DNA of 64,000 nt from Lytechinus variegatus (taxonomy: Eukaryota). The DNA lies in contig NC_054741.1 of NCBI RefSeq assembly GCF_018143015.1, forward strand, positions 72,100,687 to 72,164,686, read 5' to 3'. Shown one piece after another: positions 1-64,000 of the stretch; within the stretch, counting starts at the first letter, position 1; every line of letters begins with the position of its first letter. The position numbers and the translations under genes were made by a program. Under the pieces are notes generated by a model, which did not search any database, had not been told where the DNA came from, and saw only the letters and a program-made list of their open reading frames with translations.

Positions 1-2329
1 GCGACCACTTTTCACCAAAATTGCAGCTCATTATTTGTAGCGGATCAATGCGACCGGAACGGCGTAACAAAAAATATGTGAAGCTTGGAATGGATTTCTT
101 TCTTTTTTCGTGATAAGGAAAATGCTACGCCTTGGAGCGGCTTTCTTTGTTCTTTTTCTCAATAAGACAAAAATGCTATGCCTTGGAATGGAAATTTGAG
201 TGTAAAAATGGGGGTCCCCTCTTTGGCACATACCCACTATGCAATATATACTGAGTGCCCCCCCCCCCCCGGGTCCTGGAGTCTCCAGTGGAGATGTGAT
301 ATCACTAACGTGCTTAATAAAATCTCCATGGAGCCAGGGACGGATGCCATTGCTCTAAACGCACCAAGGAATTGGGCTACAATAAATGTTGCTCCAAAAT
401 ACTCGTTTTAACTTAACTTTAAGCCAGGCATGCCAGGCCTTTTTTTTGATTGAGCCCAAACTTGGGCAAGTCTGCGCAGTCCCCCTGCCTTGTCTTTGCA
501 CATTCGTATCTGCGCTATTCTAAATGTAACTTCTAGTAAAAGAAGATATGCAGCAAACACAGACTTTACGCATGCAATACTTAAACAGATATTCATTTAA
601 AAATCTGACTCAAAATGGTGGAAAAATAATGAATTTGGGGCATTTCATGTGACGGCCTCAAAATGCAGCCCTTCTCGGCTTCCCATCAGAATCCCCAAAT
701 CGTGTGCAAAGTGAATGGGTGTGCAGACATGGAGCACCATTTTTTTCAATCTGAAAATGACTGCCCGATGATTTTCCAAGAAAATCCTATGGGGCCTAGA
801 TCTATTTCTTTCAAATTCTTATGAGATGTTTGGTACACTTACTCATAATAACTACATGTATAAGGAATGTTGTTATCTGAAAGATTTTGTGAAATAAAAA
901 CAAATTCATATTAAATCCGAACTGAAGTTGTTAGATGCGCAGACTTGGGGACCACCATCATCAATCGGCTAGGCCTACAATATTGGTTTGCAACTTTTGG
1001 CCAAAGATCATTGTTTTTTTAATACAATTACGCTTAAATACATGAAATTATTAAAAGTAGAGGAGCGTTTAGATGTACTCAGTCTGTTATTGTCGCCATC
1101 TTGCCGTCTTCGTTATCTAAGCCTAGTTACCAGACACATAGAGGGCGACAATATCATGAGCAGTGCTAACTAAATCTAAAAAAATACTTGCGTCGGCGGA
1201 TGAATATGAATCTTGCCGTAAAATTCAAAGATTCATGATATTTATCGGTCGATGCAAGTATTTTTTTTATACTTTATTATATGAAATGTTGGCAAGAGTT
1301 CCATATGCATCCCCACTAAAATTGAAAATAAAATATGGAGAAGGTATCTATATGTAGTCCAATATAGAACATACATGTGTATGATGGGGGAGTGGGAATA
1401 CATACCAAAATATGGCTTTATTCTGTCAAATTTTGAACAGGATCTAGTGTGTGTAATTGTCCATAGACATCAGTTTATTTAGTCAGTAAAGGGTCTGTGA
1501 GTCAAGACTAGTGAAACTATCGGCTGATTATCGTTAAAATACCCCTTCCGATATCAGCGCTTCTCGCTAGTATAGCGGGAAGAGGTCTTGACTGCAGATA
1601 AAACGAGGTGAGTTTGAGTTCCAACTCAGGTGCCAACAGTAAAAAAATGATAGAAAAATCTGAAGTGAACGAACCGGAAGCCTCAACAATCAACAATCTT
1701 TGTGTTATTTTTGGTGGGGGGATGCATATGGAATTCTTTTAGAAATAAAAAATATTCTAATTTTCTCCACATTGTTATGTGAAACAATGATTAATTCCTC
1801 CCTGAACATGTGGAATTAGCATTGTACAATACCATATGGCTGAGTCAACCTGGTCCTTATTGTCAAATCTGTAAAAAATGAAATATTGTATTTGATTTAA
1901 ACAATAAAAACAAAAATAGTTAGTGAGGGACATCATCGACTCTCATTTGCATGTCACTGAGTTGTGCATGTAATATAACTGTTTTGTGGAAAATAAGCGA
2001 AACTTTAAAATGTCGTAACTTTCTTATTTTACGTCCGATTTTGATGATATTTTCAGAATTATGCTAGTTTGATTTTTCTCTATTCAAATCAACATTTTCC
2101 TGGGGTGGACTTAACCTTTGCTATGACAAATGAACAAAGACTAAACATGCTCCCCTTATAAAGTACACTGTACATGTAGTTTGCTGTTCATAACAATACT
2201 GTGGTTTGAAAAAATATGATTCAGCTTTCATTTTCTAGGGGGAGGGTGTCGGTTATCATACAGGGGTTGCACAGCGCCTGTGGCATGGCTCTGGGAAGCA
2301 GGGGTGCTGGGGTTCAGCACCCCCAAGAT

Positions 2330-2530
2330 TTTTTTTTTGCTTGTCAGATTTCTTTTGGCCAAAACGACCTTTATTTTGTAGTGAAAACCTTTTTATTTCT
2401 CGTAATACTTCAGACCAAAAACGACTTTCATTTTGTAGTGAAAATGTTTTTTTTTTTTTTTTTGGCTTGTCAGATTTATTCGGACTAAAACAACCTTCAT
2501 TTTGTAGTAAAAGCCTTTTTTTTGTATGGC
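2330..2530. repeat. Three tandem copies of a 60-bp unit (ttgtcagattt...caaaaacgac(c/t)ttcattttgtagtgaaaa). They are flanked by gcacccccaag / cagcacccccagcc motifs that are shared with 22740-22900.
   Basis: Read directly. Explains overlapping ORFs 2216..2488 and 2341..2619. Confidence 0.5.
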
Positions 2531-5500
2531 AAATTTACTTCAGCACCCCCAGCCAAAAAAATTGTTCCCAGGGCCCTGGCTTGCAGGTAGCACATTGCAT
2601 TAGAAATGGTATTGAATAGAATATATCAGGTATTCCTTCTCTTGGTGAAGAATACAATCTTAAAACAGTCACTGTTACTTACGCTGGCCATATGGAAGTA
2701 TTAGAGTAAAGTATTTACATGTACATTCACAAATGCATCATATGGCGGAATGCCAGTAGGCAGAATTTACACTACAGGTACATTACATGCACATGAATCT
2801 CAAATGATACTTGTACATCATTACATACCATGTACATGTAGGTAAAGACATTATGTGGGTATCATGACATATTATTTCAGATTTAAAATTTTATACCTCT
2901 GTTTTAACCAGTTAGATACTAAACAAAATACTCTTAAAATCTATCCAAATTGGTATTCTGAGAACCATTTCATTCTCATTTCATCTCCATATATTGCATG
3001 CCTAATATGAAGCAATGTCCATTAAGAATGGCTGTTTGAAGGGGAAGTAAACTGACCAACATTTTGTGTGGCCTCTGACAGACTGTGTGCAATTATAGAC
3101 TACATACATGTATAATCTTAAAAATGAATATGTGAGATAATCAATAATACAGCTCATAAACTAGCCTTCAATTTAATAGAGAAACTGAAATGTTTGTTAG
3201 GGGAAAGTACTTACATGTATATTGCTACTGTGGTATACATACATGTAATTTTGTATGAATGAATTGACTGGTGAATTACATGTTATATCATTCAATTTTG
3301 GGCCTATTACAAGACTACACACACAGCTCCGAATGTAGCATTGTGCTGGCAAGATGTAAGTAGAAAATACTTATTACAGCGCTATTAAGGTTGCTAGTTT
3401 GTTGCTGCTTTTAGCTTTCTCAACATCCAACCAATGAAAATCCTTTCCTCCCAGAAGTGGGGAAGGGAGTGAGAGTGCATCAGTTTCAATACATTCAAAT
3501 ACGATTGCATTATTATGCTAACATGTCTTTAATCGATTCGTTTCAGTTATACTATTCACCGAGAAATATTGCTGAAATTGACAACGCAGAGATGAAATAG
3601 CCCCATCCTACGCTAAGCGTATTGTTTATATCTTCAAAGTAACATGGGAGCAAGCACATCATCTGTGTTGCAATGGTTAGAAAGCGATGGATTTTTACAT
3701 TGGGACTGCTCCGTTGCATTTTATCTATACACATGATTAAAAACTAAAATTTATCTGAGATAAGTATGAAATTTTTAGTCCCAGACTAGAGAGGTTAAAT
3801 TGATATCAGAATACCAATTTTATTTTAGAGGTAAAATAAAACAATGTCAAGGATAATGGATCTCAGAATACCGCCCCTGGTTTTCAGGGAACATGCATGC
3901 TGAAATGCTTTTGACGAATTAGCTAGATACATACATGTACGTACTATACCTTGGGTTCATGCATTAAAATGCTGGAATTTTTTTTTGCCAAAGATAGACT
4001 GGATTGGAGGGATTGCACAATTGCACAATTGCTCGCCATTATTTGCATGTATCTCAGGATAGCAAATAAAGCATTATTTTTGTGCAGTTGTGATTCAACC
4101 CAAATCAGACCTGCCAAATAGTACGATTTTTCACTTAAAATACGACAGTAGGATTTTTATAAATAAGATACGATTTTACGAAAATATAGCTATGACAAGG
4201 CTCGACATTACAGAAATCCACTTCAGGCAATCATTGAAAAATGTTAAGTTTTTGTTGCCCAAATCGGGCAACCAATTATTTTCAAAGAAGCGCAATTTTC
4301 TCCTGATTTTGCACGCATTTATCAACTTTATACAGTTCAACTTGCAAGCCAGTTCGTCATGCGCCCTTTTTGTTGATCTACACACAAATACACACATGAC
4401 AGTACATAGGCTTTACCGCTATGGCATACAGTAGCTATTATCCAGCCGGCCAGCTGGCGAGCTACGATACAAAATGTTGCTGCTTAGAAATCTTCCACAG
4501 AACTTTGAAAATCTATGTCAAAGTCACATTTTACACCAATGAAATGCCCTTCTACAGTCCATATTACTAAAATCTGGTGTAAACTGTTTATTTGCAAGCA
4601 TTAAAAAGAGGAATTATAACCTCTCTTTTGAATCGAAAAGACCGATTTCCAAATGTATTAATACACATAAAAACACATAGGTGAGTACATCACAGTCCCA
4701 TGTGTGCATTTGTATGTATGTTGATACTTGGTTTCTTTAGAAGCTGTGTCTTGTCTAGCCAAAAATAAGCAGACAGTTTCCTTCTTTCTTGTTTATAAAT
4801 GACTTCTTTAACCATTCTTCAGAAAGAAAATACTTTGGGAAGGCATTTCATTTGTATGAAATGTGAATTTTTCAAACATTTTGCAAACAAATTAAAGAAT
4901 TTTTCTTGACACTTTTCTTCCAGATATAACTTTTGGCATTTTTTATTTTTTTTTATTTTTTCTTTTCTGAAAGTGGTTATAAACAATATACTCCTTCCCA
5001 TTGAATATGCCTGATTAAAGAATATGTTTCTACTGATATATACAAGTAATACAAACGAAAGGTTATAAAAATAGAAATGCGCCATCCCCAAAAGGTGAAA
5101 ATTATTTGCTCAATTGGCTTAAACTGTTGTCACATACAACTGTTAAAAACTATTTGTAATGGCTTCTCAATTTTTTCCCCCTTTCCCCATTTTTTATTAA
5201 TTTTGTTCTATTCATTTTTTTTTCATTTACTTTGTTTCTTTTTTTTTCTTTATTTTTTTCTGTTTTACTTTTTTTCCTGTTCTGTTTGTTCTTCATTTTC
5301 TTTCTTTTGTTTTATTTCACTTATTTCTTTTATTATTTTTGTTTTCTTTTTAAATCCTAACCGCCTCAAAAAATGCCGTATGTATATTTGAATGGGTAAA
5401 AAATGCATTGGATGATAACTAATACTACATGTACATGTATGCTTGTTTACATTACTGACCCTTTACCAAAGCGAAAGATGGGCTTTAGCTTATCATTGTC

Positions 5501-5678
5501 ATACTGTATCTTGATCCCAATTGAACCAATTCTTGATATATTCCATCATGCTCCTCTGAGCTACATGTATGAAATACAAGATCTGCCTATCATATGATGT
5601 CATTTGGTGCTGTATTGTGATTTGCAGAAATATCGAATGTTCACTGTTTGTTCTTTGCTTCTGTTTTTTTGTATACAG

Positions 5679-6744
5679 ATTGATCGCCTGAAAGAGACAG
5701 CAAGACGGATAGCTGAACTACCAGATAAGGAATTTGATATTCTGATCACTGGCTCTGTCACCGACTTTCAGCCTCTGGTGTTTGAGCAACATCCCTGTGA
5801 TCCCCCCAAAGCACAGACTGTTTCTTGCCATATGGCTGCCACCGATGAATCTGCAAGCATCAGTGCTGGGGTAGATGGCAAGACTACAGCACTTTCAGTT
5901 ACTTCTGTCAAGAATGCGTCTGCTGAAGTAAAATCTGATGTACAATTGAAACATGCTGTGAATGATAAATGTTTGAATAATGTAACTCCTCAAGAAAAGA
6001 AGGAAGATGTCATTCATGTCACTGGCAAGAAAAATGGATCACTAGCAAACAAGGACTCTCAAGTTAAAAATGACATTCATCACAGCAATGTTGATATTGG
6101 GGCTAACATATCATTTGGATTAGAACTGAGTGCAACCAGCAGTATTGTGAACAAGCCAAAGGTAGATGAAAAGAGCAGTGTTAAAAACACAAATTCACAT
6201 AAATTGCTTTCAACAAAGAAAAAATCTTGTGACAGTACTCAAGGAAGTAAAGTATCTGCTTCCAGCCCTTCCCCACATACAATAAACAAATTGATGAATC
6301 GTGCTGTAGACATAGTTGATGCTTCCGAATTCCCAGAAAGTTCAACGTGTCCTAAACCTGAGTACATTGACAGTGAGCGCCTTGACCATTCTGACGCCGT
6401 AGCTTTGAACTATGTGTCAGGTAGTAGTGACTTTAGTCGCCGCAACCTGGGTAATAATGTCTTTGAGAAACCCGTGGAGCGGGAGATGCAGCCTGTGAAA
6501 CTGCATGTAGATAGCAGTAGGGAGCAAGAGGGACTATGTAGCAGCAAGCTGCCAAAGAACTATGGAAGCATTGAATCTCCTGAAACATCTGCTGGTGTCA
6601 ATGCTGTTTCATCTCCAGAGGATGAAATCTCTCCAACTGCAAGCAGTACAGCAGAAGTGCTTGGTGATGGTATTGGCTTAGGGGGTCCCGAAGTGGCAGA
6701 TGAACCCACCAAGAAGAAGAGGAAAAGGAAAAAGAAAAAGAAAG
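5679..6744 (+). CDS. Gene 1 coding exon (first visible; upstream exons not identified). Begins after acceptor tttttttgtatacag, phase 0: IDRLKETARRIAELPDKEFDILITGSV...; ends with a KKKRKRKKKKK NLS-like stretch, donor AAAG|GTCAGT (phase 1). Serine-rich low-complexity protein, identity not recognised.
   Basis: ORF 5604..6752 in the track; polypyrimidine tract plus AG at 5677-5678. The ORF part upstream of 5679 reads as intron (T-rich). Frame continuity with the next exon was verified (G + GA = Gly). Confidence 0.65.
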
Positions 6745-7140
6745 GTCAGTAGAATGTATTTTGAGTATAGCTGAGATGATACAATTGAACAGACAAATTC
6801 CTGACTGTTTCTTTCGGGTCTAGATTTGATTTTATCATTATTGGTGCACCAATGAAAAGTAAATGTAAAATGAATTAAAGATTAATTAATTTGGTTTTAA
6901 TTACTATTTACATGTATATTTGCATTTTCACATTTTAAATTTCAAACCTTGGGCCTAAATGAACAAAATTGAACTATAGAAAGATTATATTAAGGCATGC
7001 ATGATTTGTCAATTTTCTTGGTTGAATTTATCAGTTGCTAATGTTATGATATCCAGTTTTTGCAACTTCATCAACTTCATCCTCGCTCGAGATGGTACTA
7101 AAGCTTATGTGAGCAGGTTCCCTCAATGAAAACTGTTTTT

Positions 7141-8070
7141 GTCTCACCTGCATAGCAGAGTGAGACTATAGGCGCCGCTTTTCCGGCGGCGGAGGCGACG
7201 GCGGCGGCGGCGTCAACATCAAATCTTAACCTGAGGTTAAGTTTTTGAAATGACATCATAACTTAGAAAGTATATGGACCTAGTTCATGAAACTTGGTCA
7301 TAAGGTTAATCAAGTATTACTGAACATCCTATTAAAGTTTCATGTCACATGACCAAGGTCAAAGGTCATTTAGGGTCAATGAACTTAGACCATGTTGGAG
7401 GAATCAACATCAAAATCTTAACCTGAGGTTAAGTTTTTGAAATGTCATCATAACTTAGAAAATATATGGACCTAGTTCATGAAACTTGGACATAAGGTTA
7501 ATCAAGTATCACTGAACATCCTGCATGAGTTTCACGTCACATGTTTAAGGTGAAAGGTCATTTAGGGTCAATGAACTTTGGCCGAATTGGGGGTATCTGT
7601 TGAATTCCCATCATAACTTTGAAAGTTTATGGATCTGATTCATGAAACTTAGACATAATAGCAATCAAGCATCACTGATCATTTTGTGCAAGTTTCAGGT
7701 CTCATGATTAAGGTCAAAGGTCATTTAGGGTCAATGAACTTTGGCCGAATTAGGTGTATCTGTTCAATTACCATCATAACTTTGAAAGTTTATGGATCTG
7801 ATTCATGAAACTTGTACATAAGAGTAATCAAGTACCACTGAACATCCTGTGCGAGTTTCAGGTCACATGATCAAGGTCATGTAAGGTCAATGAACTTTGG
7901 CCATGTTGGGGTTTTTGTTGAATAACCATCATATCTCTGTAAGTTTATTGGTCTAGTTCATAAAAAGTAGACATAAGAGTAACCATATATCACTGAACAT
8001 CTTGTGCGAGTTAGAGTAGTTTTCAAAGTCAGCACTGCTGCTATATTGAACTGCGCGATGCAGGTGAGAC
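7141..8070. mobile_element. TIR-bounded non-autonomous element inside the gene-1 intron. Termini are gtctcacctgcat (7141-7153) and atgcaggtgagac (8058-8070). It contains a GGC-rich microsatellite (7183-7212) and about 4.3 tandem copies of a 180-bp unit (7213-7990).
   Basis: Terminal inverted repeats were read directly. The internal repeat unit recurs with about 90 percent identity and contains AAGGTCAAAGGTCATTTAGGGTCAATGAAC. Confidence 0.7.
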
Positions 8071-8199
8071 GGCCAGAGGCATTCCACTTGTCGTATCATA
8101 AATTTGCCAGCTATCCATTAAGGTCAGTTTTTTATGTACAGTACGTGTGCACAATACTTCCTTTGCAATTGGGTATTCATGTTATATTTGATGGCTCAG

Positions 8200-8460
8200 A
8201 ATGGACTACCTTGGGCAAATATTCCATGAATCCATGTGTTGTGGCTCAGCGAATAAATCTCTGGACTTTGAACCACAAAGTCTGGGGTTCAAATCCCTGC
8301 AGCACTCGCATCTTTTGGCAAAGCGTTTATCTGCATTTGCCATTCTCCACCCAGGTGTAGTAAATGGGTACCCGGTAGGAAGGAATTCCTTGAATGCTCG
8401 AGTGTCCAATCAGGATAGCCATGCTAAAGCCGGGGAAATAGAATGCAGCGCTTAGAAACA
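8200..8460 (+). mobile_element. tRNA-Gln(TTG)-derived SINE, or tRNA pseudogene head (8235-8320) plus SINE body.
   Basis: The segment gtggctcagcg...ctctggactttgaaccac...ggggttcaaatccctgcagcac matches the anticodon arm of tRNA-Gln-TTG (CTCTGGACTTTGAATCCAG) and the B box GGTTCAAATCC. The D arm is degenerate. Confidence 0.55.
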
Positions 8461-8514
8461 TTTGTATTAAAGGAGAATGAAACCTTTAGAACAAGATAGC
8501 TTGTGTGAAAGCAG

Positions 8515-9560
8515 AAAAATTTTAATTTCAATTTCAATTTAATTCAATTTATTCAAATTCCATTCAATAAAAAACACAAGATACAATATCAGAAAAATAC
8601 ATAATTGATAAGAAAGCAATTAAACATACATGAATACAAAATGAAATTTGGGAGACTGCAAAAGACCGAAAGGTCTTGACGAGGCAGACCCCGAGTGCCA
8701 TCATGGCGATACAAATATTGACATATTAAAAATGAGGACATGAAGGGAAAAAAGTACAGATGTCCTACCCCCCCCCATCGGGAACTGGAAACCAGTGTAA
8801 CAATTATAAATTATCTAAATACACTTTAAGAAAAAATTCATGAGTCATATGATGATATGATATGTTTTTTTAGCTTACATTTAAAAGAAGAAAGCGAAGA
8901 ACATTCTTTTATTGTACGAGGCAGTGAGTGCCAAACATCGGGTCCTCTATGTCTGATGGATTTATAAGCAAGTACCGGTACTGTTTTGGGATTACTAAGA
9001 TGAAAATTGTTGGAACTTCTGGTATTGTGTTCATGAACCTGGGTATTATGTATAAACATTGAATTAAAATTGCTTGGAACCAAGTGATTAGCATAATTGA
9101 ACATAAAGTTTGCAGTTTGTAAGATATTGATATCACATATTTTTAATATGTTCAGTTTTTTGAAAATTGGATCAGTATGGGCTAAGTAAGCAGAACTTGT
9201 GCAAATTCTTATGGCTCTTTTCTGCAATAACAGTAAGGAATTAACGTTTCTTTTGGTTCCACAACCCCAAGCAATATTAGCGTAAGATAAATAAGATAAT
9301 ATGAAAGAATTGTACAATAGTATAATAGACTTTGGCATTAATGTATCTTTTAGTTTGAACATAATACCAATAATTCTAGAAATATGAGTTCTTAGATGCT
9401 GAAAATGCAAATTCCAGTTTAAATGCTGATCGAGAATAACACCAAGAAATTTAACATTAGTTTTCCTATCAAAATCAAAGAAACAGATCAACGAAAGTTT
9501 GAGAAAAATCGGACAAAGAATGAGAAGGTTATGAGCATTTGAATATTGCAATCACTAATG
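8515..9560 (-). mobile_element. 5'-truncated non-LTR retrotransposon (CR1/L2/RTE-like LINE) fragment. It holds the RT C-terminal domain and a 3'UTR ending in a short-unit microsatellite tail (aaattg-like repeats at 8520-8560 on the minus strand).
   Basis: ORF 8838..9551 (-): ...KFLGVILDQHLNWNLHFQHL...LYNSFILSYLSYANIAWGC...LQKRAIRI. These are the characteristic LINE RT thumb motifs FLGV.LD..L.W..H and LY...VRP.LEY....W. Confidence 0.7.
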
Positions 9561-9990
9561 CTATGGAGATCCTCAAATTGGCAATGCGGCAAAGATGTTA
9601 TGTATGATGTCACTGATGTCTTTTGATGAACAACTCTCCCCATTACACTAGTATATATTTCACTTAAATTGCCTCTTTTATCACATCTATCAGTAGATCA
9701 TTTATTCTTTCTATAGGAGGGCATGTAATACATATTTTTAAAGAACACATCACGGATAAAAGATTGTATCACCATAAGAAAAAGCAAAAAGAGAAATTTG
9801 GGGTTATTTTTTAGTCCATCATAGGGAAAGTTGTTCACATGTGACATCACACAACCTTGTCGCATTGCCAATTAGAGGATCTCCATAGCATTAGTGATTG
9901 CAATATTCAAATGCTCATAACTTTCTCATTGTTTGTCAAATTTTTCTCAAACTCTTTATTGTTATTCTTTGATTTTTCTGTCTTTTTAAA
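9470..9990. repeat. Hairpin MITE with inverted arms of about 130 bp (9470-9600 and 9850-9985) flanking a 250-bp loop. A related solo copy lies at about 55690-55810.
   Basis: The reverse complement of 9470-9545 matches 9895-9960 almost exactly. 55690-55800 shares the aaatcggacaa...attgcaatcactaat...tcaaattggcaa core. Confidence 0.6.
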
Positions 9991-10175
9991 TTGAGAATGG
10001 GTATTTTCTGAAGGGGTATTTATAATTGGCTGTGGTCCTAGTTTAGGCTGTTTTGATAAAAAATATTGTAAACCAATAGTGAAAGCTCCTTTGTGTATAT
10101 TCTTTGAATGTTCATTGTCATGATATACAGAGAAGTCATTAACAGGAGTTGTATTTTGTTATCATATTTCTGCAG

Positions 10176-12335
10176 GAAATACTGAAGCAGATCCAGGTGG
10201 AACAGCCAACTCATCTGATCATGAGAACAAAGCACTTACATCACCAGGCACATCTGGGGCAGAAGACAGTAATAAAATAACAGATGCAGTCTCACAATCT
10301 TCGTCCAATTTAAAAACTCTGAATGGACCTAGTGGAGCACCTTCTAAATCATCTGCACCTTCAACAAAGACTAAGAAAACAGAAAACAAAAATGACAAGA
10401 AACAGACAAATAATGCAAAGAAACAAGTGGATTCAACTCTTGAAGACAACAAAGCCATCAACAAATCAGACAAGAGAGTTACTTCTGGGAAGCCTGACCG
10501 GCCAAAATCACTAGACATGTCAGATAAAGATGATGCTCTAAGGACTACACATGAATCGTCTAGTGATAAAAAGCCTTTAAATGATAAGTTAGTTAAATTA
10601 GATGGTGATAAAAGTGCTGCAAAGGAAGCTAATACATCTGATAATGAATCAGAAAGTGGAAATGATGCCGAAAAAAGCAGCGAGGATACCAGTATAAAGG
10701 CAAGCCAAGAGAGCTCCATGGACGAGAATTTTCGCGATGAAGATGAAGCAAATGGTAGTGAGTGGCAAACATATGGAATAAAGAAGAGCAAGAGGAGGGC
10801 TTATGCTGCAGAGGATAGATACACTTTTAGACCTTCACCTGCAGATAACCTCAGACGCTCTTATTACAGTGGACCATTTGATCCTAAGTTACGTAAATCC
10901 AGCAGTGAGCCATCGGGCATGTCCAAATGGATGGATGTGAGCGATAATAGACCAGTACATAGGCATGCTTCCTTTTCCCGCCACCATAATCTGAGAGAGG
11001 AGTTTCACAGCTTATCGCCTAGACCAGACAGTATACCTACAGACGAGAGTGCTGAGAAACCTCCCCCACCAGTTTCTGCCAACTCTTATGCAGCCAAACT
11101 AAAAGCTAAACCACCTGTTCCTCCTAGTGGGAGTGTTAAAAAACCCCAGGAAAATCAGCCCATTGTTGGAGATCAGCAAGAAAGCACAGTGGATGATAGT
11201 ACATGTAAAACACTTTCAGCTTCTCTTACTTCTAGTGCAACAGATGGCAGAGAACAGCAACAAGACCCTCCTTTGATAAAACCACCAGAAGTAAAGGACA
11301 ATTTTGAAACAAAGTCTTCTACATCATCTACTACTGGAGAATTGGACAGTCAGACTGATCTTAGTGATATTCCTGCCAAAGCATATGGTAGTGGTGTAGT
11401 TGGTGCTGTGACAGCTGCCAAATCAGCAAGTCTCCCACGTGATATGGGCCGTATACCGGATGCCGAGTTGCCAAAACTGGACAATACAAGTGCAGATAAT
11501 GTTGTGCAATATCTTGACTTGCAATGCTCCAATGACACTTACGCAGCACGCCTTAAACAAAGCATTAACAAGTCATCAACAGACACTAAAACACTGAGTA
11601 AAGTACTTAGCACCCAGCAGGATACATCAAAAGCTAGTGATGATATCAAACCAGCTAGGGCAAGTAAACTAGAGAGCAGCCATAAAGCTGTAAGCCTCGA
11701 CTCTGCACCACCTGCTCCGGCAGTGGTGCCCAAGAAATCATCTAGTGCCAATACTAAAGACAAGGACAGTATGCGGACAGTCAAATCTGAAACTAGCCTT
11801 AACTTGACGTCAGAGGGTACTCCTGTCATCCAGGACAACTCCTTCCCTTTTGAAGCAGTGCCAGCTGATAGCTTTGACATTACGTTTGGTTCAGTGAAAT
11901 TCTGCGAGAGTGATTTCGAACTGATCGACGATGTGACGCAAAGCAACCAACAGCCAAAGGGTAAATCTGATTCCAAGCCTGTGCCTCAATCCTCTCCTGT
12001 CAATAACCCAGAGAATCGAACCAATGCCAGCTCTCCATCTCCACCTCCTAACCAGGTCAGTTGTGCTGATCTGGAAAAGGCTTGGATTTCCAAGACTCCC
12101 CAGAACATTGACAAAAGTGACAATCACCATATCCGGAAGACTACTCCGGACAGTACCTCTACAGTGCCATCAGTACCTGCAAGCCTTGCTGCCATTCTTG
12201 CAAGTGGCAATAAGAACAGTATCCCTCATACCACAATGGGAGAGAATAATAACCTGAAGAAGAAGCCATTGGATCGACAGCAATATTGGACAGCCAGATT
12301 TAACCACTCAGAATTGGCAGATATGCTTCAGAAAG
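10176..12335 (+). CDS. Gene 1 large internal exon (2160 nt, about 720 aa). Extremely S/T/K/D/E/P-rich, predicted intrinsically disordered. Acceptor tttctgcag|GAAATACTG, donor CAGAAAG|GTAAGT.
   Basis: ORF 10427..12355 (642 aa) is the downstream part. The same frame stays open upstream to the acceptor at 10174-10175. Reading frame is joined consistently to exons 1 and 3. Confidence 0.75.
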
Positions 12336-13141
12336 GTAAGTTAATTATTGATTAATTCATTTACAATGAAGAAACTTTTGAGCATGATACCATGCACATG
12401 TCAAAATAATTATTAAAAAAGAATGATTGAATGTCAAATATGGAAAAGCTTTTGCTCAGAATTAAGAGAATAATGCCATTATTTTGTGTGCAACTTAGTG
12501 CAAGATGTAAAAAAATATGTTGTGATTTCAAATTCAATCAAGTTTGTTTCTTATTTCATTTGAACATGGACTTCAAGTTTTAAGGAATTCCTTAGGTTAT
12601 TTAACTACTAATCTACATGCACTTTGGAAATGATGATGAATGATTGGAGAGATTTCATTGAAACTTTAACATTAATCTTTGACCAACGTACATGCTATGG
12701 TATGAGAACTCTATCACTACTTGTTAATGTACCTTGTCACATATACTGATTTGATATTGTTGCATCATACAGTGTATTTAATTCATTCAGAATTCAGACT
12801 GTAGAAGTACATATATATATATATTTTACCAGGATATCCCCTGTCTAAGTGATTTTATCAAGTCATTATTTCACGTTGAAGAAGTTAATGCTTACATGTA
12901 TATCAAAAATTCCACCTGTGACAGGAACTATGCAAGCTAAGCATTACAATGTCATGGTGGTCTGAAGATAAATAATTAAATAATAAATTGCATGCTTAAA
13001 GGTTTAATGGTATTTTATACAATGCTGGAGTAGTGTCATAATTGCATTATATAATACATGTAACTATTTTATACGGTTAGTATTGAAATCAAATAGTTAC
13101 CATTTTGATTATATTTTGTATCTTTTATTTCTACCACACAG

Positions 13142-13209
13142 AATGGGAGAAGTTGAATTTTGAGCTGACCAAGCAGTCATCCAAGGTTGTGGTCTATGAA
13201 GAAGAATAG
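13142..13209 (+). CDS. Gene 1 terminal coding exon: (E)WEKLNFELTKQSSKVVVYEEE, stop TAG 13207-13209. Acceptor ttctaccacacag.
   Basis: A phase-1 join with the exon-2 donor gives GAA, and the open frame ends at TAG. AT-rich 3'UTR follows; a candidate AATAAA lies at about 14466. Confidence 0.65.
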
Positions 13210-13689
13210 GACTTTCTATGAGATGTTGTAATGAATCTGATGCATGCTATCATGTATCATTGTTTGTGTGTAAATTTTGTCCAAATTCTTGAAAAAACAC
13301 AGAATATTTTCTTTGTTCTTACAACTATTTTGTATGTTTATCAAGTCTGTTATATTTTTCATGTTTGCTTTAGTTTGATACATTGATGCGTCATGTTCTT
13401 GCAGTATGAATTATGATCGGGAATTTAAATTTTGATTTGTGTTATCCCCAGTTCAGTGATCCATGTGTGAAAGAATATAAACTTTCAAAAGTTGATGTTA
13501 GGAAGCATTGCATACTATTTCTATGATTGATCACATCAAACTTTGAATACAGAATTTTCCCTTTGCTCTCGAGCAGTTGATATCAATTTTTTTTTTCAAA
13601 CTCAGCATGGACTTAGAATCTGAGGGTTGTGAGAGAGGTAAGTTCTTCTCACAGATTTAGATCAGGGAGCATTTGATAATAAGACTTGT

Positions 13690-13800
13690 TGGATGTTTTA
13701 TCTGACAGGTCCTGTTTTATGTGATGGTTACCATAGCAACTGTGCTACACAGCCAATCAAAATCAAGGAGAGTTGTCAGATGAAAAACATTGATGAAATG
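13690..13800. repeat. Short inverted-repeat MITE family (core ccaatcaaaatcaaggagag.tgtcagat). Further copies at 25040-25150 and 39090-39200.
   Basis: Three copies share the ccaatcaaa(a/c)tcaaggaRagatgt(c/t)(a/g)gat core, flanked by inverted gttttatc..acat / atgt..gac termini. Confidence 0.5.
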
Positions 13801-16800
13801 GTATCCTGGCATGCAGATTTGCTCCATGAAAGAAATGATGTCTAATGTATGAATGTTAAAGATGCAATCTATAATGAGACTTGCATTAAAGAGAATGGGG
13901 ACATATGTACCTTTGTCACCTCAGCAGCGTGTAGTCTTGCTAAGCAAAAATCTCTCGTATTATTATATTTCACCTGAAATAGGTTAAACTTGTTGGGAAT
14001 CATCTTTATGAAAAATAGATATATGTTTATTCCCTCTTTCATAAAACTTATTAAAACAATTGCTACAATCATTTTGCTTATTTGCTCTAAGCCAATCAAT
14101 AACATGATTTCAGTGATATATGGCGGTAGCTTTTACACTCATCTTTTATCTTAAAAAAAAAAAAAATGTACATTTGACACGTACCCTGTTCATATGTCCA
14201 ATACAGCATCATTGTTGTAAATATTACTCATCTTAGCAGTTTAAGGGTAAGCGCTGTCAAATCCCTGTCAATTGTATGCTAAAAGAACACAATATTTCTA
14301 CAATTATCCTGGCATTCATACTGTTTCCCGCTTACCAGGGGATGGTCAATCTTTTTTTAATGATTGAGTGTTCACATTTGCCCCAATCTTCAAGGGACAA
14401 GTCATGGCTGACTGACATGATGTGGAAGCAGTTCATTGTTTCTGCATTTTGTGTGTGTTCTCTTGAATAAAAAACAGCTGCACCCCATTGGAATGTAGCA
14501 CTGAATTGCATAGTTTAGTGGAATATTGCGTATACTTCCAATAACCAGGGGGGGGGAATAGGAAACAAAGCATTTTTCTCCTGAGCGTTCAGACTGAGGT
14601 TTTTTTTGGGGGGGGATGTCCAGTAAGTGAGAGATAGTCTGAACACAGTGATTATACCGGTATTTTGACTGAAGTATCTGAATGAGTCAGCCAGAATGCT
14701 GCAATAAAATACAGAAACTTCATGTGTTCCTATTTACAAGGTGGCATGTGTGAACAGGGTATGATTATAGTTTGGACAATGAAGAGGGTGGTAGTTGTCC
14801 TGCTCTGAATATAGCTTGATGTTTTTGCTGAAAAAAAGTATTGCTTTGTATATTTTTTTAGATATTATTTTCATTCATCCTTGAAGGATTTTCATGAAAA
14901 AAATCTATAATTTATCTTTAAGTGTAAAATCTAACAGAAGAATAATTGTGGTAATAAGGGCAGTAGACAGTTAATAGTTTATAAATATTATTGGGATCAA
15001 ATTCCAATTCTAGATTTCCTAATTCTTGATTCTACATAAAATTTTTTAATATAATTTGTTCAAATTTAGATTATTTTGTAATGTTCTGGGTTTCAAAAAT
15101 ATTTGATTCTCTGAGATATTGCGGGCTTAAGTGCAAGTGACCTTTATATGTACATTTTGTTTCAGATTTTGTATGAAGATTTGTTTTGATTATGTTGTGT
15201 TTTTGACTATCACTTTGTTAAATGCCAAAGAAATCTTCCTTTTGGTTTTGAGATAAATGGCCCAAGGTCCTTTTGAGTATGACCCAAACGAGGCCAGTAA
15301 TTTTACAGCAAGTAGCAGGTCTTTGCATAAGTAGGAATCAGATATAAGCTATCAAACATCAGTATAATGTGAGATGTAGTCTTTGACATGTTGAGAAGTG
15401 CCACTTTGGTTACGTCCTAGTCATAGCCAGTCATGCTCATATAACCATTGCAAAGGTGCTGACGAAGTGCTTTCCTTGTACAACTGTTGCTTGTTCTAAA
15501 GATGGCAAAATTTTATATTGTGAACTACATGTATTTTGATACACATCCTCTACCTACACATGTCTCCATCTTCTGTTTTGGCAGAATGAAATATGATTTT
15601 CTTATGCCAAATTTCATCAATTTTCTGAACTTGCTGATTAAAGTGGGATGCTTCAAGGATATTTAATCAGGTCGGTGAATGAAGGGAGCCACTTCCCCTG
15701 AAAATATCCTTTTTAAAGGATGTTTGTTATGTGTAAATGGATGGTGGATGAAAGCCACAAACATCCATAGCATGTTCTGTGTGATCTGCTATCTAATATA
15801 GGATAAATGAAAACAAATACGATAAGAGATGTGTATTATACATTCACCTTTCGATGATCAAAGGCATTCTCGTGAAGAAAAGTATAAAATTAAATGATAT
15901 GGGGAAAACAAGTGATAGGGTAGATATAACAGGAGTAGTCTTTGAAAGTCTTCTGAACTGATGGCATGAATGGAGATTCCAGAATGCCTCTATTTCTGGA
16001 TAGATTGTTGGGTAAAAGCAATTTTTGTCACTTTTGGTAAATCTTGTTGGTTCCTTTCTTCAGATCTCTTCATTGTCAAGAAGATTGGGTTATGTTTCTG
16101 GAGATTGCGTAATGAAATATACCTTGTGGTTTGGTGTGTTGAGCAGGTCATGTCATATCTGGCAGGTAGCTAGTATCGTTATTCTTCCTATGACATCACC
16201 GAATGTACCATGTGACTTGATGTGTCTCAAAGGTTGTGCCACATCTATAAGGTTACATTATGTCAGATTTCTTCACTTCACATCGTCACAGAACTCATGT
16301 GACTTGGGTTTTCTATAAGGTGATGTCATAATCACCCTCAAAAAACCTCTTCTGTCTTGCTGCTTCCTATCTCAAGATGTTACAATGATGTCCTATTAAA
16401 ACCCACTGGGATCATTGTGATTTTGAATATATTGTATGGATTTCCTTTCCTGTTTGATCCAATGTACATGTATTTCTATTTTATTTCTCTTTGAAAGAAA
16501 GTACTAAAAGTAGGTTGCACACTGATGTATATAGATATATGAAGAAGGAGGATTAGCTTTGACTTGCGATACTTTTGTATTATGCAACTTGCAATAGTCA
16601 ACTGGCAGATTGCGTGAAGGAAAGAGAGCTTTTGTAGTATTGGAGGAAAAAGTTGGTTGAGAAATAGATTTTTGTTGTGAAGAAAAAGATAATGTAACAT
16701 GCAACAAAAAGAAGAAGCAATTTTAGCTTTTCGTATCATAGAATCTTTATCTTCTAACATGTTGCAATATGTTGTGTAAATTGTACATGTTTTTCTTGTG

Positions 16801-19800
16801 AACACCTGTACAGGTTCATCTGCACCCAATGGATTTTAAATCAGAGACAGTGATGATAAACATTGGGTGTGAAATTGTAGAATTATAAAATAAAGTGTTG
16901 AGAGAAGTGTGTGATCAGAGAGGGGTTTGGAAAAAAAACAAACATTATTTTTGTACAGTGTCAGCTTTACATGTGTTGTCACAAAAAGGCGAAGAAGCAG
17001 AAAAAAAGCAAACTGTTTATTGATAATTTGCAAAAGAAGAATAAGTTAATCTCTATACATTAATTAGTTATAAAAGAAAAAAAGTTTAGTTATAAAGTTT
17101 ATTAGAGGTTTGAAAAACTTACTTTTATTTTGAGGATGTGTTGTTTCTTTTCTTGACAGTTTTGTCTTAGAGATAGGCATGAAAATGTAAGGTTTAAAAA
17201 AAATATGAAAAAATTGCTGGCATAATTGCATGTCTTGCATCCCTATTCTTTATTTTGTGCACATATTTAAGGCATTGATTAGCATTTACAAAGATCTTGT
17301 TTAAAAAAGAAAATACTAAGTTTTGATTCATGTTGTATTTAATATTCATATGACTAAAAATTCACACAGAAAAAAACTAAATCGGGAATAATGTTGATCT
17401 TTTTTTATGTTGAAAAAATTCCCCTCGCAGCGGTGATTCGAGCAGTGACTATGAAAGTACATGTACATGGTTCCACAGAGTTGGTATAAATCTTGGCTAA
17501 TAAAATATATATTAAGTCAAGCTCAATGGTAATTGTAATTTGATGTTACAATATTAGGACAAAGCTCTGATGTGTATACAACTGAGAATCTTGTCTTAAA
17601 ATATTGTTAATCTTGTCAAAGTGTAATTACCATAATGTTTTTTGTTTCTTTTCAAAGAGGCTTATTACACTGACAATGTACCATGGAATTTGTGGCCCAA
17701 TATATGCATATTCTAGACATTTGCTATGACTGGGTACCATTTAATTCCTGGGTAGGTTGTGGCTAATGTGAATTCTTGCTTTGCTCAAAGGCCTCAATGG
17801 GATTTGAAATTTTGAAATAATTGTTCATAGGTCCTTAACTACTACATGTAAGCTGCCCACATGTTGAAAATTCCTCCTTACCCCAATTTTGGGAAGAAGT
17901 TGCTTGTAAATTAGTGCATCATGTTCATTTGATACAAAGGTAAAGATTAATTACAAATGTAAAATCAACTATACAGTGCAATTGGTTACTGGTCAGTCTT
18001 ATGAACAAGACGTACATCTCCAGAGTATATGAAAACAACAAAATATATTATATGTATAAACATACTGTGCTTTATTTGCCTTAAAAATATGTTTGAGTAG
18101 ATTTTTTCTAAAAAGATCTCTGAATTTTTACTAGTGAGTTGGAAGAAACCTTGCAAGATGTCAATGATCAGAAAATTACTTAGTTACACATGTGGATATA
18201 CTGATAATAGGGTAAATAGGAAGGAAACCATTGTTGGTGTAGTTGAAAAATAAACACATTTTGACCACATTTGATATCTAAGCACTTGTTCGGTCTCATT
18301 TTAAATATGCATGCACAACTTTTTTTCACTTGCAGATGTAAGTTGTTGCACCATTAACAGATATTTGAGCTACACAAAGTCCTATTAAATCATTATGGTA
18401 CATGTAAAATGAATTAAAAATCCTTCCATTTCTCTTGTTTGTTTCTGAAAATTTAAAAACAAAAGTTTCATGAGGTTGAACTTATTACTGGAAGGAGATA
18501 TGTGAGCAATTTCATGAATTTTCATGCACATTTATTTGAATAAAAAATCTCCTTATTAAAATTAACTTTTATGATTATACCTGTATTTCAAAATTATTAT
18601 TTGAATTGAAAAAAAAGTTTTTCACTTAATTTTATATTGAATTACTTGTATCTGTTTTGAAAGATATTTGCTTTTGAGAAAAAAAAGTGAAAAAAAAGAA
18701 AGAAGATTATTACTAGTAGGTTGCTTGGCAAATGGCAATCATACTGAAGTTTGTATTTCCCGTACAAGTTGTAAGGAATGAGTTTGCCATAATGTACACA
18801 TCACAGCATGAAAGTCTTTAAATTAAGATATTTCACCACAGAAATATTTATAAATGTTTTTGTACAAAATTCTTGATGAGCTGCTTTCACTTAAATGGTT
18901 GAAAATGCGATGCTTAAAATTTGCCATGCTAAATTTCAGTATTTGAAAAGTACATGTATAAGTTGATACTTCTGCTTTAGAAAAAAAAAAAATATATTTT
19001 TAAATGACCATGTATGCATGTAGCATTCATTTGTTGTTTTGCTAGTGATCTTCAGACAATATATGAATGTCTGAGTTAAATCATTAAAATCAGATAAATT
19101 AAAATAAATCAAATGTATGCAAATGCTTCCAATTGTAAAAAAGGGGACAGGCTGTGTGACTAAGGTATATTTAGATTTTTTTCAGAAAATGAATGTTATA
19201 ATACTGCAAGCTGTATTAGCTAGGCTTAAACTCTTGGCTCTCCTCGCGCCATGTCATTGACTGATGATTATTATGATATTCATGTCTTTTTGATCAACAA
19301 CTCATTAAAATTGCATTGATTCTGATGATTATGATTATGGTTTTAGCATATGGAAAGAAGTTGATAGAATTGGTAATAAGATTCTCTGTCTAAATTTTTT
19401 TATTTCATAACCTTATATTTTGCGGTGTAATTTCAGTTTCTATGTGGTATATTTGTAATGAACATGAATTTTTTATTGTTTTTGTTTTCAGCATTTCCTT
19501 CACGCAATCTAATGTTTATGACACTTTTTTGTTTGTTTGTTTGTATGCATGTGAGTGTATGAATTGCAGAACTGGTTTTGAACACTGCACTAAAATAATT
19601 TTATTGTGAATCTTGACTCTTCATCTGTCTGCTTTCCATAAATAATCCAATAAGCCAGCATTGTTTTGACTGAACTTCCTATTTTTTAAAAATTGTTTTT
19701 TATTTCCACAAGCTAATTGTTGATTTCATCTATTTGCTTTGCAACTTCATTTATTACTTCAAGAACCAATTTAGACAAAATTCATGTTAGATGTTCAGAA

Positions 19801-20164
19801 AGATGCAGGTAATATTTCATCCATGACTATTCTTAAGTACATGTATTGTAGATGTGCTACTTTTACTAGATTTCATACTGTTTATTATCAAAGATTTTAC
19901 TATATTATTTGCTATTTTTTGTTTGTTCCCGCCATTAGAATAAAGCAGTTGAATGTTTGATTGTGTGAATCAATTTGTGCAAATTAACATTTCTAGGCAT
20001 GTGTCTAAGATACGTGTGTATATTAGAGAGCGTCACATTTTTTGATTACTTGCAAATTCCCTTAGATCTCACCTTAAACACAGAGATTGTGATTGCTGTC
20101 AAGCTTTAATAGTCCAAAGTCATGTTTAAGAGCAGAATCTTCATATATTGTATTAAAACCAAAC

Positions 20165-21890
20165 AAAACCATATCCGTAATAACATGGATGCTTATAGTA
20201 TACCGATTAACTCCAATTGTACATCATCTTGTATCAAGATTATGTTTATGATTTGTTTCCATGCCAAGACTTGACACGTCTTGGGACTTCGGGGCCTGTT
20301 ATTCTCATCCCATTGGATCACAACACATGTTATGGGTTATAAAAGAAGTTTCGTCAGTTGTATCAAATACTTCAAACTTGTGAAAGTTTTGAGGAACTGG
20401 CCCAAGACTGTTACTGAAATCCCTGACCCATCAATTTTCATTTTTTATGAAATACATATCATTTGTGTGTGAAAATTCTGCAGGTCTTGATCGACTCTGG
20501 TCGAATGCAGCTTAAAGTGTATTAACCCAACATATACTGCATCAAAGCTTTGGCATAAATTTTGCTTCTGGCTCTTGCTACCAGTAATAGAACTCTTTAT
20601 ATGTAGCATTTTGACAGTAAATGTATTGTATTGTATCTTTAGACCTGCTTGCAACTATATCAGAGCTAATTTATCTAGAGTTAATAGAACTGTGTACTAG
20701 AATTTAGTTTTCATTCTATATCTTATTCTTACACATTTCATAAGAAGTGATATATGAATCAGAGTAAAGAAAAGTGATTTTTTCTATTTTGAAGGCTTAA
20801 TTCTTTCGAACTCCTATTTCTTTTTCTTTTCAAGCTTATTCTACAATCTTTATTTTTATTTTATGGTGATCTAATTCGAGATACTGATGTGTACATTGGG
20901 CATATGACGTGGGCTCATACAATAAATGAAGCAGGATAATGATCTGCTCACAAGTTTAATTATTCATGTGTTTGTGTCTTTTACATGTGAATTGTGTTTG
21001 TACATGATTACGATGGAGGTTGTTTGGTCATAATAAGCGAGATTTCACTCAGTGACGTACAAAGGATTAAAAAAATTTAATGTGTTGAAAAAGCTTTGAA
21101 GTCTTAGTAAAAAACTGGGGAACTGGAACAGCAGTTTCATCCTAAGTTTCATATCTTAAGACCACTGCACACCTGACTGTTCGCGATCCGATTTTGGAAC
21201 AAATCGCATTTTGCTCATTTTTGTCTCGCCCACCAGAGGTGAAGGCGAGACTTAGGGATCCAAATGTCGTCCGTCTGTCACAAATTTAATGACACATAAC
21301 TCCACAACCGTAAGTCGCTTTTCAACCAAACTTGGATGGTAGATGGACTTGGGGGACCTGCATCTTTTGCTGCAGTCGGAGGTCACATGGTAAGGTCAAA
21401 GGTCATTTTCAGGTCAATGTTAAAGTTTACATGCAAGACTCTCTTATGACACCTAACTTCGCAACCGTAAGTCGCTTTTCAACCAAACTTGGATGGTAGA
21501 TGTACTTAGGCAACCTGCATGTTTTGCTGCAGTGGAAGGTCACATGGTAAGGTCATTTTCAGGTCAACATTAAAGTTTACATGCAAGGCTTCTATGACAA
21601 TTCTGTTGCGTGCCCTCACAAATCACGATATGTCTGGTTATTTTCATCAGTGGGCGAGACAAAATCGCTTTTGCCTTGTCTGAAACTGTATGGGACATAT
21701 TTTATTTGAGGTTAAAATTAAGTGAAAGAATACTAATATAACCATTTTGAAAGATTGCAAGTCTTTATCTTGGAGTAAAGGCCAAATTGGTTTCAAATCG
21801 TAGCCAATCGTACCACTGCTATGACGTCATTACGACTAGATATTAAATTTGCTTTTATTTAAAGAAGGATGATAGCATAGTCACAGATTT
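20165..21890. repeat. Left arm of a large inverted repeat pair: 20165-21232 plus 21667-21890, interrupted by a MITE at 21233-21666. It is homologous in inverted orientation to 41575-42835.
   Basis: Long stretches are reverse-complement identical. ORFs 20281..20472 (+) and 42511..42834 (-) encode the same peptide, and 20900-21060 matches 41940-42110. Confidence 0.85.
21233..21666. mobile_element. MITE with 17-bp TIRs (ttttgtctcgcccaccag ... cagtgggcgagacaaaa) and two internal 150-bp tandem repeats carrying AGGTCA arrays. It is inserted into the left inverted-repeat arm, and the right arm shows the empty site.
   Basis: TIRs were read directly. The right-arm homologue (about 41790) runs ...gctcatttt|ctgaaaatg without the element. 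A second copy of the family lies at 54130-55050. Confidence 0.75.
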
Positions 21891-22139
21891 AAAAAATTGA
21901 GTCGCAAACCAAACGTATGGCGTGCAGTTGCCTTAACAAAAAATTACAAGTATGTTGTTTGTCCAGAAACAAGGACTACACTGCTGTTTTGATTCAATTT
22001 TCGAAAAAGACTTCTTTGTTCTTTATTATGACGGCCATTTGACAATACATTTTCTCCGTTATTTAATCCTCCATACACCACTAAGTGAAAACTCCCAGAT
22101 AAGCCAGTTAATGGATACAATCTAAAGCCCCCGTCACAC

Positions 22140-22520
22140 TTGATTCGGAATCAGCAGGAATCAAGCAGAACCAGCCAAATGAAAATGCTTCTCAGTGCTG
22201 ACCGACGTTGCAGCAACAGCTAGCCGTGCTTTTATGCGATTCGATTCTCCCATGATTGCGATCGGAATGTTTTGAATGTTGTTGAAATGTTAGAATATTT
22301 GGAATGCAGTCTGAGTGGTTAGACTGCACTTTGAATGCCGTTCGATATTTATCCAGCTCGAATGTACCTTGAAAGTTTTGAGCATGAGCAAAACATTCAG
22401 GCCAGACACGAGAATGGACCCGAATATTTGGAATGCACTCAGAATGCAGTCAGAATTCTTAGAATGCACTTTGAATATCCAGGAATGTACCAACAATTTT
22501 CATTCCGATAGCAGTGTGAC
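22140..22520. repeat. GAATG/GAATGC-rich simple satellite-like array.
   Basis: Dense recurrence of ggaatgcac, tgaatgc and gaatgt units across about 380 bp. Confidence 0.5.
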
Positions 22521-24756
22521 TAGGGTATGACGTGGAGAGAAATGTCGAAATAACAATTGAAAAACCAGCCACGTGAAAATCTTTGGATTACCAGGCATAG
22601 CAAGACACCATTTCTATTAACTGGTTTCCAAACGAGCCCCTTCCATTATTAAAACAGGTGACTGGAAAAGTCCATCTCAGAATACTATATGTTCTGACTG
22701 AAGTATGCCAAAATTGAAATGCCACACCAACTAAGACCCCAGTTTGCATCTATATAGGCGGGGGAGACGTGTCCCCCCCTAAATTTGAGGAGGGGGATGG
22801 TCCCCCCTAAATTTGTTGTTGATGACCTTTTTTTTTTTTTTGCTTGTCAAAATTTTTTTTGGTTGTCCCCTCCTAAAATTTTTGGCTTCCGCCGCCAACG
22901 TGTATCTATAATTCTTGGTACCAGTATAACTTTGCCTAGAACATTCTGAGATGAAAACTCATTGGCCAATACCATTTTTATGGTACCATTCTCAATTTTT
23001 GACCCTCTGAAGGAGAGAACTAATTGGATGTTCCTTCAATGCGATTAGTTAGTCAGATCCTCAAGCTTCATGGTATATATTTATAATATCTCTTGTATTC
23101 AATTTGTGTTCTTAAACAAAATTAAACTGAATTACAACAATCCACAAAATTGCATTTTAGTACAAGAAAACCATCTGGTAATATTTTATTTAGCCTTTGC
23201 AAATATGTCTAACAATGAATATAGAAAAATACAGGTAAACAAATATTTTCATAGACACAGTTACAAATTTGTGATTGCATGATAAACATATTCAAAATAT
23301 AAAATATCTATTAGATATCACACTTTGGCTATCTGGAAATGTTATATAAAGGTGACTAATCAAATAAATTCTATTATACTGCACTTCAGTAATTATACCA
23401 CATTATTAAAGCTTTAACAACACAACATACAACTTCTTCACTTACAGTTAGAGAAGCACAGAAATAAGAGGCACAATAATAGATCATCAAATCAATGATA
23501 TAATTAAGAATATAATTACCCTTAACAAATACAGTGAACAGTTGACAATAAGATCACTTCTTCATCATCACAGAAAGAAGCTGCTAGAATGAATAAATTG
23601 TTTTTCTTGGATCGCATAATTGTTATAGCCATCGAATTCCAACTTTGGTAAAAACAAGTGACATAGAAATGCCAAGTTTTGCTAGGTGCATGTATCCCTA
23701 AAATTGTGTGCATTTCTGTCTGAATCTATATATTTTACTTGATGTAAACACACTAATATCCACCTCTTCAAGGTTGATTTATCAGGATTTTTTTTTCTGG
23801 TCAAAAACATCTATCCTCTAAATTGAAAGACTTATGATGGAACTAAAAATGGAAACATACATGAATCTTCAGATAACCAAAACAAACATACACTTTAGCT
23901 CTATGACTGTTTATGTTTTTATTTACAATACAGCCATTCAAATTCATCTCTACATTCAAATTCATTAATGAATAACCATGACAAGTGTAAGAACTATTTC
24001 AGACACTTACTAGCAAAAACAGAATTATCCTCCGGCTCTAATAAAACCTCTCCTTCATGAAAAGTGAAGAACTAAAAATAGAATTACAAATTCTCAAAAA
24101 TATCAAAAATCAGCAACCACCCATAAAGACAACTTCTTTCCATTCAAAATATCCAATGATTATTTTTCTCTCTCTTTACCGAATGGTTGATTACAGCACA
24201 CAGACACATGTCTCCTAAACTCATTTAAAGAAAGAAGAGCATTCTACAGTGGCTCCCAATAACAATTTCAAACATCCTAGTGAAACATTCACTATTTGAA
24301 TACTACACCTGGAATTGCAGTACAAGAGCTTCTACACCAAGATCACATAATGCACAACTTGAGGCGATTTTGCATAACCATCAAATTTCTGAGGATTGTC
24401 CTAGAAATTAGACAAAATGATTTTATAGAAAGACCCCTGCTTCTATCTCCCGACTCCTTAATTCTTCTTCTTTTTTTTCATAGAACCAAATACCATTAGT
24501 TCTTCCTTGACCCATAATTACATGAAAAGGGACAGTGGTTTTAGTATGCTCATAAACAGAATGACAAATTGTGATTCCCCCAGAAGTAGATTTTTTTCTT
24601 TTTTTACCTGACCCATCAATCACAAAATAGTCAATACTACACCATATAGACATAGAAACTATATTGTCTATACTGACAACGATGGATGTGACCTTTGTAA
24701 TACCACATGCAATCCCTTTCCTGCTTTGTAAGGACTGGTCATGACATGGGGATGAC

Positions 24757-24900
24757 CTATTCATCCTGATCGACCTGATCGATGCCTCTCTTTGTAGCAA
24801 ACCCACCAAGGAGACCCTGGGCAGTGTTGAAGAGGTTGATGGGGGTGGATCCATCGGTGATCAAGGTGGACTTCAATCCCAGTGAAGAGAGCAGTTTCAC
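24757..24900 (-). CDS. MVP: MVP terminal coding exon 14: [47 protein letters not shown]. The 3'UTR continues to lower coordinates; a candidate polyA signal (plus-strand tttatt) lies at about 23918-23923.
   Basis: Frame calibrated against out-of-frame ORF 24423..24854. Acceptor CTTACAG|GTGAAA; stop TAG at 24759-24757. Confidence 0.9.
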
Positions 24901-27900
24901 CTGTAAGGTAAAGGAAAAGAAAGATATTGATTATAATGAGCTGGTTTCAAAAACAAGTTTAATATTACTGCAGTATTGCAGAATGATGATCATGATGAAG
25001 TTCTGGGGTGCATTTCATTAAAGGACTTGACGGATGTTTTATTCAACAAAGTATGTTTTATCCAACATTGAAAATGTGCTTCTCAACCAATCAAACTCAA
25101 GGAGAGATGTTGGATCAGACAATCTGTTGGACATACGTGTTAATGAAACACTCGCCTGATTTTAGACAGGGAAATGCCTTTCATAAATCTAGTTGTATAG
25201 TTTTATCATCAGGATTACATGTAGCACTTACAGTTTTACAACCAAAAAGTTTTATTCTTGGGTGTTTGCCAACAGGATAGGCCCTGAGTCAAATTGTCAC
25301 TCTCTGTCTCTGCCCTCCTCATTTATAATGTAATAGGACAATTCATTCTTCACTCCAGACACCATCCCCAGTAAAGGTCTTTATCCTCCCTTTTTCCATT
25401 CATTTCCCCCTCAAACCACACACTGTTCCCTATTGACTGCATTTACATCAAGCAACCGTATAAAAAAATAATCAAAATTTTTCTTCAGCAAGACATTTGC
25501 AGACACCATAGTGTTTTAACTGCATATTGGAAGTGTCCCAAAGAAAATACTACCATCTCCTGTAATACTACTGCAGGGAAAGGGTTGAAAGACTTGACAT
25601 ACCTGCATCTCTGGTCCAGCCATAGCCATGGCCTTGATGGTCTCGGCTCCAATGGACTGAACCATGTTCCTGAACCTCTCTGTCTCAATGTCAGACATCT
25701 GCTTGGCCTTGTTGACCTCCAAGGCATTCTGTTCCTTGACGTACTTGGTCTCGGCCTCACGAGCATTGGTAAGGCGTTGCAGCTCAGATTCCTACAGGAG
25801 AGGGGTTGAGATCCAGAGGTTTTCAGTTTTATAAATTATCTTTTACCTTAGGACATCTCTTCCAAAATTAAAATGGTAAATTACAAGACAAAATATTATA
25901 ATGGCATTTCCAAACAAAGTGTGTGTATTTTAAAAAAGTTTCATACTTTTAAATCGACAGAAATTCTGACAGAACAGAACTCTGAATTCATTGTTTTAGC
26001 TGTAAAAATGTTCTTATATTCACACTTCCATGTCAGATCACACACTAGAAAGATGTACACACTAGAAAGATGTACTTAGTATACTACCAAATACAGAGGG
26101 TACATTTTCCTTTAGACAACAATTTGGTTGGTATCAAGAAATTGTTAACATTGTTCTTACTTTTTGACAAAAGTATTGTCATAAGTTCTGACAGCAATTA
26201 TGCTAAAAGTACACTTGCTAATTCAATATTTCTTAATGCCAAATGTACAACAGCTGAAAATTAAATGCATTCCTTTTCTGAAAAAGTGAAAAGCGAACTG
26301 AAACCCCTCTGTAAATAAACTGTATAAAGTCTATTTCCCATACAGTCATTCCGTCTATGGTAATGAGGTTGATGCAACTGCCATGTAGAACCCACTGCAG
26401 TGAAAGATACACAAATGCAATACTCACTGATTCAATCTTGGCTGCTTCAGCCTTGAGCCTGGCCTGGTCAACAGCAGCCTCTCCTTCAATCCTGGCAGCC
26501 TCAGCTCGAGACTGTGCCTCTGCCTTGGCCTGACCGGTGCTCTCCACAGCTGCACTGTTGGCCTGGAGCTCCAGGAGTTCCTTGCGAGACTTCTCAGCCT
26601 CTGCTTCATCCAGGATCTTCTGACGCTCAAGGCGACCACGAGCCTCTTGCTCTAGACGCTCAGCCTCATGCCTGAAATTTAAGTGAAGTTTGGGTGGCTT
26701 ACTAAAAATACTTATTTCATTTTTACTTTACGGCAATAGTACTGGGTGCAAAAAAGAAACATAATTGACAAAATTTGACTTCCAAGAACGAATCAAGAGG
26801 GTGAGGATTCATGTATACATACTTCTCAAAGTGAGTGAAGGCCGTACCAACTCTACAAAAACTGTGGCAAATAGCACTGAATGACGGTATTTGCACTTTA
26901 CATCAACATACATTGCAAAGAATTAATTATCAAAGACTAATTTTCTCTTCATGTTAGTGGTCAAAGTGAATTCCCACTTCACCAAGTCCAGGTATATGAA
27001 TGGCTACACGTTTTCTCCTGTTACTCTTTATTCATGTTTTGGTGAAAGCATTAGACTTTTGCCATTAGGCAATTGATGAAGATTGAAAATGTCTTCCATA
27101 CCTGGCAGCAGCCTCCTGTGAGTTTGTGGTAATCTCAATAGCCAGCTGAACAGACTTCTGTAGAGCATCCCTGGTCCTCTGGTCTACAGGCTCTACAGAC
27201 TGGATATCAATGGAGGTGATCACTAGGCTATTCTGAGGGAACAGGAAGGACTCCCTCACCTTGTTCTTCTCGTCGAAGCCAAAAACAGAGGCACGGATGA
27301 TCTTGGCAGAATTCTGCGTTGGAGAAAGGGAGAAAGGGAGAAATGAATACATTTTATTTGAAGCTCACTTCATCTTTCCATTAATAACTGAAATATGAAT
27401 ACCCCATTAATCAAAATGAAGGAACTAACATGAATGGGATGATTTTAGCCAAGTTCTTATATGTCTGACAAAAGGAAAACAAGTATTTCTCATTTGAATC
27501 TCCATTAATACTCTTTTAATAAAAAAAAAATCTCATTCTTAGTACATCCCATCCCCTTTGATTTAAATCACAATTTTAGTACATTCCATTCCAATTTATA
27601 CAGGAATAAATTTTTAAATAAAAGGAGAATTGTCAAAGCTAAATTGATATTTCCATGATCTGATCCAAAAGGTAGGCAATCTATAATATACCCCTTTATC
27701 ATTGCACTTTTCAATCATACATACATTGCTCTCTCTCTCCTGATTCATAGAAAAAAAAATTCTAGGTGACCTTATCTTCTTTTTGAGTAGGTAGAGGGTC
27801 CAAACTTATGAGCATAACCTTCATTCAGATCCATTTCATATCAAAGTTCTCATTGCTAAACTGTACCTTGTGGAAATCATCAAACTGTACTCCAGCAACT

Positions 27901-30900
27901 GCACCCCTGATCCTGGATGCAATAGCCTTGCAGGCATCACCAATGAAGTCGGGCACACTGAAGAGCTTAGCAGACGCTACCTCATCAGTCTTATTTGGAA
28001 CCTCAAAGTGCCTATCATCGGGAAGAACGGTGCAAAAAAACATGAAACTTAATATATAATGATGGATGCTCTGGGAATGAGACAATATAAATTGGCTTAA
28101 AGTAATTATCAAAATGTAATGCCAAGGATGAATGAAAATTTGTAATTCTGCTACCGTTTCCCTACGCTCGTCTGTGTGGATTAAAATTCTTTGATTGAAT
28201 ATGAAATGATGGGTATCACCTTCAGAACTAAACAAGGCACATTACAAAGCAAAACGGCATAGCTGTACCCTCCAACGGCTGCATGAGCAAAAGGATAATA
28301 TTTCCATCTTTTCAATAACAGCCACTAATTTGTGATAATACACCTACATCCGTCTTGTTTAATATATGAAGTGCAATAGAGTTATGTATTCACGTACACT
28401 ACCTACAACAATATTTTTGAAAGACTACATCCATTGACATACACTCTCCACGCTTACCAGTTGTATGAGAGCTGAAGCTGCAGGCGGGCATGGTCAGCGG
28501 TCTCAATGGTAATGATATCTGTGCAGAAGTCTGGACCCAGGAGAAGGCAAAGGGCCTTGATGACGTTGGGGCGCTTAGGTTTGCCTCCTGAGAGGCTGAG
28601 CTGAGTGAACTGTTCATCGGGACCAAGCATGACCAGCTCAGGACCAAAGACAACCCTAGAGAGATAAAAGAAACAGAATATTTAAATGATTTGTATGTTT
28701 GATTAAAAAAATATAACAATTATCTTGAATGTTTTAACATTCATGAATTCATTATCTTTCATGAGATCTTATTTCTTTGCTGGGCAATAATGCCTTAGTC
28801 TGCAAGAACCGACCCCGATTGAAACGCTGATCAACAGATGGGTCTTCACATAAAGACTAGCACATGGAAAATTGCAATGGGGCTTTTGTTACACACATCA
28901 TTATAGGCTTTGCATTCAGATCTCTTGAAGGCTTTGAACAGCTGCAGACTAATAATGCCTTGCCAATCATTAACTTAATCATTGTTCACTTTACAAAATA
29001 AATCTTTATCAAACATGGGCCCTGTAACATTAAGAGATATATTCTGTATTTACAATTGATAGCAACTTAGTGTACATAATTTGCCATAGACTTACATCCA
29101 AGCTTATCTGTACAGATGGTTGTATCGTTTATGTTAAAGGGACCAGATCCTCCGATATTAAATTCTACCTGTAAATCTGCAGTATATTTAAAACATCAGG
29201 GTCTCATTTCATGTAGAGTTGATATAAAAAAATGCAGTTTCTATAACACACATGTATTTACTATCAGCCAAACGGATTGAATGATTTCAATAGCTTTTAA
29301 CTCTCATTGTAGACTTGTTATTACAAATTTTATGGAACTCGATACCTCATTATTTGATAGATAATATAGTGATGAATAAATGGCTAGTGATGATGCCACT
29401 GACAATCATCCTCACCTGGCCTTCTTCTCCTTGTAGTCATAGATCTGCACAGCAGCATTGTGAGGCACACGGAAGGATACCACCCTCGTCTTCTCCCTGG
29501 CCCTGGAGGCCCCACCTCCCCTCCTGTCACTACGGTCTGCCAAAGGGTCCCTGGCACTCTGAAGGAGCTCCTCTACTGCTGGAGGCAGCTCCTTGGCCCA
29601 GAGCTCCTCATCCTGGCTCAGCATGTAGGTCTCTCCTGTAACTGCTCGTACCTGGAGAGGAAGAGTGATTAGAGCAGAGTTAAAAGATCCATCTTTTGGT
29701 CAATGGTGGTTAGACATAAGATCCCACAAGAATAGATCAATGCTTGGTGATTAAATCCATTATATATAAACTCAAATTTATGTTTGTAAACAGATGTTAT
29801 TATGACCTTTTCCCTTTCAAAATTGACAGGTTACTATGTTTACAAGGGTGGTCTAGTGTAGCAATAATCAAATACTAAAGCCATTAAATCTGCAACACAA
29901 TCTTATTCTTACCACACTATTTTTGTGTGTTTGAACTGAGGTAATAGACCAAAGATTCTAAGTCATGAAATAATTTTCATTGCCATAAAGGCCTTGTAAA
30001 TTGTGTTTGATTACAGGCTTTGAAAGAAGAAATAACATGTACCTTTCCAGTCTTGGTATCCCGGATGTATACTCCTTCATTCTCATCGAGAGGGATAGCC
30101 TTACGCCTGGTGACGACCTCTACCTCCACAGGAGGTACATACTCACAAGGTCCCCTGATCATCCACCTGTCTCCTGGCTGACGAACTGCTCCACTCTAAA
30201 ACAAAAATTAAATCATGAAGCACAACTTAGTCTAAAATGATAGTTATATAACCTAAATAACAATATATCTCACCTTCAAGTAACAAATTTTAAATATTCT
30301 CAAGAATAAGCATATTACAAGGACGGATTAAGCACTAAAGGCCAGATATTGCAACCCGCCTGAAGATACATTTTTTTTTCATCATAATCTACATATACTC
30401 ATACAGACATTAACCTTAAGTCTTACTTTGATGCTATTAATAATGATAATTAAGCATCCAAGCTATTTTGTAGTCATTAAGCATTGAAAACCAGGGAAAT
30501 TACAAAATATCTCTACTCTGTCTAAGCTTGACAAAATTTAATGATACAAATGGAAACGACGTCAATGACCAAGGAATATGCACCAGGTTTTGCACTTGGA
30601 ATAAACTGTGAAAAACAGTAAGAACAGCAAAACTGACGTTTCACAATTTTGATTTTGTAAATAAAATAACCCTTTCAGCCCATGTAAACATAATTCTTTA
30701 TTGTAACACCAACTGTTGCTAGAATAATGCATGTGATATCTGCATCTTTTCGGTGCAAAGTTTTATTCATATTCATTTATAGCAATTTTTTTTTCATTTA
30801 TGAGGATAATTTCAAAGTGACTTACAGCATTGGCATCCTTGAATGATTCCTGAGCTCTGAGAATAAGACCTTCATCTTCACCAAGGATGAATACAGACTG

Positions 30901-33900
30901 GATACCTTGCTCAAGCGTCTCACCGGGTTGAAGGAAGAAAGACACCTCACCCTACAAGAATCATTGAATAAAATGAGAGAAACTGTGATATGGTCGACAA
31001 TGCAAGAATAAATGCAGTGACAGAACAGAAATGAAGAGTTCATACCTCCTTTTCATTGTTAAAAAAAAGATTTACTATTGATGTGTTGTAACAAGCTACA
31101 TATAGGTAGTTAATGTTAGGCATCATTATCATTAATGTATGTTTTATTGTCATAAGGAGCTTTTAGATTCCTTTTTCATGATGCAGAATCTTCTCATTTG
31201 GGGAAATCAGCCTTCACAAGCATGAATTATGAGGGGAACATGGCATTAAAGGAGGGAAGATTCTGCAACATGAGCTAGGTTGTAAAATCGCATGCTCCCA
31301 GTAAGAAATCTGCATCATCAAAAGTAGTACTCTGTACTATCAGAATGAAAAATAGTTATTTCAAAAGAGTACCAGATCTACTCATATTATGATTCCACTG
31401 CATAATTTAGTAAGGAATTAGAGAATTACTAAAGCCTGTAATGGAATTATATGTGTAATTAAATGTGAACTATATTCTTTACTGCTGATATGAATTAAGA
31501 ATTTTCCAGCATATATGAAGAAACCCTAACTTTTTATCAGTTTTTGGAACTGAAGTGGCTACCCTGGGTAAATATACAGTTATTATTATTATCATTATTA
31601 TCATAAACTATTTCAATGTAGTGTCAAAAGCAAAGTGTATAAATGAGAAAACAGACTGATTAACTTGGACTTGTAAACAACAAATGAATGAATCAAGAAT
31701 AGACCTTGCTGGGAATTTCTTTCAATCTCTTTACCTTGATTAATCTCTTCTGTCCAAGCTGTGGTTTTCCATCGGCCCCGACAGGGTCCACGATGACACA
31801 GTACTGGCGATTGGTCAATGTGTTGATGTCTACAACTCTTACAACCTATCAGAAACAAGAACATGAAATAATCATTATTCAGGGTATTCTATGAAGTGAT
31901 TCTTAAAAATACAAGTAAACAAATTAGATTTGAATACAAACCAAACTTTCACTCTGTTGTAAAAATATATGAATGCTTTACAAAAGCTGAACAAGTGCAC
32001 CATCTTATTATTTCAAATAGCTCATTTATATCAATTCAAATATTATGGCTACAATCAACAAAGGTTTGAACTATGGTCAACCTCAAAAGGTCTCAATTTT
32101 TTAGCGTATATTGGTACAAAATCTAATCCAACTGAATAATATTCTATTTCATGTAGGTGTGTGTGTCTATGACTTTAAAGTCCTGTTGAGAATTCTGGTC
32201 TTCTTGTCTATATTTAGCCAAACTTTAACACAATTATTTTTCTTTTCCTTATGGAATTATGTGCTCTATGAATACACTGCAAGTCCTTGTAGAATATCTT
32301 ACTAGGTAAAGGAGAGTGATGTAGTTTCTTACCTCCTCATACACATCTGGAATGTGTGCATCTGTATCAGCCATAGTGATCAGCCACTCCTCACCATTCT
32401 TCCTTGTCTGATTCTTCATATCTACAAATGTGCGTGTGGCTCTTAGGTGAAGAGCATTCTGTAAAAATATAATGTTTGTATTATCATTAATATTTCAATG
32501 ATAAAATACATGTAATTATGCAACAACAATCAAGAAAACAAGATCCCACTTTATTTAAAAGCTAACTTTATTCTTCAATTCAAATAAACCAACTAATTCT
32601 TAATATTTGATTCTGTAGCACCAATCACAATCTGATATATAAGAGTAAATAAAACAATAAAAAAACTCTGAAAAAGATGAAATTTCATCACAAAATCAAT
32701 ATGAAGTTGTAAATTCATTTTAAAGTAAAAAACTGATACTTCTCGTTTTTACTGTTTAACTTATTTTCCATATAAAAATAGCTTTAATTGGTCATTGCAC
32801 ATAAAAGATAATCAATTTTGAAGGAAAACAATCATGTAGCATACCTTTTCTGTGAGCACGTAGGCATTGACGGTATCGACCACCTCCTCATATGCCCCAG
32901 GGAGGTAGGCACCAACCTTCTTAACCTGCCACTCCTCACCAGTAACCCTAGTATTGCCTTCTCTATCTTTGGTTTCCTTACGAGCCCTTAGCTTGATAGC
33001 CTGGTTAGGTCTGATGATGGTTGCCCTGATGGTCTCATCCACCACCACTTCCTTGCGGGGGATGTAGGTACCGGGTCCCTCAAAGAGCCACTCGTCGCCA
33101 GCGACGCGCTTCTGGGTACCGTCCTCGAAGTCAAGGATGGCTCGGAGCCTAAGGGCAGCGTTGGCCTGGACAACCTTCAAGGCAGTCACAGCCTGTTGAA
33201 GAAATGGACATGTACGCCATTTAATATAAAATGGACAGGCAGTATTTTCATTTGAGTTTTGGGCAATGAAGCCTTTTTTCTCAAGAAGTTTGGGATGTTG
33301 AAAAAAACTTGGCCGAAATAACACTATATAACCAACGAGAAAGCATTCCCTTTGACATTGCACAGTACAGTTATTTTGAATGTAAAAAGCTGGGATATGG
33401 ACAAAGTATAACTTTAAAAGAATTTCTAGGCATTGAAAAAAAATCCCCCAAATACGAGATGAGAGATTGACCTCGAAATACGCAATTTAAAATGTTGGAT
33501 GCAACTTCTGTGACCTGCTTACTTAGCAATAATGTATGAGGGAAGAAAAGATCAACACTAAAAAGTGCATAACTTTATCAACTAAACGTCAAGCCCAAGA
33601 TCTAATGTAGATTGAACTGAGGCAATAGAAAAGATATATGAACAATTCTTTTTTAATATCTAATCAAATATTAAAGACTACATCAAGACAACAGTAAAGA
33701 TAAGCCCAATCTCACCTGCTTCAATACTTCTCCTGGGTAGAGAGGGAACGGTTCCCGGGCTAACCTGATCTCCTGGTCAGCATGGGATAGTTTGACCTGT
33801 CCAAGACCATCAAAGACAACCTGACCAGCATCATTCCTGACCACAGGGTTCTCTACAATACAGTAATGCCTAGGAGGGATGGTGATCATCTTCTCGGGAC

Positions 33901-34437
33901 CGAAGATGACCCTACACGGATAGAGAGGGAGAGAAGTTCAGAAATCATAACCTAATTTTCCTCTGATATTTTTAAAGGATCCAATTATAGTTTTGCTTTG
34001 TCAAGAGACGTCCAACCAATATCTATTTCTAATCAAGAATTAAACATTTGAAATTTTAGTAAAACGTTCCTATAAGAATGATACAAAAGGGATAATATTC
34101 ACATTGTATGTTTGTTGCTAATATCTTGCTGAAATGCAAATTATTTTCAATAAAATGATAAGCTAGATGACACATAAGTATCATGTTAGGTACATGTGAT
34201 ACAGGGTTTGCCACAGATTTAAAAATTGTTACACATTAATTTAAGATTCTATCATCTATTATACAGGACAAAGGAGAGTCAATCCTACCTTTCATGGTCC
34301 TGGCGGATGTAGGTCTTAGGACCCACAACGACCTTGGTGACATTGTCATTGTGGTCCAAGACATGGATGTAGTAATATGGGGGGATGCGGAAGATAGACT
34401 CCTCCTGGCTGCTCCCCCTCTTTGATGCACGATCCAT
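24757..34437 (-). CDS. MVP: Major vault protein gene, complete CDS, 14 coding exons, 2577 nt giving 858 aa plus stop. Start ATG at 34437-34435 ([28 protein letters not shown]...), stop TAG at 24759-24757 (...GIDQVDQDE*). The exons are listed as separate features below.
   Basis: Each exon translates to a block colinear with vertebrate MVP: IRIPPYHYIHVLD, vault repeat domains, the shoulder and cap-helix region [17 protein letters not shown], and the C-terminal [16 protein letters not shown]. All splice sites are GT..AG and phases are consistent. Boundaries were calibrated against track ORFs. Confidence 0.93.
25603..25791 (-). CDS. MVP: MVP exon 13: [63 protein letters not shown]
   Basis: ORF 25516..25722 (alternative TTG start). 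The GPEMQ motif is conserved against vertebrate MVP. Donor ATGCAG|GTATGT. Confidence 0.92.
26428..26671 (-). CDS. MVP: MVP exon 12: (R)[81 protein letters not shown]
   Basis: ORF 26233..26547 uses an alternative GTG start inside the exon. Acceptor AAATTTCAG|GCATGAG, donor AATCA|GTGAGT. Confidence 0.92.
27102..27313 (-). CDS. MVP: MVP exon 11: [70 protein letters not shown](R)
   Basis: ORF 27065..27352. Donor GCCAG|GTATGG. Confidence 0.93.
27867..28011 (-). CDS. MVP: MVP exon 10: (W)[48 protein letters not shown]
   Basis: ORF 27825..28235. The [20 protein letters not shown] block is highly conserved against vertebrate MVP. Confidence 0.93.
28458..28655 (-). CDS. MVP: MVP exon 9: (R)[65 protein letters not shown](W)
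   Basis: The frame was calibrated against out-of-frame ORF 28399..28719. Donor AACTG|GTAAGC. Confidence 0.92.
29416..29651 (-). CDS. MVP: MVP exon 8: [78 protein letters not shown](R)
   Basis: ORF 29412..29624. Donor GCCAG|GTGAGG, phase 2. Confidence 0.93.
30043..30195 (-). CDS. MVP: MVP exon 7: [51 protein letters not shown]
   Basis: ORF 29977..30162. Acceptor TTTTAG|AGTGGA, donor GGAAAG|GTACAT. Confidence 0.92.
30826..30951 (-). CDS. MVP: MVP exon 6: [42 protein letters not shown]
   Basis: ORF 30763..30945 uses an alternative GTG start inside the exon. Donor GCT|GTAAGT. Confidence 0.9.
31735..31845 (-). CDS. MVP: MVP exon 5: [37 protein letters not shown]
   Basis: Calibrated against ORFs 31613..31864 and 31706..31894. 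Matches human [37 protein letters not shown]. Confidence 0.88.
32333..32458 (-). CDS. MVP: MVP exon 4: [42 protein letters not shown]
   Basis: Hand translation colinear with human [42 protein letters not shown]. Acceptor ACAG|AATGCT, donor GAGGAG|GTAAGA. No track ORF is available for calibration; length 126 nt is consistent. Confidence 0.85.
32845..33192 (-). CDS. MVP: MVP exon 3: [116 protein letters not shown]
   Basis: ORF 32812..33363 (183 aa). Boundaries computed from the ORF frame; donor AAAAG|GTATGC. Confidence 0.93.
33716..33911 (-). CDS. MVP: MVP exon 2: (R)[65 protein letters not shown]
   Basis: ORF 33683..33889. Acceptor ctacacggatag read as minus-strand AG|G; donor CAG|GTGAGA. 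Confidence 0.92.
34289..34437 (-). CDS. MVP: MVP coding exon 1 (149 nt, ends phase 2): [49 protein letters not shown](R). Donor on the minus strand AAAG|GTAGGA.
   Basis: Calibrated with ORF 34236..34430. A likely 5'UTR-intron acceptor (ttttttttttgagag) lies just upstream of the ATG at about 34450-34466. Confidence 0.9.
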
Positions 34438-35829
34438 GGCTTGTCAAAGGTTGCTTCCTCTCAAAAAAAAAAAGATAATGAAACTTTGCAGTACTGGATG
34501 GATACTGTGTGAATCTGGAAAGCAAAAGAGAAAAGATGCTATGAGGTTATTTCTTTGGCGTGTACATAAATGAAGTAGAAATAGTAGAAAATGCAATTAT
34601 TACCATATGCCAACTGAAATGAAAAGTAATGTATCATTTTCAGAGTATCAGTTATAGTCATATTCTTTTCAACTCCCTCTAAATGTGGCAAGTTTTTTGT
34701 CTACTGCAGTTGACACAATCTATACATTTGATTTAAAGCTAACTTGAATTACAATGAAACTGAAAGATTAACTGCTGAAAAGAATCAAAACTACCTTAAT
34801 TTATCCATCAAGATTTGGTATTGTAAGACTCTATAAAAACCAATATGCCTTTTTTCTTAATTTTCTTTCTGGCATGTGGCATCATATTGTAAAGTGGGTA
34901 CTTTTTGTTACAATGTAATGTTTTTTTGTTTGTTGTTGTTTTACAGAATTATTGTACCAGTCCTCAATTTCCATGGATATGTACCATATGCACAAAAAGC
35001 TTCCCATACACTGTATGCATGGTTTCTGAAGATTGTAATGGTATTTGAGTGTGCTACAATGTACATGTATGTCAGCCGGTTGTACATGTACATTTAATAA
35101 AAAAATCTAAAATTGATAACTTGGCACTCCTCTAATGGGTAATTCAAATAGAGTTAATAAATCAGAACAATGTCTTCATGTAGTCATGTACATACTGTAT
35201 ACATGTACATAAACTGAGGCATATAAAATTGTTAAGATTTTATATTAACCAATGAATAATTTGAGCAAACAAAAAACCAGGTTAGAGCTATAATACAAAT
35301 ATTTATCTTTTGTAATGTTTATGGCCTTTGACCAATCTTGATTTCAACTGACACATCAGTGCACATTTGGGTGTAAACAATTTGGGTAAAAGGAAGTGCT
35401 TTTTGCATGCTGATGTTGCTATCTTGCACATTTGTACAATTAAATTCAACAATCTTAATTAATTCGTTCCCCCCTACCTTCAAATTAGCTAATAAAAGGC
35501 AATAGTTCTTGAATAACATGATATAATAATAAGCATCAATGGTGCAATATGGAAATCTTGAATTAAAGAAAAAAAACATGGAAACCATTGTCATTATTAT
35601 CCCCCAAAATTAATCCAGCATGCAAAGAGTTATACAGAGTTCTTTACAGAGTGCTTTGAAGAGTATTTAAAAAGAAAGTATTTGATTCCCAAATAACTGC
35701 AAATTATCATTATAATGATGCAATATTGTGAATAGAGTCAAATGACCAGCTAGGGCAATCTAAATTAAAATACAAAATTAAAATGATGATCACAAGGACA
35801 CTGCTCACAGGGTCTTCACTTCTCAAGCT

Positions 35830-36130
35830 CTAAAGCAACGGACTCAAAATGTATGAGCTTCTGCATATCAACTTGAATCACTTTAAACTCTGATGGAAAG
35901 CCTGGTGCATGTACTTGTGAAAACATAGCCCAGTGGTTTACTGCTTAACAACGCCCATTGAAATAACTACCCTCTTTTCTAAAATGGGGAAACTTGGACT
36001 AACAAAAAGTATCCTGTTTTGTTGATAAGAACAAAGGCTATTTCCTTCCTTCCTTAAACTAAATTTTTGAGGCTGGTTTCCTGTGCAATATCTGGATTGA
36101 CTCTTAGTAATTTACACTGCAATAATTGCA
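35830..36130. repeat. 300-bp segment whose inverted copy lies at 42835-43135, contiguous with the right inverted-repeat arm.
   Basis: The reverse complement of 43021-43130 matches 35841-35940 (aaactctgatggaaagcctggtgcatgtacttgtgaaaacatagcccagtggttta). Confidence 0.75.
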
Positions 36131-38875
36131 AAAAGATGCAAGTCACAAAAAAGACATCTTGAATACAAAAGTTGTTCTAATGTTAATGGAAACATCCTTG
36201 GAAAACAGAAATATAGGATGTGTTTCAACTGATCAATATCATTAGGCTAAAAAAAAGTTCATGAATGCTACATGTAGATGGAACAGGATAATTATCAATA
36301 TCTCAAATTTGGATAAAAACTAATATTTACTTGCCTCCTATTACCAAAATAAAACACTATGGTATGGATACTCATGTGAGCTCTATCCTGTAAAATCAAT
36401 TATGTATGTGTATTGTACATATGTGTAGAATGGTAAATCCATTATCAATTCTGAATGAACTACAGCTAGAAATTATGTAAAAGGAATCAGTGTCCCAGAT
36501 CAGTGTACATGATATTAAAAAGCATGAAAGTAGTGTTCATAAGTTGAACTCTCTATTTGACTATTTTTTTTCTTTATAAACTGCTGTGAAATTTTTGGTG
36601 AAACAATTTGGTCTGCCAGCATCTCTTCTTTTAGCATTACAGGATTACTACCCAAATGTGTATGGATATAATATTTGCACTCTAACATGCGGGAGAATGA
36701 GCTCCATCATTATCATCTACTATAAAAGATAGGGTGGAGGGGAAGGATTGCACCATCTTGCATCATGCTAAGAAACAGCAGCAATTGGCACTGCATACAG
36801 CAAAGTCTTTGATTGCAACACCCTTCATCAGAAAATTTTCATCTGACCTACCAAACATAGCATGTCAGCCATGGATGAAAGCCACAAAAATCCAATTTAA
36901 CTTTGTGAACATGTGTGTGGCTATTTGCAGGCAACAAAACAAACCTCTCTGATAATTGAGATTGTTTTTACTACATTCTGAAATGTTATTCAATGTTTAA
37001 AAATCAAACTGAGAAGCTGCAGGGGGGGGTCATGGTTAGGGAGATGAACACAGAACGCATCTCTGCTTCAAGAAAAACACAAAGCTTCCATCTCTGCATT
37101 GCACAATTATGCATCAGAACTTCTTATTGCACCATCCCACATGATGCATTGTGGTGCAATACATGTTTTGATCTACCTGTACTACATGGAGATTAGCAGA
37201 GGATTGGTGACACATCCATGCCCTGCAGGGAAGATGCCAGGAGACTATGACTGGCAACACACACCTGTCAATGCCAATTTCAAAACAAGGATGAGTCTAG
37301 ATCTCTCTAGTAAGCACTGCAAGATATCACAGGTAATTGGCTCATTACAGAAACATGCAGGCCTACATACAGTACCATCTGCTGTAAGCCTTGTCTAAAC
37401 TGCTCTGTTAATGTGAAGTAATGTTATTGTTGGATGGTTATTTTTTTAATTTTCTATTTTGTTTAACTTACAAGTGTTTTCTTCAGCTGTTTTACATTTC
37501 TGTTCCGTCTAGACTCAAGTTCATTTGTTATTTCAGCAGTGCCTAGCCTACCATTGTTATGCGCATTGTTTGAAACTGAATAGTTTACCTAAGCTTAAGT
37601 TAGACCGGAATTCATAACCGCCTTTTCTTCTGGCATTCTCCTAAGACCTAACATCCCCGGACCCCGATGTCATGGATGTATAGTTTAGTGAAACAACCAA
37701 CAATGTACATAGACTGAAGCTTTTTTCCAACCTTAAAGGGCCCAGCCACTGACAAATCATGGGGAAATTGAATCAATACGAAATTTGCAAAATACCAATT
37801 GACTTGCATAATATAATCTGTCTGTAATGAGCACCCGTCGGACTAATGCGATAAAAGTTTGGACAGCAAGAATTTGACCGAACTTGTGGTTATTTACTTC
37901 GGATCATCGCAGTTCCAGTTTCCAACAATTCCAATTCCTAGACTCATAGGTCTCTTGATTGTAAACCAAAATAAATAACCTCTATGAAGTTACATGTTTC
38001 AAAGTGAAAACATGCAGTTTACTTCTGGTTGGTTAGTCTACTAACTATTGCTCTCATATAGACCTCCCAGACATGCCAGCGTCTATTTCTGTACATAACA
38101 ACCCCGGCTTGCAGCTGAGTGAAATACTTGCCTTGAATCCCTTTTTTTTCTGAGATTAGCTTTGATTTCCCAATGATTTGTCAATGAAAGGTCCTGGTCC
38201 AGAATGGGGATATTTATATCTCAATAAATAGAGTAAAATTCACGAAGAAAAAATGCTGAAAATTTGATCAAAATCGGAAAAAATAAAAATATTGAATTTC
38301 AAAGACTTGTAGTATTCCATTGAAACAGCTCTAGGCATGTCTTTATGAATATTCATTAGGTGGGATGATGATGTCATATCCCCACTTGTTCTTTTGTGTT
38401 TTATTATATGAAATTAGGTTTATTCAAAATTTGTCTACCATAGTACCAAGAACTAAAACAATTGGAATGACAACTCATTAACAGCATTAGTTATTTATTG
38501 CCACAACTAATTTCATCATTATTGAGACATAACATTTACACATGTATGAAATAATGAAACATTTATGATTTCATGTAATAACATAAGAAAAAGGAAAGTG
38601 GGGGTGTGACATCATCAGTCCATCTATGAATATTCATGACGATAACTATTTTCACAAAATATTGATAAACTTTGAAATTCAATAACTTTGTGGCACTAAT
38701 GCAGTTTCGCACCGGCCGATTACCAGCATACCTCATCACCAATAGGCCTTCTGATCTTGTTAACAAATGTCATAAGTTTCTCAGACTCAGTCAATTTTGT
38801 TATCTGAATTCTGATTTTGATGAAATTTTTAGCATTTTACTATGTCTATTTAGTCATCTATTTGGATATATTTTC

Positions 38876-39020
38876 AGTCCGAACCATCCCTTTAATAATC
38901 AATAACAGATCATAAAACTAGATTGTATTGGGTCGGCAAAGAATTTTTTTTTTTCAGTCCGAACCATCCCTTTAATAATCAATAACAGATCATAAAACTA
39001 GATTGTATTGGGTCGGCAAA
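38876..39020. repeat. Direct tandem duplication of a 76-bp unit (cagtccgaaccatccctttaataatcaataacagatcataaaactagattgtattgggtcggcaaagaatttt).
   Basis: Two near-identical copies back to back. Confidence 0.7.
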
Positions 39021-40079
39021 GAATTTTAGCTGAAACATGCCTCCCCCACCCCCTCCCCTCCAAATGAAAATCGGACCTCTGGGGAGCGTTTCATGAAAGG
39101 ACTTGTCAGACGTTTTATCCGACAGTTACCATAGGAACATTGCTTATTAACCAATCAAAATCAAGGAAAGATGTCAGATCTGACAACATGTCGGACGAAA
39201 ATGTTTGTGGTAAAATGTACCACAGTCTGGGGCACGCGCGAATGCTCCCTACATATAGTACTGTGGGATGGGTTGGAGAATAGAGGATACATGCACATGT
39301 ACTATGGGTGTGTGCACACAACAATAGACCCAAACCCCCAAGCCCTGTGCATTCATCCATGCTTGGGTGCACAACTCAGCAAGGCTGCATTGTCAGGCCA
39401 GCTAAGGGATAAAATCATCACTTGAAGAGTCGACTGGCTGAAGACGAGGACGTCTGTTTACTACAACAACTTTGCTTCGCCTTTCGCCCTTCGAGGTTAT
39501 CTACAACAAGCTACTATATATCATATCAGCACCAGGAATACATCACATCTCAGCAGCAACATCACCACATAGTCTGCAAGTTTCTTTGGCCTGCTTTTTG
39601 GTTCTTGTTATTATTTTCACCGTGCCTGGCACCATCACTTTCTTGGTAAGTATCACTGATACTTCCCTTCTGTTAACCCCCTTTCCTTCCTTCCCAACAG
39701 GTTAATCCATAACCAATATTCTTATTATTTTACCACATGCTGATGAAACACTCCCCGGAGCTCTGCTCAACTCAAGTCTCAAAACACCACCCACCACCAC
39801 CAAGGCACCAGCAGTGCAGTCCACGCACAATCAACTCACCTCTCAGTCTCAGCTCAGTCTGACAAAAATGGGCATCATCACTCCATTTCACCACTACTAA
39901 GTACTAAAATAGTCTGTGAATATTTCTAAAGATGAGCCATTCTCAATCTTTGGGTCTAGTAAGATTGAAAACTAATTTACTTGTTCTTATATACTCACCT
40001 TGCTCGGCTCTCAGTCTCGGCCCTCTGACTTCACAATATTGCAAGTGCTGTATGCAATATGCATGCAGTCTTATTCATT

Positions 40080-40420
40080 CGCAAGCATAGCAGCAATGTA
40101 CAGTGAATGCTTCCGGATTCACACGCGTCTCAATGGCAACCCAAAATAGCTCATGACATAATTGGCTTTCCAAGTGATGGTGCAACCGTCGACCAATCAC
40201 TGGGCTTGCATTGGTTCCCAACCCCTGGGACGCCCTGTGTGAATTAAAGGGAAATTTGCATATTAACAAAATGAGTATGACGTAGTTCATTGACATAGTC
40301 ATAGGCAGATCGCTGTAAACGAGGAGGGGGGGGGGGGGGGGGGGGGAGTACTCTCGCTCTGAAAAGTCAGGCGCGAAGCCGGGGAAGGGCGGGGGTGATG
40401 ATGATCGCTCAAAAACCAAA
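40080..40420. promoter_or_regulatory. Candidate promoter / CpG-rich block. It has a palindromic CCAAT/ATTGG pair (gaccaatcactgggcttgcattggttcc), a CRE-like TGACGTAG, a G20 homopolymer (40326-40347) and a GC-rich Sp1-like segment ggggaagggcggggg. It could serve MVP, whose 5'UTR exon was not located, and/or a divergent transcript.
   Basis: Motifs were read directly, and local CpG density is clearly above the window background. No flanking coding exon was identified. Confidence 0.35.
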
Positions 40421-40867
40421 ACACCCACAGAAAGGGGGAAAAGGAGGATCGAGCTCAATCTTATTTTTTTCTCCTTCAAATAAATGAATGAATGAAATAT
40501 AAACGAGAGACCCCTGCTCCCCCTTCTCTCTAATTCTAAATTAGTATAACATCAATTTTGATTCCGCACTTAAATTTATCATGATCCTTTAATTCTCAAT
40601 CGAGCCTAGGTTATAGTTATATCATGCCAGCAAGTAACAAAATATACTTTCGGGTGTGGAACTTGCAGTAGAGTATGAAAAGTCATAATTTTTCCCATTT
40701 CCTATTAGTGACTTGGTGACACAAATTCCCGCACTACTAGGACCCCGATGAAGACTTACAATTTATACCCTTGCTTTTGTTTGGCTGTTGATCCATGTTA
40801 AATGGTAATAATATTTGTAACTCTTAATGAAACGGGTCAGGCATCCGGCAACAGGGGCCTGATTTTT

Positions 40868-40950
40868 TTTACAAACCGGTGTGTTGGCTCAGTAGGTATA
40901 TAGAGCATCCGTCTCACAACCGGGAGGTCGGGAGTTCAAACCCCGGCCAC
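40868..40950 (+). mobile_element. tRNA-like sequence, probably a tRNA-Val(CAC)-related SINE head or tRNA pseudogene, followed by a SINE-like body to about 41060.
   Basis: A box tggctcagtaggta..agagc and B box gagttcaaacc. Acceptor stem ggtgtgt pairs 6/7 with acatcac. Anticodon loop is ctCACaa. The genomic CCA and long D loop argue against a functional tRNA gene. Confidence 0.45.
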
Positions 40951-41199
40951 ATCACCAGACCAAAAGACGTTAAAAAAGTTGGGAGTTCAACCGTAAAGGC
41001 ATAGAGCCTCGTCAATCTGGCGCTGCACAGCGGCTATACTGGGCTCATGATCAATTAGGCAAAGCAAATTTTCGGAATATTTCATGTCATGTCTATTTCG
41101 ATCAATAAAATGAAATATTGATATGAAATATGGAATATGGCCGCTCAAAATTGTTTGTTTCCTTGAAGGGGTATTACAGTCACTTAATTTTAGCGTTAT

Positions 41200-41540
41200 T
41201 CTTATAAAACAACATAAATGTGTTATAATCTCAAAAACCCTGTTTAAATAGTGCGAGCGCAAAGCGTGAGCTAAAGTGTTTTTTTTTTGGGGGGGGGGGA
41301 TGTCATGTGTTTTGTCTGAAAATTTAACATTATAAATGTTTGTGATCCTGAACATAATGCGTATATGTAACGAGATAACTAACTGCTAACGGTTCAGGCC
41401 TGATCGAAAAGGGACCTGTTATGCGAAGCGCGATCAAAAAAAAAATCTGACCTAAAAATGGACATTCTAAGCACTTTTTGTAATCATGAATGGGATAGGA
41501 TGCAAGCGCAAAGCGCGACCGGAAAAAAACAAGATTATAT
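41200..41540 (-). repeat. Copies, in minus orientation, of the 120-bp satellite family seen at 46000-46800 (core gcgagcgcgaagcgcgagc).
   Basis: gcgagcgcaaagcgtgagc (41264) and gcaagcgcaaagcgcgacc (41505) are reverse complements of the ttcagctcgcgcttcgcgctcgcat core. Confidence 0.5.
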
Positions 41541-41574
41541 GGTAACCCGACACATGCTCCGGCGACGATTGCTC

Positions 41575-42835
41575 AAATGTTCAAATCTGTGACTATGCTA
41601 TCATCCTTTGAATAAAAGCAAATTTAATATCTAGTCGTAATGACGTCAAAGCAGTGGTACGATTCGGCTACAATTTGAAACTAATTTGGCCTTTACTCCA
41701 AGATAAAGACTTGCAATCTTTCAAAATGGTTATTCTTTCAAATAATGTTAACCTCAAATAAAATGATATATGTTCCATTCACATTTTCAGAAAATGAGCA
41801 AAATGCGATTTGTTCCAAAATCAGATCGCGAACAGTCGTAAGGTGTGCAGTGGTCTTAAGATATGAAACTTAGGATGAAACTGCTGTTTTCCCAAGACTA
41901 TGAAGCTTTTTCAACACATTTAATTTTTTTAATCCTTTGTACGTCACTGAGTGAAATCTCGCTTATTATGACCAAACAACCTCCATCGTAATCATGTACA
42001 AACACAATTCACATGTAAAAGACACAAACACATGAATAATTAAACTTGTGAGCAGATCATTATCCTGCTTCATTTATTGTATGAGCCCATGTCATATGCC
42101 CAATGTACACATCAGTATCTCGAATTAGATCACCATAAAATAAAAACAAAGATTGTAGAATAAGCTTGAAAAGAACAAGAAATATGAGTTCAGAAGAATT
42201 AAGCCTTCAAAATAGAAAAATCACTTTTCTTTACTCTGATTCATATATCACTTTTTATGAAATGTGTAAGAATAAGATATAGAATGAAAACTAAATTCTA
42301 GAACACAGTTCTTATAAATTAGCTCTGATAAAGTTGCAAGCAGGTCTAAAAATACAATATATTTACTGTCAAAATGCTACATATAAAGAGTTCTATTACT
42401 GGTAGCAAGAGCCAGAAGCAAAATTTATGCCAAAGCTTTGATGCAGTATATGTTGGGTTAATACACTTTAAGCTGCATTCGACCAGAGTCGATCAAGACC
42501 TGCAGAATTTTCACACACAAATGATATATATTTCATTGAAAATGAAAATTGATGGGTCAGGGATTTCAGTAACAGTCTTGGGCCAGTTCCTCAAAACTTT
42601 CACAAGTTTGAAGTATTTGATACAACTGACGAAACTTCTTTTATAACCCATAACATGTGTTGTGATCCAATGGGATGAGAATAACAGGCCCCAAAGTCCC
42701 AAGACGTGTCTAGTCTTGGCATGGAAACAAATTATAAACATAATCTTGATACAAGATGATGTACAATTGGAGTTAATCAGTATACTATGAGCATCCATGT
42801 TATTACGTATATGGTTTTGTAATCTTTTTTGCAAT
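41575..42835. repeat. Right arm of the inverted repeat pair (inverted copy of 20165-21890, lacking the MITE). It is immediately followed by 42835-43135, an inverted copy of 35830-36130.
   Basis: Direct reverse-complement comparison of both ends. Similarity ends at left 20165 versus right 42835. Confidence 0.85.
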
Positions 42836-43439
42836 TATTGCAGTGTAAATTACTAAGAGTCAATCCAGATATTGCACAGGAAACCAGCCTCAAAAATTTA
42901 GTTTAAGGAAGGAAGGAAATAGCCTTTGTTCTTATCAACAAAACAGGATATTTTTTGTTAGTCCAAGTTTCCCCCATTTTAGAAAAGAGGGTAGTTATTT
43001 CAATGGGCGTTGTTAAGCAGTAAACCACTGGGGCTATGTTTTCACAAGTACATGTACGAGGCTTTTCATCAGAGTTTTCAGTGATTTAAGTTGATAGGCA
43101 GAAGCTCATAAAGAGCGAGAAGAAATAGATAGGAGAAGTCCGAGAAGAAGGGAGAGATTGTAAAAGAAATAGAAACAGAAGTTTCTATGAATGCAGAGAG
43201 AGAGAGAGAAAAAAATAATAAAACAGGAGAGAGGGACGGGGGAGAATGCTTTTCAAGGAAAGAAAGGGAGAAATAATCGAGATAAAAGCGCTGATGGGAA
43301 ATTTAATTTGAGCCAAACTATTTCCGTTGAGCAATTCAATTAGGAATGTTAAAAATATATAGAATAATGATAATGACCATACAGCTTTAGTGAAGAAGCG
43401 TTGTTGGTTTTCCAAAAAAAAACAATAATAATTTTTCGG

Positions 43440-43700
43440 TGGATGGCATTTTCGGCGGAGCTATTATCAGCGAAGCATTTGTCCCTACATGCGGAGCAAA
43501 TATTGGCGGAGCAATTGTCGCCGGAGTATGTGTCGTTCGGGTAGCATTTGTCGCCGGAGCATTTGTCGCTAAATGTGGAGCAATTGTCGGTGGAGCAACT
43601 GTCGGCGGAGCAAATGTCGGCGGAGCAACAGTCGGCGGAGCAAATTTCGCATTTTGGGGAGCATTTGTCACCGGAGCAATCGTCGCCGGAGCATGTGTCA
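43440..43700. repeat. Minisatellite with a 15-bp period, about 17 units of ggagcaaNtgtcgNc. It is stop-free in frames on both strands: (GAxVG)n-like on the + strand and (APPTV)n-like on the - strand.
   Basis: The period was read directly. ORFs 43387..43701 (-) and 43439..43822 (+) are both open through the array because the 15-bp period avoids stops. Confidence 0.6.
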
Positions 43701-44261
43701 TGGATTCGATTATATATATATATTTATCACAAAAAAATCACAATCAGATCGTAATTTTTACGTTTTTGTATACATGCACGATTTTGGAAAAAAATGGGGG
43801 TGGGTGGGGGGGTGGGGACTGAAGCCCCTAACCCCCCCCCCCAGCCCCGAGGCCCCTGTAGGCTACTTTGGCTTTTCACCCCATATGTGGGCATGAAATT
43901 CGTTCCGTACTATACGGTATAAAAACATTTAAAAAAGTAAAAGATTTCTATCAAACTTCATTCAGTATCCCTAAACGTCCATCTCCTCTCTTGCAAATTG
44001 AATTTGAATTGAATTTAATTGCTTTGCGCCCTTTATTCGGAATCTTCAATGCCCAAGAAGTTACACATCTGCCTTTCTTTTCTTTCAAAGTTTGATAAAT
44101 CACGCGTGTTTCAGTGCTTTTCGCGTGACGTTTTTGTGTTCTAATTTCCTCGTAATCAAGTTCTTTATAGAACATCAAGAGCGGGAAACCTTGTAAATTA
44201 TGATATCTGAATTTTGTTAACAATGGGATTAAACATCTGAAAATTCCGAGCGACATCGTTA

Positions 44262-44271
44262 TGCGCACATA

Positions 44272-44300
<29 letters not shown>
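44262..44300. repeat. (AT)n/(TA)n dinucleotide microsatellite followed by a T-run and a G-run.
   Basis: acatatatatatatatatatatatatatttttttttttgaggggggg. Confidence 0.8.
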
Positions 44301-44302
<2 letters not shown>

Positions 44303-45999
44303 TTTGAGGGGGGGGAGGCAGAGTCAAGTTATGATGAATTTTTTTGGGAGTATAAAATTTCTTTGTTTTGCGCATATTGTTTATGTTGTTGTTTACTTCT
44401 TTTGCCCGTATTCTGATAGTAGGCTTAACTTAAACTCAGGTTTAAAGTTGTGGTTTAAGTATGGCAAGCCAAAAGTATCAACTTTTTTTTATTCTTATGT
44501 TTACTGTGCTCTCTCCTGATTCATCGATGGTGAAGACAATCTTTTATCGATACTTCCTAGATAATTAGGAATGATTTGAGAGCCAAATGAGTTGAAGCAT
44601 GATATCTCTATTGATTTATGTAATAATTGGCTATCCATACTTAAACCACAACTTTAAACCTGAGTTTAAGTTAAACCTGCTAACAGAATACGGGCCTATG
44701 TGTTTTATATTAAAAAATAATTCCAAAATATGGACTTTGAATGGATCTTTTGATTAAATCTAAATTGGAATCATCTGACATTCAAACAATCAAAATTTGT
44801 ACTTCGCCTAATAATTTCAATTTTAAAAGTATTATCGGGTGGTCGAAAAAGAAAATAACACAATTTGGTAACTATTTAGGGCTATACAAAATATCAAAAT
44901 TAACGACAGTGCAAAAAGAGTGAAACCATAAAAACAAAGATAACAACAAATATCGTTGATATTCTCAAAATCACGTATGAATACAAAAATAAAAATTACA
45001 ATTTTTTTTAAAAGATTTGATATGGTTGCAGTACATAGGCCTACGGACAGATAAAACCCCCAAAATATCCAAAAATTTATACACAGAAATACAGAAAGTG
45101 ATGTAAATATGTAAATCCAACCGTGTCATGAACCACTAGCGGATCCAGGGGGGGGGGGCACAGCTTGTCAAATTTTCCTCGGGAAAATGTGCCCCCCTTC
45201 GAAAAATCCTGGATCCGCCAAAATAACATGGAAAAAGTGTTGGAACTTAAATGTAATCATGAACAAGGCCGCAGTGAAGCTGGGCCTACGGATGGGGGAT
45301 GAGGACTAGGAGGCGCCCCCCCAAAAAAAAAAATCACGACCAAGAAAAAGAAAAGGAAAGGGAGAATGGTAAAATATGGTGTATTTCCTGCACTGGCGTA
45401 AATCCCGGGGGGATGGTCTGTACAAACATCCCGACCACTTTATACGGAAGAAATAAAAAAAAAAATCACAAGAGATAATTGTTTTATTGGTGAAAATTCT
45501 TCCTAAAATACCGCTTAACAAATAAAACAATATTATTGAATCATAAAATGCAAATAAAGAGCCAGTTCACCATTTCCAAATGAAATACTTATGTCCTTAT
45601 TATAACATTGAAGAGAAACCCCCGTTTCTCCAAATTCATCAATGTTGGGGTTTTGGGGGAAGGGATTAAGATGGAATGTCAAAAAATTTTGAATGTAATC
45701 TCTAATAAAACCATTAAACCATCATGGGGTAAAAAAGATAATAATATCGGAGGGGTATTTGCCATATGGACATACAGTGGCGTAACTACAGGGGGGGCAT
45801 GGGGGCACATGCCCCCCATCGACTGACCCCCCCCCCCAAAAAAAAAAAGGGGAAAAGGAGAAATGAGGGAGAAAGGAAGAGAAACGTAGTGGGAAAGAAG
45901 AAAATATTCATTATAATGTTATATTATAATTATGTTATGTTACATTACATAAGAAACATTTTTATCATAACTTTATGAAACATAATTTGCCCAGGGCCT

Positions 46000-46800
46000 G
46001 CGTCTTCATTGTTCCTGGTGCTCGCATTGTCTGTTTAACGAGATATATAATCCTGTTGTACTAAAACATCCCGTTTTCAAGTCAATATAAACCAAATATA
46101 TTTCCTAGCACTTGAGTTATCATTTTTTTATGTAGTGACATATGCTTCTTTTATGACTCAAAAAGTGATTGCCCCATGTTAAGGTCTTCGTATATAAACA
46201 TTTCCTGTCCATGATTACGTTCGCATTAGTGGATTGGTGAGATATGTCTTCTCTTCATGAATTCCTAAAATCAGTCCTTAAAATGTCCCTTCTTCTGATC
46301 TGAACATCAACATTTTTCAGCTCGCGCTTCGCGCTCGCATCATTTGGTTAATGAAATACGTATATGGTCCTAGTTAATTCCTACAAAGAAACCTTAGAAT
46401 GCCCCACTTCAGGTCTGAATTATCTAAATTTTCAGCTCGCGCTTCGCGCTCGCAATATTTGATTAGTGAGATGCTTTTGATAATCATGATTGCAATGACT
46501 ACAAAAAGTGTTTCATGTGTTTAGATGTAATTCTAATAAAAATCAGCAAGCGCTTGGCACTCGCATTAGATGGCTGTGGTGAGATATGCATACTCTTAAT
46601 GGATTCCTAAAATATATTCCTTAAAATCTCGCTGTTTGGGGTCAAAATATACGAAAATTCAGCTTCGCGCTCGCATTGTCTAGCAAGACAGGTACCTATC
46701 ATGGTTGCACAAATTTGATTGTAATGTCCCTTTTTAGGTGTGAATATAAAAAAAATTCAGCTCGCGCTCACTCAGTGATCAAAAATTTTGCTGGTGCCCC
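46000..46800 (+). repeat. Tandem array of about 6 copies of a 120-130-bp satellite unit. Each unit ends in ttcagctcgcgcttcgcgctcgcat.
   Basis: Core motif recurs at 46318, 46432, 46548 (variant), 46657 and 46758, with similar intervening sequence (gattggtgagatatg...ttcctaaaat...ccttaaaatgtccc). Confidence 0.65.
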
Positions 46801-48599
46801 CACAATGCCGTGACCCACGGTACGCCACTGTGGACGACAATTCCTTGCATATCTAAAAACATGATTGCAAAAAAATGCCAAAATATTTCAGTAATCCCCC
46901 CACCCATCAACACGGATTTACGCCAGTGATTTCCTGTATGCCATGTCAGAATCTATCACAAAATTGGATGTTTGGAATAAAAATGTCGAAATTAAACAGT
47001 GTTGGATAAAGAACAAGCCGCTTCGTCCCCAGCTGGATCCGCCTACACCCCTCCGATCCCCCTTTAGAAATATTGGGCTTGAAAAAATTCGACCTTTGAT
47101 ACTGAACTGTTGAACGAACCAGTATGTCGCCCTCACTTGTTTACATTTGAGACGCGAGATTTGAAAATATATTCTGAAGCAGCAGCTGCGGCATTACTTC
47201 ACACCATGGCAGGTATTTTGCGTGAACGATTTTCAAATATTCCTCATAGTCATACTCAAGAAAAGACGAGCTTGAATGACTCTTCTACTTATGACAAAGT
47301 AAGTTTTAAATTTTTGTGTATTTGGGATGAAATTACTGGGAAATTCAAATCGAAGAGCCCTGCACGGTCCCACACATCTGATTTACGGTAGGCCTACCGG
47401 TCACAGACACAGACACACGAGTCACTTGTTCACTGCTACCACCACCCTGCCTGTGATGAATCTACAGGTAGGACTATGGTATGCCAATGTTGTACAGAGC
47501 ACACACTTCAAAAAATCATTTTATTTCGTAATTCTGGAGAAATTACAGGAGATCCCGCCCGCGCATGCGCAGTCATTACGTTCGCAGCATTGATTTTGGC
47601 AGTCATTTTCCGCCATTTGGGGTAAGATAAAAATTGCTTTTTCTTCCCCTTCTTCGAGTTGGTTGCTGGAAATTATGCGCTAGAGCTCTTTTCTATTACA
47701 ACCTCCTTCTGATATCGACATTGGGTTCGAATTGGAGTACTTCATGACAAAAATACGATTATGATTCGTGATTTCTTGAATGTGGGTACCAGCCCGCCGG
47801 CGACTCAGTCGCAGCGGAGTGCGGTTTCTCCACCGGGCCAGACGCCGGCGAAGCCGGGCGCAGGGACCCGTTCCACGAGCCAGCAACCAGCGTCGCATCA
47901 ACAGTCTTCGTATTCGACTTCGTCGAATACAGTTAACTTCATGACAAAGGAGATATGATTGAACTCTGTCGGGCTTTTCGGGCATAGGTACCGATATGGC
48001 ACTATTGAAAGCCAAGCCCAATAAAATTGTCAAAAACATAAAGATAAAGGAGATATTAAATCTCCGTCGGGCTCTTCGGGCATAGGAACCGATATGACAC
48101 CAACAAAGCCAAGCCCAAAAAGAATAAACCTTCCCCCTCAACTTCAAACTCTGAGTTTGAGGAGAGACTAAATTAGAATCGCTTTGACTGAAGCACTGGA
48201 GAACCAGGCTTTTCAGAACCAGTCAGGGAGCCAGTTACTCCCCAGGCATAGGTCAGCCATTATCAAGATAGTATTCTGAGGCTGTCTTTTTACGATGATA
48301 ATAATGGTTATGATGATCAGAATTCTTAAATACAGCTCCACGCAGGTCAGGTCCATGTGACCAATGTCAATGATGACAATTCGCAAGCTCCAGATTTCGA
48401 GAGTGGGGAAGTTGAATGTGATGTGGGCCAATTAAGGCCCAGGCATAGCATTAGCCGCTAAGTTTGCCCAGCCCCAAGAGATGGGGCACGGCAATTGATA
48501 ACCTTGGTCGATATGCCAAGAGTTAATGCTCCCATTTGGGATCTAACTAAAACAAGTAGGCAAAACTAGACAAAGAAACCTGCAACTACAAAAAAAATT

Positions 48600-51500
48600 C
48601 AACGTTCACTAACCAGAGGTTTGACAGCATTCATGCAATCTTTAGACCCAGAGAATATTTCTGAAGCTCAACAAGATTGCCTCGCTTTGCTCAGCAATAC
48701 CAATTTTGAGCTAAATTGCACAAGGAAACGTCTTATCAGACCTGATATGAATATGAAATTTACACCATTGTGCAAATCTTCCCAAGTGGGCAAGTTCTTA
48801 TTTGGAGATTACCTTGCTAAGCAAGTGAAAGACCTGAGTGGGCAGCTGCAGGGATGATGAGAGGCCAATTGAAGGACAAGCATGTCTCACACATATCACC
48901 CATATGCCAGGAATAAAACCAGTACTCGTGAATCTGGATGGGCTCAATCAGCCCAACATGATTTGTGGTCAGGCAACCATAGGGTCCTTTTTTAGGGCAT
49001 CCCCAGTGGAAACGACACAAGAACAAGGGTCATGACCAGTGGAAGAACCCAGGCTCGCAGAGCAGAATGCCTCTCAACAGCCCCTTTCCCCCAAAGCAGG
49101 GTGCATCTTGGAAGAAAACAAAGTAACTACTTCTACTGAAGAGGCGAGTTAACTCAATGATTATTCAAAGTTTCCTATTGGTGGCCGAATGAGGCATTTT
49201 GTAAACAATTGGAAAATATTACTTCTGATCACGTCATCTTATCAGCTGTTGAAGGGTATAAATTAGAGTTTGAAAATTTATCTATTAAACCATACCGTTC
49301 ACTACCCCCACACTGTTTTCATATCAGAACAGTTGAAGTAATTAAAATCAAGAAATTATACACTTACTTGAGGAAAAGGTGATTGAACAATGCTCCCATG
49401 AGAATGGAGAGTTCGTGTCCAACATTTTTATTCGGCCCAAGAAAAATACTGGGCTAATTGAGAGTTATTCTGGATCTTTCTGACCTGAAAAAGTATGGCT
49501 GTCAGCATTTTAAGATGGATAGCATACATACAGCAACACAATGTCAGAAAATTTGTTTTCTTGCCTCAGTGGACCTCCGGGATGCTTACTTTTCGGTCCC
49601 AGTTCACCCTTCAGATAGAAAGTACTTAAGATTTATTTGGCAAGACACGCTTTTCAATTTACATGTTTACCAAATGGTTTGAGTACTGCACCACGGCTCT
49701 TTACCACAATTTTGAAACCAGTGTTTGCCACACTGCACCAAGCAAACCACATCTTAGTGGGTTATCATGACAACACCATCATTATTGGTAACAATAAGGC
49801 CCAAGTACATAAGGCAATTGATGCCACGGTTGGCCTTTTATCAGAGCTTAGGTTTATTATTCACCCTGATAAGCCGGTACTCAAACCATTACAGGAAATT
49901 ACTTTCCTTGGATTGGTCCTTAATTCAGTGAATATGTCCATTACATTCCCTTCTGACAAGGTAAATGAAGTTAAAAAGTGTTGCTTATAGGCCTCCTCCA
50001 AACTAACTTGCCTAGTATTAAAGCAGTCTCCAGAAAAATTGGGAAAATTGTACCATCATTCCCTGCTGTCCAATATGGCCCTCTTTTCTATCGGGCTTTG
50101 GCATTGGACAAAATTGTAGCACTGAAAATTAACAAAGGTCATTTTGATAGACCCATGCAACTCTCGCAGGCAGCTCGGTACGATCTTGAATGGTGGATAG
50201 CAAACCTGCACATTGTATACTCGTCTTTGAGAGTAAAGAACCGGACCTGGAGTTGTACTCCGATGCAAGCGGTTCGGGATGGGAAACTTCATGTATAGAG
50301 CTAAATTCTAGTAAAGATGGGCGATGTCATGCCGAGGAGCTTGCCAAAGCTCAGAATAACGAGATTGATTATTTTGAATTACTGGCAGCCTTTTTCGGAC
50401 TAAAGTCCTTTTGGACATCTATGAAAAATACCATATCCTACTACGCATAGATCATGTAGTTGTAATGAAATTGCAAATGCAATCTGTAAATGGTGTTTAG
50501 AGAGAAATATTTGGCTGTCTATTTCTTATATTCCAGGCAAGCTAAATGTAGTAGCTGACAAGCTGTCTCGTAAATTCAATGATAGGACAGAGTGGACACT
50601 GGATAAACAAGCTTTTAACCAATATACTCCTTACTTTGGCTCACCAGATATTGACTTATCTGCATCTCGACTAAATAATCAATTGCCTAGGTATGTCTCT
50701 TGGCAACCCGATCCTAGTGCATTCTTGGTTGATGCATTCTTTTTTTCTAAACTGGGCCAAGTTGAATTTTTATGTCTTCCCACGTATTTTGTCTCATGCC
50801 AAGTTGCTTGCAGAAAATTCTGAATGACAAAGATATACGGGCTTGCTAGGTGTCCCATATTGGCCCTCACAATCGCGGCTTCCCTTGCTCCAAATTATAG
50901 GGAAACCTGTAGAATTCAAGAGGAGGAAAGGGTTACTAACTTTACCCTTCTCAAATTTCACCCCTTTTGGGATCACATTGATGTATATGTTGCACGATCT
51001 CCGGAAACTTTTCAAGAGACTGAATAAAAAGACCACGGAGATCATAAGGTCTTCACGGAGAGACTCTACTAAAAATCAATAATAATAATAATAATGCTCA
51101 ATTCTTGTAAAGCGCATGTAGCATAGCATGTCCCTATGCGCTGTATCTACATAAGAAAATGGAAAAATTTTATTTAGACAAAGGTTGGAGTTATGTTCAA
51201 TCATCAAGACATTTATTGGAATTCCTTACAAGTTATGTGAACACAGAGCTGGTTATAGTACCTTGAACACTACAGAAGTACCTTGTCTAAATTTTTAGTT
51301 TTAGATGGTCCTTTTACAGTGGGAACTCATTCATTAGTGCACCACTTTATGAAAGGAACCTTTCAACTTCGACCACCCAAACCCAGGTACACTAACATAT
51401 CTGGGACGTTAAATTAGTGTTGAACCATTTAAGGAATTAAGCTAGCACCTGAGAGAACCCTTAGCCTCAAGCTCTTGAGCCTAAAAATTGTCACCCTCTT

Positions 51501-52090
51501 GGCACTAACCTCAGCGCAGCGGGTGCAGTCGCTTCATCAGTTAAACATTGAGCATATGACTCTTAAAGATACTAGTAGTGGAGCTACGTTTTGCTTTGGT
51601 CAACTACTGAACAAGACAGACCAGGGCATATGAAGATATGACATTGGAAGCTTACCCTCTAGATAAGCGACTGTGTGTTCTTGATTATCTAAAACATATT
51701 CGAAGAACAGAACGTCTGAGTGGATCATAAAAAGTTCCTTTTTATCAGCTATCAGAAGCCTCATGTGAGGATAAGTTAATTTATAACAAACCATTTCCCT
51801 TTGGATACGAGTAAATCTAGCTGCAGCTGGGGTATAGACACTGATTTCTATAAGGCGCAATCCACGAGGGCTGCGTCGGTGTCAGAAGCTGAGAGGTCAG
51901 AAGTTCCCATCGCTGCTATTATCTCAGACAGGCTGGATGGACTAATGAGAAAACTTTTAGCAACTCTATCATACGCTTTGGATCAGAAAAGTGACTTCTC
52001 AGCCTCCTTGTTAGGCAGTGCCTCATACTCGGTTGTAGAGGTTATGTTGTGTTCACACCAGGGTTGTGACTTGGTGTAATTTTGGTATCA
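48600..52090 (+). mobile_element. Degenerate DIRS/Ngaro-like tyrosine-recombinase retroelement with multiple stops and frameshifts. Recognisable parts are a pre-RT W domain, RT, RNase H with the ADKLSR motif, and a YR N-terminal plus catalytic HSTR-like region. The 3' side is truncated or interrupted at about 52090 by the foldback element.
   Basis: - W domain: GRMRHFVNNW...LLKGINLEF (about 49190-49290).
- RT: LDLSDLKK...FLASVDLRDAYFSVPVHPSDRKYLRF (49458..49682) and FQFTCLPNGLSTAPRLFT...VGYHDNTII (49637..).
- RNase H: YSDASGSGWE (50190..) and YIPGKLNVVADKLSR (about 50530-50575).
- YR: LSLKLLSLKIVTLLALTSAQRVQSL (about 51450-51540) and AQSTRAASVSEA (about 51850-51885). Confidence 0.65.
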
Positions 52091-53940
52091 AATATGCCTC
52101 CTGAGCTTTGAAATCTCCTGTAATTTCTCCAGGAGAATTACGAAATAAAATAGAAAGATTAAATGAGAACAAAGTTTGAAATTTAATATTTATTTTATGA
52201 GTAATTTGGAGGGAGAGATTACAGGCCCCCCACTCCCTCCCATTACTCAAGGGCAAAATTAGCTCTAACTTGTTCTCATCTTAGTTTAATCTTTCTTGCT
52301 GTTTTATCAGGAGTCATATTTGATGCTTTGAATGATGACTGCGCGTGCGCGGGCGGGATCTCCTGTAATCTCTCCCTCCAAATTACTCATAAAATAAATA
52401 TTAAATTTCAAACTTTGTTCTCATTTAATCTTTCTATTAAAATGTCACTTTTGTGACCAAAATTACTAATTTTCATACAGTTGCAATTCATTTTTCATTA
52501 GATTAGTAACTTGGGAATAATTTTTGTAATTGTATTCACCAGAGCGCTCAAAAACTTGAATTTTGGGCATATGTTTGTGTACGCCCTCTATTGGTGGAAA
52601 GTAATATGGCAAGAAAATTTTCATTTTTTTATCTCTATTTTTAATTAAGAAAAAAATAATTTAATGAATCGAATTGAAATAAGAGCCAAGTAGTATGAAT
52701 AATAGGTGTAATAAAAACTGTCAGTGTAAAAAAATCAAGCATTTGCCCCAAAGAAAAAGAGAAAATAAGCCAAACATTGCCACACTTATTTTGCCACACA
52801 TGGAGATATAACTGAGAACAAGGTTATATTATAACCTTGTTCATTGAATGAGTGAGCATGGTCACTCTTCTTCTTCCAGTCTGGTACAGTCCGCCACTTG
52901 CGTATTATCGTACCTTGTGCTTGTCAAGTGTTGAGTGTACAGTGCAAGTAAAAATTTCTACAATGGACTCTATGTGCAGCTAAAAAACCAGACTGAAGCT
53001 TAACGAAGCTTGACACACTGCACCTCCAGCTTGAAAGGCTCCAATGAAGTGCAGTTGACAGCTACAGCCACAGGTGGTAATGAATTCCACAGCCTGATAG
53101 CGTCTGGATAAAAAGATGTTTGGAGAAATCATTCAATGATATAGGAATAACGCATTCCGCGGAGTTGTTTAGCGAGTATGCAGTGCACGAGAGGTTTCTT
53201 CTGAGCATGCAAAGAAGAAACCTCGAGTGCACTGCATATCGCTGAAAAACGACGGGTAAATGCGTTATTCCTTTTATAAGATGGCTAAGTAATTTCGAAC
53301 GCAATTTTAAGCACCTTATATGAGAAAGAAATAATGAAATAGATCTAAATCAAATATCAAAAATTTTGAAATTGCACTTACCATGGGTTAGACAATTTGG
53401 GTGCGCGAAATTTGCACGGGCGTGCAGGGATAGACACTTTTCGCGAATGATCACGTGGTACGCTTTGACCAATCAGCAAGCTGAAAATTATTTAGCCATC
53501 TTATAAACAAGGTTATAATATAACCTTGTTCTCAGTTATATCTCCATGTGTGGCAAAATAAGGGTGGCAATGTTTGGCTAAATTTCTCTTTTTGTTTGGG
53601 GCAAATGCTTGATTTTTTTTACACTGACAGTTTCCATTACACCTATTATTTATACAACTTGGCTCTTATTTAAATTTGATACTTTAAATCATTTTTTTCT
53701 TAATTAAAAATAGAGATCAAAAAATGAAAATTTTCTTGCCATATTACTTTCCACCAATAGAGGGCGTACACAAAAATATGCCCAAAATTCAAGTTTTTGA
53801 GCGCTCTGGTGAATACAAAAATTATTCCCAAGTTACTAATGAAAAATAAATTGCAACTGTACAGAAATTAGTAATTTTGGTCACAAAAGTGATATTTTAA
53901 TGACTTTTTAAAGTGTGTGCTCTGGACAACATTGGCATAC
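52090..53940. mobile_element. Long-TIR foldback-type element. Inner arms of about 440 bp (52425-52870 versus 53505-53935) flank a 640-bp core that has its own 130-bp hairpin (53140-53270). It is preceded by a shorter hairpin (52130-52230 versus 52355-52440). A third arm copy (54215-54645) is nested in a MITE, and a fragment of the family lies at 47330-47620.
   Basis: Reverse-complement identity of the arms (ccacacatggagatataactgagaacaaggttatattataaccttgttc / gaacaaggttataatataaccttgttctcagttatatctccatgtgtgg). ORFs 47327..47593 (+) and 54579..54833 (-) share a peptide because of the repeat. Confidence 0.7.
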
Positions 53941-54129
53941 CATAGTCCTACCTGTAGATTCCCCACAGGCAGGGTAGTAGCAGTGAACAAGTGAGCATGG
54001 TGAGGGTTCGTAATCGTGTGGAAAAATAATGTTGGCACTTGGCAATGTCGTAATCGATTATGAGAGCGAATGAAACACTCAAGTTAGGTGGATTGTAACC
54101 GAGGGAGCTCTGGCCCCCTTCGCTTCTTG

Positions 54130-55050
54130 TTTTTGTCTCGCCCACCAGGCGAGACTAGTCTTATTTTTTAAGTTAGGAAGTTAGGGATCCAAATGTCGTC
54201 CATCCCACTCATTCAATGAACAAGGTTATAATATAACCTTGTTCTCAGTTATATGTCCATGTGTGGCAAAATAAGGGTGGCAATGTTTGGCTTATTTTCT
54301 CTTTTTCTTTAGGACAAATGCTTGATTTTTTTACACTGACAGTTTCCATTACACCTATTCATCATACAACTTGGCTCTTAAGTAAATTTGATTCTTTATT
54401 TCATTTTTTTCTTAATTAAAAATAGAGATCAAAAAATGAAAATTTTCTTGCCATATTACTTTCCACCAATAGAGGGCGTACACAAAAATATGCCCAAAAT
54501 TCAAGTTTTTGAGCGCTCTGTGAATACAATAATTTTTCCCAAGTTACTAATGAAAAATAAATTGCAACTGTATGGAAATTAGTAATTTTGGTCACAAAAG
54601 TGATATTTTAATGATTTTTTAAAGTGTGTGCTCAATACAGCATTGGCATGCCATAGTCCTACCTGTAGATTCTCCACAGGCAGGATGGTAGCAGTGAACA
54701 AGTGGTCCATCCGTCCGTCGTCCGTCACAAACCTAATGACACATAACTCCACAACCATAAGTCGCTTTTCAACCAAACTTGGATGGTAGATGGACTTGGG
54801 GGACCTGCATGTTATGCTGCAGTCGGAGGTCACATGGTAAGGTCAAAGGTCATTTTCAGGTCAACGTTAAAGTTTACATGCAAGACTCTTATGACACCTA
54901 ACTCGACAACCGTAACTCTCTTTTCAACCAAACTTGGATGGTAGATGGACTTGGGGGACCTGCATGTTATGCTGCAGTCATAGGTCACATGGTAAGGTCA
55001 AAGGTCATTTTCAGGTCAACGTTAAAGTTTACATGCAAGACTCTCTTTAG
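54130..55050. mobile_element. Second copy of the ttttgtctcgcccacc-TIR MITE family with internal AGGTCA-rich 150-bp tandem repeats. It carries a nested insertion of a foldback arm (54215-54645) with an apparent 8-bp duplication gtccatcc.
   Basis: 54140 cttgtttttgtctcgcccaccaggcgagac...gggatccaaatgtcgtccatc | insert | gtccatccgtccgtcgtccgtcacaaacctaatgacacataactcc, aligning to 21233-21300. Two tandem units sit at 54800-55040. Confidence 0.7.
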
Positions 55051-55512
55051 ACAGTAGAGGCGCACGGCCAATATTGGAGACTGTCTCCAATGTGGGAGAT
55101 TATCTCCAATATCAGAGACTTTTGTAAAGAATTTGGGTATCCAATTTCAGAGACAGTCTCCAGTTTTGGAGACTAATTTTCTTTGTTTACATTTGCGGCA
55201 AAAGGATTACCTTGGTGGCAAATAAAAATGTGATAAGCAGATTCCTCATGAAAATTTACACCTTTTCACCGTCTACTTTAAAAATTCACCGTCTACTTTT
55301 GTTTTGATAAGGATTTTTGTTGTCATCCACACACAAAACAAATGGGCTTCTGGCCTCAGCGAGACAAAATTTTGGGTGGAAAAAATTGTGTTTTTGTTGG
55401 TGTTGTTTCTTTTGTCCTTTTGCAAAGCAAGTCTCCAATGTGGGAGATTGTCTCCCCTATTGGAGAGAGTCTCCCATATTGGCCGTGTGCCTCTACTGTT
55501 AGACAGCTGGCA
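55050..55512. mobile_element. MITE with about 35-bp TIRs (agtagaggcgcacggccaatattggagac ... gtctcccatattggccgtgtgcctctact), internal tctccaat(g/a)t(g/c)(g/a)gaga sub-repeats, and flanking ttagac on both sides (a possible TSD).
   Basis: TIRs and flanks were read directly. ORFs 55304-55635 inside are probably non-coding. Confidence 0.6.
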
Positions 55513-56789
55513 GCTGTCTGTTTCACAGGCAGTTACATAAACATTTTTTTTTCAATTTCTCCTCGTACACAGACGGCTCGCTATCGTGCAGCCACCATTA
55601 GGGGACTTGCAATGCAAAATCTCTTAATTCATTAAAGGGGAATCCAGCCTTGGCTATAAAATGATGTGTTGGGAAGGAGAAAAATAAATTAAACAGAATG
55701 GTGAAATTTTGAAAGAAATCGGACAAGTAATAAGAAAGTTAGCTCTGCTTTAAAATTGAAATCACTAATACCATGTAGATTTCAAATTGGCAACTGGGTA
55801 GGTAAATTATGACAAGGGGCAAGGACAACTTCCCCATAGGCCATGTACTTTATTATCAGGGATTTGTGGTTTTCTCCTAAGTACCAATTCCCCTGGGGCA
55901 GTAATCTAAATATAGCCCAGGTAGTATATTGTTTTATGTCCTCATGAAAGAAAAATATAATTTGAAATAAAACTTTTGGGAAAAATTACATTTTAGCCAT
56001 AATATGTACTAGAGTACATGGAAGAGTAGTCCTTGGCTTACATCACTATGACATCACACATACGGCCAATTTGAAGTCTCCATGGGTATAGTGATTACCA
56101 ATATTTACAACTTTTAAAAATTCATAACTTTCTTTTTGTTTGTCCAATATTGTTCAAACTTTCACCTATCACCTTGTCTGATATTTCTTTTCCTGACAAA
56201 AACAAGTTTTTATTTGGGTTGGATTCCCCTTTAAATGAGTGCCTGGTTCCTTTGTCAGTGGATTGTTACCAAAGTCCAAACACTTTTCATAAATTCAGTA
56301 ATATCAAACACAATAATATATTTTCTTAAAATTCATCAAACTTGCACCATGAATAGTACAAAATACATGATTGATGATATACTGTACATATTATGACTAG
56401 AGTTGGCCCAATTAAAAAAAAAATCATTAAAAAAATATTGGTATATTAAGGACGGAAGCTAACTTCAGCAAAACTTTCGATAGAGAATTTAACATCAAAT
56501 TAGACAGGAATAACCGTCGTTTCTGGGGATTTATTCAACAATGGTGAGTGATGAATGAGCCAACGCAGTTCAGCGGAACAACCAAATACAGTCGACTGAA
56601 GCTTTTGGTCTGACATCAAATGTACATAAACATTCTGCCCATGCAGCCCTGAAATAAAGAAGGAAAAAACTAATAAAATTAAATTGTATTTTTTCAGTGT
56701 TTTTTGTGTTGGTTTCTTGCAGATTTTTAATGTTTTTTTTTTATTTTGTTTAAATTTACTGCTTCATTCCTTCTTGTTGATAAATATAG

Positions 56790-56858
56790 AAGCCATCAAA
56801 GAAAAATGCTAAAGCTCCTGCACCACCTGTAAAACAACCAAAAAGATGTTTCCAAGAG
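56790..56858 (+). CDS. Myosin-like gene, upstream coding exon (in frame, no start codon): KPSKKNAKAPAPPVKQPKRCFQE. Further 5' exons or the start codon were not located.
   Basis: Acceptor aaatatag|AAGCC, donor CAAGAG|GTAAGC. Phase 0 joins in frame to the next exon, whereas the other frames hit stops. Confidence 0.5.
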
Positions 56859-58341
56859 GTAAGCTAGATTGTTTATTTTTTATATGATGAAATCAGTCAC
56901 CTTTTTTATTATTGATAATAATCATGATGTTTGGTAATAATAATGATACCAACAATAATATCTCTTCATCTACGATTGTACAAATTCAGAAGACAGCTAT
57001 CATAGGTACAATGAGTCGAATGAGACTTACATCTAAGATGTTCGAGAGTCTAAAGTTGTTTGTTGCACTTGAAACACTTTAGCAACAACACTGCCAACCA
57101 AAAATTGATATTATTATTATCATTAATTATAAGTGAGGGAAGTCCACCCAAATGTTAATTCAAATAAAAAGAGAAAATCAAATGAGCATGATGCTGAAAA
57201 TATTTTAATTTGATGTGGAAGATGAAAGTTATGACGATTTAGAATTTTGCTTATTTATCCACATTGCAGTTACATGTAAGCACATCACTGCAATATCAAA
57301 TAAGCAAGTCAGTGTCACTTACTTACTCATTTCTTTTGATTTTAACTTTTGAATTTAAAAATATTTCATTATTTAAATTCTGATTTGACATAGTGTGCAG
57401 GCACACTCCTTGATAGTAACTTTGGTTATTAAATTGATTGCTTTTTCAAGAGGGCCTTCAGTACACAAGTCATTTTAGGCTGCATATTCAAACCACTTAA
57501 CTCGAGATTCAGACTACTTACATGTAACTCAGGTGATGTGTTTGCACAGAAGACTAACTTCATTTGACAATGATGAGACTCTTCATCAAATCAAATTGCC
57601 TGTAGGTTACAACAATGGCAAGTGAACTGGGAGGAATCAAAGATTGTTTTACATTACATTGAGGAGAATATTTGTTTATTTTATATTTCATGTACTAATG
57701 AAATACAAAAGAAATAGTAGGTACTATCATTCGCTCCCTCATTCGCATAATGACCAGGATTTACAAATGACTGTTTTGAAAAATTAAGCAAAAATTTAAA
57801 AATGTCATACATGTAGCTTAATGAAATTTTCAGTGTTAAGCTTGCTAAATCTCTTTTTTATCAAACCAACTTTTTGTTGGTACTTCCCCTTTAAACTACA
57901 ATGATAGTAATGACAACTGCATAAATGATAACAAAAGCATCAAGAACAACCACATCTGCAACTGATAAAATACAAAAATGTTAATGATGATGATGTTGAT
58001 GATGAGGATAATGATGATGAAGGTGATTATGTTGACTATGATAAGTGATGATTGTGATGATGACGGTTAATTATTATGAAAACAGTGATGATGATGAGTA
58101 TATTTATAATTCGGTTTGCCCTTCTGAAATGTCAGTTTTGAAAAATATAAGCATACCGGTACTTGATTGATACAAGCGGTTGATTTCAACTTAACTCATA
58201 GGTCCTTATATTCTGTATCTGTTTCAATAAAGATGCCTGTATTGTGTATGCATTAATTTTAAATCAGTTTTGATGAAAGAATATACTCTGGCAATGCTGG
58301 AACTATTATATTTGAATTATTATATTTGAACTTGTTTGCAG

Positions 58342-58458
58342 GGTATGAGAGTATGGGTTGCTAACAGCAATACAGAAGACAACTGCCCCTGGCTAAGAGG
58401 TACTGTCACAGCAGCAAGAAAGAATGGGAAAGTGAGTGTGAGATTGGAAAGCAGTGAG
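58342..58458 (+). CDS. Myosin-like gene exon: GMRVWVANSNTEDNCPWLRGTVTAARKNGKVSVRLESSE (myosin N-terminal SH3-like fold pattern). The ATG at 58345 could be the true initiator if the upstream exon is UTR.
   Basis: Acceptor tttgcag, donor AGTGAG|GTAAGA. RVWV...G.V......G.V.V pattern resembles the myosin N-terminal SH3-like domain. Confidence 0.7.
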
Positions 58459-59104
58459 GTAAGAAAAGAAACATTAATGATTAGAAATATCCACTATTGA
58501 CGATCACAACAGACTTTAGGGATTGTTAAGGATTCAAGACATTTGTGATATATACTGTAGTCAGTATTTTTATATTTTAATCAGATTCACTCATATAAAT
58601 CGAGCCAACTGAAATATTTCAAATTGTAATTGTATTGTAAAAGAAATAATGTGTTGTACATGTAGTCTGTGCATCTGAAAGCAACATTCAATATTGTGGC
58701 ATGGTGGATGGAATATAAATTTATTACCTTGTTCATAATTAATTTTATGATGTTAAACTTTCTCCAGTTATTCAGGAACTGCCACAATATTGACTAATGT
58801 TTTCATGAAAAATATTGTCATTGAATTTTTGGACAGCAGGGGTTTTAAATGCCTAGATGCCAATTTTCAAAAATCACTTGAGGAAACAGAACAAATTACA
58901 TATGAAATGCAATAAAACATTTACCATATTATATCATATTTTAGTCTATCGATATTCCTCTTATTTTAATATGTATGAGACTATAATATGGCTGAACAAT
59001 AAATTTAGAACACAGAATAGTGTCATCATAAAAAAACCTACATGTATCCTTGCATATATAGAGTATAGGGACTTCTAATATATTTTTTAATAATTCTTAT
59101 TCAG

Positions 59105-59210
59105 GTCATTGATGTTTCACGAAGAGAAGATTCACTGCTTCTAGCTGGAAACAACAACTATGCAGAAGTGGATGACCTAACAGATCTCTCATCCCTCAAT
59201 GAGGCTGAAG
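59105..59210 (+). CDS. Myosin-like gene exon: VIDVSRREDSLLLAGNNNYAEVDDLTDLSSLNEAE(V)
   Basis: The DDLTDLSSLNEA block resembles the myosin motif (V/M)EDM..L..LNEA. GT/AG sites are present; phase 0 in, phase 1 out. Confidence 0.7.
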
Positions 59211-59394
59211 GTATAATGTACACTGTGTTCTTTGTAGTTATGTACAATATGATGAAAGAGGCCTTAAGGGATTTCATGGGAAAGTATGTAAGACCACGGT
59301 TAATTGCAACCATATCATGGTAGGTCTAGATCTGGTTTAAACCTAACTCTGTCTAATCACTAACTCTAAGCTGAGAAGATGATGGTACTGTTCA

Positions 59395-60670
59395 GTGCCA
59401 AAACAGATTAACCCTAAAAAGACTGGGCTATTTTGGAGGCTAGAAAAACTGGGGGGGGGGCCTTTTGGGCCCCCCCTAAGATCTCGGCCGTTGGTCGTCC
59501 GATCGCAACCAAATTTGGCACACACATCCTTTGTCATGTCCTCTAAAAGAAAACATAGTCAAAATACTGATATTCATTGTATTTTTTAATATATGCATAA
59601 TTAATTATGCGAATATGCAAATTTTTATCAAAAAATAGAATTTTTCATATTTTGGTACTTATTGCGGTCCATAAATTCCTGTTTCAAGGTTTTCAGCTGT
59701 AAGAAGAGGTTGTTTATCATGGAATTGTGTTGTTTCATGCTTGAATTATTAGATATGCTTATGCAAATGAGTAATTACTAAATATGCAAATAAGTACTCC
59801 GCATGCATTATGTAGAGAAATACAATAATTGGCATGTTTTATTGCATTACACTCTCTTGCAATGAGACAAAGCAATCTTGGAAGATACACAAGTGATGTG
59901 TTACATGTACACTAGCTGGTGAAAACAAAGCATAGGAGATATCACATAATTTATGCAAATTATATTCATAATTAATTATGCGAATATGCAAATTTTTATC
60001 AAAAATTTTTTTTCATATTTTGGTACCTATTGCGGTCCATAAATTCCTGTTTGCAAATTCTTGAGTATTCTAGATATATTTTGGGTTTGTGTAATATATA
60101 ACTTATTCAATATCAATTATAGCATAATCAACTAAAGTGTGACATTACTTGTCTATTCAGTGTTTCCTGCACCCAAGAATATAGTTGTGCAAGCGATTCT
60201 GGTATTTTGCACTACTTTTCTTATGTTTTTCTTTGATTTTAATTTCTTATGTATTTCTTTATTTTGCATTTCTTATGTATTTCTTTATTTTTTTATGCAA
60301 TGTTTTTCATTATTTTCATATCCTAGAACTGCTACTTGAATTCACAAGTGACATAATATAGAAAGAAACAAATAAAAATGTAGTTAGAAAACAATGTGTA
60401 TAACATTCATTCAAATACCATACACTTTACACACAAACGAATACAAATTTCAATTTCTTACGTGACATGTGATACGAAAATGTTACGTAACTCCGCAACC
60501 GCGGCATGGGGGTATACAAATTTGGTATCAAAAGTTGCGCAAAACTCAAGAGAAAAAAGTCATGAAATGGCGGCGCGAACGCTTCATGCGCAAAAAAGTT
60601 ATCGCGATTTATGTACAGGGGGGGCCTTTTAGGCCCCCCCCCCCAGTCTTTTTAGGGTTTAGCACATATG
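59395..60670. mobile_element. TIR-bounded element of about 1.27 kb inside the intron of the myosin-like gene. TIRs are aaccctaaaaagactggg...ggggggggggccttttgggcccccc; there is an internal 120-bp direct repeat (59570-59700 versus 59940-60060).
   Basis: The reverse complement of 60610-60670 matches 59395-59470. The direct repeat tatgcaaat..ataattaattatgcgaatatgcaaatttttatcaaaaa is duplicated. Confidence 0.6.
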
Positions 60671-61064
60671 GGACAGTGCATTATATTTGTTTGAAAAAAA
60701 AACCCATTATCTAGCCCAAATACCATGCTTGTTTTGTCAGTTAATCAGCAGACATATTTTTAACCAGAATCATTTGGCATAACTGGGGATAATTTTATTA
60801 GATTCTTTTCAAACTCTTTTCTAAATCAGCGCTGGAAAAACATCTGAGAGTCAAAGTGGTCGTCGATTAAAAAAAGGTTGAAAAGCGCTGTTCTAAATCA
60901 TTACAAACTGGCATTTAAGTTTGAATTTCTACATTCTTCAAAGACAGCACAATGAGAAAAGCAGGAGATCTGCTGTGAAAGACGCTGAGCACCCTTACAG
61001 ATTTGTAAGACACAGCATAGAAATTTGGTAAAGTGCCTATTAACATTCTGGTTTCTTCCAATAG

Positions 61065-61225
61065 TATTAGAGAGTCTGGAGTGCAGATTCCACAACGGTC
61101 AGATCTGCAGTAAAGCAGGTATAACTCTAGTCAGTCTGAATCCATTCAAGGAAATCTCTGGTTTATATGATGATACTGCCATCAAACACTACCATCAAGA
61201 TCAAACTAGTGACCAGACATTGAAG
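61065..61225 (+). CDS. Myosin-like gene exon: (V)LESLECRFHNGQICSKAGITLVSLNPFKEISGLYDDTAIKHYHQDQTSDQTLK
   Basis: ORF 61025..61315 covers it. Corresponds to myosin L.NL..R......IYTY.G..L.A.NPY. but is divergent here: IYTYxG becomes ICSKAG and NPY becomes NPF. Confidence 0.75.
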
Positions 61226-61687
61226 GTGAGAAATCTATACATTTCAAACTATTTTACATATTTATTATATAAGGAATATTATTATATATTCCATGATTTT
61301 TCTAGAAGGTTATAGGAGGTACTTGAATTCGGAGCATACGTTTGTTTACTGCATTCACCTTTGAATTTTATGGTAGCATAACATAAAAAATCTAATTGGT
61401 GGAAGATTTTATAAGAATGGAAGAGAAAAACTTAGAAAATTAGTGAGTTTATATTTGATAGGTATATGAAGTTTAGACATAGGACAGGTAGTACAAGTTA
61501 ACTTACGATAAAAACAGATGAGTTGTCACTAATTATTTTCATTTAATGTTCACACATTTCTGACTTGTACCCACTTCATAACATTGTATATTTGATAACA
61601 TTCCATACTGAAATGTGATTACCTATTACCAGTCCACTAACATGAAATTATTCAATAATTCCAATATGATTTTGCTTGATTAAATAG

Positions 61688-61801
61688 GTGGAAGCCCCAC
61701 ATGTGTTTGCTGTTGCTGAGAAAGCCTTTTCTAGTCTTCGCTATGCCATAAGTAGCCCCAACCAGTCCATTATCGTTAGTGGAGAGAGTGGAGCTGGGAA
61801 G
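61688..61801 (+). CDS. Myosin-like gene exon: VEAPHVFAVAEKAFSSLRYAISSPNQSIIVSGESGAGK (P-loop). The Thr of GESGAGKT is encoded by the next exon.
   Basis: ORF 61688..61915. Near-identical to PHIFAVAE.AY..M.....NQSIIVSGESGAGKT of myosins V, VI and VII. Confidence 0.85.
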
Positions 61802-62539
61802 GTAAAGAGATCTAGTCTTTCCTTCTTTAAAAAATTGGATCCAAGTAATTTCGGAGGCATACAAACATATATTACAAATCAACACACAAACACAAATCAA
61901 GCTTTATTTCAGTAGAGCTTTCAATCATACTGTTTCAAGCCCACCAAAATCAGGTTGTAGATTAGTGAGTTTGACTTTAATAAGAAAGTAAAGGACAATC
62001 TTAGAGTGTATATATTCCATGTCAATCTGAAGAAAGGCTCATCATGGTTGTATAAAAAAAAAATCATAATTTAGATCTCTGTTGTATTCTGTAAATAGAA
62101 TTTGACTTTTGATTAGATAGAATGTTGTGGCTTTGCTTTAAAAAAAAATGCTCATTCTTTAATGACACACATAAAATTAGTTGAATGCACACATGATTTA
62201 AACTAAAATTCTTTGAAAGTTGTGTTTTTAGGGTAAGAAGTGTTGGTTGAAATTCTTTTTTTTTTCACATTTTACCTTTTTGCTTAATTTTGTGGCCTAA
62301 TTTCAAGCATGACCACTTTCCTAATGAGAGGTATAAGGTAAGACATGGTTTAGACAGACACCAATTTTTTGCTCGTACACAAAATGCCACATTTTGTAGT
62401 GTACTCAATTTACTTAAACATGTAAACATTAAACGATTTACATTTTTAATTAAGTCATGTAGTATTTTAGATTTATGTATTCTTAGGCTATAAATTTGAA
62501 ACTTTTGGCCAAAGTTCAGTGTTTTGTTTTGATCCATAG

Positions 62540-62601
62540 ACTTGGAACACCAGATGTTTGATGAAATATCTCACTTCAGTGGCACTATATAAAAATCCAG
62601 G
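62540..62601 (+). CDS. Myosin-like gene exon: TWNTRCLMKYLTSVALYKNP(G)
   Basis: Follows the P-loop as in T.NTK.V..Y.A. Acceptor tccatag, donor CCAGG|GTAAGG; phase 0 in, phase 2 out. Confidence 0.65.
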
Positions 62602-62957
62602 GTAAGGGATATCATTTGTTTGTTCTTTCTTCCATCTTTTGTTACATTATACTGTATATCTTTTCTTGAGAATTTATTGATTGAAGATTCATTATTACAG
62701 ATATATATCTACAAAATGTGACAATGGATAGAGCATTATGGTTCGACAAATTTGGAATCACACTCTCAAAATGTTTATTTTGCGCAATGATATTCCATGC
62801 ATGATGTATATTGAAGGATGCTCTTATTTTTCTTAACATGAAGTTGAAGGCAGATTACATTACATGTACAATTTTGAAAATTTAGGCAGATCGTGGCTTC
62901 TCTCCAATATTCATTATCACTCTGCTTACATTTCATCATACATTTATTTATTTTAAG

Positions 62958-63031
62958 GGGCTTTTCACCTCCACCTGTGAAGTGCATTGAGAGAAGAATA
63001 TTGGATTCTAATCCCATCCTTGAAGCATTTG
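62958..63031 (+). CDS. Myosin-like gene exon: (G)GFSPPPVKCIERRILDSNPILEAFG
   Basis: Matches myosin IE..IL..NP.LEAFGNAKT. Acceptor ttttaag, donor ATTTG|GTAAGT. Confidence 0.8.
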
Positions 63032-63550
63032 GTAAGTAACTTCCTGATGTCTCATACCTAAATAGATGATATTAATTTGATCCTCATTGGTTAGATTTCT
63101 TTGACTTTTTCTAGAACTCTATTTTTATTCTCATCCAGTAGGATCCTCTTTGCTTATGTCATGTTATCATCCCTTTTTCAGTCTTACAAGAACCCTACTG
63201 AACTACAAGAACACTCTCTATCATTGCCTTATAACCCCCCTTGTATTCTCTACAGGTGGGTGTTTCATAAAGCTGTTTGTAAGTTGGAGTGACTTTAAGA
63301 ATGACTGATGAACCTTTTTTACACGCTAAATCGCCAATTAACATTTAATGGTGAATATCATTTACCACAAGAGAGGATCACCAGTTTATCTTAGTTATTC
63401 TTAATTTGTGAACAGCTTTATGATATGCCCCCTGAACATCAAAAGACCTCAGCTTCGGTAGAAAGAAGATTCTGTTATTAGCTTTTGAGAGTGAACTTAT
63501 TTTAGGTTATCCGTTCAAATATTTTTAAAATCATTTTTGTTTTTTACCAG

Positions 63551-63620
63551 GCAATGCTGGTACAGCCCGGAATCACAACAGCAGTAGGTTTGGAAAGTAT
63601 ATACAGCTACAGTTTGACAG
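63551..63620 (+). CDS. Myosin-like gene exon: (G)NAGTARNHNSSRFGKYIQLQFD(R). The gene continues beyond the window end.
   Basis: The NSSRFGK motif (switch I region) is diagnostic of the myosin motor. GNAKT is altered to GNAGT. Donor GACAG|GTAAGG. Confidence 0.85.
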
Positions 63621-64000
63621 GTAAGGGAGAGGAGAAGAAGAACAAGAGAATGAGAAAGAAATCAATTTGAATGTTAACCTATTTTGTATGAAGATTTGTA
63701 GTTGCTAAGAGATGCTCTCTCCTCATACCTATATATCAGTAACTGGTCTACGAGGAGTGAAAGTTAATTTGGTTTGTGAGTGTTTACTCTATGACTTGGA
63801 TTCCAAACTTACTGCTTTCCGTCAATGTTAGATTTATGTGTATTTATGGCCAACAAGAGAATTTAGGGTTGGTTCAAAATTATACGCAGCATACCTGCAG
63901 CTAAAAAAAGTTTCCAGATTTAAACCAGCAGGAATATCCAGGTCTCCGGAGGCAGCATGTATAGGCTATCTTTGTCTCTACACGTTTGCAGTCATAGTAA

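Follow-up and report, generated by a model that had tools for sequence, protein, structure and literature searches.

The window analysed here is a 64-kb stretch of Lytechinus variegatus DNA. It contains gene 1, whose exons lie at 5676–6710 and 10175–12334 (tblastn); in a protein search, a 743-aa exon at 10124–12352 was 96% identical to an L. pictus protein and 84% identical to S. purpuratus. A sequence-only reading of the window had proposed three related transposable elements with AGGTCA direct repeats in their units, one of them in the gene-1 intron. We found all three at the proposed positions: E1 (7141–8092), E2 (21222–21679) and E3 (54134–55052), with all features given here on the + strand unless noted otherwise. 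No further copies or fragments of the E1–E3 family were found within the 64-kb window, and Rfam gave zero matches in or near the three elements.

E1 is a complete copy of 952 bp (7141–8092) in sense orientation within the gene-1 intron. Its 5′ subterminal inverted repeat, GTCTCACCTGCAT (7141–7153), matches the 3′ subterminal inverted repeat, ATGCAGGTGAGAC (8058–8070), at 13 of 13 positions, and at 86% over 21 nt. An internal inverted repeat, GTGAGAC (7160–7166), complements the 5′ repeat and provides the second arm of a 5′ hairpin (−9.6 kcal/mol as folded DNA, z = −4.6; none of 200 shuffles folded as well). We read the next stretch as a degenerate (GGC)n microsatellite (7172–7214), which leads into a central array of ~4.5 units (7213–8012; 192, 192, 163 and 163 bp plus a partial unit, from TRF and alignment); TRF described this array as 192 bp × 1.9 copies (91% matches) and 163 bp × 3.5 copies (82%). 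A motif scan located one AGGTCA block in each full unit: AGGTCA-A-AGGTCA-TTTA-GGGTCA, that is, DR1 + DR4, in unit 1 (7356–7378); AGGTGAAAGGTCATTTAGGGTCA, with its first half-site mutated, in unit 2 (7548–7570); and a perfect DR1 + DR4 in unit 3 (7711–7733). The unit 4 block (7860–7889), AGGTCA-8-AGGTCA-4-AGGTCA, has one AAGGTCA heptamer fewer. Four clusters do therefore lie between the two exons of gene 1, as had been claimed.

The boundaries of E1 were set by comparison with the orthologous L. pictus intron (L001), which is collinear with the window up to 7146 and again from 8093 (...ccgTTTTT|gtatcataaatttgcc), and which reads aaaaccgTTTTT|gtatcataaatttgcc with no gap at the insertion site. 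Compared with L. pictus, E1 is thus cleanly inserted, without a TSD and with a boundary ambiguity of at most 2 nt, and its arrival postdates the split from that species. The empty site also places the 3′ end of E1 at 8092, 22 nt beyond the 3′ inverted repeat at which the element had been thought to stop (8070); the additional tail (8071–8092) ends in CTTGTC and has weak stem-loop potential (z = −1.9). The AGGTCA clusters are found in the gene-1 intron only because a transposon landed there, and since the L. pictus intron lacks E1, the element is dispensable to the host gene and has no conserved host role. A weak cluster at 3250 of the L. pictus sequence was rejected as a repeat; it lies in a coding exon, which by our own reading presumably encodes a MORN-repeat protein.

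E2 is a complete, intergenic copy of 458 bp (21222–21679) inserted in a dispersed repeat, R. Its 5′ subterminal inverted repeat, TGTCTCGCCCAC (21222–21233), is 100% complementary to the 3′ repeat, GTGGGCGAGACA (21650–21661), and the match covers 15 nt when the flanking T/A is included. The internal inverted repeat GGCGAGAC (21244–21251) forms an arm of the 5′ hairpin (−11.4 kcal/mol, z = −5.3, 0 of 200 shuffles as stable), and a sequence that we read as a short (GTCY)n microsatellite, GTCGTCCGTCTGTC (21266–21279), precedes an array of two ~157-bp units (21287–21600) that are 86.5% identical to one another. The unit 1 block (21380–21416) is AGGTCA-7-AGGTCA-1-AGGTCA-5-AGGTCA; the unit 2 block (21537–21566) is DR7 + DR5, minus one heptamer. 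The 3′ tail (21660–21679) contains the palindrome CAAAA-TCGC-TTTTG, folds weakly (z = −1.0) and ends in CCTTGT at a position set by an empty site. This empty site is a second copy of repeat R on the minus strand (41572–42820), which matches the two E2 flanks at 94.4% and 85.7% identity and runs unbroken through the junction (41791|41790, minus strand, gctcaTTTT|ctgaaaatg). E2 created no TSD, and its boundary is ambiguous by 1 nt. L. pictus lacks the 775-bp stretch that contains E2, so the empty site used for E2 is a paralogous rather than an orthologous one.

E3 (54134–55052) is a member of the E2 subfamily of which only the 5′ portion remains; it is ~90% identical to E2 (90.5% by blastn between 21272–21590 and 54719–55042). 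It shares with E2 the 5′ subterminal inverted repeat TGTCTCGCCCAC and the internal inverted repeat GGCGAGAC (together at 54134–54155), and these form a hairpin (−9.7 kcal/mol, z = −7.6, 0 of 200 shuffles as stable). Its GTCY-type microsatellite is found as two runs, 54195–54205 and 54705–54726, separated by a nested foreign MITE of 499 bp (54206–54704) with an 8-bp TSD, GTCCATCC (54198–54205/54705–54712), and a second copy at 53503–53993. The central array (54734–55045; TRF period 155, 2.0 copies, 95% matches) has two 155-bp units, each with a DR7 + DR1 + DR5 block (54827–54863 and 54982–55018). E3 stops after unit 2, where another foreign MITE with 71-nt TIRs (85%), flanked by TTAGAC, interrupts it (55053–55497); truncation has left E3 with the 5′ subterminal repeat alone, and neither inverted-repeat nor motif searches turned up a 3′ counterpart. 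An 11-nt match, GCGAGACAAAA at 55359, was considered as the 3′ end of E3 and dismissed as chance, as it is inside the nested MITE and its continuation is unlike the E2 tail. Both E2 and E3 thus lie within or beside other repeats.

The three elements share one layout: a T-run target, a subterminal inverted repeat beginning GTCTC(A/G)CC and a complementary arm that gives a stable hairpin; a (GGC)n or (GTCY)n microsatellite followed by 2–4.5 satellite-like units; and a 3′ subterminal inverted repeat followed by an 18–22-nt tail ending in CTTGT(C). The units are indeed tandem, with lengths of 155–192 bp. However, the elements are not all of one kind: E1 differs from E2/E3 in its termini and microsatellite, and its units are only ~50% identical to theirs overall, such that E1 is a separate subfamily. 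Several features are those by which non-autonomous Helentrons (HINEs) are recognised. The inverted repeats are short and subterminal (13/13 in E1, 12–15/15 in E2); 5′ hairpins occur in 3/3 copies, with stems of at least 7–8 bp and loops of 5–13 nt; a microsatellite separates the left flank from the central repeats in E1, E2 and E3; and the central units share one orientation relative to the element ends. Five T's lie 5′ of E1, E2, E3 and a related element from Diadema setosum that is described below. T-richness does not extend to the 3′ flank, where E1 is followed by G and E2 by C or T, so the published ‘TT’ target rule holds on the 5′ side only. The motif TTGTCTCRCC, which had been described as the start of TIRs, is strongly over-represented in the window (4 occurrences versus 0.16 expected), but its leading TT belongs to the target T-run and E3 lacks the 3′ repeat.

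The shared module layout, together with TSD-free insertion at a T-run, places E1–E3 among the known HINE/DINE-1/pearl/Tsp kind of element. From three Lytechinus copies and one Diadema element, we consider it probable that E1–E3 represent two HINE subfamilies, that the AGGTCA clusters were inherited with their units, and that no host role is needed to account for them. Their mobilisation would depend on a Helentron Rep/helicase-endonuclease supplied in trans from another locus; this enzyme would recognise the subterminal repeats and hairpins and, in a rolling-circle-type process, place the element at a T-run. No autonomous Helentron with E1–E3 termini was seen within the window. We rejected a canonical Helitron (5′-TC...CTRR-3′, no inverted repeats, A/T insertion) on account of the inverted repeats, the (T)GTCTC.../...CTTGT(C) ends and the T-run target. 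Classical cut-and-paste MITEs, that is, TIR transposons that happen to hold a tandem array, would have perfect short inverted repeats near both ends, as E1 and E2 do, and such elements were called MITEs in older papers (PMC3879986). Nevertheless, this explanation is highly improbable: neither empty site has a TSD, E1 and E2 extend 18–22 nt past the 3′ repeat, and the ends are asymmetric, with a hairpin and microsatellite at the 5′ end and a tail at the 3′ end. The true MITEs nested in E3 serve as an internal control, since they do carry TSDs. The earlier label of TIR elements is consequently misleading for repeats that are short and subterminal, with no TSD at two empty sites.

We next consider the AGGTCA motif itself, which occurs 46 times in the window versus 29.7 ± 5.6 expected. 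This excess is entirely due to the 8 tandem units of E1, E2 and E3; outside the elements we counted 23 occurrences versus 28.7 expected, indicating no enrichment. Each unit has 2–4 RGGTCA half-sites on the same strand. There are 8 half-site clusters in the window, not about 10 as had been estimated, and 8/8 are on the + strand and 8/8 within E1, E2 or E3, which bears out the proposal of a transposon family with AGGTCA direct repeats in its unit. Clusters of at least three RGGTCA within 45 nt number 7 versus 0.015 expected, and the perfect DR1, AGGTCAAAGGTCA, is present in 5 copies plus 1 with a single mismatch, versus 0.09 expected. Direct RGGTCA pairs spaced by 1–5 nt are present as DR1, with DR4 and DR5 neighbours. 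The arrangement is DR1 + DR4 in E1, the latter to GGGTCA, and DR7 + DR1 + DR5 in E2/E3; the units missing one heptamer have DR8 + DR4 (E1 unit 4) or DR7 + DR5 (E2 unit 2). Of the spacings listed previously, DR1, DR5 and DR7 were recovered, DR3 is absent, and DR4 and DR8 were found in addition.

Each block is a micro-array of two to three AAGGTCA heptamers flanked by more RGGTCA half-sites, and the 7-bp indels in E1 unit 4 and E2 unit 2 show that slippage in 7-bp steps alters the heptamer copy number. The clusters belong to the repeat unit and are inherited with it. Within arrays, we observed no added constraint on the block among the E1 or E2/E3 units: identity in the block versus the rest was 81% versus 79% for E1 and 87% versus 90% for E2/E3. 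Between the two Lytechinus subfamilies, by contrast, the best local alignment of the units covers 62 nt centred on the block (score 54 versus 16.0 ± 2.4 for shuffled sequences) and includes AAGGTCAAAGGTCATTT with 17/17 positions identical, making the AAGGTCA block, as judged by alignment, the best-conserved stretch between the subfamilies.

A HINE from D. setosum (L007, 14629–15792) has the same layout, with five T's upstream, subterminal inverted repeats TATGCCTCCGC/GCGGAGGCATA, an internal inverted repeat, a (GTCC)10.5 microsatellite, AAGGTCA heptamer blocks every 140–180 bp and a 3′ palindrome, GTCGC-cata-GCGAC. Its units have 3–4 (A)AGGTCA repeats each, though they are too diverged for TRF. 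In unit 1, ATGAAACTTGG lies 67 nt from the block, the same offset as in E1, and aligns in identical register with z = 3.9; units 2–4 reach z ≤ 2 for this box A (GAAACTTGG). Lytechinus and Diadema diverged roughly 200–250 Myr ago by our estimate. The recurrence of the block and the GAAACTTGG box in the Diadema element hints at constraint acting on the transposon. AAGGTCA-type blocks were seen in L009 as well, and in the tandem units of invertebrate contigs (L004). The four metagenome contigs in which the block is found (L002–L005) otherwise share no similarity with the urchin loci. L006 and L008 have no element, and the lone DR1 of L008 lies outside any repeat. The most economical account of why the block persists is that the units share descent and undergo slippage, possibly with transposon-level constraint in addition.

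The sequence-only reading had offered two views of these arrays, a regulatory one and a fallback in which the motif is simply the unit's own sequence signature; the fallback is the better supported so far. Receptor binding by the blocks is plausible: five units carry an exact AGGTCAAAGGTCA, and nuclear receptors of the DR1 or monomeric type would therefore probably bind the blocks in vitro. That the arrays would act on host genes as response elements for nuclear receptors (RXR/RAR, HNF4, COUP-TF), with the family spreading intronic enhancers, is quite unlikely in our view, even though the number of exact DR1 copies, the additional half-sites at DR4, DR5 and DR7, and the AAAGGTCA strings that AAGGTCA repeats yield in every intact block are all consistent with such a function. 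So is TCAAGGTCA, found in the Diadema blocks and in unit 4 of E1; by the site preferences of nuclear receptors, AAAGGTCA and TCAAGGTCA are extended half-sites of monomeric receptors. COUP-TF and other receptors are expressed in sea-urchin embryos, and transposon-borne receptor sites are known in mammals. However, a host element would be expected to be conserved at the orthologous position, and in L. pictus both E1 and the segment that contains E2 are absent; E2 and E3, moreover, are embedded in or next to other repeats. Spacing, which sets receptor-dimer specificity, varies freely among units, and both the number and the spacing of half-sites change through 7-bp slippage. Lastly, AGGTCA is not enriched outside the elements, and the unit explains every cluster. 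We found no report in the literature that links AGGTCA to HINE or Helitron repeats. That no host function is needed to explain the blocks is an argument from parsimony, not a demonstration.

A different possibility, which we put forward tentatively, is that the AAGGTCA block and the GAAACTTGG box ~67 nt upstream form a cis-element that the transposon itself needs. Together they could be a candidate site for a Helentron-encoded or host protein involved in transcription, replication, germline chromatin opening or array maintenance, with the resemblance to nuclear-receptor sites either exploited by the transposon or coincidental. The block-centred alignment stands out from units that overall share about half of their positions, the Diadema units keep (A)AGGTCA repeats with the box retained at 67 nt in unit 1, and similar blocks are found in the L004 and L009 tandem units. 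For bivalve HINE and satellite units, too, a shared pair of conserved boxes with no assigned role is reported (PMC5139131, PMC7492417). On the other hand, conservation within arrays is no higher in the block than elsewhere in the unit, half-sites are not kept in constant number or spacing, Diadema units 2–4 do not exceed z = 2 for box A, and very few copies were sampled; apparent conservation could also arise by horizontal transfer, or by slippage that renews the heptamer microsatellite. A bolder version, which we regard as unlikely, is that the echinoid HINE unit is ancient and has been held together by the GAAACTTGG box and an (AAGGTCA)n block ~67 nt downstream, both kept from Lytechinus to Diadema because the transposon would use them to recruit a DNA-binding protein. 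Candidates may include maternal or orphan receptors such as COUP-TF and TR2/4, or the FTZ-F1/ERR/NR4A types, which read AAGGTCA as monomers. If this were true, sea-urchin introns would hold, through this family, a genome-wide stock of real receptor-binding arrays that varies among lineages.

The HINE assignment places three Lytechinus repeats in an already known Helentron-derived class and is otherwise routine repeat annotation. With the motif cluster explained as part of a transposon unit, there is less risk of mistaking it for a designed enhancer. E1 is nonetheless a clean presence/absence difference between Lytechinus species that brings four perfect or near-perfect DR1-type arrays into an intron, and this difference inside gene 1 offers a natural experiment on the effects of insertion on expression. 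In a very distant urchin, moreover, the HINE units seem to retain the block and a second box at fixed spacing. Should this be true genome-wide, a testable candidate function, namely binding of a protein, possibly a nuclear receptor, could be proposed for the ‘conserved boxes’ that have long been noted but not explained in HINE and satellite units.

The closest parallel in layout is Cg_HINE of the Pacific oyster, which has an 11–12-bp 5′ subTIR, an inverted repeat of 7–12 bp at a distance of 1–12 bp, a GTCY/GTCC/GTCK microsatellite, 2–5 copies of tandem repeats that are mostly 140–180 bp, and a 3′ subTIR and palindrome; it inserts without a TSD at T-rich targets and is common in introns (PMC7492417). 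E1–E3 have the identical module order as far as the 3′ subTIR, units of 155–192 bp in fixed orientation, and T-run insertion without a TSD. E2 shares the microsatellite motif class of Cg_HINE, whereas E1 has (GGC)n instead of GTCY. The host phylum is different, and the likeness is one of layout. The oyster satellite CgiSat10 has (AAGGTCA)3 at its unit junction, as in the urchin blocks, but we rejected homology to the oyster units, since outside the heptamers (upstream-only) CgiSat10 scored 16 versus 15.0 ± 2.2, with 177/500 shuffles as good. Cg170-type units (CgiSat01) are without an AGGTCA block, and the sequences in the PMC5139131 supplements contain no GGTCA.

DINE-1 of Drosophila and HINEs of mites carry 13-bp subTIRs and, at 3–22 bp from the 5′ one, an inverted repeat; they also have a microsatellite, a 3′ stem-loop and, optionally, central repeats, and they insert at a T-run, leaving the target site unmodified, through a Helentron Rep/Hel-endonuclease (Thomas et al. 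2014, PMC4067079); HINEs have been reported from sea urchin, and Helentron proteins from S. purpuratus (PMC4067079). E1–E3 resemble them in their subTIRs, 5′ inverted repeat, microsatellite, T-run and TSD-free insertion. Unlike DINE-1, E1 and E2 have weak 3′ stem-loops, only their 5′ flank is T-rich, and their central repeats are far more prominent than in most copies. The pearl/DTC84 elements of bivalves have a flanking module, ~160-bp core repeats, an ACGG (= CCGT) microsatellite and one-sided subterminal inverted motifs, and this type of family includes S. purpuratus elements (PMC3879986). Part of their unit is reported to vary less than the rest (PMC3879986); this part is a palindrome in DTC84 and a microsatellite-like motif in CvA. 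The sea-urchin element Tsp has been known since 1985 (Cohen et al. 1985, as cited in PMC3879986 and PMC4067079). We liken E1–E3 to pearl, DTC84 and Tsp by the modular layout described for them. A bivalve origin of the window, to which the pearl-like layout had pointed, was rejected on the protein search, which gave a Lytechinus-type urchin. The primate Alu is a SINE with DR2 retinoic-acid response elements for which receptor binding has been shown experimentally. Unlike Alu, the urchin carrier is a rolling-circle-type DNA element, and its putative sites are in tandem arrays of variable spacing; like Alu, it is a high-copy mobile element with AGGTCA-type direct repeats in its consensus, and so may seed potential receptor sites near genes.

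We counted 46 AGGTCA motifs in the window against 29.7 ± 5.6 expected, with 23 of the 46 lying within three related elements, E1 (7141–8092), E2 (21222–21679) and the 3′-truncated E3 (54134–55052), and no excess in the rest of the window (23 versus 28.7 expected). Same-strand clusters of at least three RGGTCA half-sites within 45 nt numbered seven in the window, as compared with 0.015 in shuffled sequence; relaxing the definition to at least two RGGTCA within 20 nt gave eight, rather than the roughly ten claimed in the sequence-only reading. All of the clusters were on the plus strand and inside E1–E3, one per repeat unit. The exact DR1 consensus AGGTCAAAGGTCA (DRn, a direct repeat of half-sites with n-nt spacing) was present in five copies, plus one with a single mismatch, versus 0.09 expected in the window. 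The cluster in each unit, hereafter the block, was spaced DR1+DR4 in E1, with GGGTCA as the third half-site, and DR7+DR1+DR5 in E2 and E3; units lacking one heptamer (n = 2) had DR8+DR4 or DR7+DR5. Thus, the DR1, DR5 and DR7 spacings proposed earlier were present, DR3 was absent, and DR4 and DR8 were found in addition. The proposal that the three regions are related repeats was borne out by enrichment of TTGTCTCRCC (four in the window versus 0.16 expected) and by the detection of tandem arrays. We conclude that the AGGTCA pattern is real, far beyond chance, and wholly a property of eight repeat units.

E1 and E2 have one asymmetric design in common. Five T's lie directly 5′ of each, followed by an inverted-repeat arm (GTCTCACCTGCAT in E1, TGTCTCGCCCAC in E2 and E3) with a complementary arm a few nucleotides downstream, forming a stable 5′ hairpin (z = -4.6, -5.3 and -7.6; 0 of 200 shuffles as stable). 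A degenerate microsatellite, which is (GGC)n in E1 and of the GTCY type in E2/E3, separates the hairpin from the tandem array. TRF described the E1 array (7213–8012) with periods of 192 bp (1.9 copies, 91%) and 163 bp (3.5 copies, 82%), and the E3 array (54736–55044) with a period of 155 bp (2.0 copies, 95%); the E2 array (21287–21600) consists of two ~157-bp units that are mutually 86.5% identical. Units 1–2 of E1 (7213–7445) are 192 rather than 163 bp, with ~29 extra nucleotides that include the near-palindrome CTTAACCT-G-AGGTTAAG. After the array, a 3′ arm matches the 5′ arm at 13 of 13 nt in E1 and 15 of 15 nt in E2, and beyond it is an 18–22-nt tail ending in CTTGT(C). The stem-loop potential of this tail is weak (z = -1.9 and -1.0), although the E2 tail has the palindrome CAAAA-TCGC-TTTTG. 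We detected no further copies or fragments of the family within the window, and no Rfam matches inside E1–E3.

We observed that E1 is absent from the sister species L. pictus: collinearity of the orthologous locus with the window breaks off at 7146 and resumes at 8093. The empty site reads ...aaaaccgTTTTT|gtatcataaatttgccagc..., and the window reads TTTTT[GTCTCACC...CACTTGTC]gtatcataaatttgccagc. Because the L. pictus locus is contiguous across the junction, E1 is a 952-bp insertion (7141–8092, ambiguity of at most 2 nt) without a target-site duplication (TSD). E2 is hosted by a dispersed 1.25-kb repeat that has an inverted paralogue at 41572–42820. The paralogue is uninterrupted across the E2 site and reads ...gctcaTTTT|ctgaaaatg...; since this paralogue reads through, E2 is delimited to 21222–21679 (458 bp, 1-nt ambiguity), again without a TSD. 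The host repeat occupies 20163–21221 plus 21680–21901 (+) and, inverted, 41572–42820 (-), with parts 94% and 86% identical; its L. pictus orthologue (27418–28443 of L001, the orthologous locus) covers the repeat no further than window position 21043.

The foreign elements nested in E3 do carry duplications, an internal control indicating that TSDs would have been visible. E3 has an E2-type 5′ end and two units ~90% identical to E2. A 499-bp element in its microsatellite (54206–54704) is flanked by an 8-bp target duplication, GTCCATCC, and its terminal inverted repeats are imperfect (CACTCATTCA... / ...TGAACAAGTG); these features suggest a hAT-type MITE. A second copy at 53503–53993, 93–96% identical, lies 712 bp upstream. 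A 445-bp MITE (55053–55497) with 71-nt terminal inverted repeats (85%) truncates E3 right after unit 2, and no 3′ arm of E3 was found beyond it; this MITE is composed of 19-bp GGAGAC/GTCTCC sub-repeats, with TTAGAC at its flanks.

E1 is intronic, in the sense orientation, in gene 1 (tblastn exons 5676–6710, 10175–12334 and 13141–13206), and E2 is intergenic. The 743-residue open stretch at 10124–12352 is 96% identical to an L. pictus protein, 84% to S. purpuratus and 51% to Diadema setosum, and in non-coding DNA the identity with the orthologous L. pictus locus is 86–90%. These values point to a near relative of L. pictus, probably a different Lytechinus species, as the source of the window. 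Minus-strand exons of a major vault protein gene span ~26236–33486; a search based on this protein for additional named echinoid loci yielded fragments only. Reverse-transcriptase-like open frames (retrotransposon fragments) are located at 8841–9551 (-), in the gene-1 intron, and 49619–50820 (+). A tRNA-like segment (gtggctcagcg...ggttcaaatccctgc) at ~8230–8300, just downstream of E1, is probably a tRNA-derived SINE, and a borderline Rfam tRNA match lies at 40878–40954 (30.3 bits versus a gathering score of 29). There is also a perfect 80-bp ×2 tandem duplication at 38871–39027 and a 15/30-bp minisatellite, (GGAGCAAxTGTCGGC)n, at 43492–43693.

The heptamer AAGGTCA is arrayed in every block, usually twice in Lytechinus units and three to four times in Diadema; this micro-array is preceded by an AGGTCA-CATG half-site and followed by an (A/G)GGTCAAYG half-site. 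Exactly 7 bp are missing from E1 unit 4 and from E2 unit 2, losses that read as the signature of slippage. The units of E1 and E2/E3 are homologous and ~50% identical (global score of 21 versus -3.6 ± 4.6 for shuffles); the best local alignment between the subfamilies covers 62 nt centred on the block (score of 54 versus 16.0 ± 2.4), with AAGGTCAAAGGTCATTT identical in both. Every unit has a short second motif, box A, (C/G)AAACTTGG, whose distance upstream of the DR1 core is 66–67 nt. Within arrays, the block was 81% conserved versus 79% for the rest of the unit in E1, and 87% versus 90% in E2/E3; box A, at 90% (E1) and 100% (E2/E3), was above the block. The block thus shows no conservation advantage over the remainder of the unit, which counts against strong constraint. 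The E1 form of box A, CATGAAACTT, is perfectly inverse-complementary to AAGTTTCATG, found just upstream of the block in the same unit (7286–7295 / 7335–7344 and equivalents), such that each unit could form a hairpin; E2 and E3 do not have this pairing, and AAGTTT-RGGTCA recurs in the units of Diadema and of an invertebrate-like metagenome contig, L004.

In the distantly related urchin Diadema setosum, the orthologous gene contains an independent HINE (non-autonomous Helentron) at 14629–15792 of L007 (GCA_964275005.2 OZ188189.1). Its termini, TATGCCTCCGC / GCGGAGGCATA, differ from those of the Lytechinus copies; like them, it is preceded by five T's and has a 5′ hairpin arm and a microsatellite, (GTCC)10.5. 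It also has a clear 3′ palindrome, GTCGC-cata-GCGAC (GTCGCcataGCGAC). The Diadema units are too diverged for detection by TRF; each still has three to four (A)AGGTCA, with AAGGTCA blocks every 140–180 bp. The best-preserved unit has ATGAAACTTGG at a 67-nt offset, the identical register to E1 (z = 3.9), and the remaining units gave z ≤ 2 for box A. Blocks with this form are also found in ~190-bp tandem units of L004 (JAAUYA010245445.1, 640–1360), and an echinoderm-like contig (L009) has two of them, spaced by 172 bp, at its end. In each L004 unit, AGGTCA runs and TGACCT runs lie on opposite strands. Two invertebrate-like metagenome contigs, L003 and L005, carry copies of a long-TIR element with a central block (~900–940 and 2920–2966, respectively). 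Apparent clusters in L001 and L008 were not repeats, that of L001 being within a coding exon, and the oyster satellite CgiSat10 had (AAGGTCA)3 in common and nothing else above chance. The apparent persistence of block and box A across Lytechinus and Diadema, seen in very few copies, offers a modest, testable lead.

The block is part of the transposon unit, travels with it and changes by slippage. We favor the interpretation that it is an inherited signature, which descent and slippage would maintain with no need for a host role. It may instead, or as well, be a transposon cis-box bound by some protein, a reading compatible with an inherited signature that we rank next and regard as possible, if doubtful. 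The sequence-only reading had proposed a host nuclear-receptor enhancer. AGGTCAAAGGTCA is the textbook DR1 site of COUP-TF, HNF4, RXR and PPAR-type receptors, and TCAAGGTCA and AAAGGTCA are extended half-sites of monomeric receptors, so that receptor binding in vitro would not be surprising. However, E1 is missing from L. pictus, and the host gene is therefore not dependent on it; we place this predicted enhancer last and consider it improbable. We found no report in the reachable literature linking HINE central repeats to nuclear-receptor-type half-site arrays.

The elements had been labelled TIR elements; a classical TIR MITE requires a TSD, and none was found at the E1 and E2 empty sites. 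A canonical Helitron requires TC...CTRR ends, no inverted repeats and an A/T target, and this identity fails on the tested features. Oyster Cg_HINEs have an 11–12-bp subterminal inverted repeat (subTIR) at the 5′ end with a 7–12-bp complementary internal repeat 1–12 bp away, a GTCY/GTCC/GTCK microsatellite, satellite-like central repeats (mostly 140–180 bp, 2–5 copies), a palindrome after the 3′ subTIR, T-rich targets and no TSD (PMC7492417), and the description of DINE-1 and HINE by Thomas et al. agrees on these features (PMC4067079). Six of the seven defining features were present, wholly or in part, in E1–E3, with weak folds for the 3′ stem-loop, and the layout very probably corresponds to the published definition of HINEs. 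Judging from the family, mobilization would occur in trans by a Helentron Rep/helicase-endonuclease, which would recognize the subterminal repeats and hairpins and insert the element at a T-run by a rolling-circle-type reaction. S. purpuratus has Helentron proteins (PMC4067079), and its elements were placed in the pearl-type family by Satovic and Plohl (PMC3879986). The DINE-1-like elements noted in sea urchin correspond to Tsp (Cohen et al. 1985, as cited in PMC4067079). Satellite-cored HINEs have been documented in detail for bivalves, insects and mites, with those of sea urchins known since 1985 (PMC4067079), and E1–E3 add copies to this already described class.

Follow-up and report, generated by a model that had tools for sequence, protein, structure and literature searches.

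The gene for the major vault protein (MVP) of Lytechinus variegatus lies between two similar sequences of opposite orientation, which raises the question of whether its flanks form a structure that can flip the gene or are repeat copies that happen to surround it. We analysed a window of 64,000 nucleotides (contig NC_054741.1, positions 72,100,687 to 72,164,686 of the forward strand); all positions below are those of the window. An earlier note, made from the letters alone, had offered two readings: (a) a locus-specific inverted segmental duplication, or (b) insertions of fragments of one dispersed repeat. Our analysis indicates that the flanking segments are most likely a small non-coding mobile repeat, fairly ordinary in kind, and not a special gene-flipping structure. 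The features on which the argument rests are these:

20153-20158, plus strand: TTAAAA motif, and 20156-20162, plus strand: left AAACCAA; both adjoin the start of the left arm
20163-21905 (1743 bp), plus strand: left arm, made up of core A1, a MITE-like insertion and inner part A2
20163-21221 (1059 bp), plus strand: A1, the left-arm core, reverse complement of 41791-42820
20291-20444, 20456-20622 and 20910-21077, plus strand: identical tracts in left-arm A1
21222-21661 (440 bp), plus strand: MITE-like insertion, in the left arm only
21662-21905 (244 bp), plus strand: A2, the inner left-arm part, reverse complement of 41566-41790
21906-21912, plus strand: right AAACCAA, adjoining the end of the left arm
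24805-34410, minus strand: MVP coding exons from a tblastn exon map, single copy in the window
35852-36137, plus strand: solo B, about 1.4 kb upstream of the MVP start and preceded by TCAAAA (35844-35849)
41566-42820 (1255 bp), minus strand: right arm, with plus-strand order A2 then A1 and without the MITE-like insertion
42821-42825, minus strand: A/B junction filler of the right copy, AGATT in the element sense
42822-43110, minus strand: right B, adjoining the right arm

The MVP exons (34410-24805) lie entirely between the two A arms, so that the gene is indeed bracketed, as first described. Matches to its vault-repeat exon carry PF01505, the best match of an MVP exon in the collections searched has 88% amino-acid identity, and of the closest contig (L001) nothing but the MVP exons can be aligned, at about 80% nucleotide identity.

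By self-BLAST and a repeat finder, the left arm is a reverse-complement copy of the right arm, which bears out the earlier description of inverted, high-identity arms of about 1.3 kb lying about 20 kb apart, with slightly corrected ends. Exact arm identity, which had been left to a self-comparison, is 94.4% for A1 (1003 of 1062 columns; E = 0), with 24 substitutions (2.34%) and 7 indel events, and 86% by BLAST for A2, with 5.6% substitutions and 8 indel events. The longest tracts identical between the arms are 168, 167, and 154 bp, and there are 31 difference events in 1.06 kb. These differences are clustered (P about 1e-4), which suggests patchy gene conversion between the arms and makes some interaction between them plausible. 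The similarity of the arms and of B is far above the chance level. By the size used for segmental duplications (at least 1 kb at 90% identity or more), A1 qualifies, with 1062 columns at 94.4%, and B (286 bp) and A2 (244 bp) fall short of the 1-kb length; the copy count behind this comparison is two per piece, within the window only.

The arms differ in length by 488 bp, mostly because the left one carries a 440-bp MITE-like insertion. This insertion has a perfect terminal inverted repeat (TGTCTCGCCCAC...GTGGGCGAGACA), which is 15 bp long with the flanking TTTT/AAAA included (21219-21664), and it holds internal tandem units of ~157 bp. A partial relative at about 54132-55365 had been overlooked in the earlier note. 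With its perfect terminal inverted repeats, terminal stem-loop, ~157-bp units, and second family member in the window, the insertion resembles MITEs with satellite-like internal tandem repeats. Unlike these, it has no clear short target-site duplication and is bracketed instead by an imperfect repeat of arm sequence of ~19-21 bp. No occurrence of its satellite core string was found in the literature.

Piece B adds a second inverted pair to the locus. Solo B is the reverse complement of right B at 96.5% identity (E = 1e-130), and seven of the eight substitutions fall within the first 60 bp. The 300-bp inverted copy described earlier beside the right arm is therefore real homology, although its coordinates were about 20-25 bp off; its adjacency to the arm also holds, and what had been missed is how nearly perfect the contiguity is. 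B and A abut in the right copy with at most 5 nt of filler, reading "end of B, start of A", and just 1-2 nt of this filler are truly extra, since solo B itself runs on with GAT. Mapped on the right composite, left A begins within 1-5 nt of the end point of solo B, where B ends in an A-run at the B/A boundary. The right copy shares its 3' end with the left arm and its 5' end with solo B. Divergence is equal for A1 (2.3%) and B (2.8%; p = 0.67). All four copies are sharp-ended, with no weak homology past any boundary, and no further copy of A or B, even a degenerate one, was found in the remaining 41 kb. A circular-RNA back-splice was considered as the origin of the B/A junction and rejected, because the junction has no GT/AG signals.

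We then considered the sequences that flank each copy. A 7-bp direct repeat, AAACCAA, flanks the left arm exactly at the limits of homology, an arrangement that 0.4% of random placements give. The repeat starts directly after TT/AAAA, the full site being GTATT/AAAACCAA. The solo B site reads GACTC/AAAATG, that is, TC/AAAA, in the same orientation as the motif of the left arm. The background of T[TC]AAAA is 2.1% per random boundary, and none of the five other boundary/orientation combinations has it; the motif was noticed at the boundaries post hoc. No flanking direct repeat was found at right A, at right B, or around the right composite, no T[TC]AAAA motif lies at the boundaries of the composite, and no clean flanking repeat was found around solo B. 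A target-site duplication and a TTAAAA that overlaps its 5' copy are two of the three standard signatures of retroposition (PMC2831318). The left arm has both and lacks the third: its 3' end has no poly-A tract (it ends in ...AAAAAATTGAGTCGC and the right arm in ...TTTGAGCAATCGTCGC), and no 3' tail in common with the LINE/RT remnants of the window was found.

We put at about even the chance that the A and B copies come from a retroposed non-coding unit, of which the right copy is complete and the left ones are partial. A and B would then be parts of one mobile unit of ~1.55 kb, in the order B then A, and the right copy (43110 down to 41566, in the minus-strand sense) would be the source locus or else an earlier insertion. 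The left arm would be a 5'-shortened copy that kept the 3' end of the unit and was inserted in the MVP 3' flank by a staggered cut, of the target-primed reverse transcription type, as suggested by the TT/AAAA cleavage-type site and the AAACCAA target-site duplication. Before this insertion the empty site would have read ...GTATTAAAACCAAACGTATGG..., with one AAACCAA and no arm. [quoted passage not shown] The MITE-like element would have entered the left arm later, and short patches of gene conversion would have kept some arm tracts identical. The inverted layout around MVP would be incidental. The homologies, their sharp limits, the flanking repeat and motifs, the MITE insertion, and the clustered differences are observed directly; we infer the RNA-mediated mobility, the direction of copying, and the gene conversion.

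Such a unit accounts for a flanking repeat exactly at the left-arm limits, for motifs in the same orientation at the left arm and solo B, for sharp copy ends (as discrete units should have), and for the way the two partial copies divide the ends of the right copy between them; the equal divergence of A1 and B also fits. Against it stand the missing poly-A at the left arm, the right composite without repeat or motif, the solo B without a clean repeat, the LINE remnants without a shared 3' tail, and the post hoc recognition of the motif. In addition, the start of the left arm at the end point of solo B would be a coincidence of ~0.7% by our own estimate, if the truncations were independent. The A-run at the B/A boundary eases this coincidence in part only.

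Searches for the nature of the unit agree with a non-coding sequence. There are no Pfam matches in the arm ORFs, and A and B are without coding capacity; transposable elements are plentiful elsewhere in the window (MITEs, a LINE tail, and an RT). Neither A nor B gave an Rfam match at E <= 1 or a tRNA, and there is no recognisable pol III or tRNA-like head. Terminal inverted repeats and hairpins, the hallmarks of class II elements, are absent from A and B. Three further identities were tried and rejected: (i) a Helitron, as the ends, judged by eye, do not match 5'-TC/3'-CTRR; (ii) an element at 35852-43110 whose 285-bp terminal inverted repeats would be B; and (iii) an element at 20163-42820 with A as terminal repeats. 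For the last two, neither a flanking duplication nor a transposase-like ORF was found. Exact matches in the JGI metagenome contigs to a 24-mer from A1 or a 25-mer from B, and homologues of a 107-aa arm ORF in a collection of 5.8 billion proteins, were all lacking; as the source species is absent from these collections, the negatives carry no information. The closest likeness is to non-autonomous sequences mobilised by LINEs (PMC2831318): the left arm is non-coding, lies between short target-site duplicates of which the 5' one overlaps a TTAAAA-type site, and keeps the 3' end of a longer copy without the 5' part. The differences are that there is no poly-A, no pol III or tRNA-like head, and no tail shared with a LINE, that insertion signatures are missing from the most complete copy, and that copies are known from this window alone. 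The idea of fragments of one repeat of ~1.6 kb, with the right copy most complete, is thus the favoured one in a modified form, to which the left-arm duplication after TT/AAAA, the position of B after TC/AAAA, and the sharp boundaries have been added. Whether "dispersed" applies could not be shown: the window has no other copy, and none was found in the public collections, where the species is absent; this also counts against a mobile unit.

A possible but doubtful alternative is reading (a), in which the left arm and solo B are the ancestral, unique flanks of MVP and the right copy is a chimera of both. In one event, A (21905 down to 20163) would have been copied, followed after a jump of 16 kb by B (36137 down to 35852), with both inserted inverted at 41566-43110; the mechanism could be replicative template switching or a break at which two fragments were captured. 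This reading stays in play because left A starts where solo B ends in the right composite, which is unexpected for independent fragments, and a chimera accounts directly for that start as well as for the abutment with at most 5 nt of filler. Also in agreement are the equal divergence of A1 and B, the inversion of both pieces, and the crowding of every copy into 23 kb of a window that holds no other. A chimera explains a right copy without a flanking repeat or insertion motif, and the lack of the MITE in this copy is consistent with copying before the MITE inserted. However, the limits of the left arm at a 7-bp repeat after TT/AAAA would be pure chance (0.4%; motif 2.1%), and a genome so rich in transposable elements is a priori much more likely to hold unclassified interspersed repeats than such events. 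The junctions are also atypical of replicative template switching, being blunt, with 1-5 nt of filler; no microhomology was seen at the A/B junction and no shared bases at the outer junctions. The templated insertions of FoSTeS/MMBIR are similar in that two nearby, non-adjacent sequences are joined and inverted with 1-5 nt of filler. They differ from the right copy in their junctional microhomology, and their mechanism does not predict that the limits of one source piece fall at a repeat resembling a target-site duplication.

Less probable than such a chimera, and in our view unlikely, is that A and B are two mobile families, each present twice at full length and next to each other in the right copy through, for example, insertion of one at the A-rich end of the other. 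A-runs are favoured targets of LINE-type endonucleases, and the terminal A-run of B would suit such targeting. The termini of each piece are identical between its two copies, and insertion would here, too, account for the repeat and motif beside the left arm. Abutment within 5 nt would nevertheless require insertion exactly at the end of B, yet neither right A nor the composite is flanked by a target-site duplication, and the presence of two copies of each, equally diverged, in the same relative orientation, and within 23 kb, would be a set of further coincidences.

The right copy, when reversed, consists exactly of the final 286 bp of the 15,975-bp segment 20163-36137, joined to its first 1255 bp. 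It might be a relic, now inverted, of a point where two ends of this segment once met head to tail; the whole MVP gene would then have been duplicated in tandem or amplified as a circle in the past, and the extra copies mostly lost since. We regard this, or an assembly artefact, as very improbable. A relic would require the extra steps of amplification, inversion, and a 14-kb loss, no sequence derived from MVP lies beside the right copy, and the flanking-repeat coincidence would again go unexplained. As for an artefact, a concern raised for the homologous blocks earlier, the window has no N runs, and the copies diverge by 2-6% through substitutions and indels and differ by a MITE insertion, which rules out a trivial assembly duplicate. 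The pieces are also short and patchy, not one long duplicated block. Inversion with staggered breaks was rejected on paper: one or two events cannot yield the order A-MVP-B-...-A'-B', as undoing either inverted pair leaves direct repeats.

We next asked what the arms could do, whatever their origin. The earlier note had judged them long and similar enough to mediate inversion. Their orientation and length agree with this, and at 94% identity their identical tracts (168, 167, and 154 bp at most) do not. The arms lie inverted on one chromosome, but long uninterrupted near-identity is lacking, and a 440-bp heterology adds to the interruption; the potential for inversion is modest, because the identical tracts reach only 168 bp. 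The arms may thus be a weak candidate substrate for inversion by homologous recombination. In F8, int1h-1 and int1h-2 are inverted repeats of 1041 bp with one mismatch, 140 kb apart (PMC8776779). The MVP arms resemble them as an inverted pair of ~1 kb around gene sequence, between which recombination would invert the segment. They differ in their 94% identity, tracts of at most 168 bp, 440-bp interruption, and spacing of 20 kb. They also differ in that both are intergenic, so that inversion would not break MVP.

In a simulation, exchange between the two A arms would flip 21906-41565 and turn the B pair from inverted to direct, flanking MVP and one arm. A nested, two-step system can be imagined on this basis, in which A-arm inversion is followed by B exchange that excises, deletes, or amplifies MVP as a unit of ~16 kb; we hold this to be the most remote of the possibilities. 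In such a system, the right composite, as the reverse complement of a head-to-tail junction of the ~16-kb MVP segment, could be the footprint of a circular or tandem amplicon. Continuing exchange would then explain why the arms are identical in patches.

If the flanks of MVP are ordinary repeat copies, as seems most likely, their relevance is local: they should be masked in annotation and could give rise to structural variants or assembly errors around the gene. If the right copy is instead a locus-specific chimera, it would be a clean, datable, two-template inverted duplication beside a conserved single-copy gene, and arms with signs of gene conversion would make the locus a test of inversion between repeats of 1 kb, 94% identical, and spaced 20 kb apart.

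A repeat finder and self-BLAST of the window identified two copies of an arm sequence of about 1.3 kb (A, consisting of a core part, A1, and an inner part, A2):

20163-21905: left arm, 1743 bp, reverse complement of the right arm
41566-42820: right arm, 1255 bp, reverse complement of the left arm

The single-copy gene for major vault protein (MVP) lies between them. In a tblastn exon map, all of its coding exons fall within 34410-24805 on the minus strand, a placement backed by Vault-repeat matches (PF01505); the probe was a human MVP sequence, and served only for exon location. These analyses confirm the arrangement described in the earlier note, which had the arms right to a few bases and a second, ~290-bp piece (B) about 20-25 bp off. 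One copy of B stands alone at 35852-36137 (solo B), ~1.4 kb upstream of the MVP start, with the left arm ~2.9 kb past the 3' end of the gene. The other, inverted copy at 42822-43110 abuts the right arm, forming a right composite (41566-43110). A1 (20163-21221 versus 41791-42820) is identical at 1003/1062 aligned columns, with 24 substitutions (2.34%) and 7 indel events; A2 (21662-21905 versus 41566-41790) is more diverged (5.6% substitutions, 8 indel events), and the B copies differ by 8 substitutions in 286 bp. Homology edges are sharp at all ends of the copies. Low-stringency searches of the window found no homology past these limits and no extra copy of A1, A2 or B, and the nearest contig aligned to the locus in exons only.

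Most of the difference in arm length is due to a 440-bp block at 21222-21661 that the right arm lacks. It begins TGTCTCGCCCAC and finishes GTGGGCGAGACA, forming a perfect 15-bp inverted repeat when flanking TTTT/AAAA are included. A second member of this MITE-like family, at 54132-~55365, has the same terminus at its start and holds nested insertions. The family is recognised by its perfect terminal inverted repeat of 12-15 bp (TTTTGTCTCGCCCAC), by a stem-loop at the terminus (GTCTCGCC...GGCGAGAC) and by tandem units of ~155-157 bp in its interior, which contain GGTCACATGGTAAGGTCAAAGGTCA. In place of a short target-site duplication, the left-arm copy has an imperfect repeat of arm sequence, 19-21 bp long, on its two sides. 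The block is a MITE-like element inserted in the arm, and the ancestral arm was therefore ~1.25-1.3 kb. A satellite-like array at 7213-8012 (163/192-bp units; 3.5 and 1.9 copies) shows ~64% similarity to the family's 157-bp unit, and may be a tandem-repeat carrier related to it. Where the tandem units of the second element end sits a small nested element (about 55051-55500) with terminal inverted repeats of ~35 bp (ACAGTAGAGGCGCACGGCCAATATTGGAGAC...) and TAG at either flank.

The left arm carries marks of insertion. Exactly at its homology limits it is flanked by a direct repeat, AAACCAA (20156-20162 and 21906-21912), of a kind found in only 0.4% of random placements in the window at equal tolerance. 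The repeat begins directly after TT in GTATT/AAAACCAA. This placement matches that described for LINE-type retroposition, in which the upstream target-site duplication has TTAAAA across its 5' end (PMC2831318); the arms differ from LINE-type retroposed sequences in that both lack a poly-A tract. GACTC/AAAATG precedes solo B, in the same orientation as in the left arm, although no clean duplication was found around solo B. Such a motif within 12 nt, which was spotted post hoc, has a background of 2.1% per boundary, and was found at none of five other combinations of boundary and orientation (0/5). The right composite, taken as one unit or two, has neither a flanking duplication nor the motif.

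Arm ORFs had no Pfam match, Rfam gave no match in A or B, and no tRNA gene, terminal inverted repeat or hairpin was found in them. The neighbourhood is rich in transposable elements, including:

49637-49990, plus strand: RVT_1 reverse transcriptase, within a degenerate retroelement remnant (48600-51100) and followed by RNase H-like ORFs
8838-9551, minus strand: LINE-type C-terminal ORF, 237 aa, in a degenerate retroelement remnant
52436-52854, 53503-53993 and 54216-54704: three copies of a 400-490-bp repeat, with a fragment at 47422-47520

No tail was shared by A or B with the LINE remnant (8-9.7 kb) or the reverse transcriptase region (48-52 kb). The LINE-type ORF adjoins a 500-bp imperfect palindrome (9471-9976). 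The 400-490-bp copies are 92-94% identical and lie within 2.3 kb, one inverted and one nested within the second MITE-like element; beside one, a perfect 77-bp inverted repeat (52149-52225/52362-52438, 100% identity, 136-bp spacer) might fold into a large hairpin. A tRNA-like Rfam match (40878-40954, plus strand; 30.3 bits, slightly over the gathering score of 29; no ARAGORN call), ~600 bp away from the right arm's inner end, may be a tRNA pseudogene or SINE head. The stretch from B to the right arm contains a perfect 80-bp tandem duplication (38871-39027; 100% identity over 2.0 copies), and a 15-bp tandem array (43492-43693, ~12.5 copies) lies immediately outside the right composite. Further out, a plus-strand myosin motor-domain exon with a GESGAGK P-loop (61025-61915) is likely the right-hand neighbour gene, and two long plus-strand serine-rich ORFs on the left (5604-6752 and 10427-12355; 382 and 642 aa; no Pfam match) are probably large exons of a gene.

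In the right composite A and B are contiguous, reading B, AGATT, A in left-copy orientation. GAT also follows solo B, which leaves just 1-2 nt as true filler; the left A therefore starts at the exact point where solo B stops. The junction is blunt, and microhomology was not found. In geometry, the right copy matches a head-to-tail junction of segment 20163-36137 (15,975 bp, MVP included) in reverse complement; that it is the relic of an amplicon, or an artefact of assembly, is nevertheless very improbable, and the window contains no N runs.

Each model of these copies must take in one coincidence. By our reading of the sequence, there is about an even chance that A and B form a single B-A mobile unit, which would be expected to show the flanking duplication, TT/AAAA site, sharp common termini and non-coding nature. 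What it leaves unexpected is the complementary end points of the left pieces, estimated by us at roughly 0.7% under independent truncations, although the A-run where B meets A might lessen the difficulty, for instance if priming took place at an internal A-run. Two separate abutting families are unlikely, their exact abutment not being expected. It is possible, if doubtful, that the right composite arose locally as a chimeric inverted duplication that took in both left pieces in one step, from which the abutment, the shared inversion, the matching divergence of A1 and B (p = 0.67) and the unmarked right composite would all follow; however, the left-arm duplication and motif would then be chance, and the junctions lack microhomology. 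In genomes like that of L. variegatus, unclassified interspersed repeats greatly outnumber chimeric inverted duplications, which sets the prior expectation in weighing these two. Of the two earlier readings, insertions of one dispersed ~1.6-kb family is favoured in modified form on the left-arm duplication and TT/AAAA site, and locus-specific segmental duplication keeps the abutment and equal divergence. Features of this general type, whether repeat copies or a small inverted duplication beside a gene, are already known, and the locus adds a further example.

Within A1 the 31 difference events fall unevenly, leaving identical tracts of 154, 167 and 168 bp (20291-20444, 20456-20622 and 20910-21077); a third-longest tract of such length arose in only ~1/10,000 random placements. 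Outside these tracts A1 divergence is ~4.5%, near that of A2, and 7/8 substitutions in B fall within its distal 60 bp. Such a mosaic is consistent with short patches of gene conversion between copies or with conserved blocks, which two sequences cannot separate.

Because both arms are intergenic, MVP would stay intact if exchange between them inverted 21906-41565. The F8 int1h repeats span 1041 bp with one mismatch (PMC8776779), whereas no identical tract here exceeds 168 bp and the 440-bp heterology interrupts the arms. Judged on sequence, the arms are a poor inversion substrate beside that textbook case, and the earlier description of the segment as prone to inversion, while plausible, was overstated. 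The possible conversion patches suggest that the arms may be able to interact. In a simulated inversion the two B copies turn into direct repeats around MVP; if inversion occurred, the gene could then be deleted or duplicated through them.
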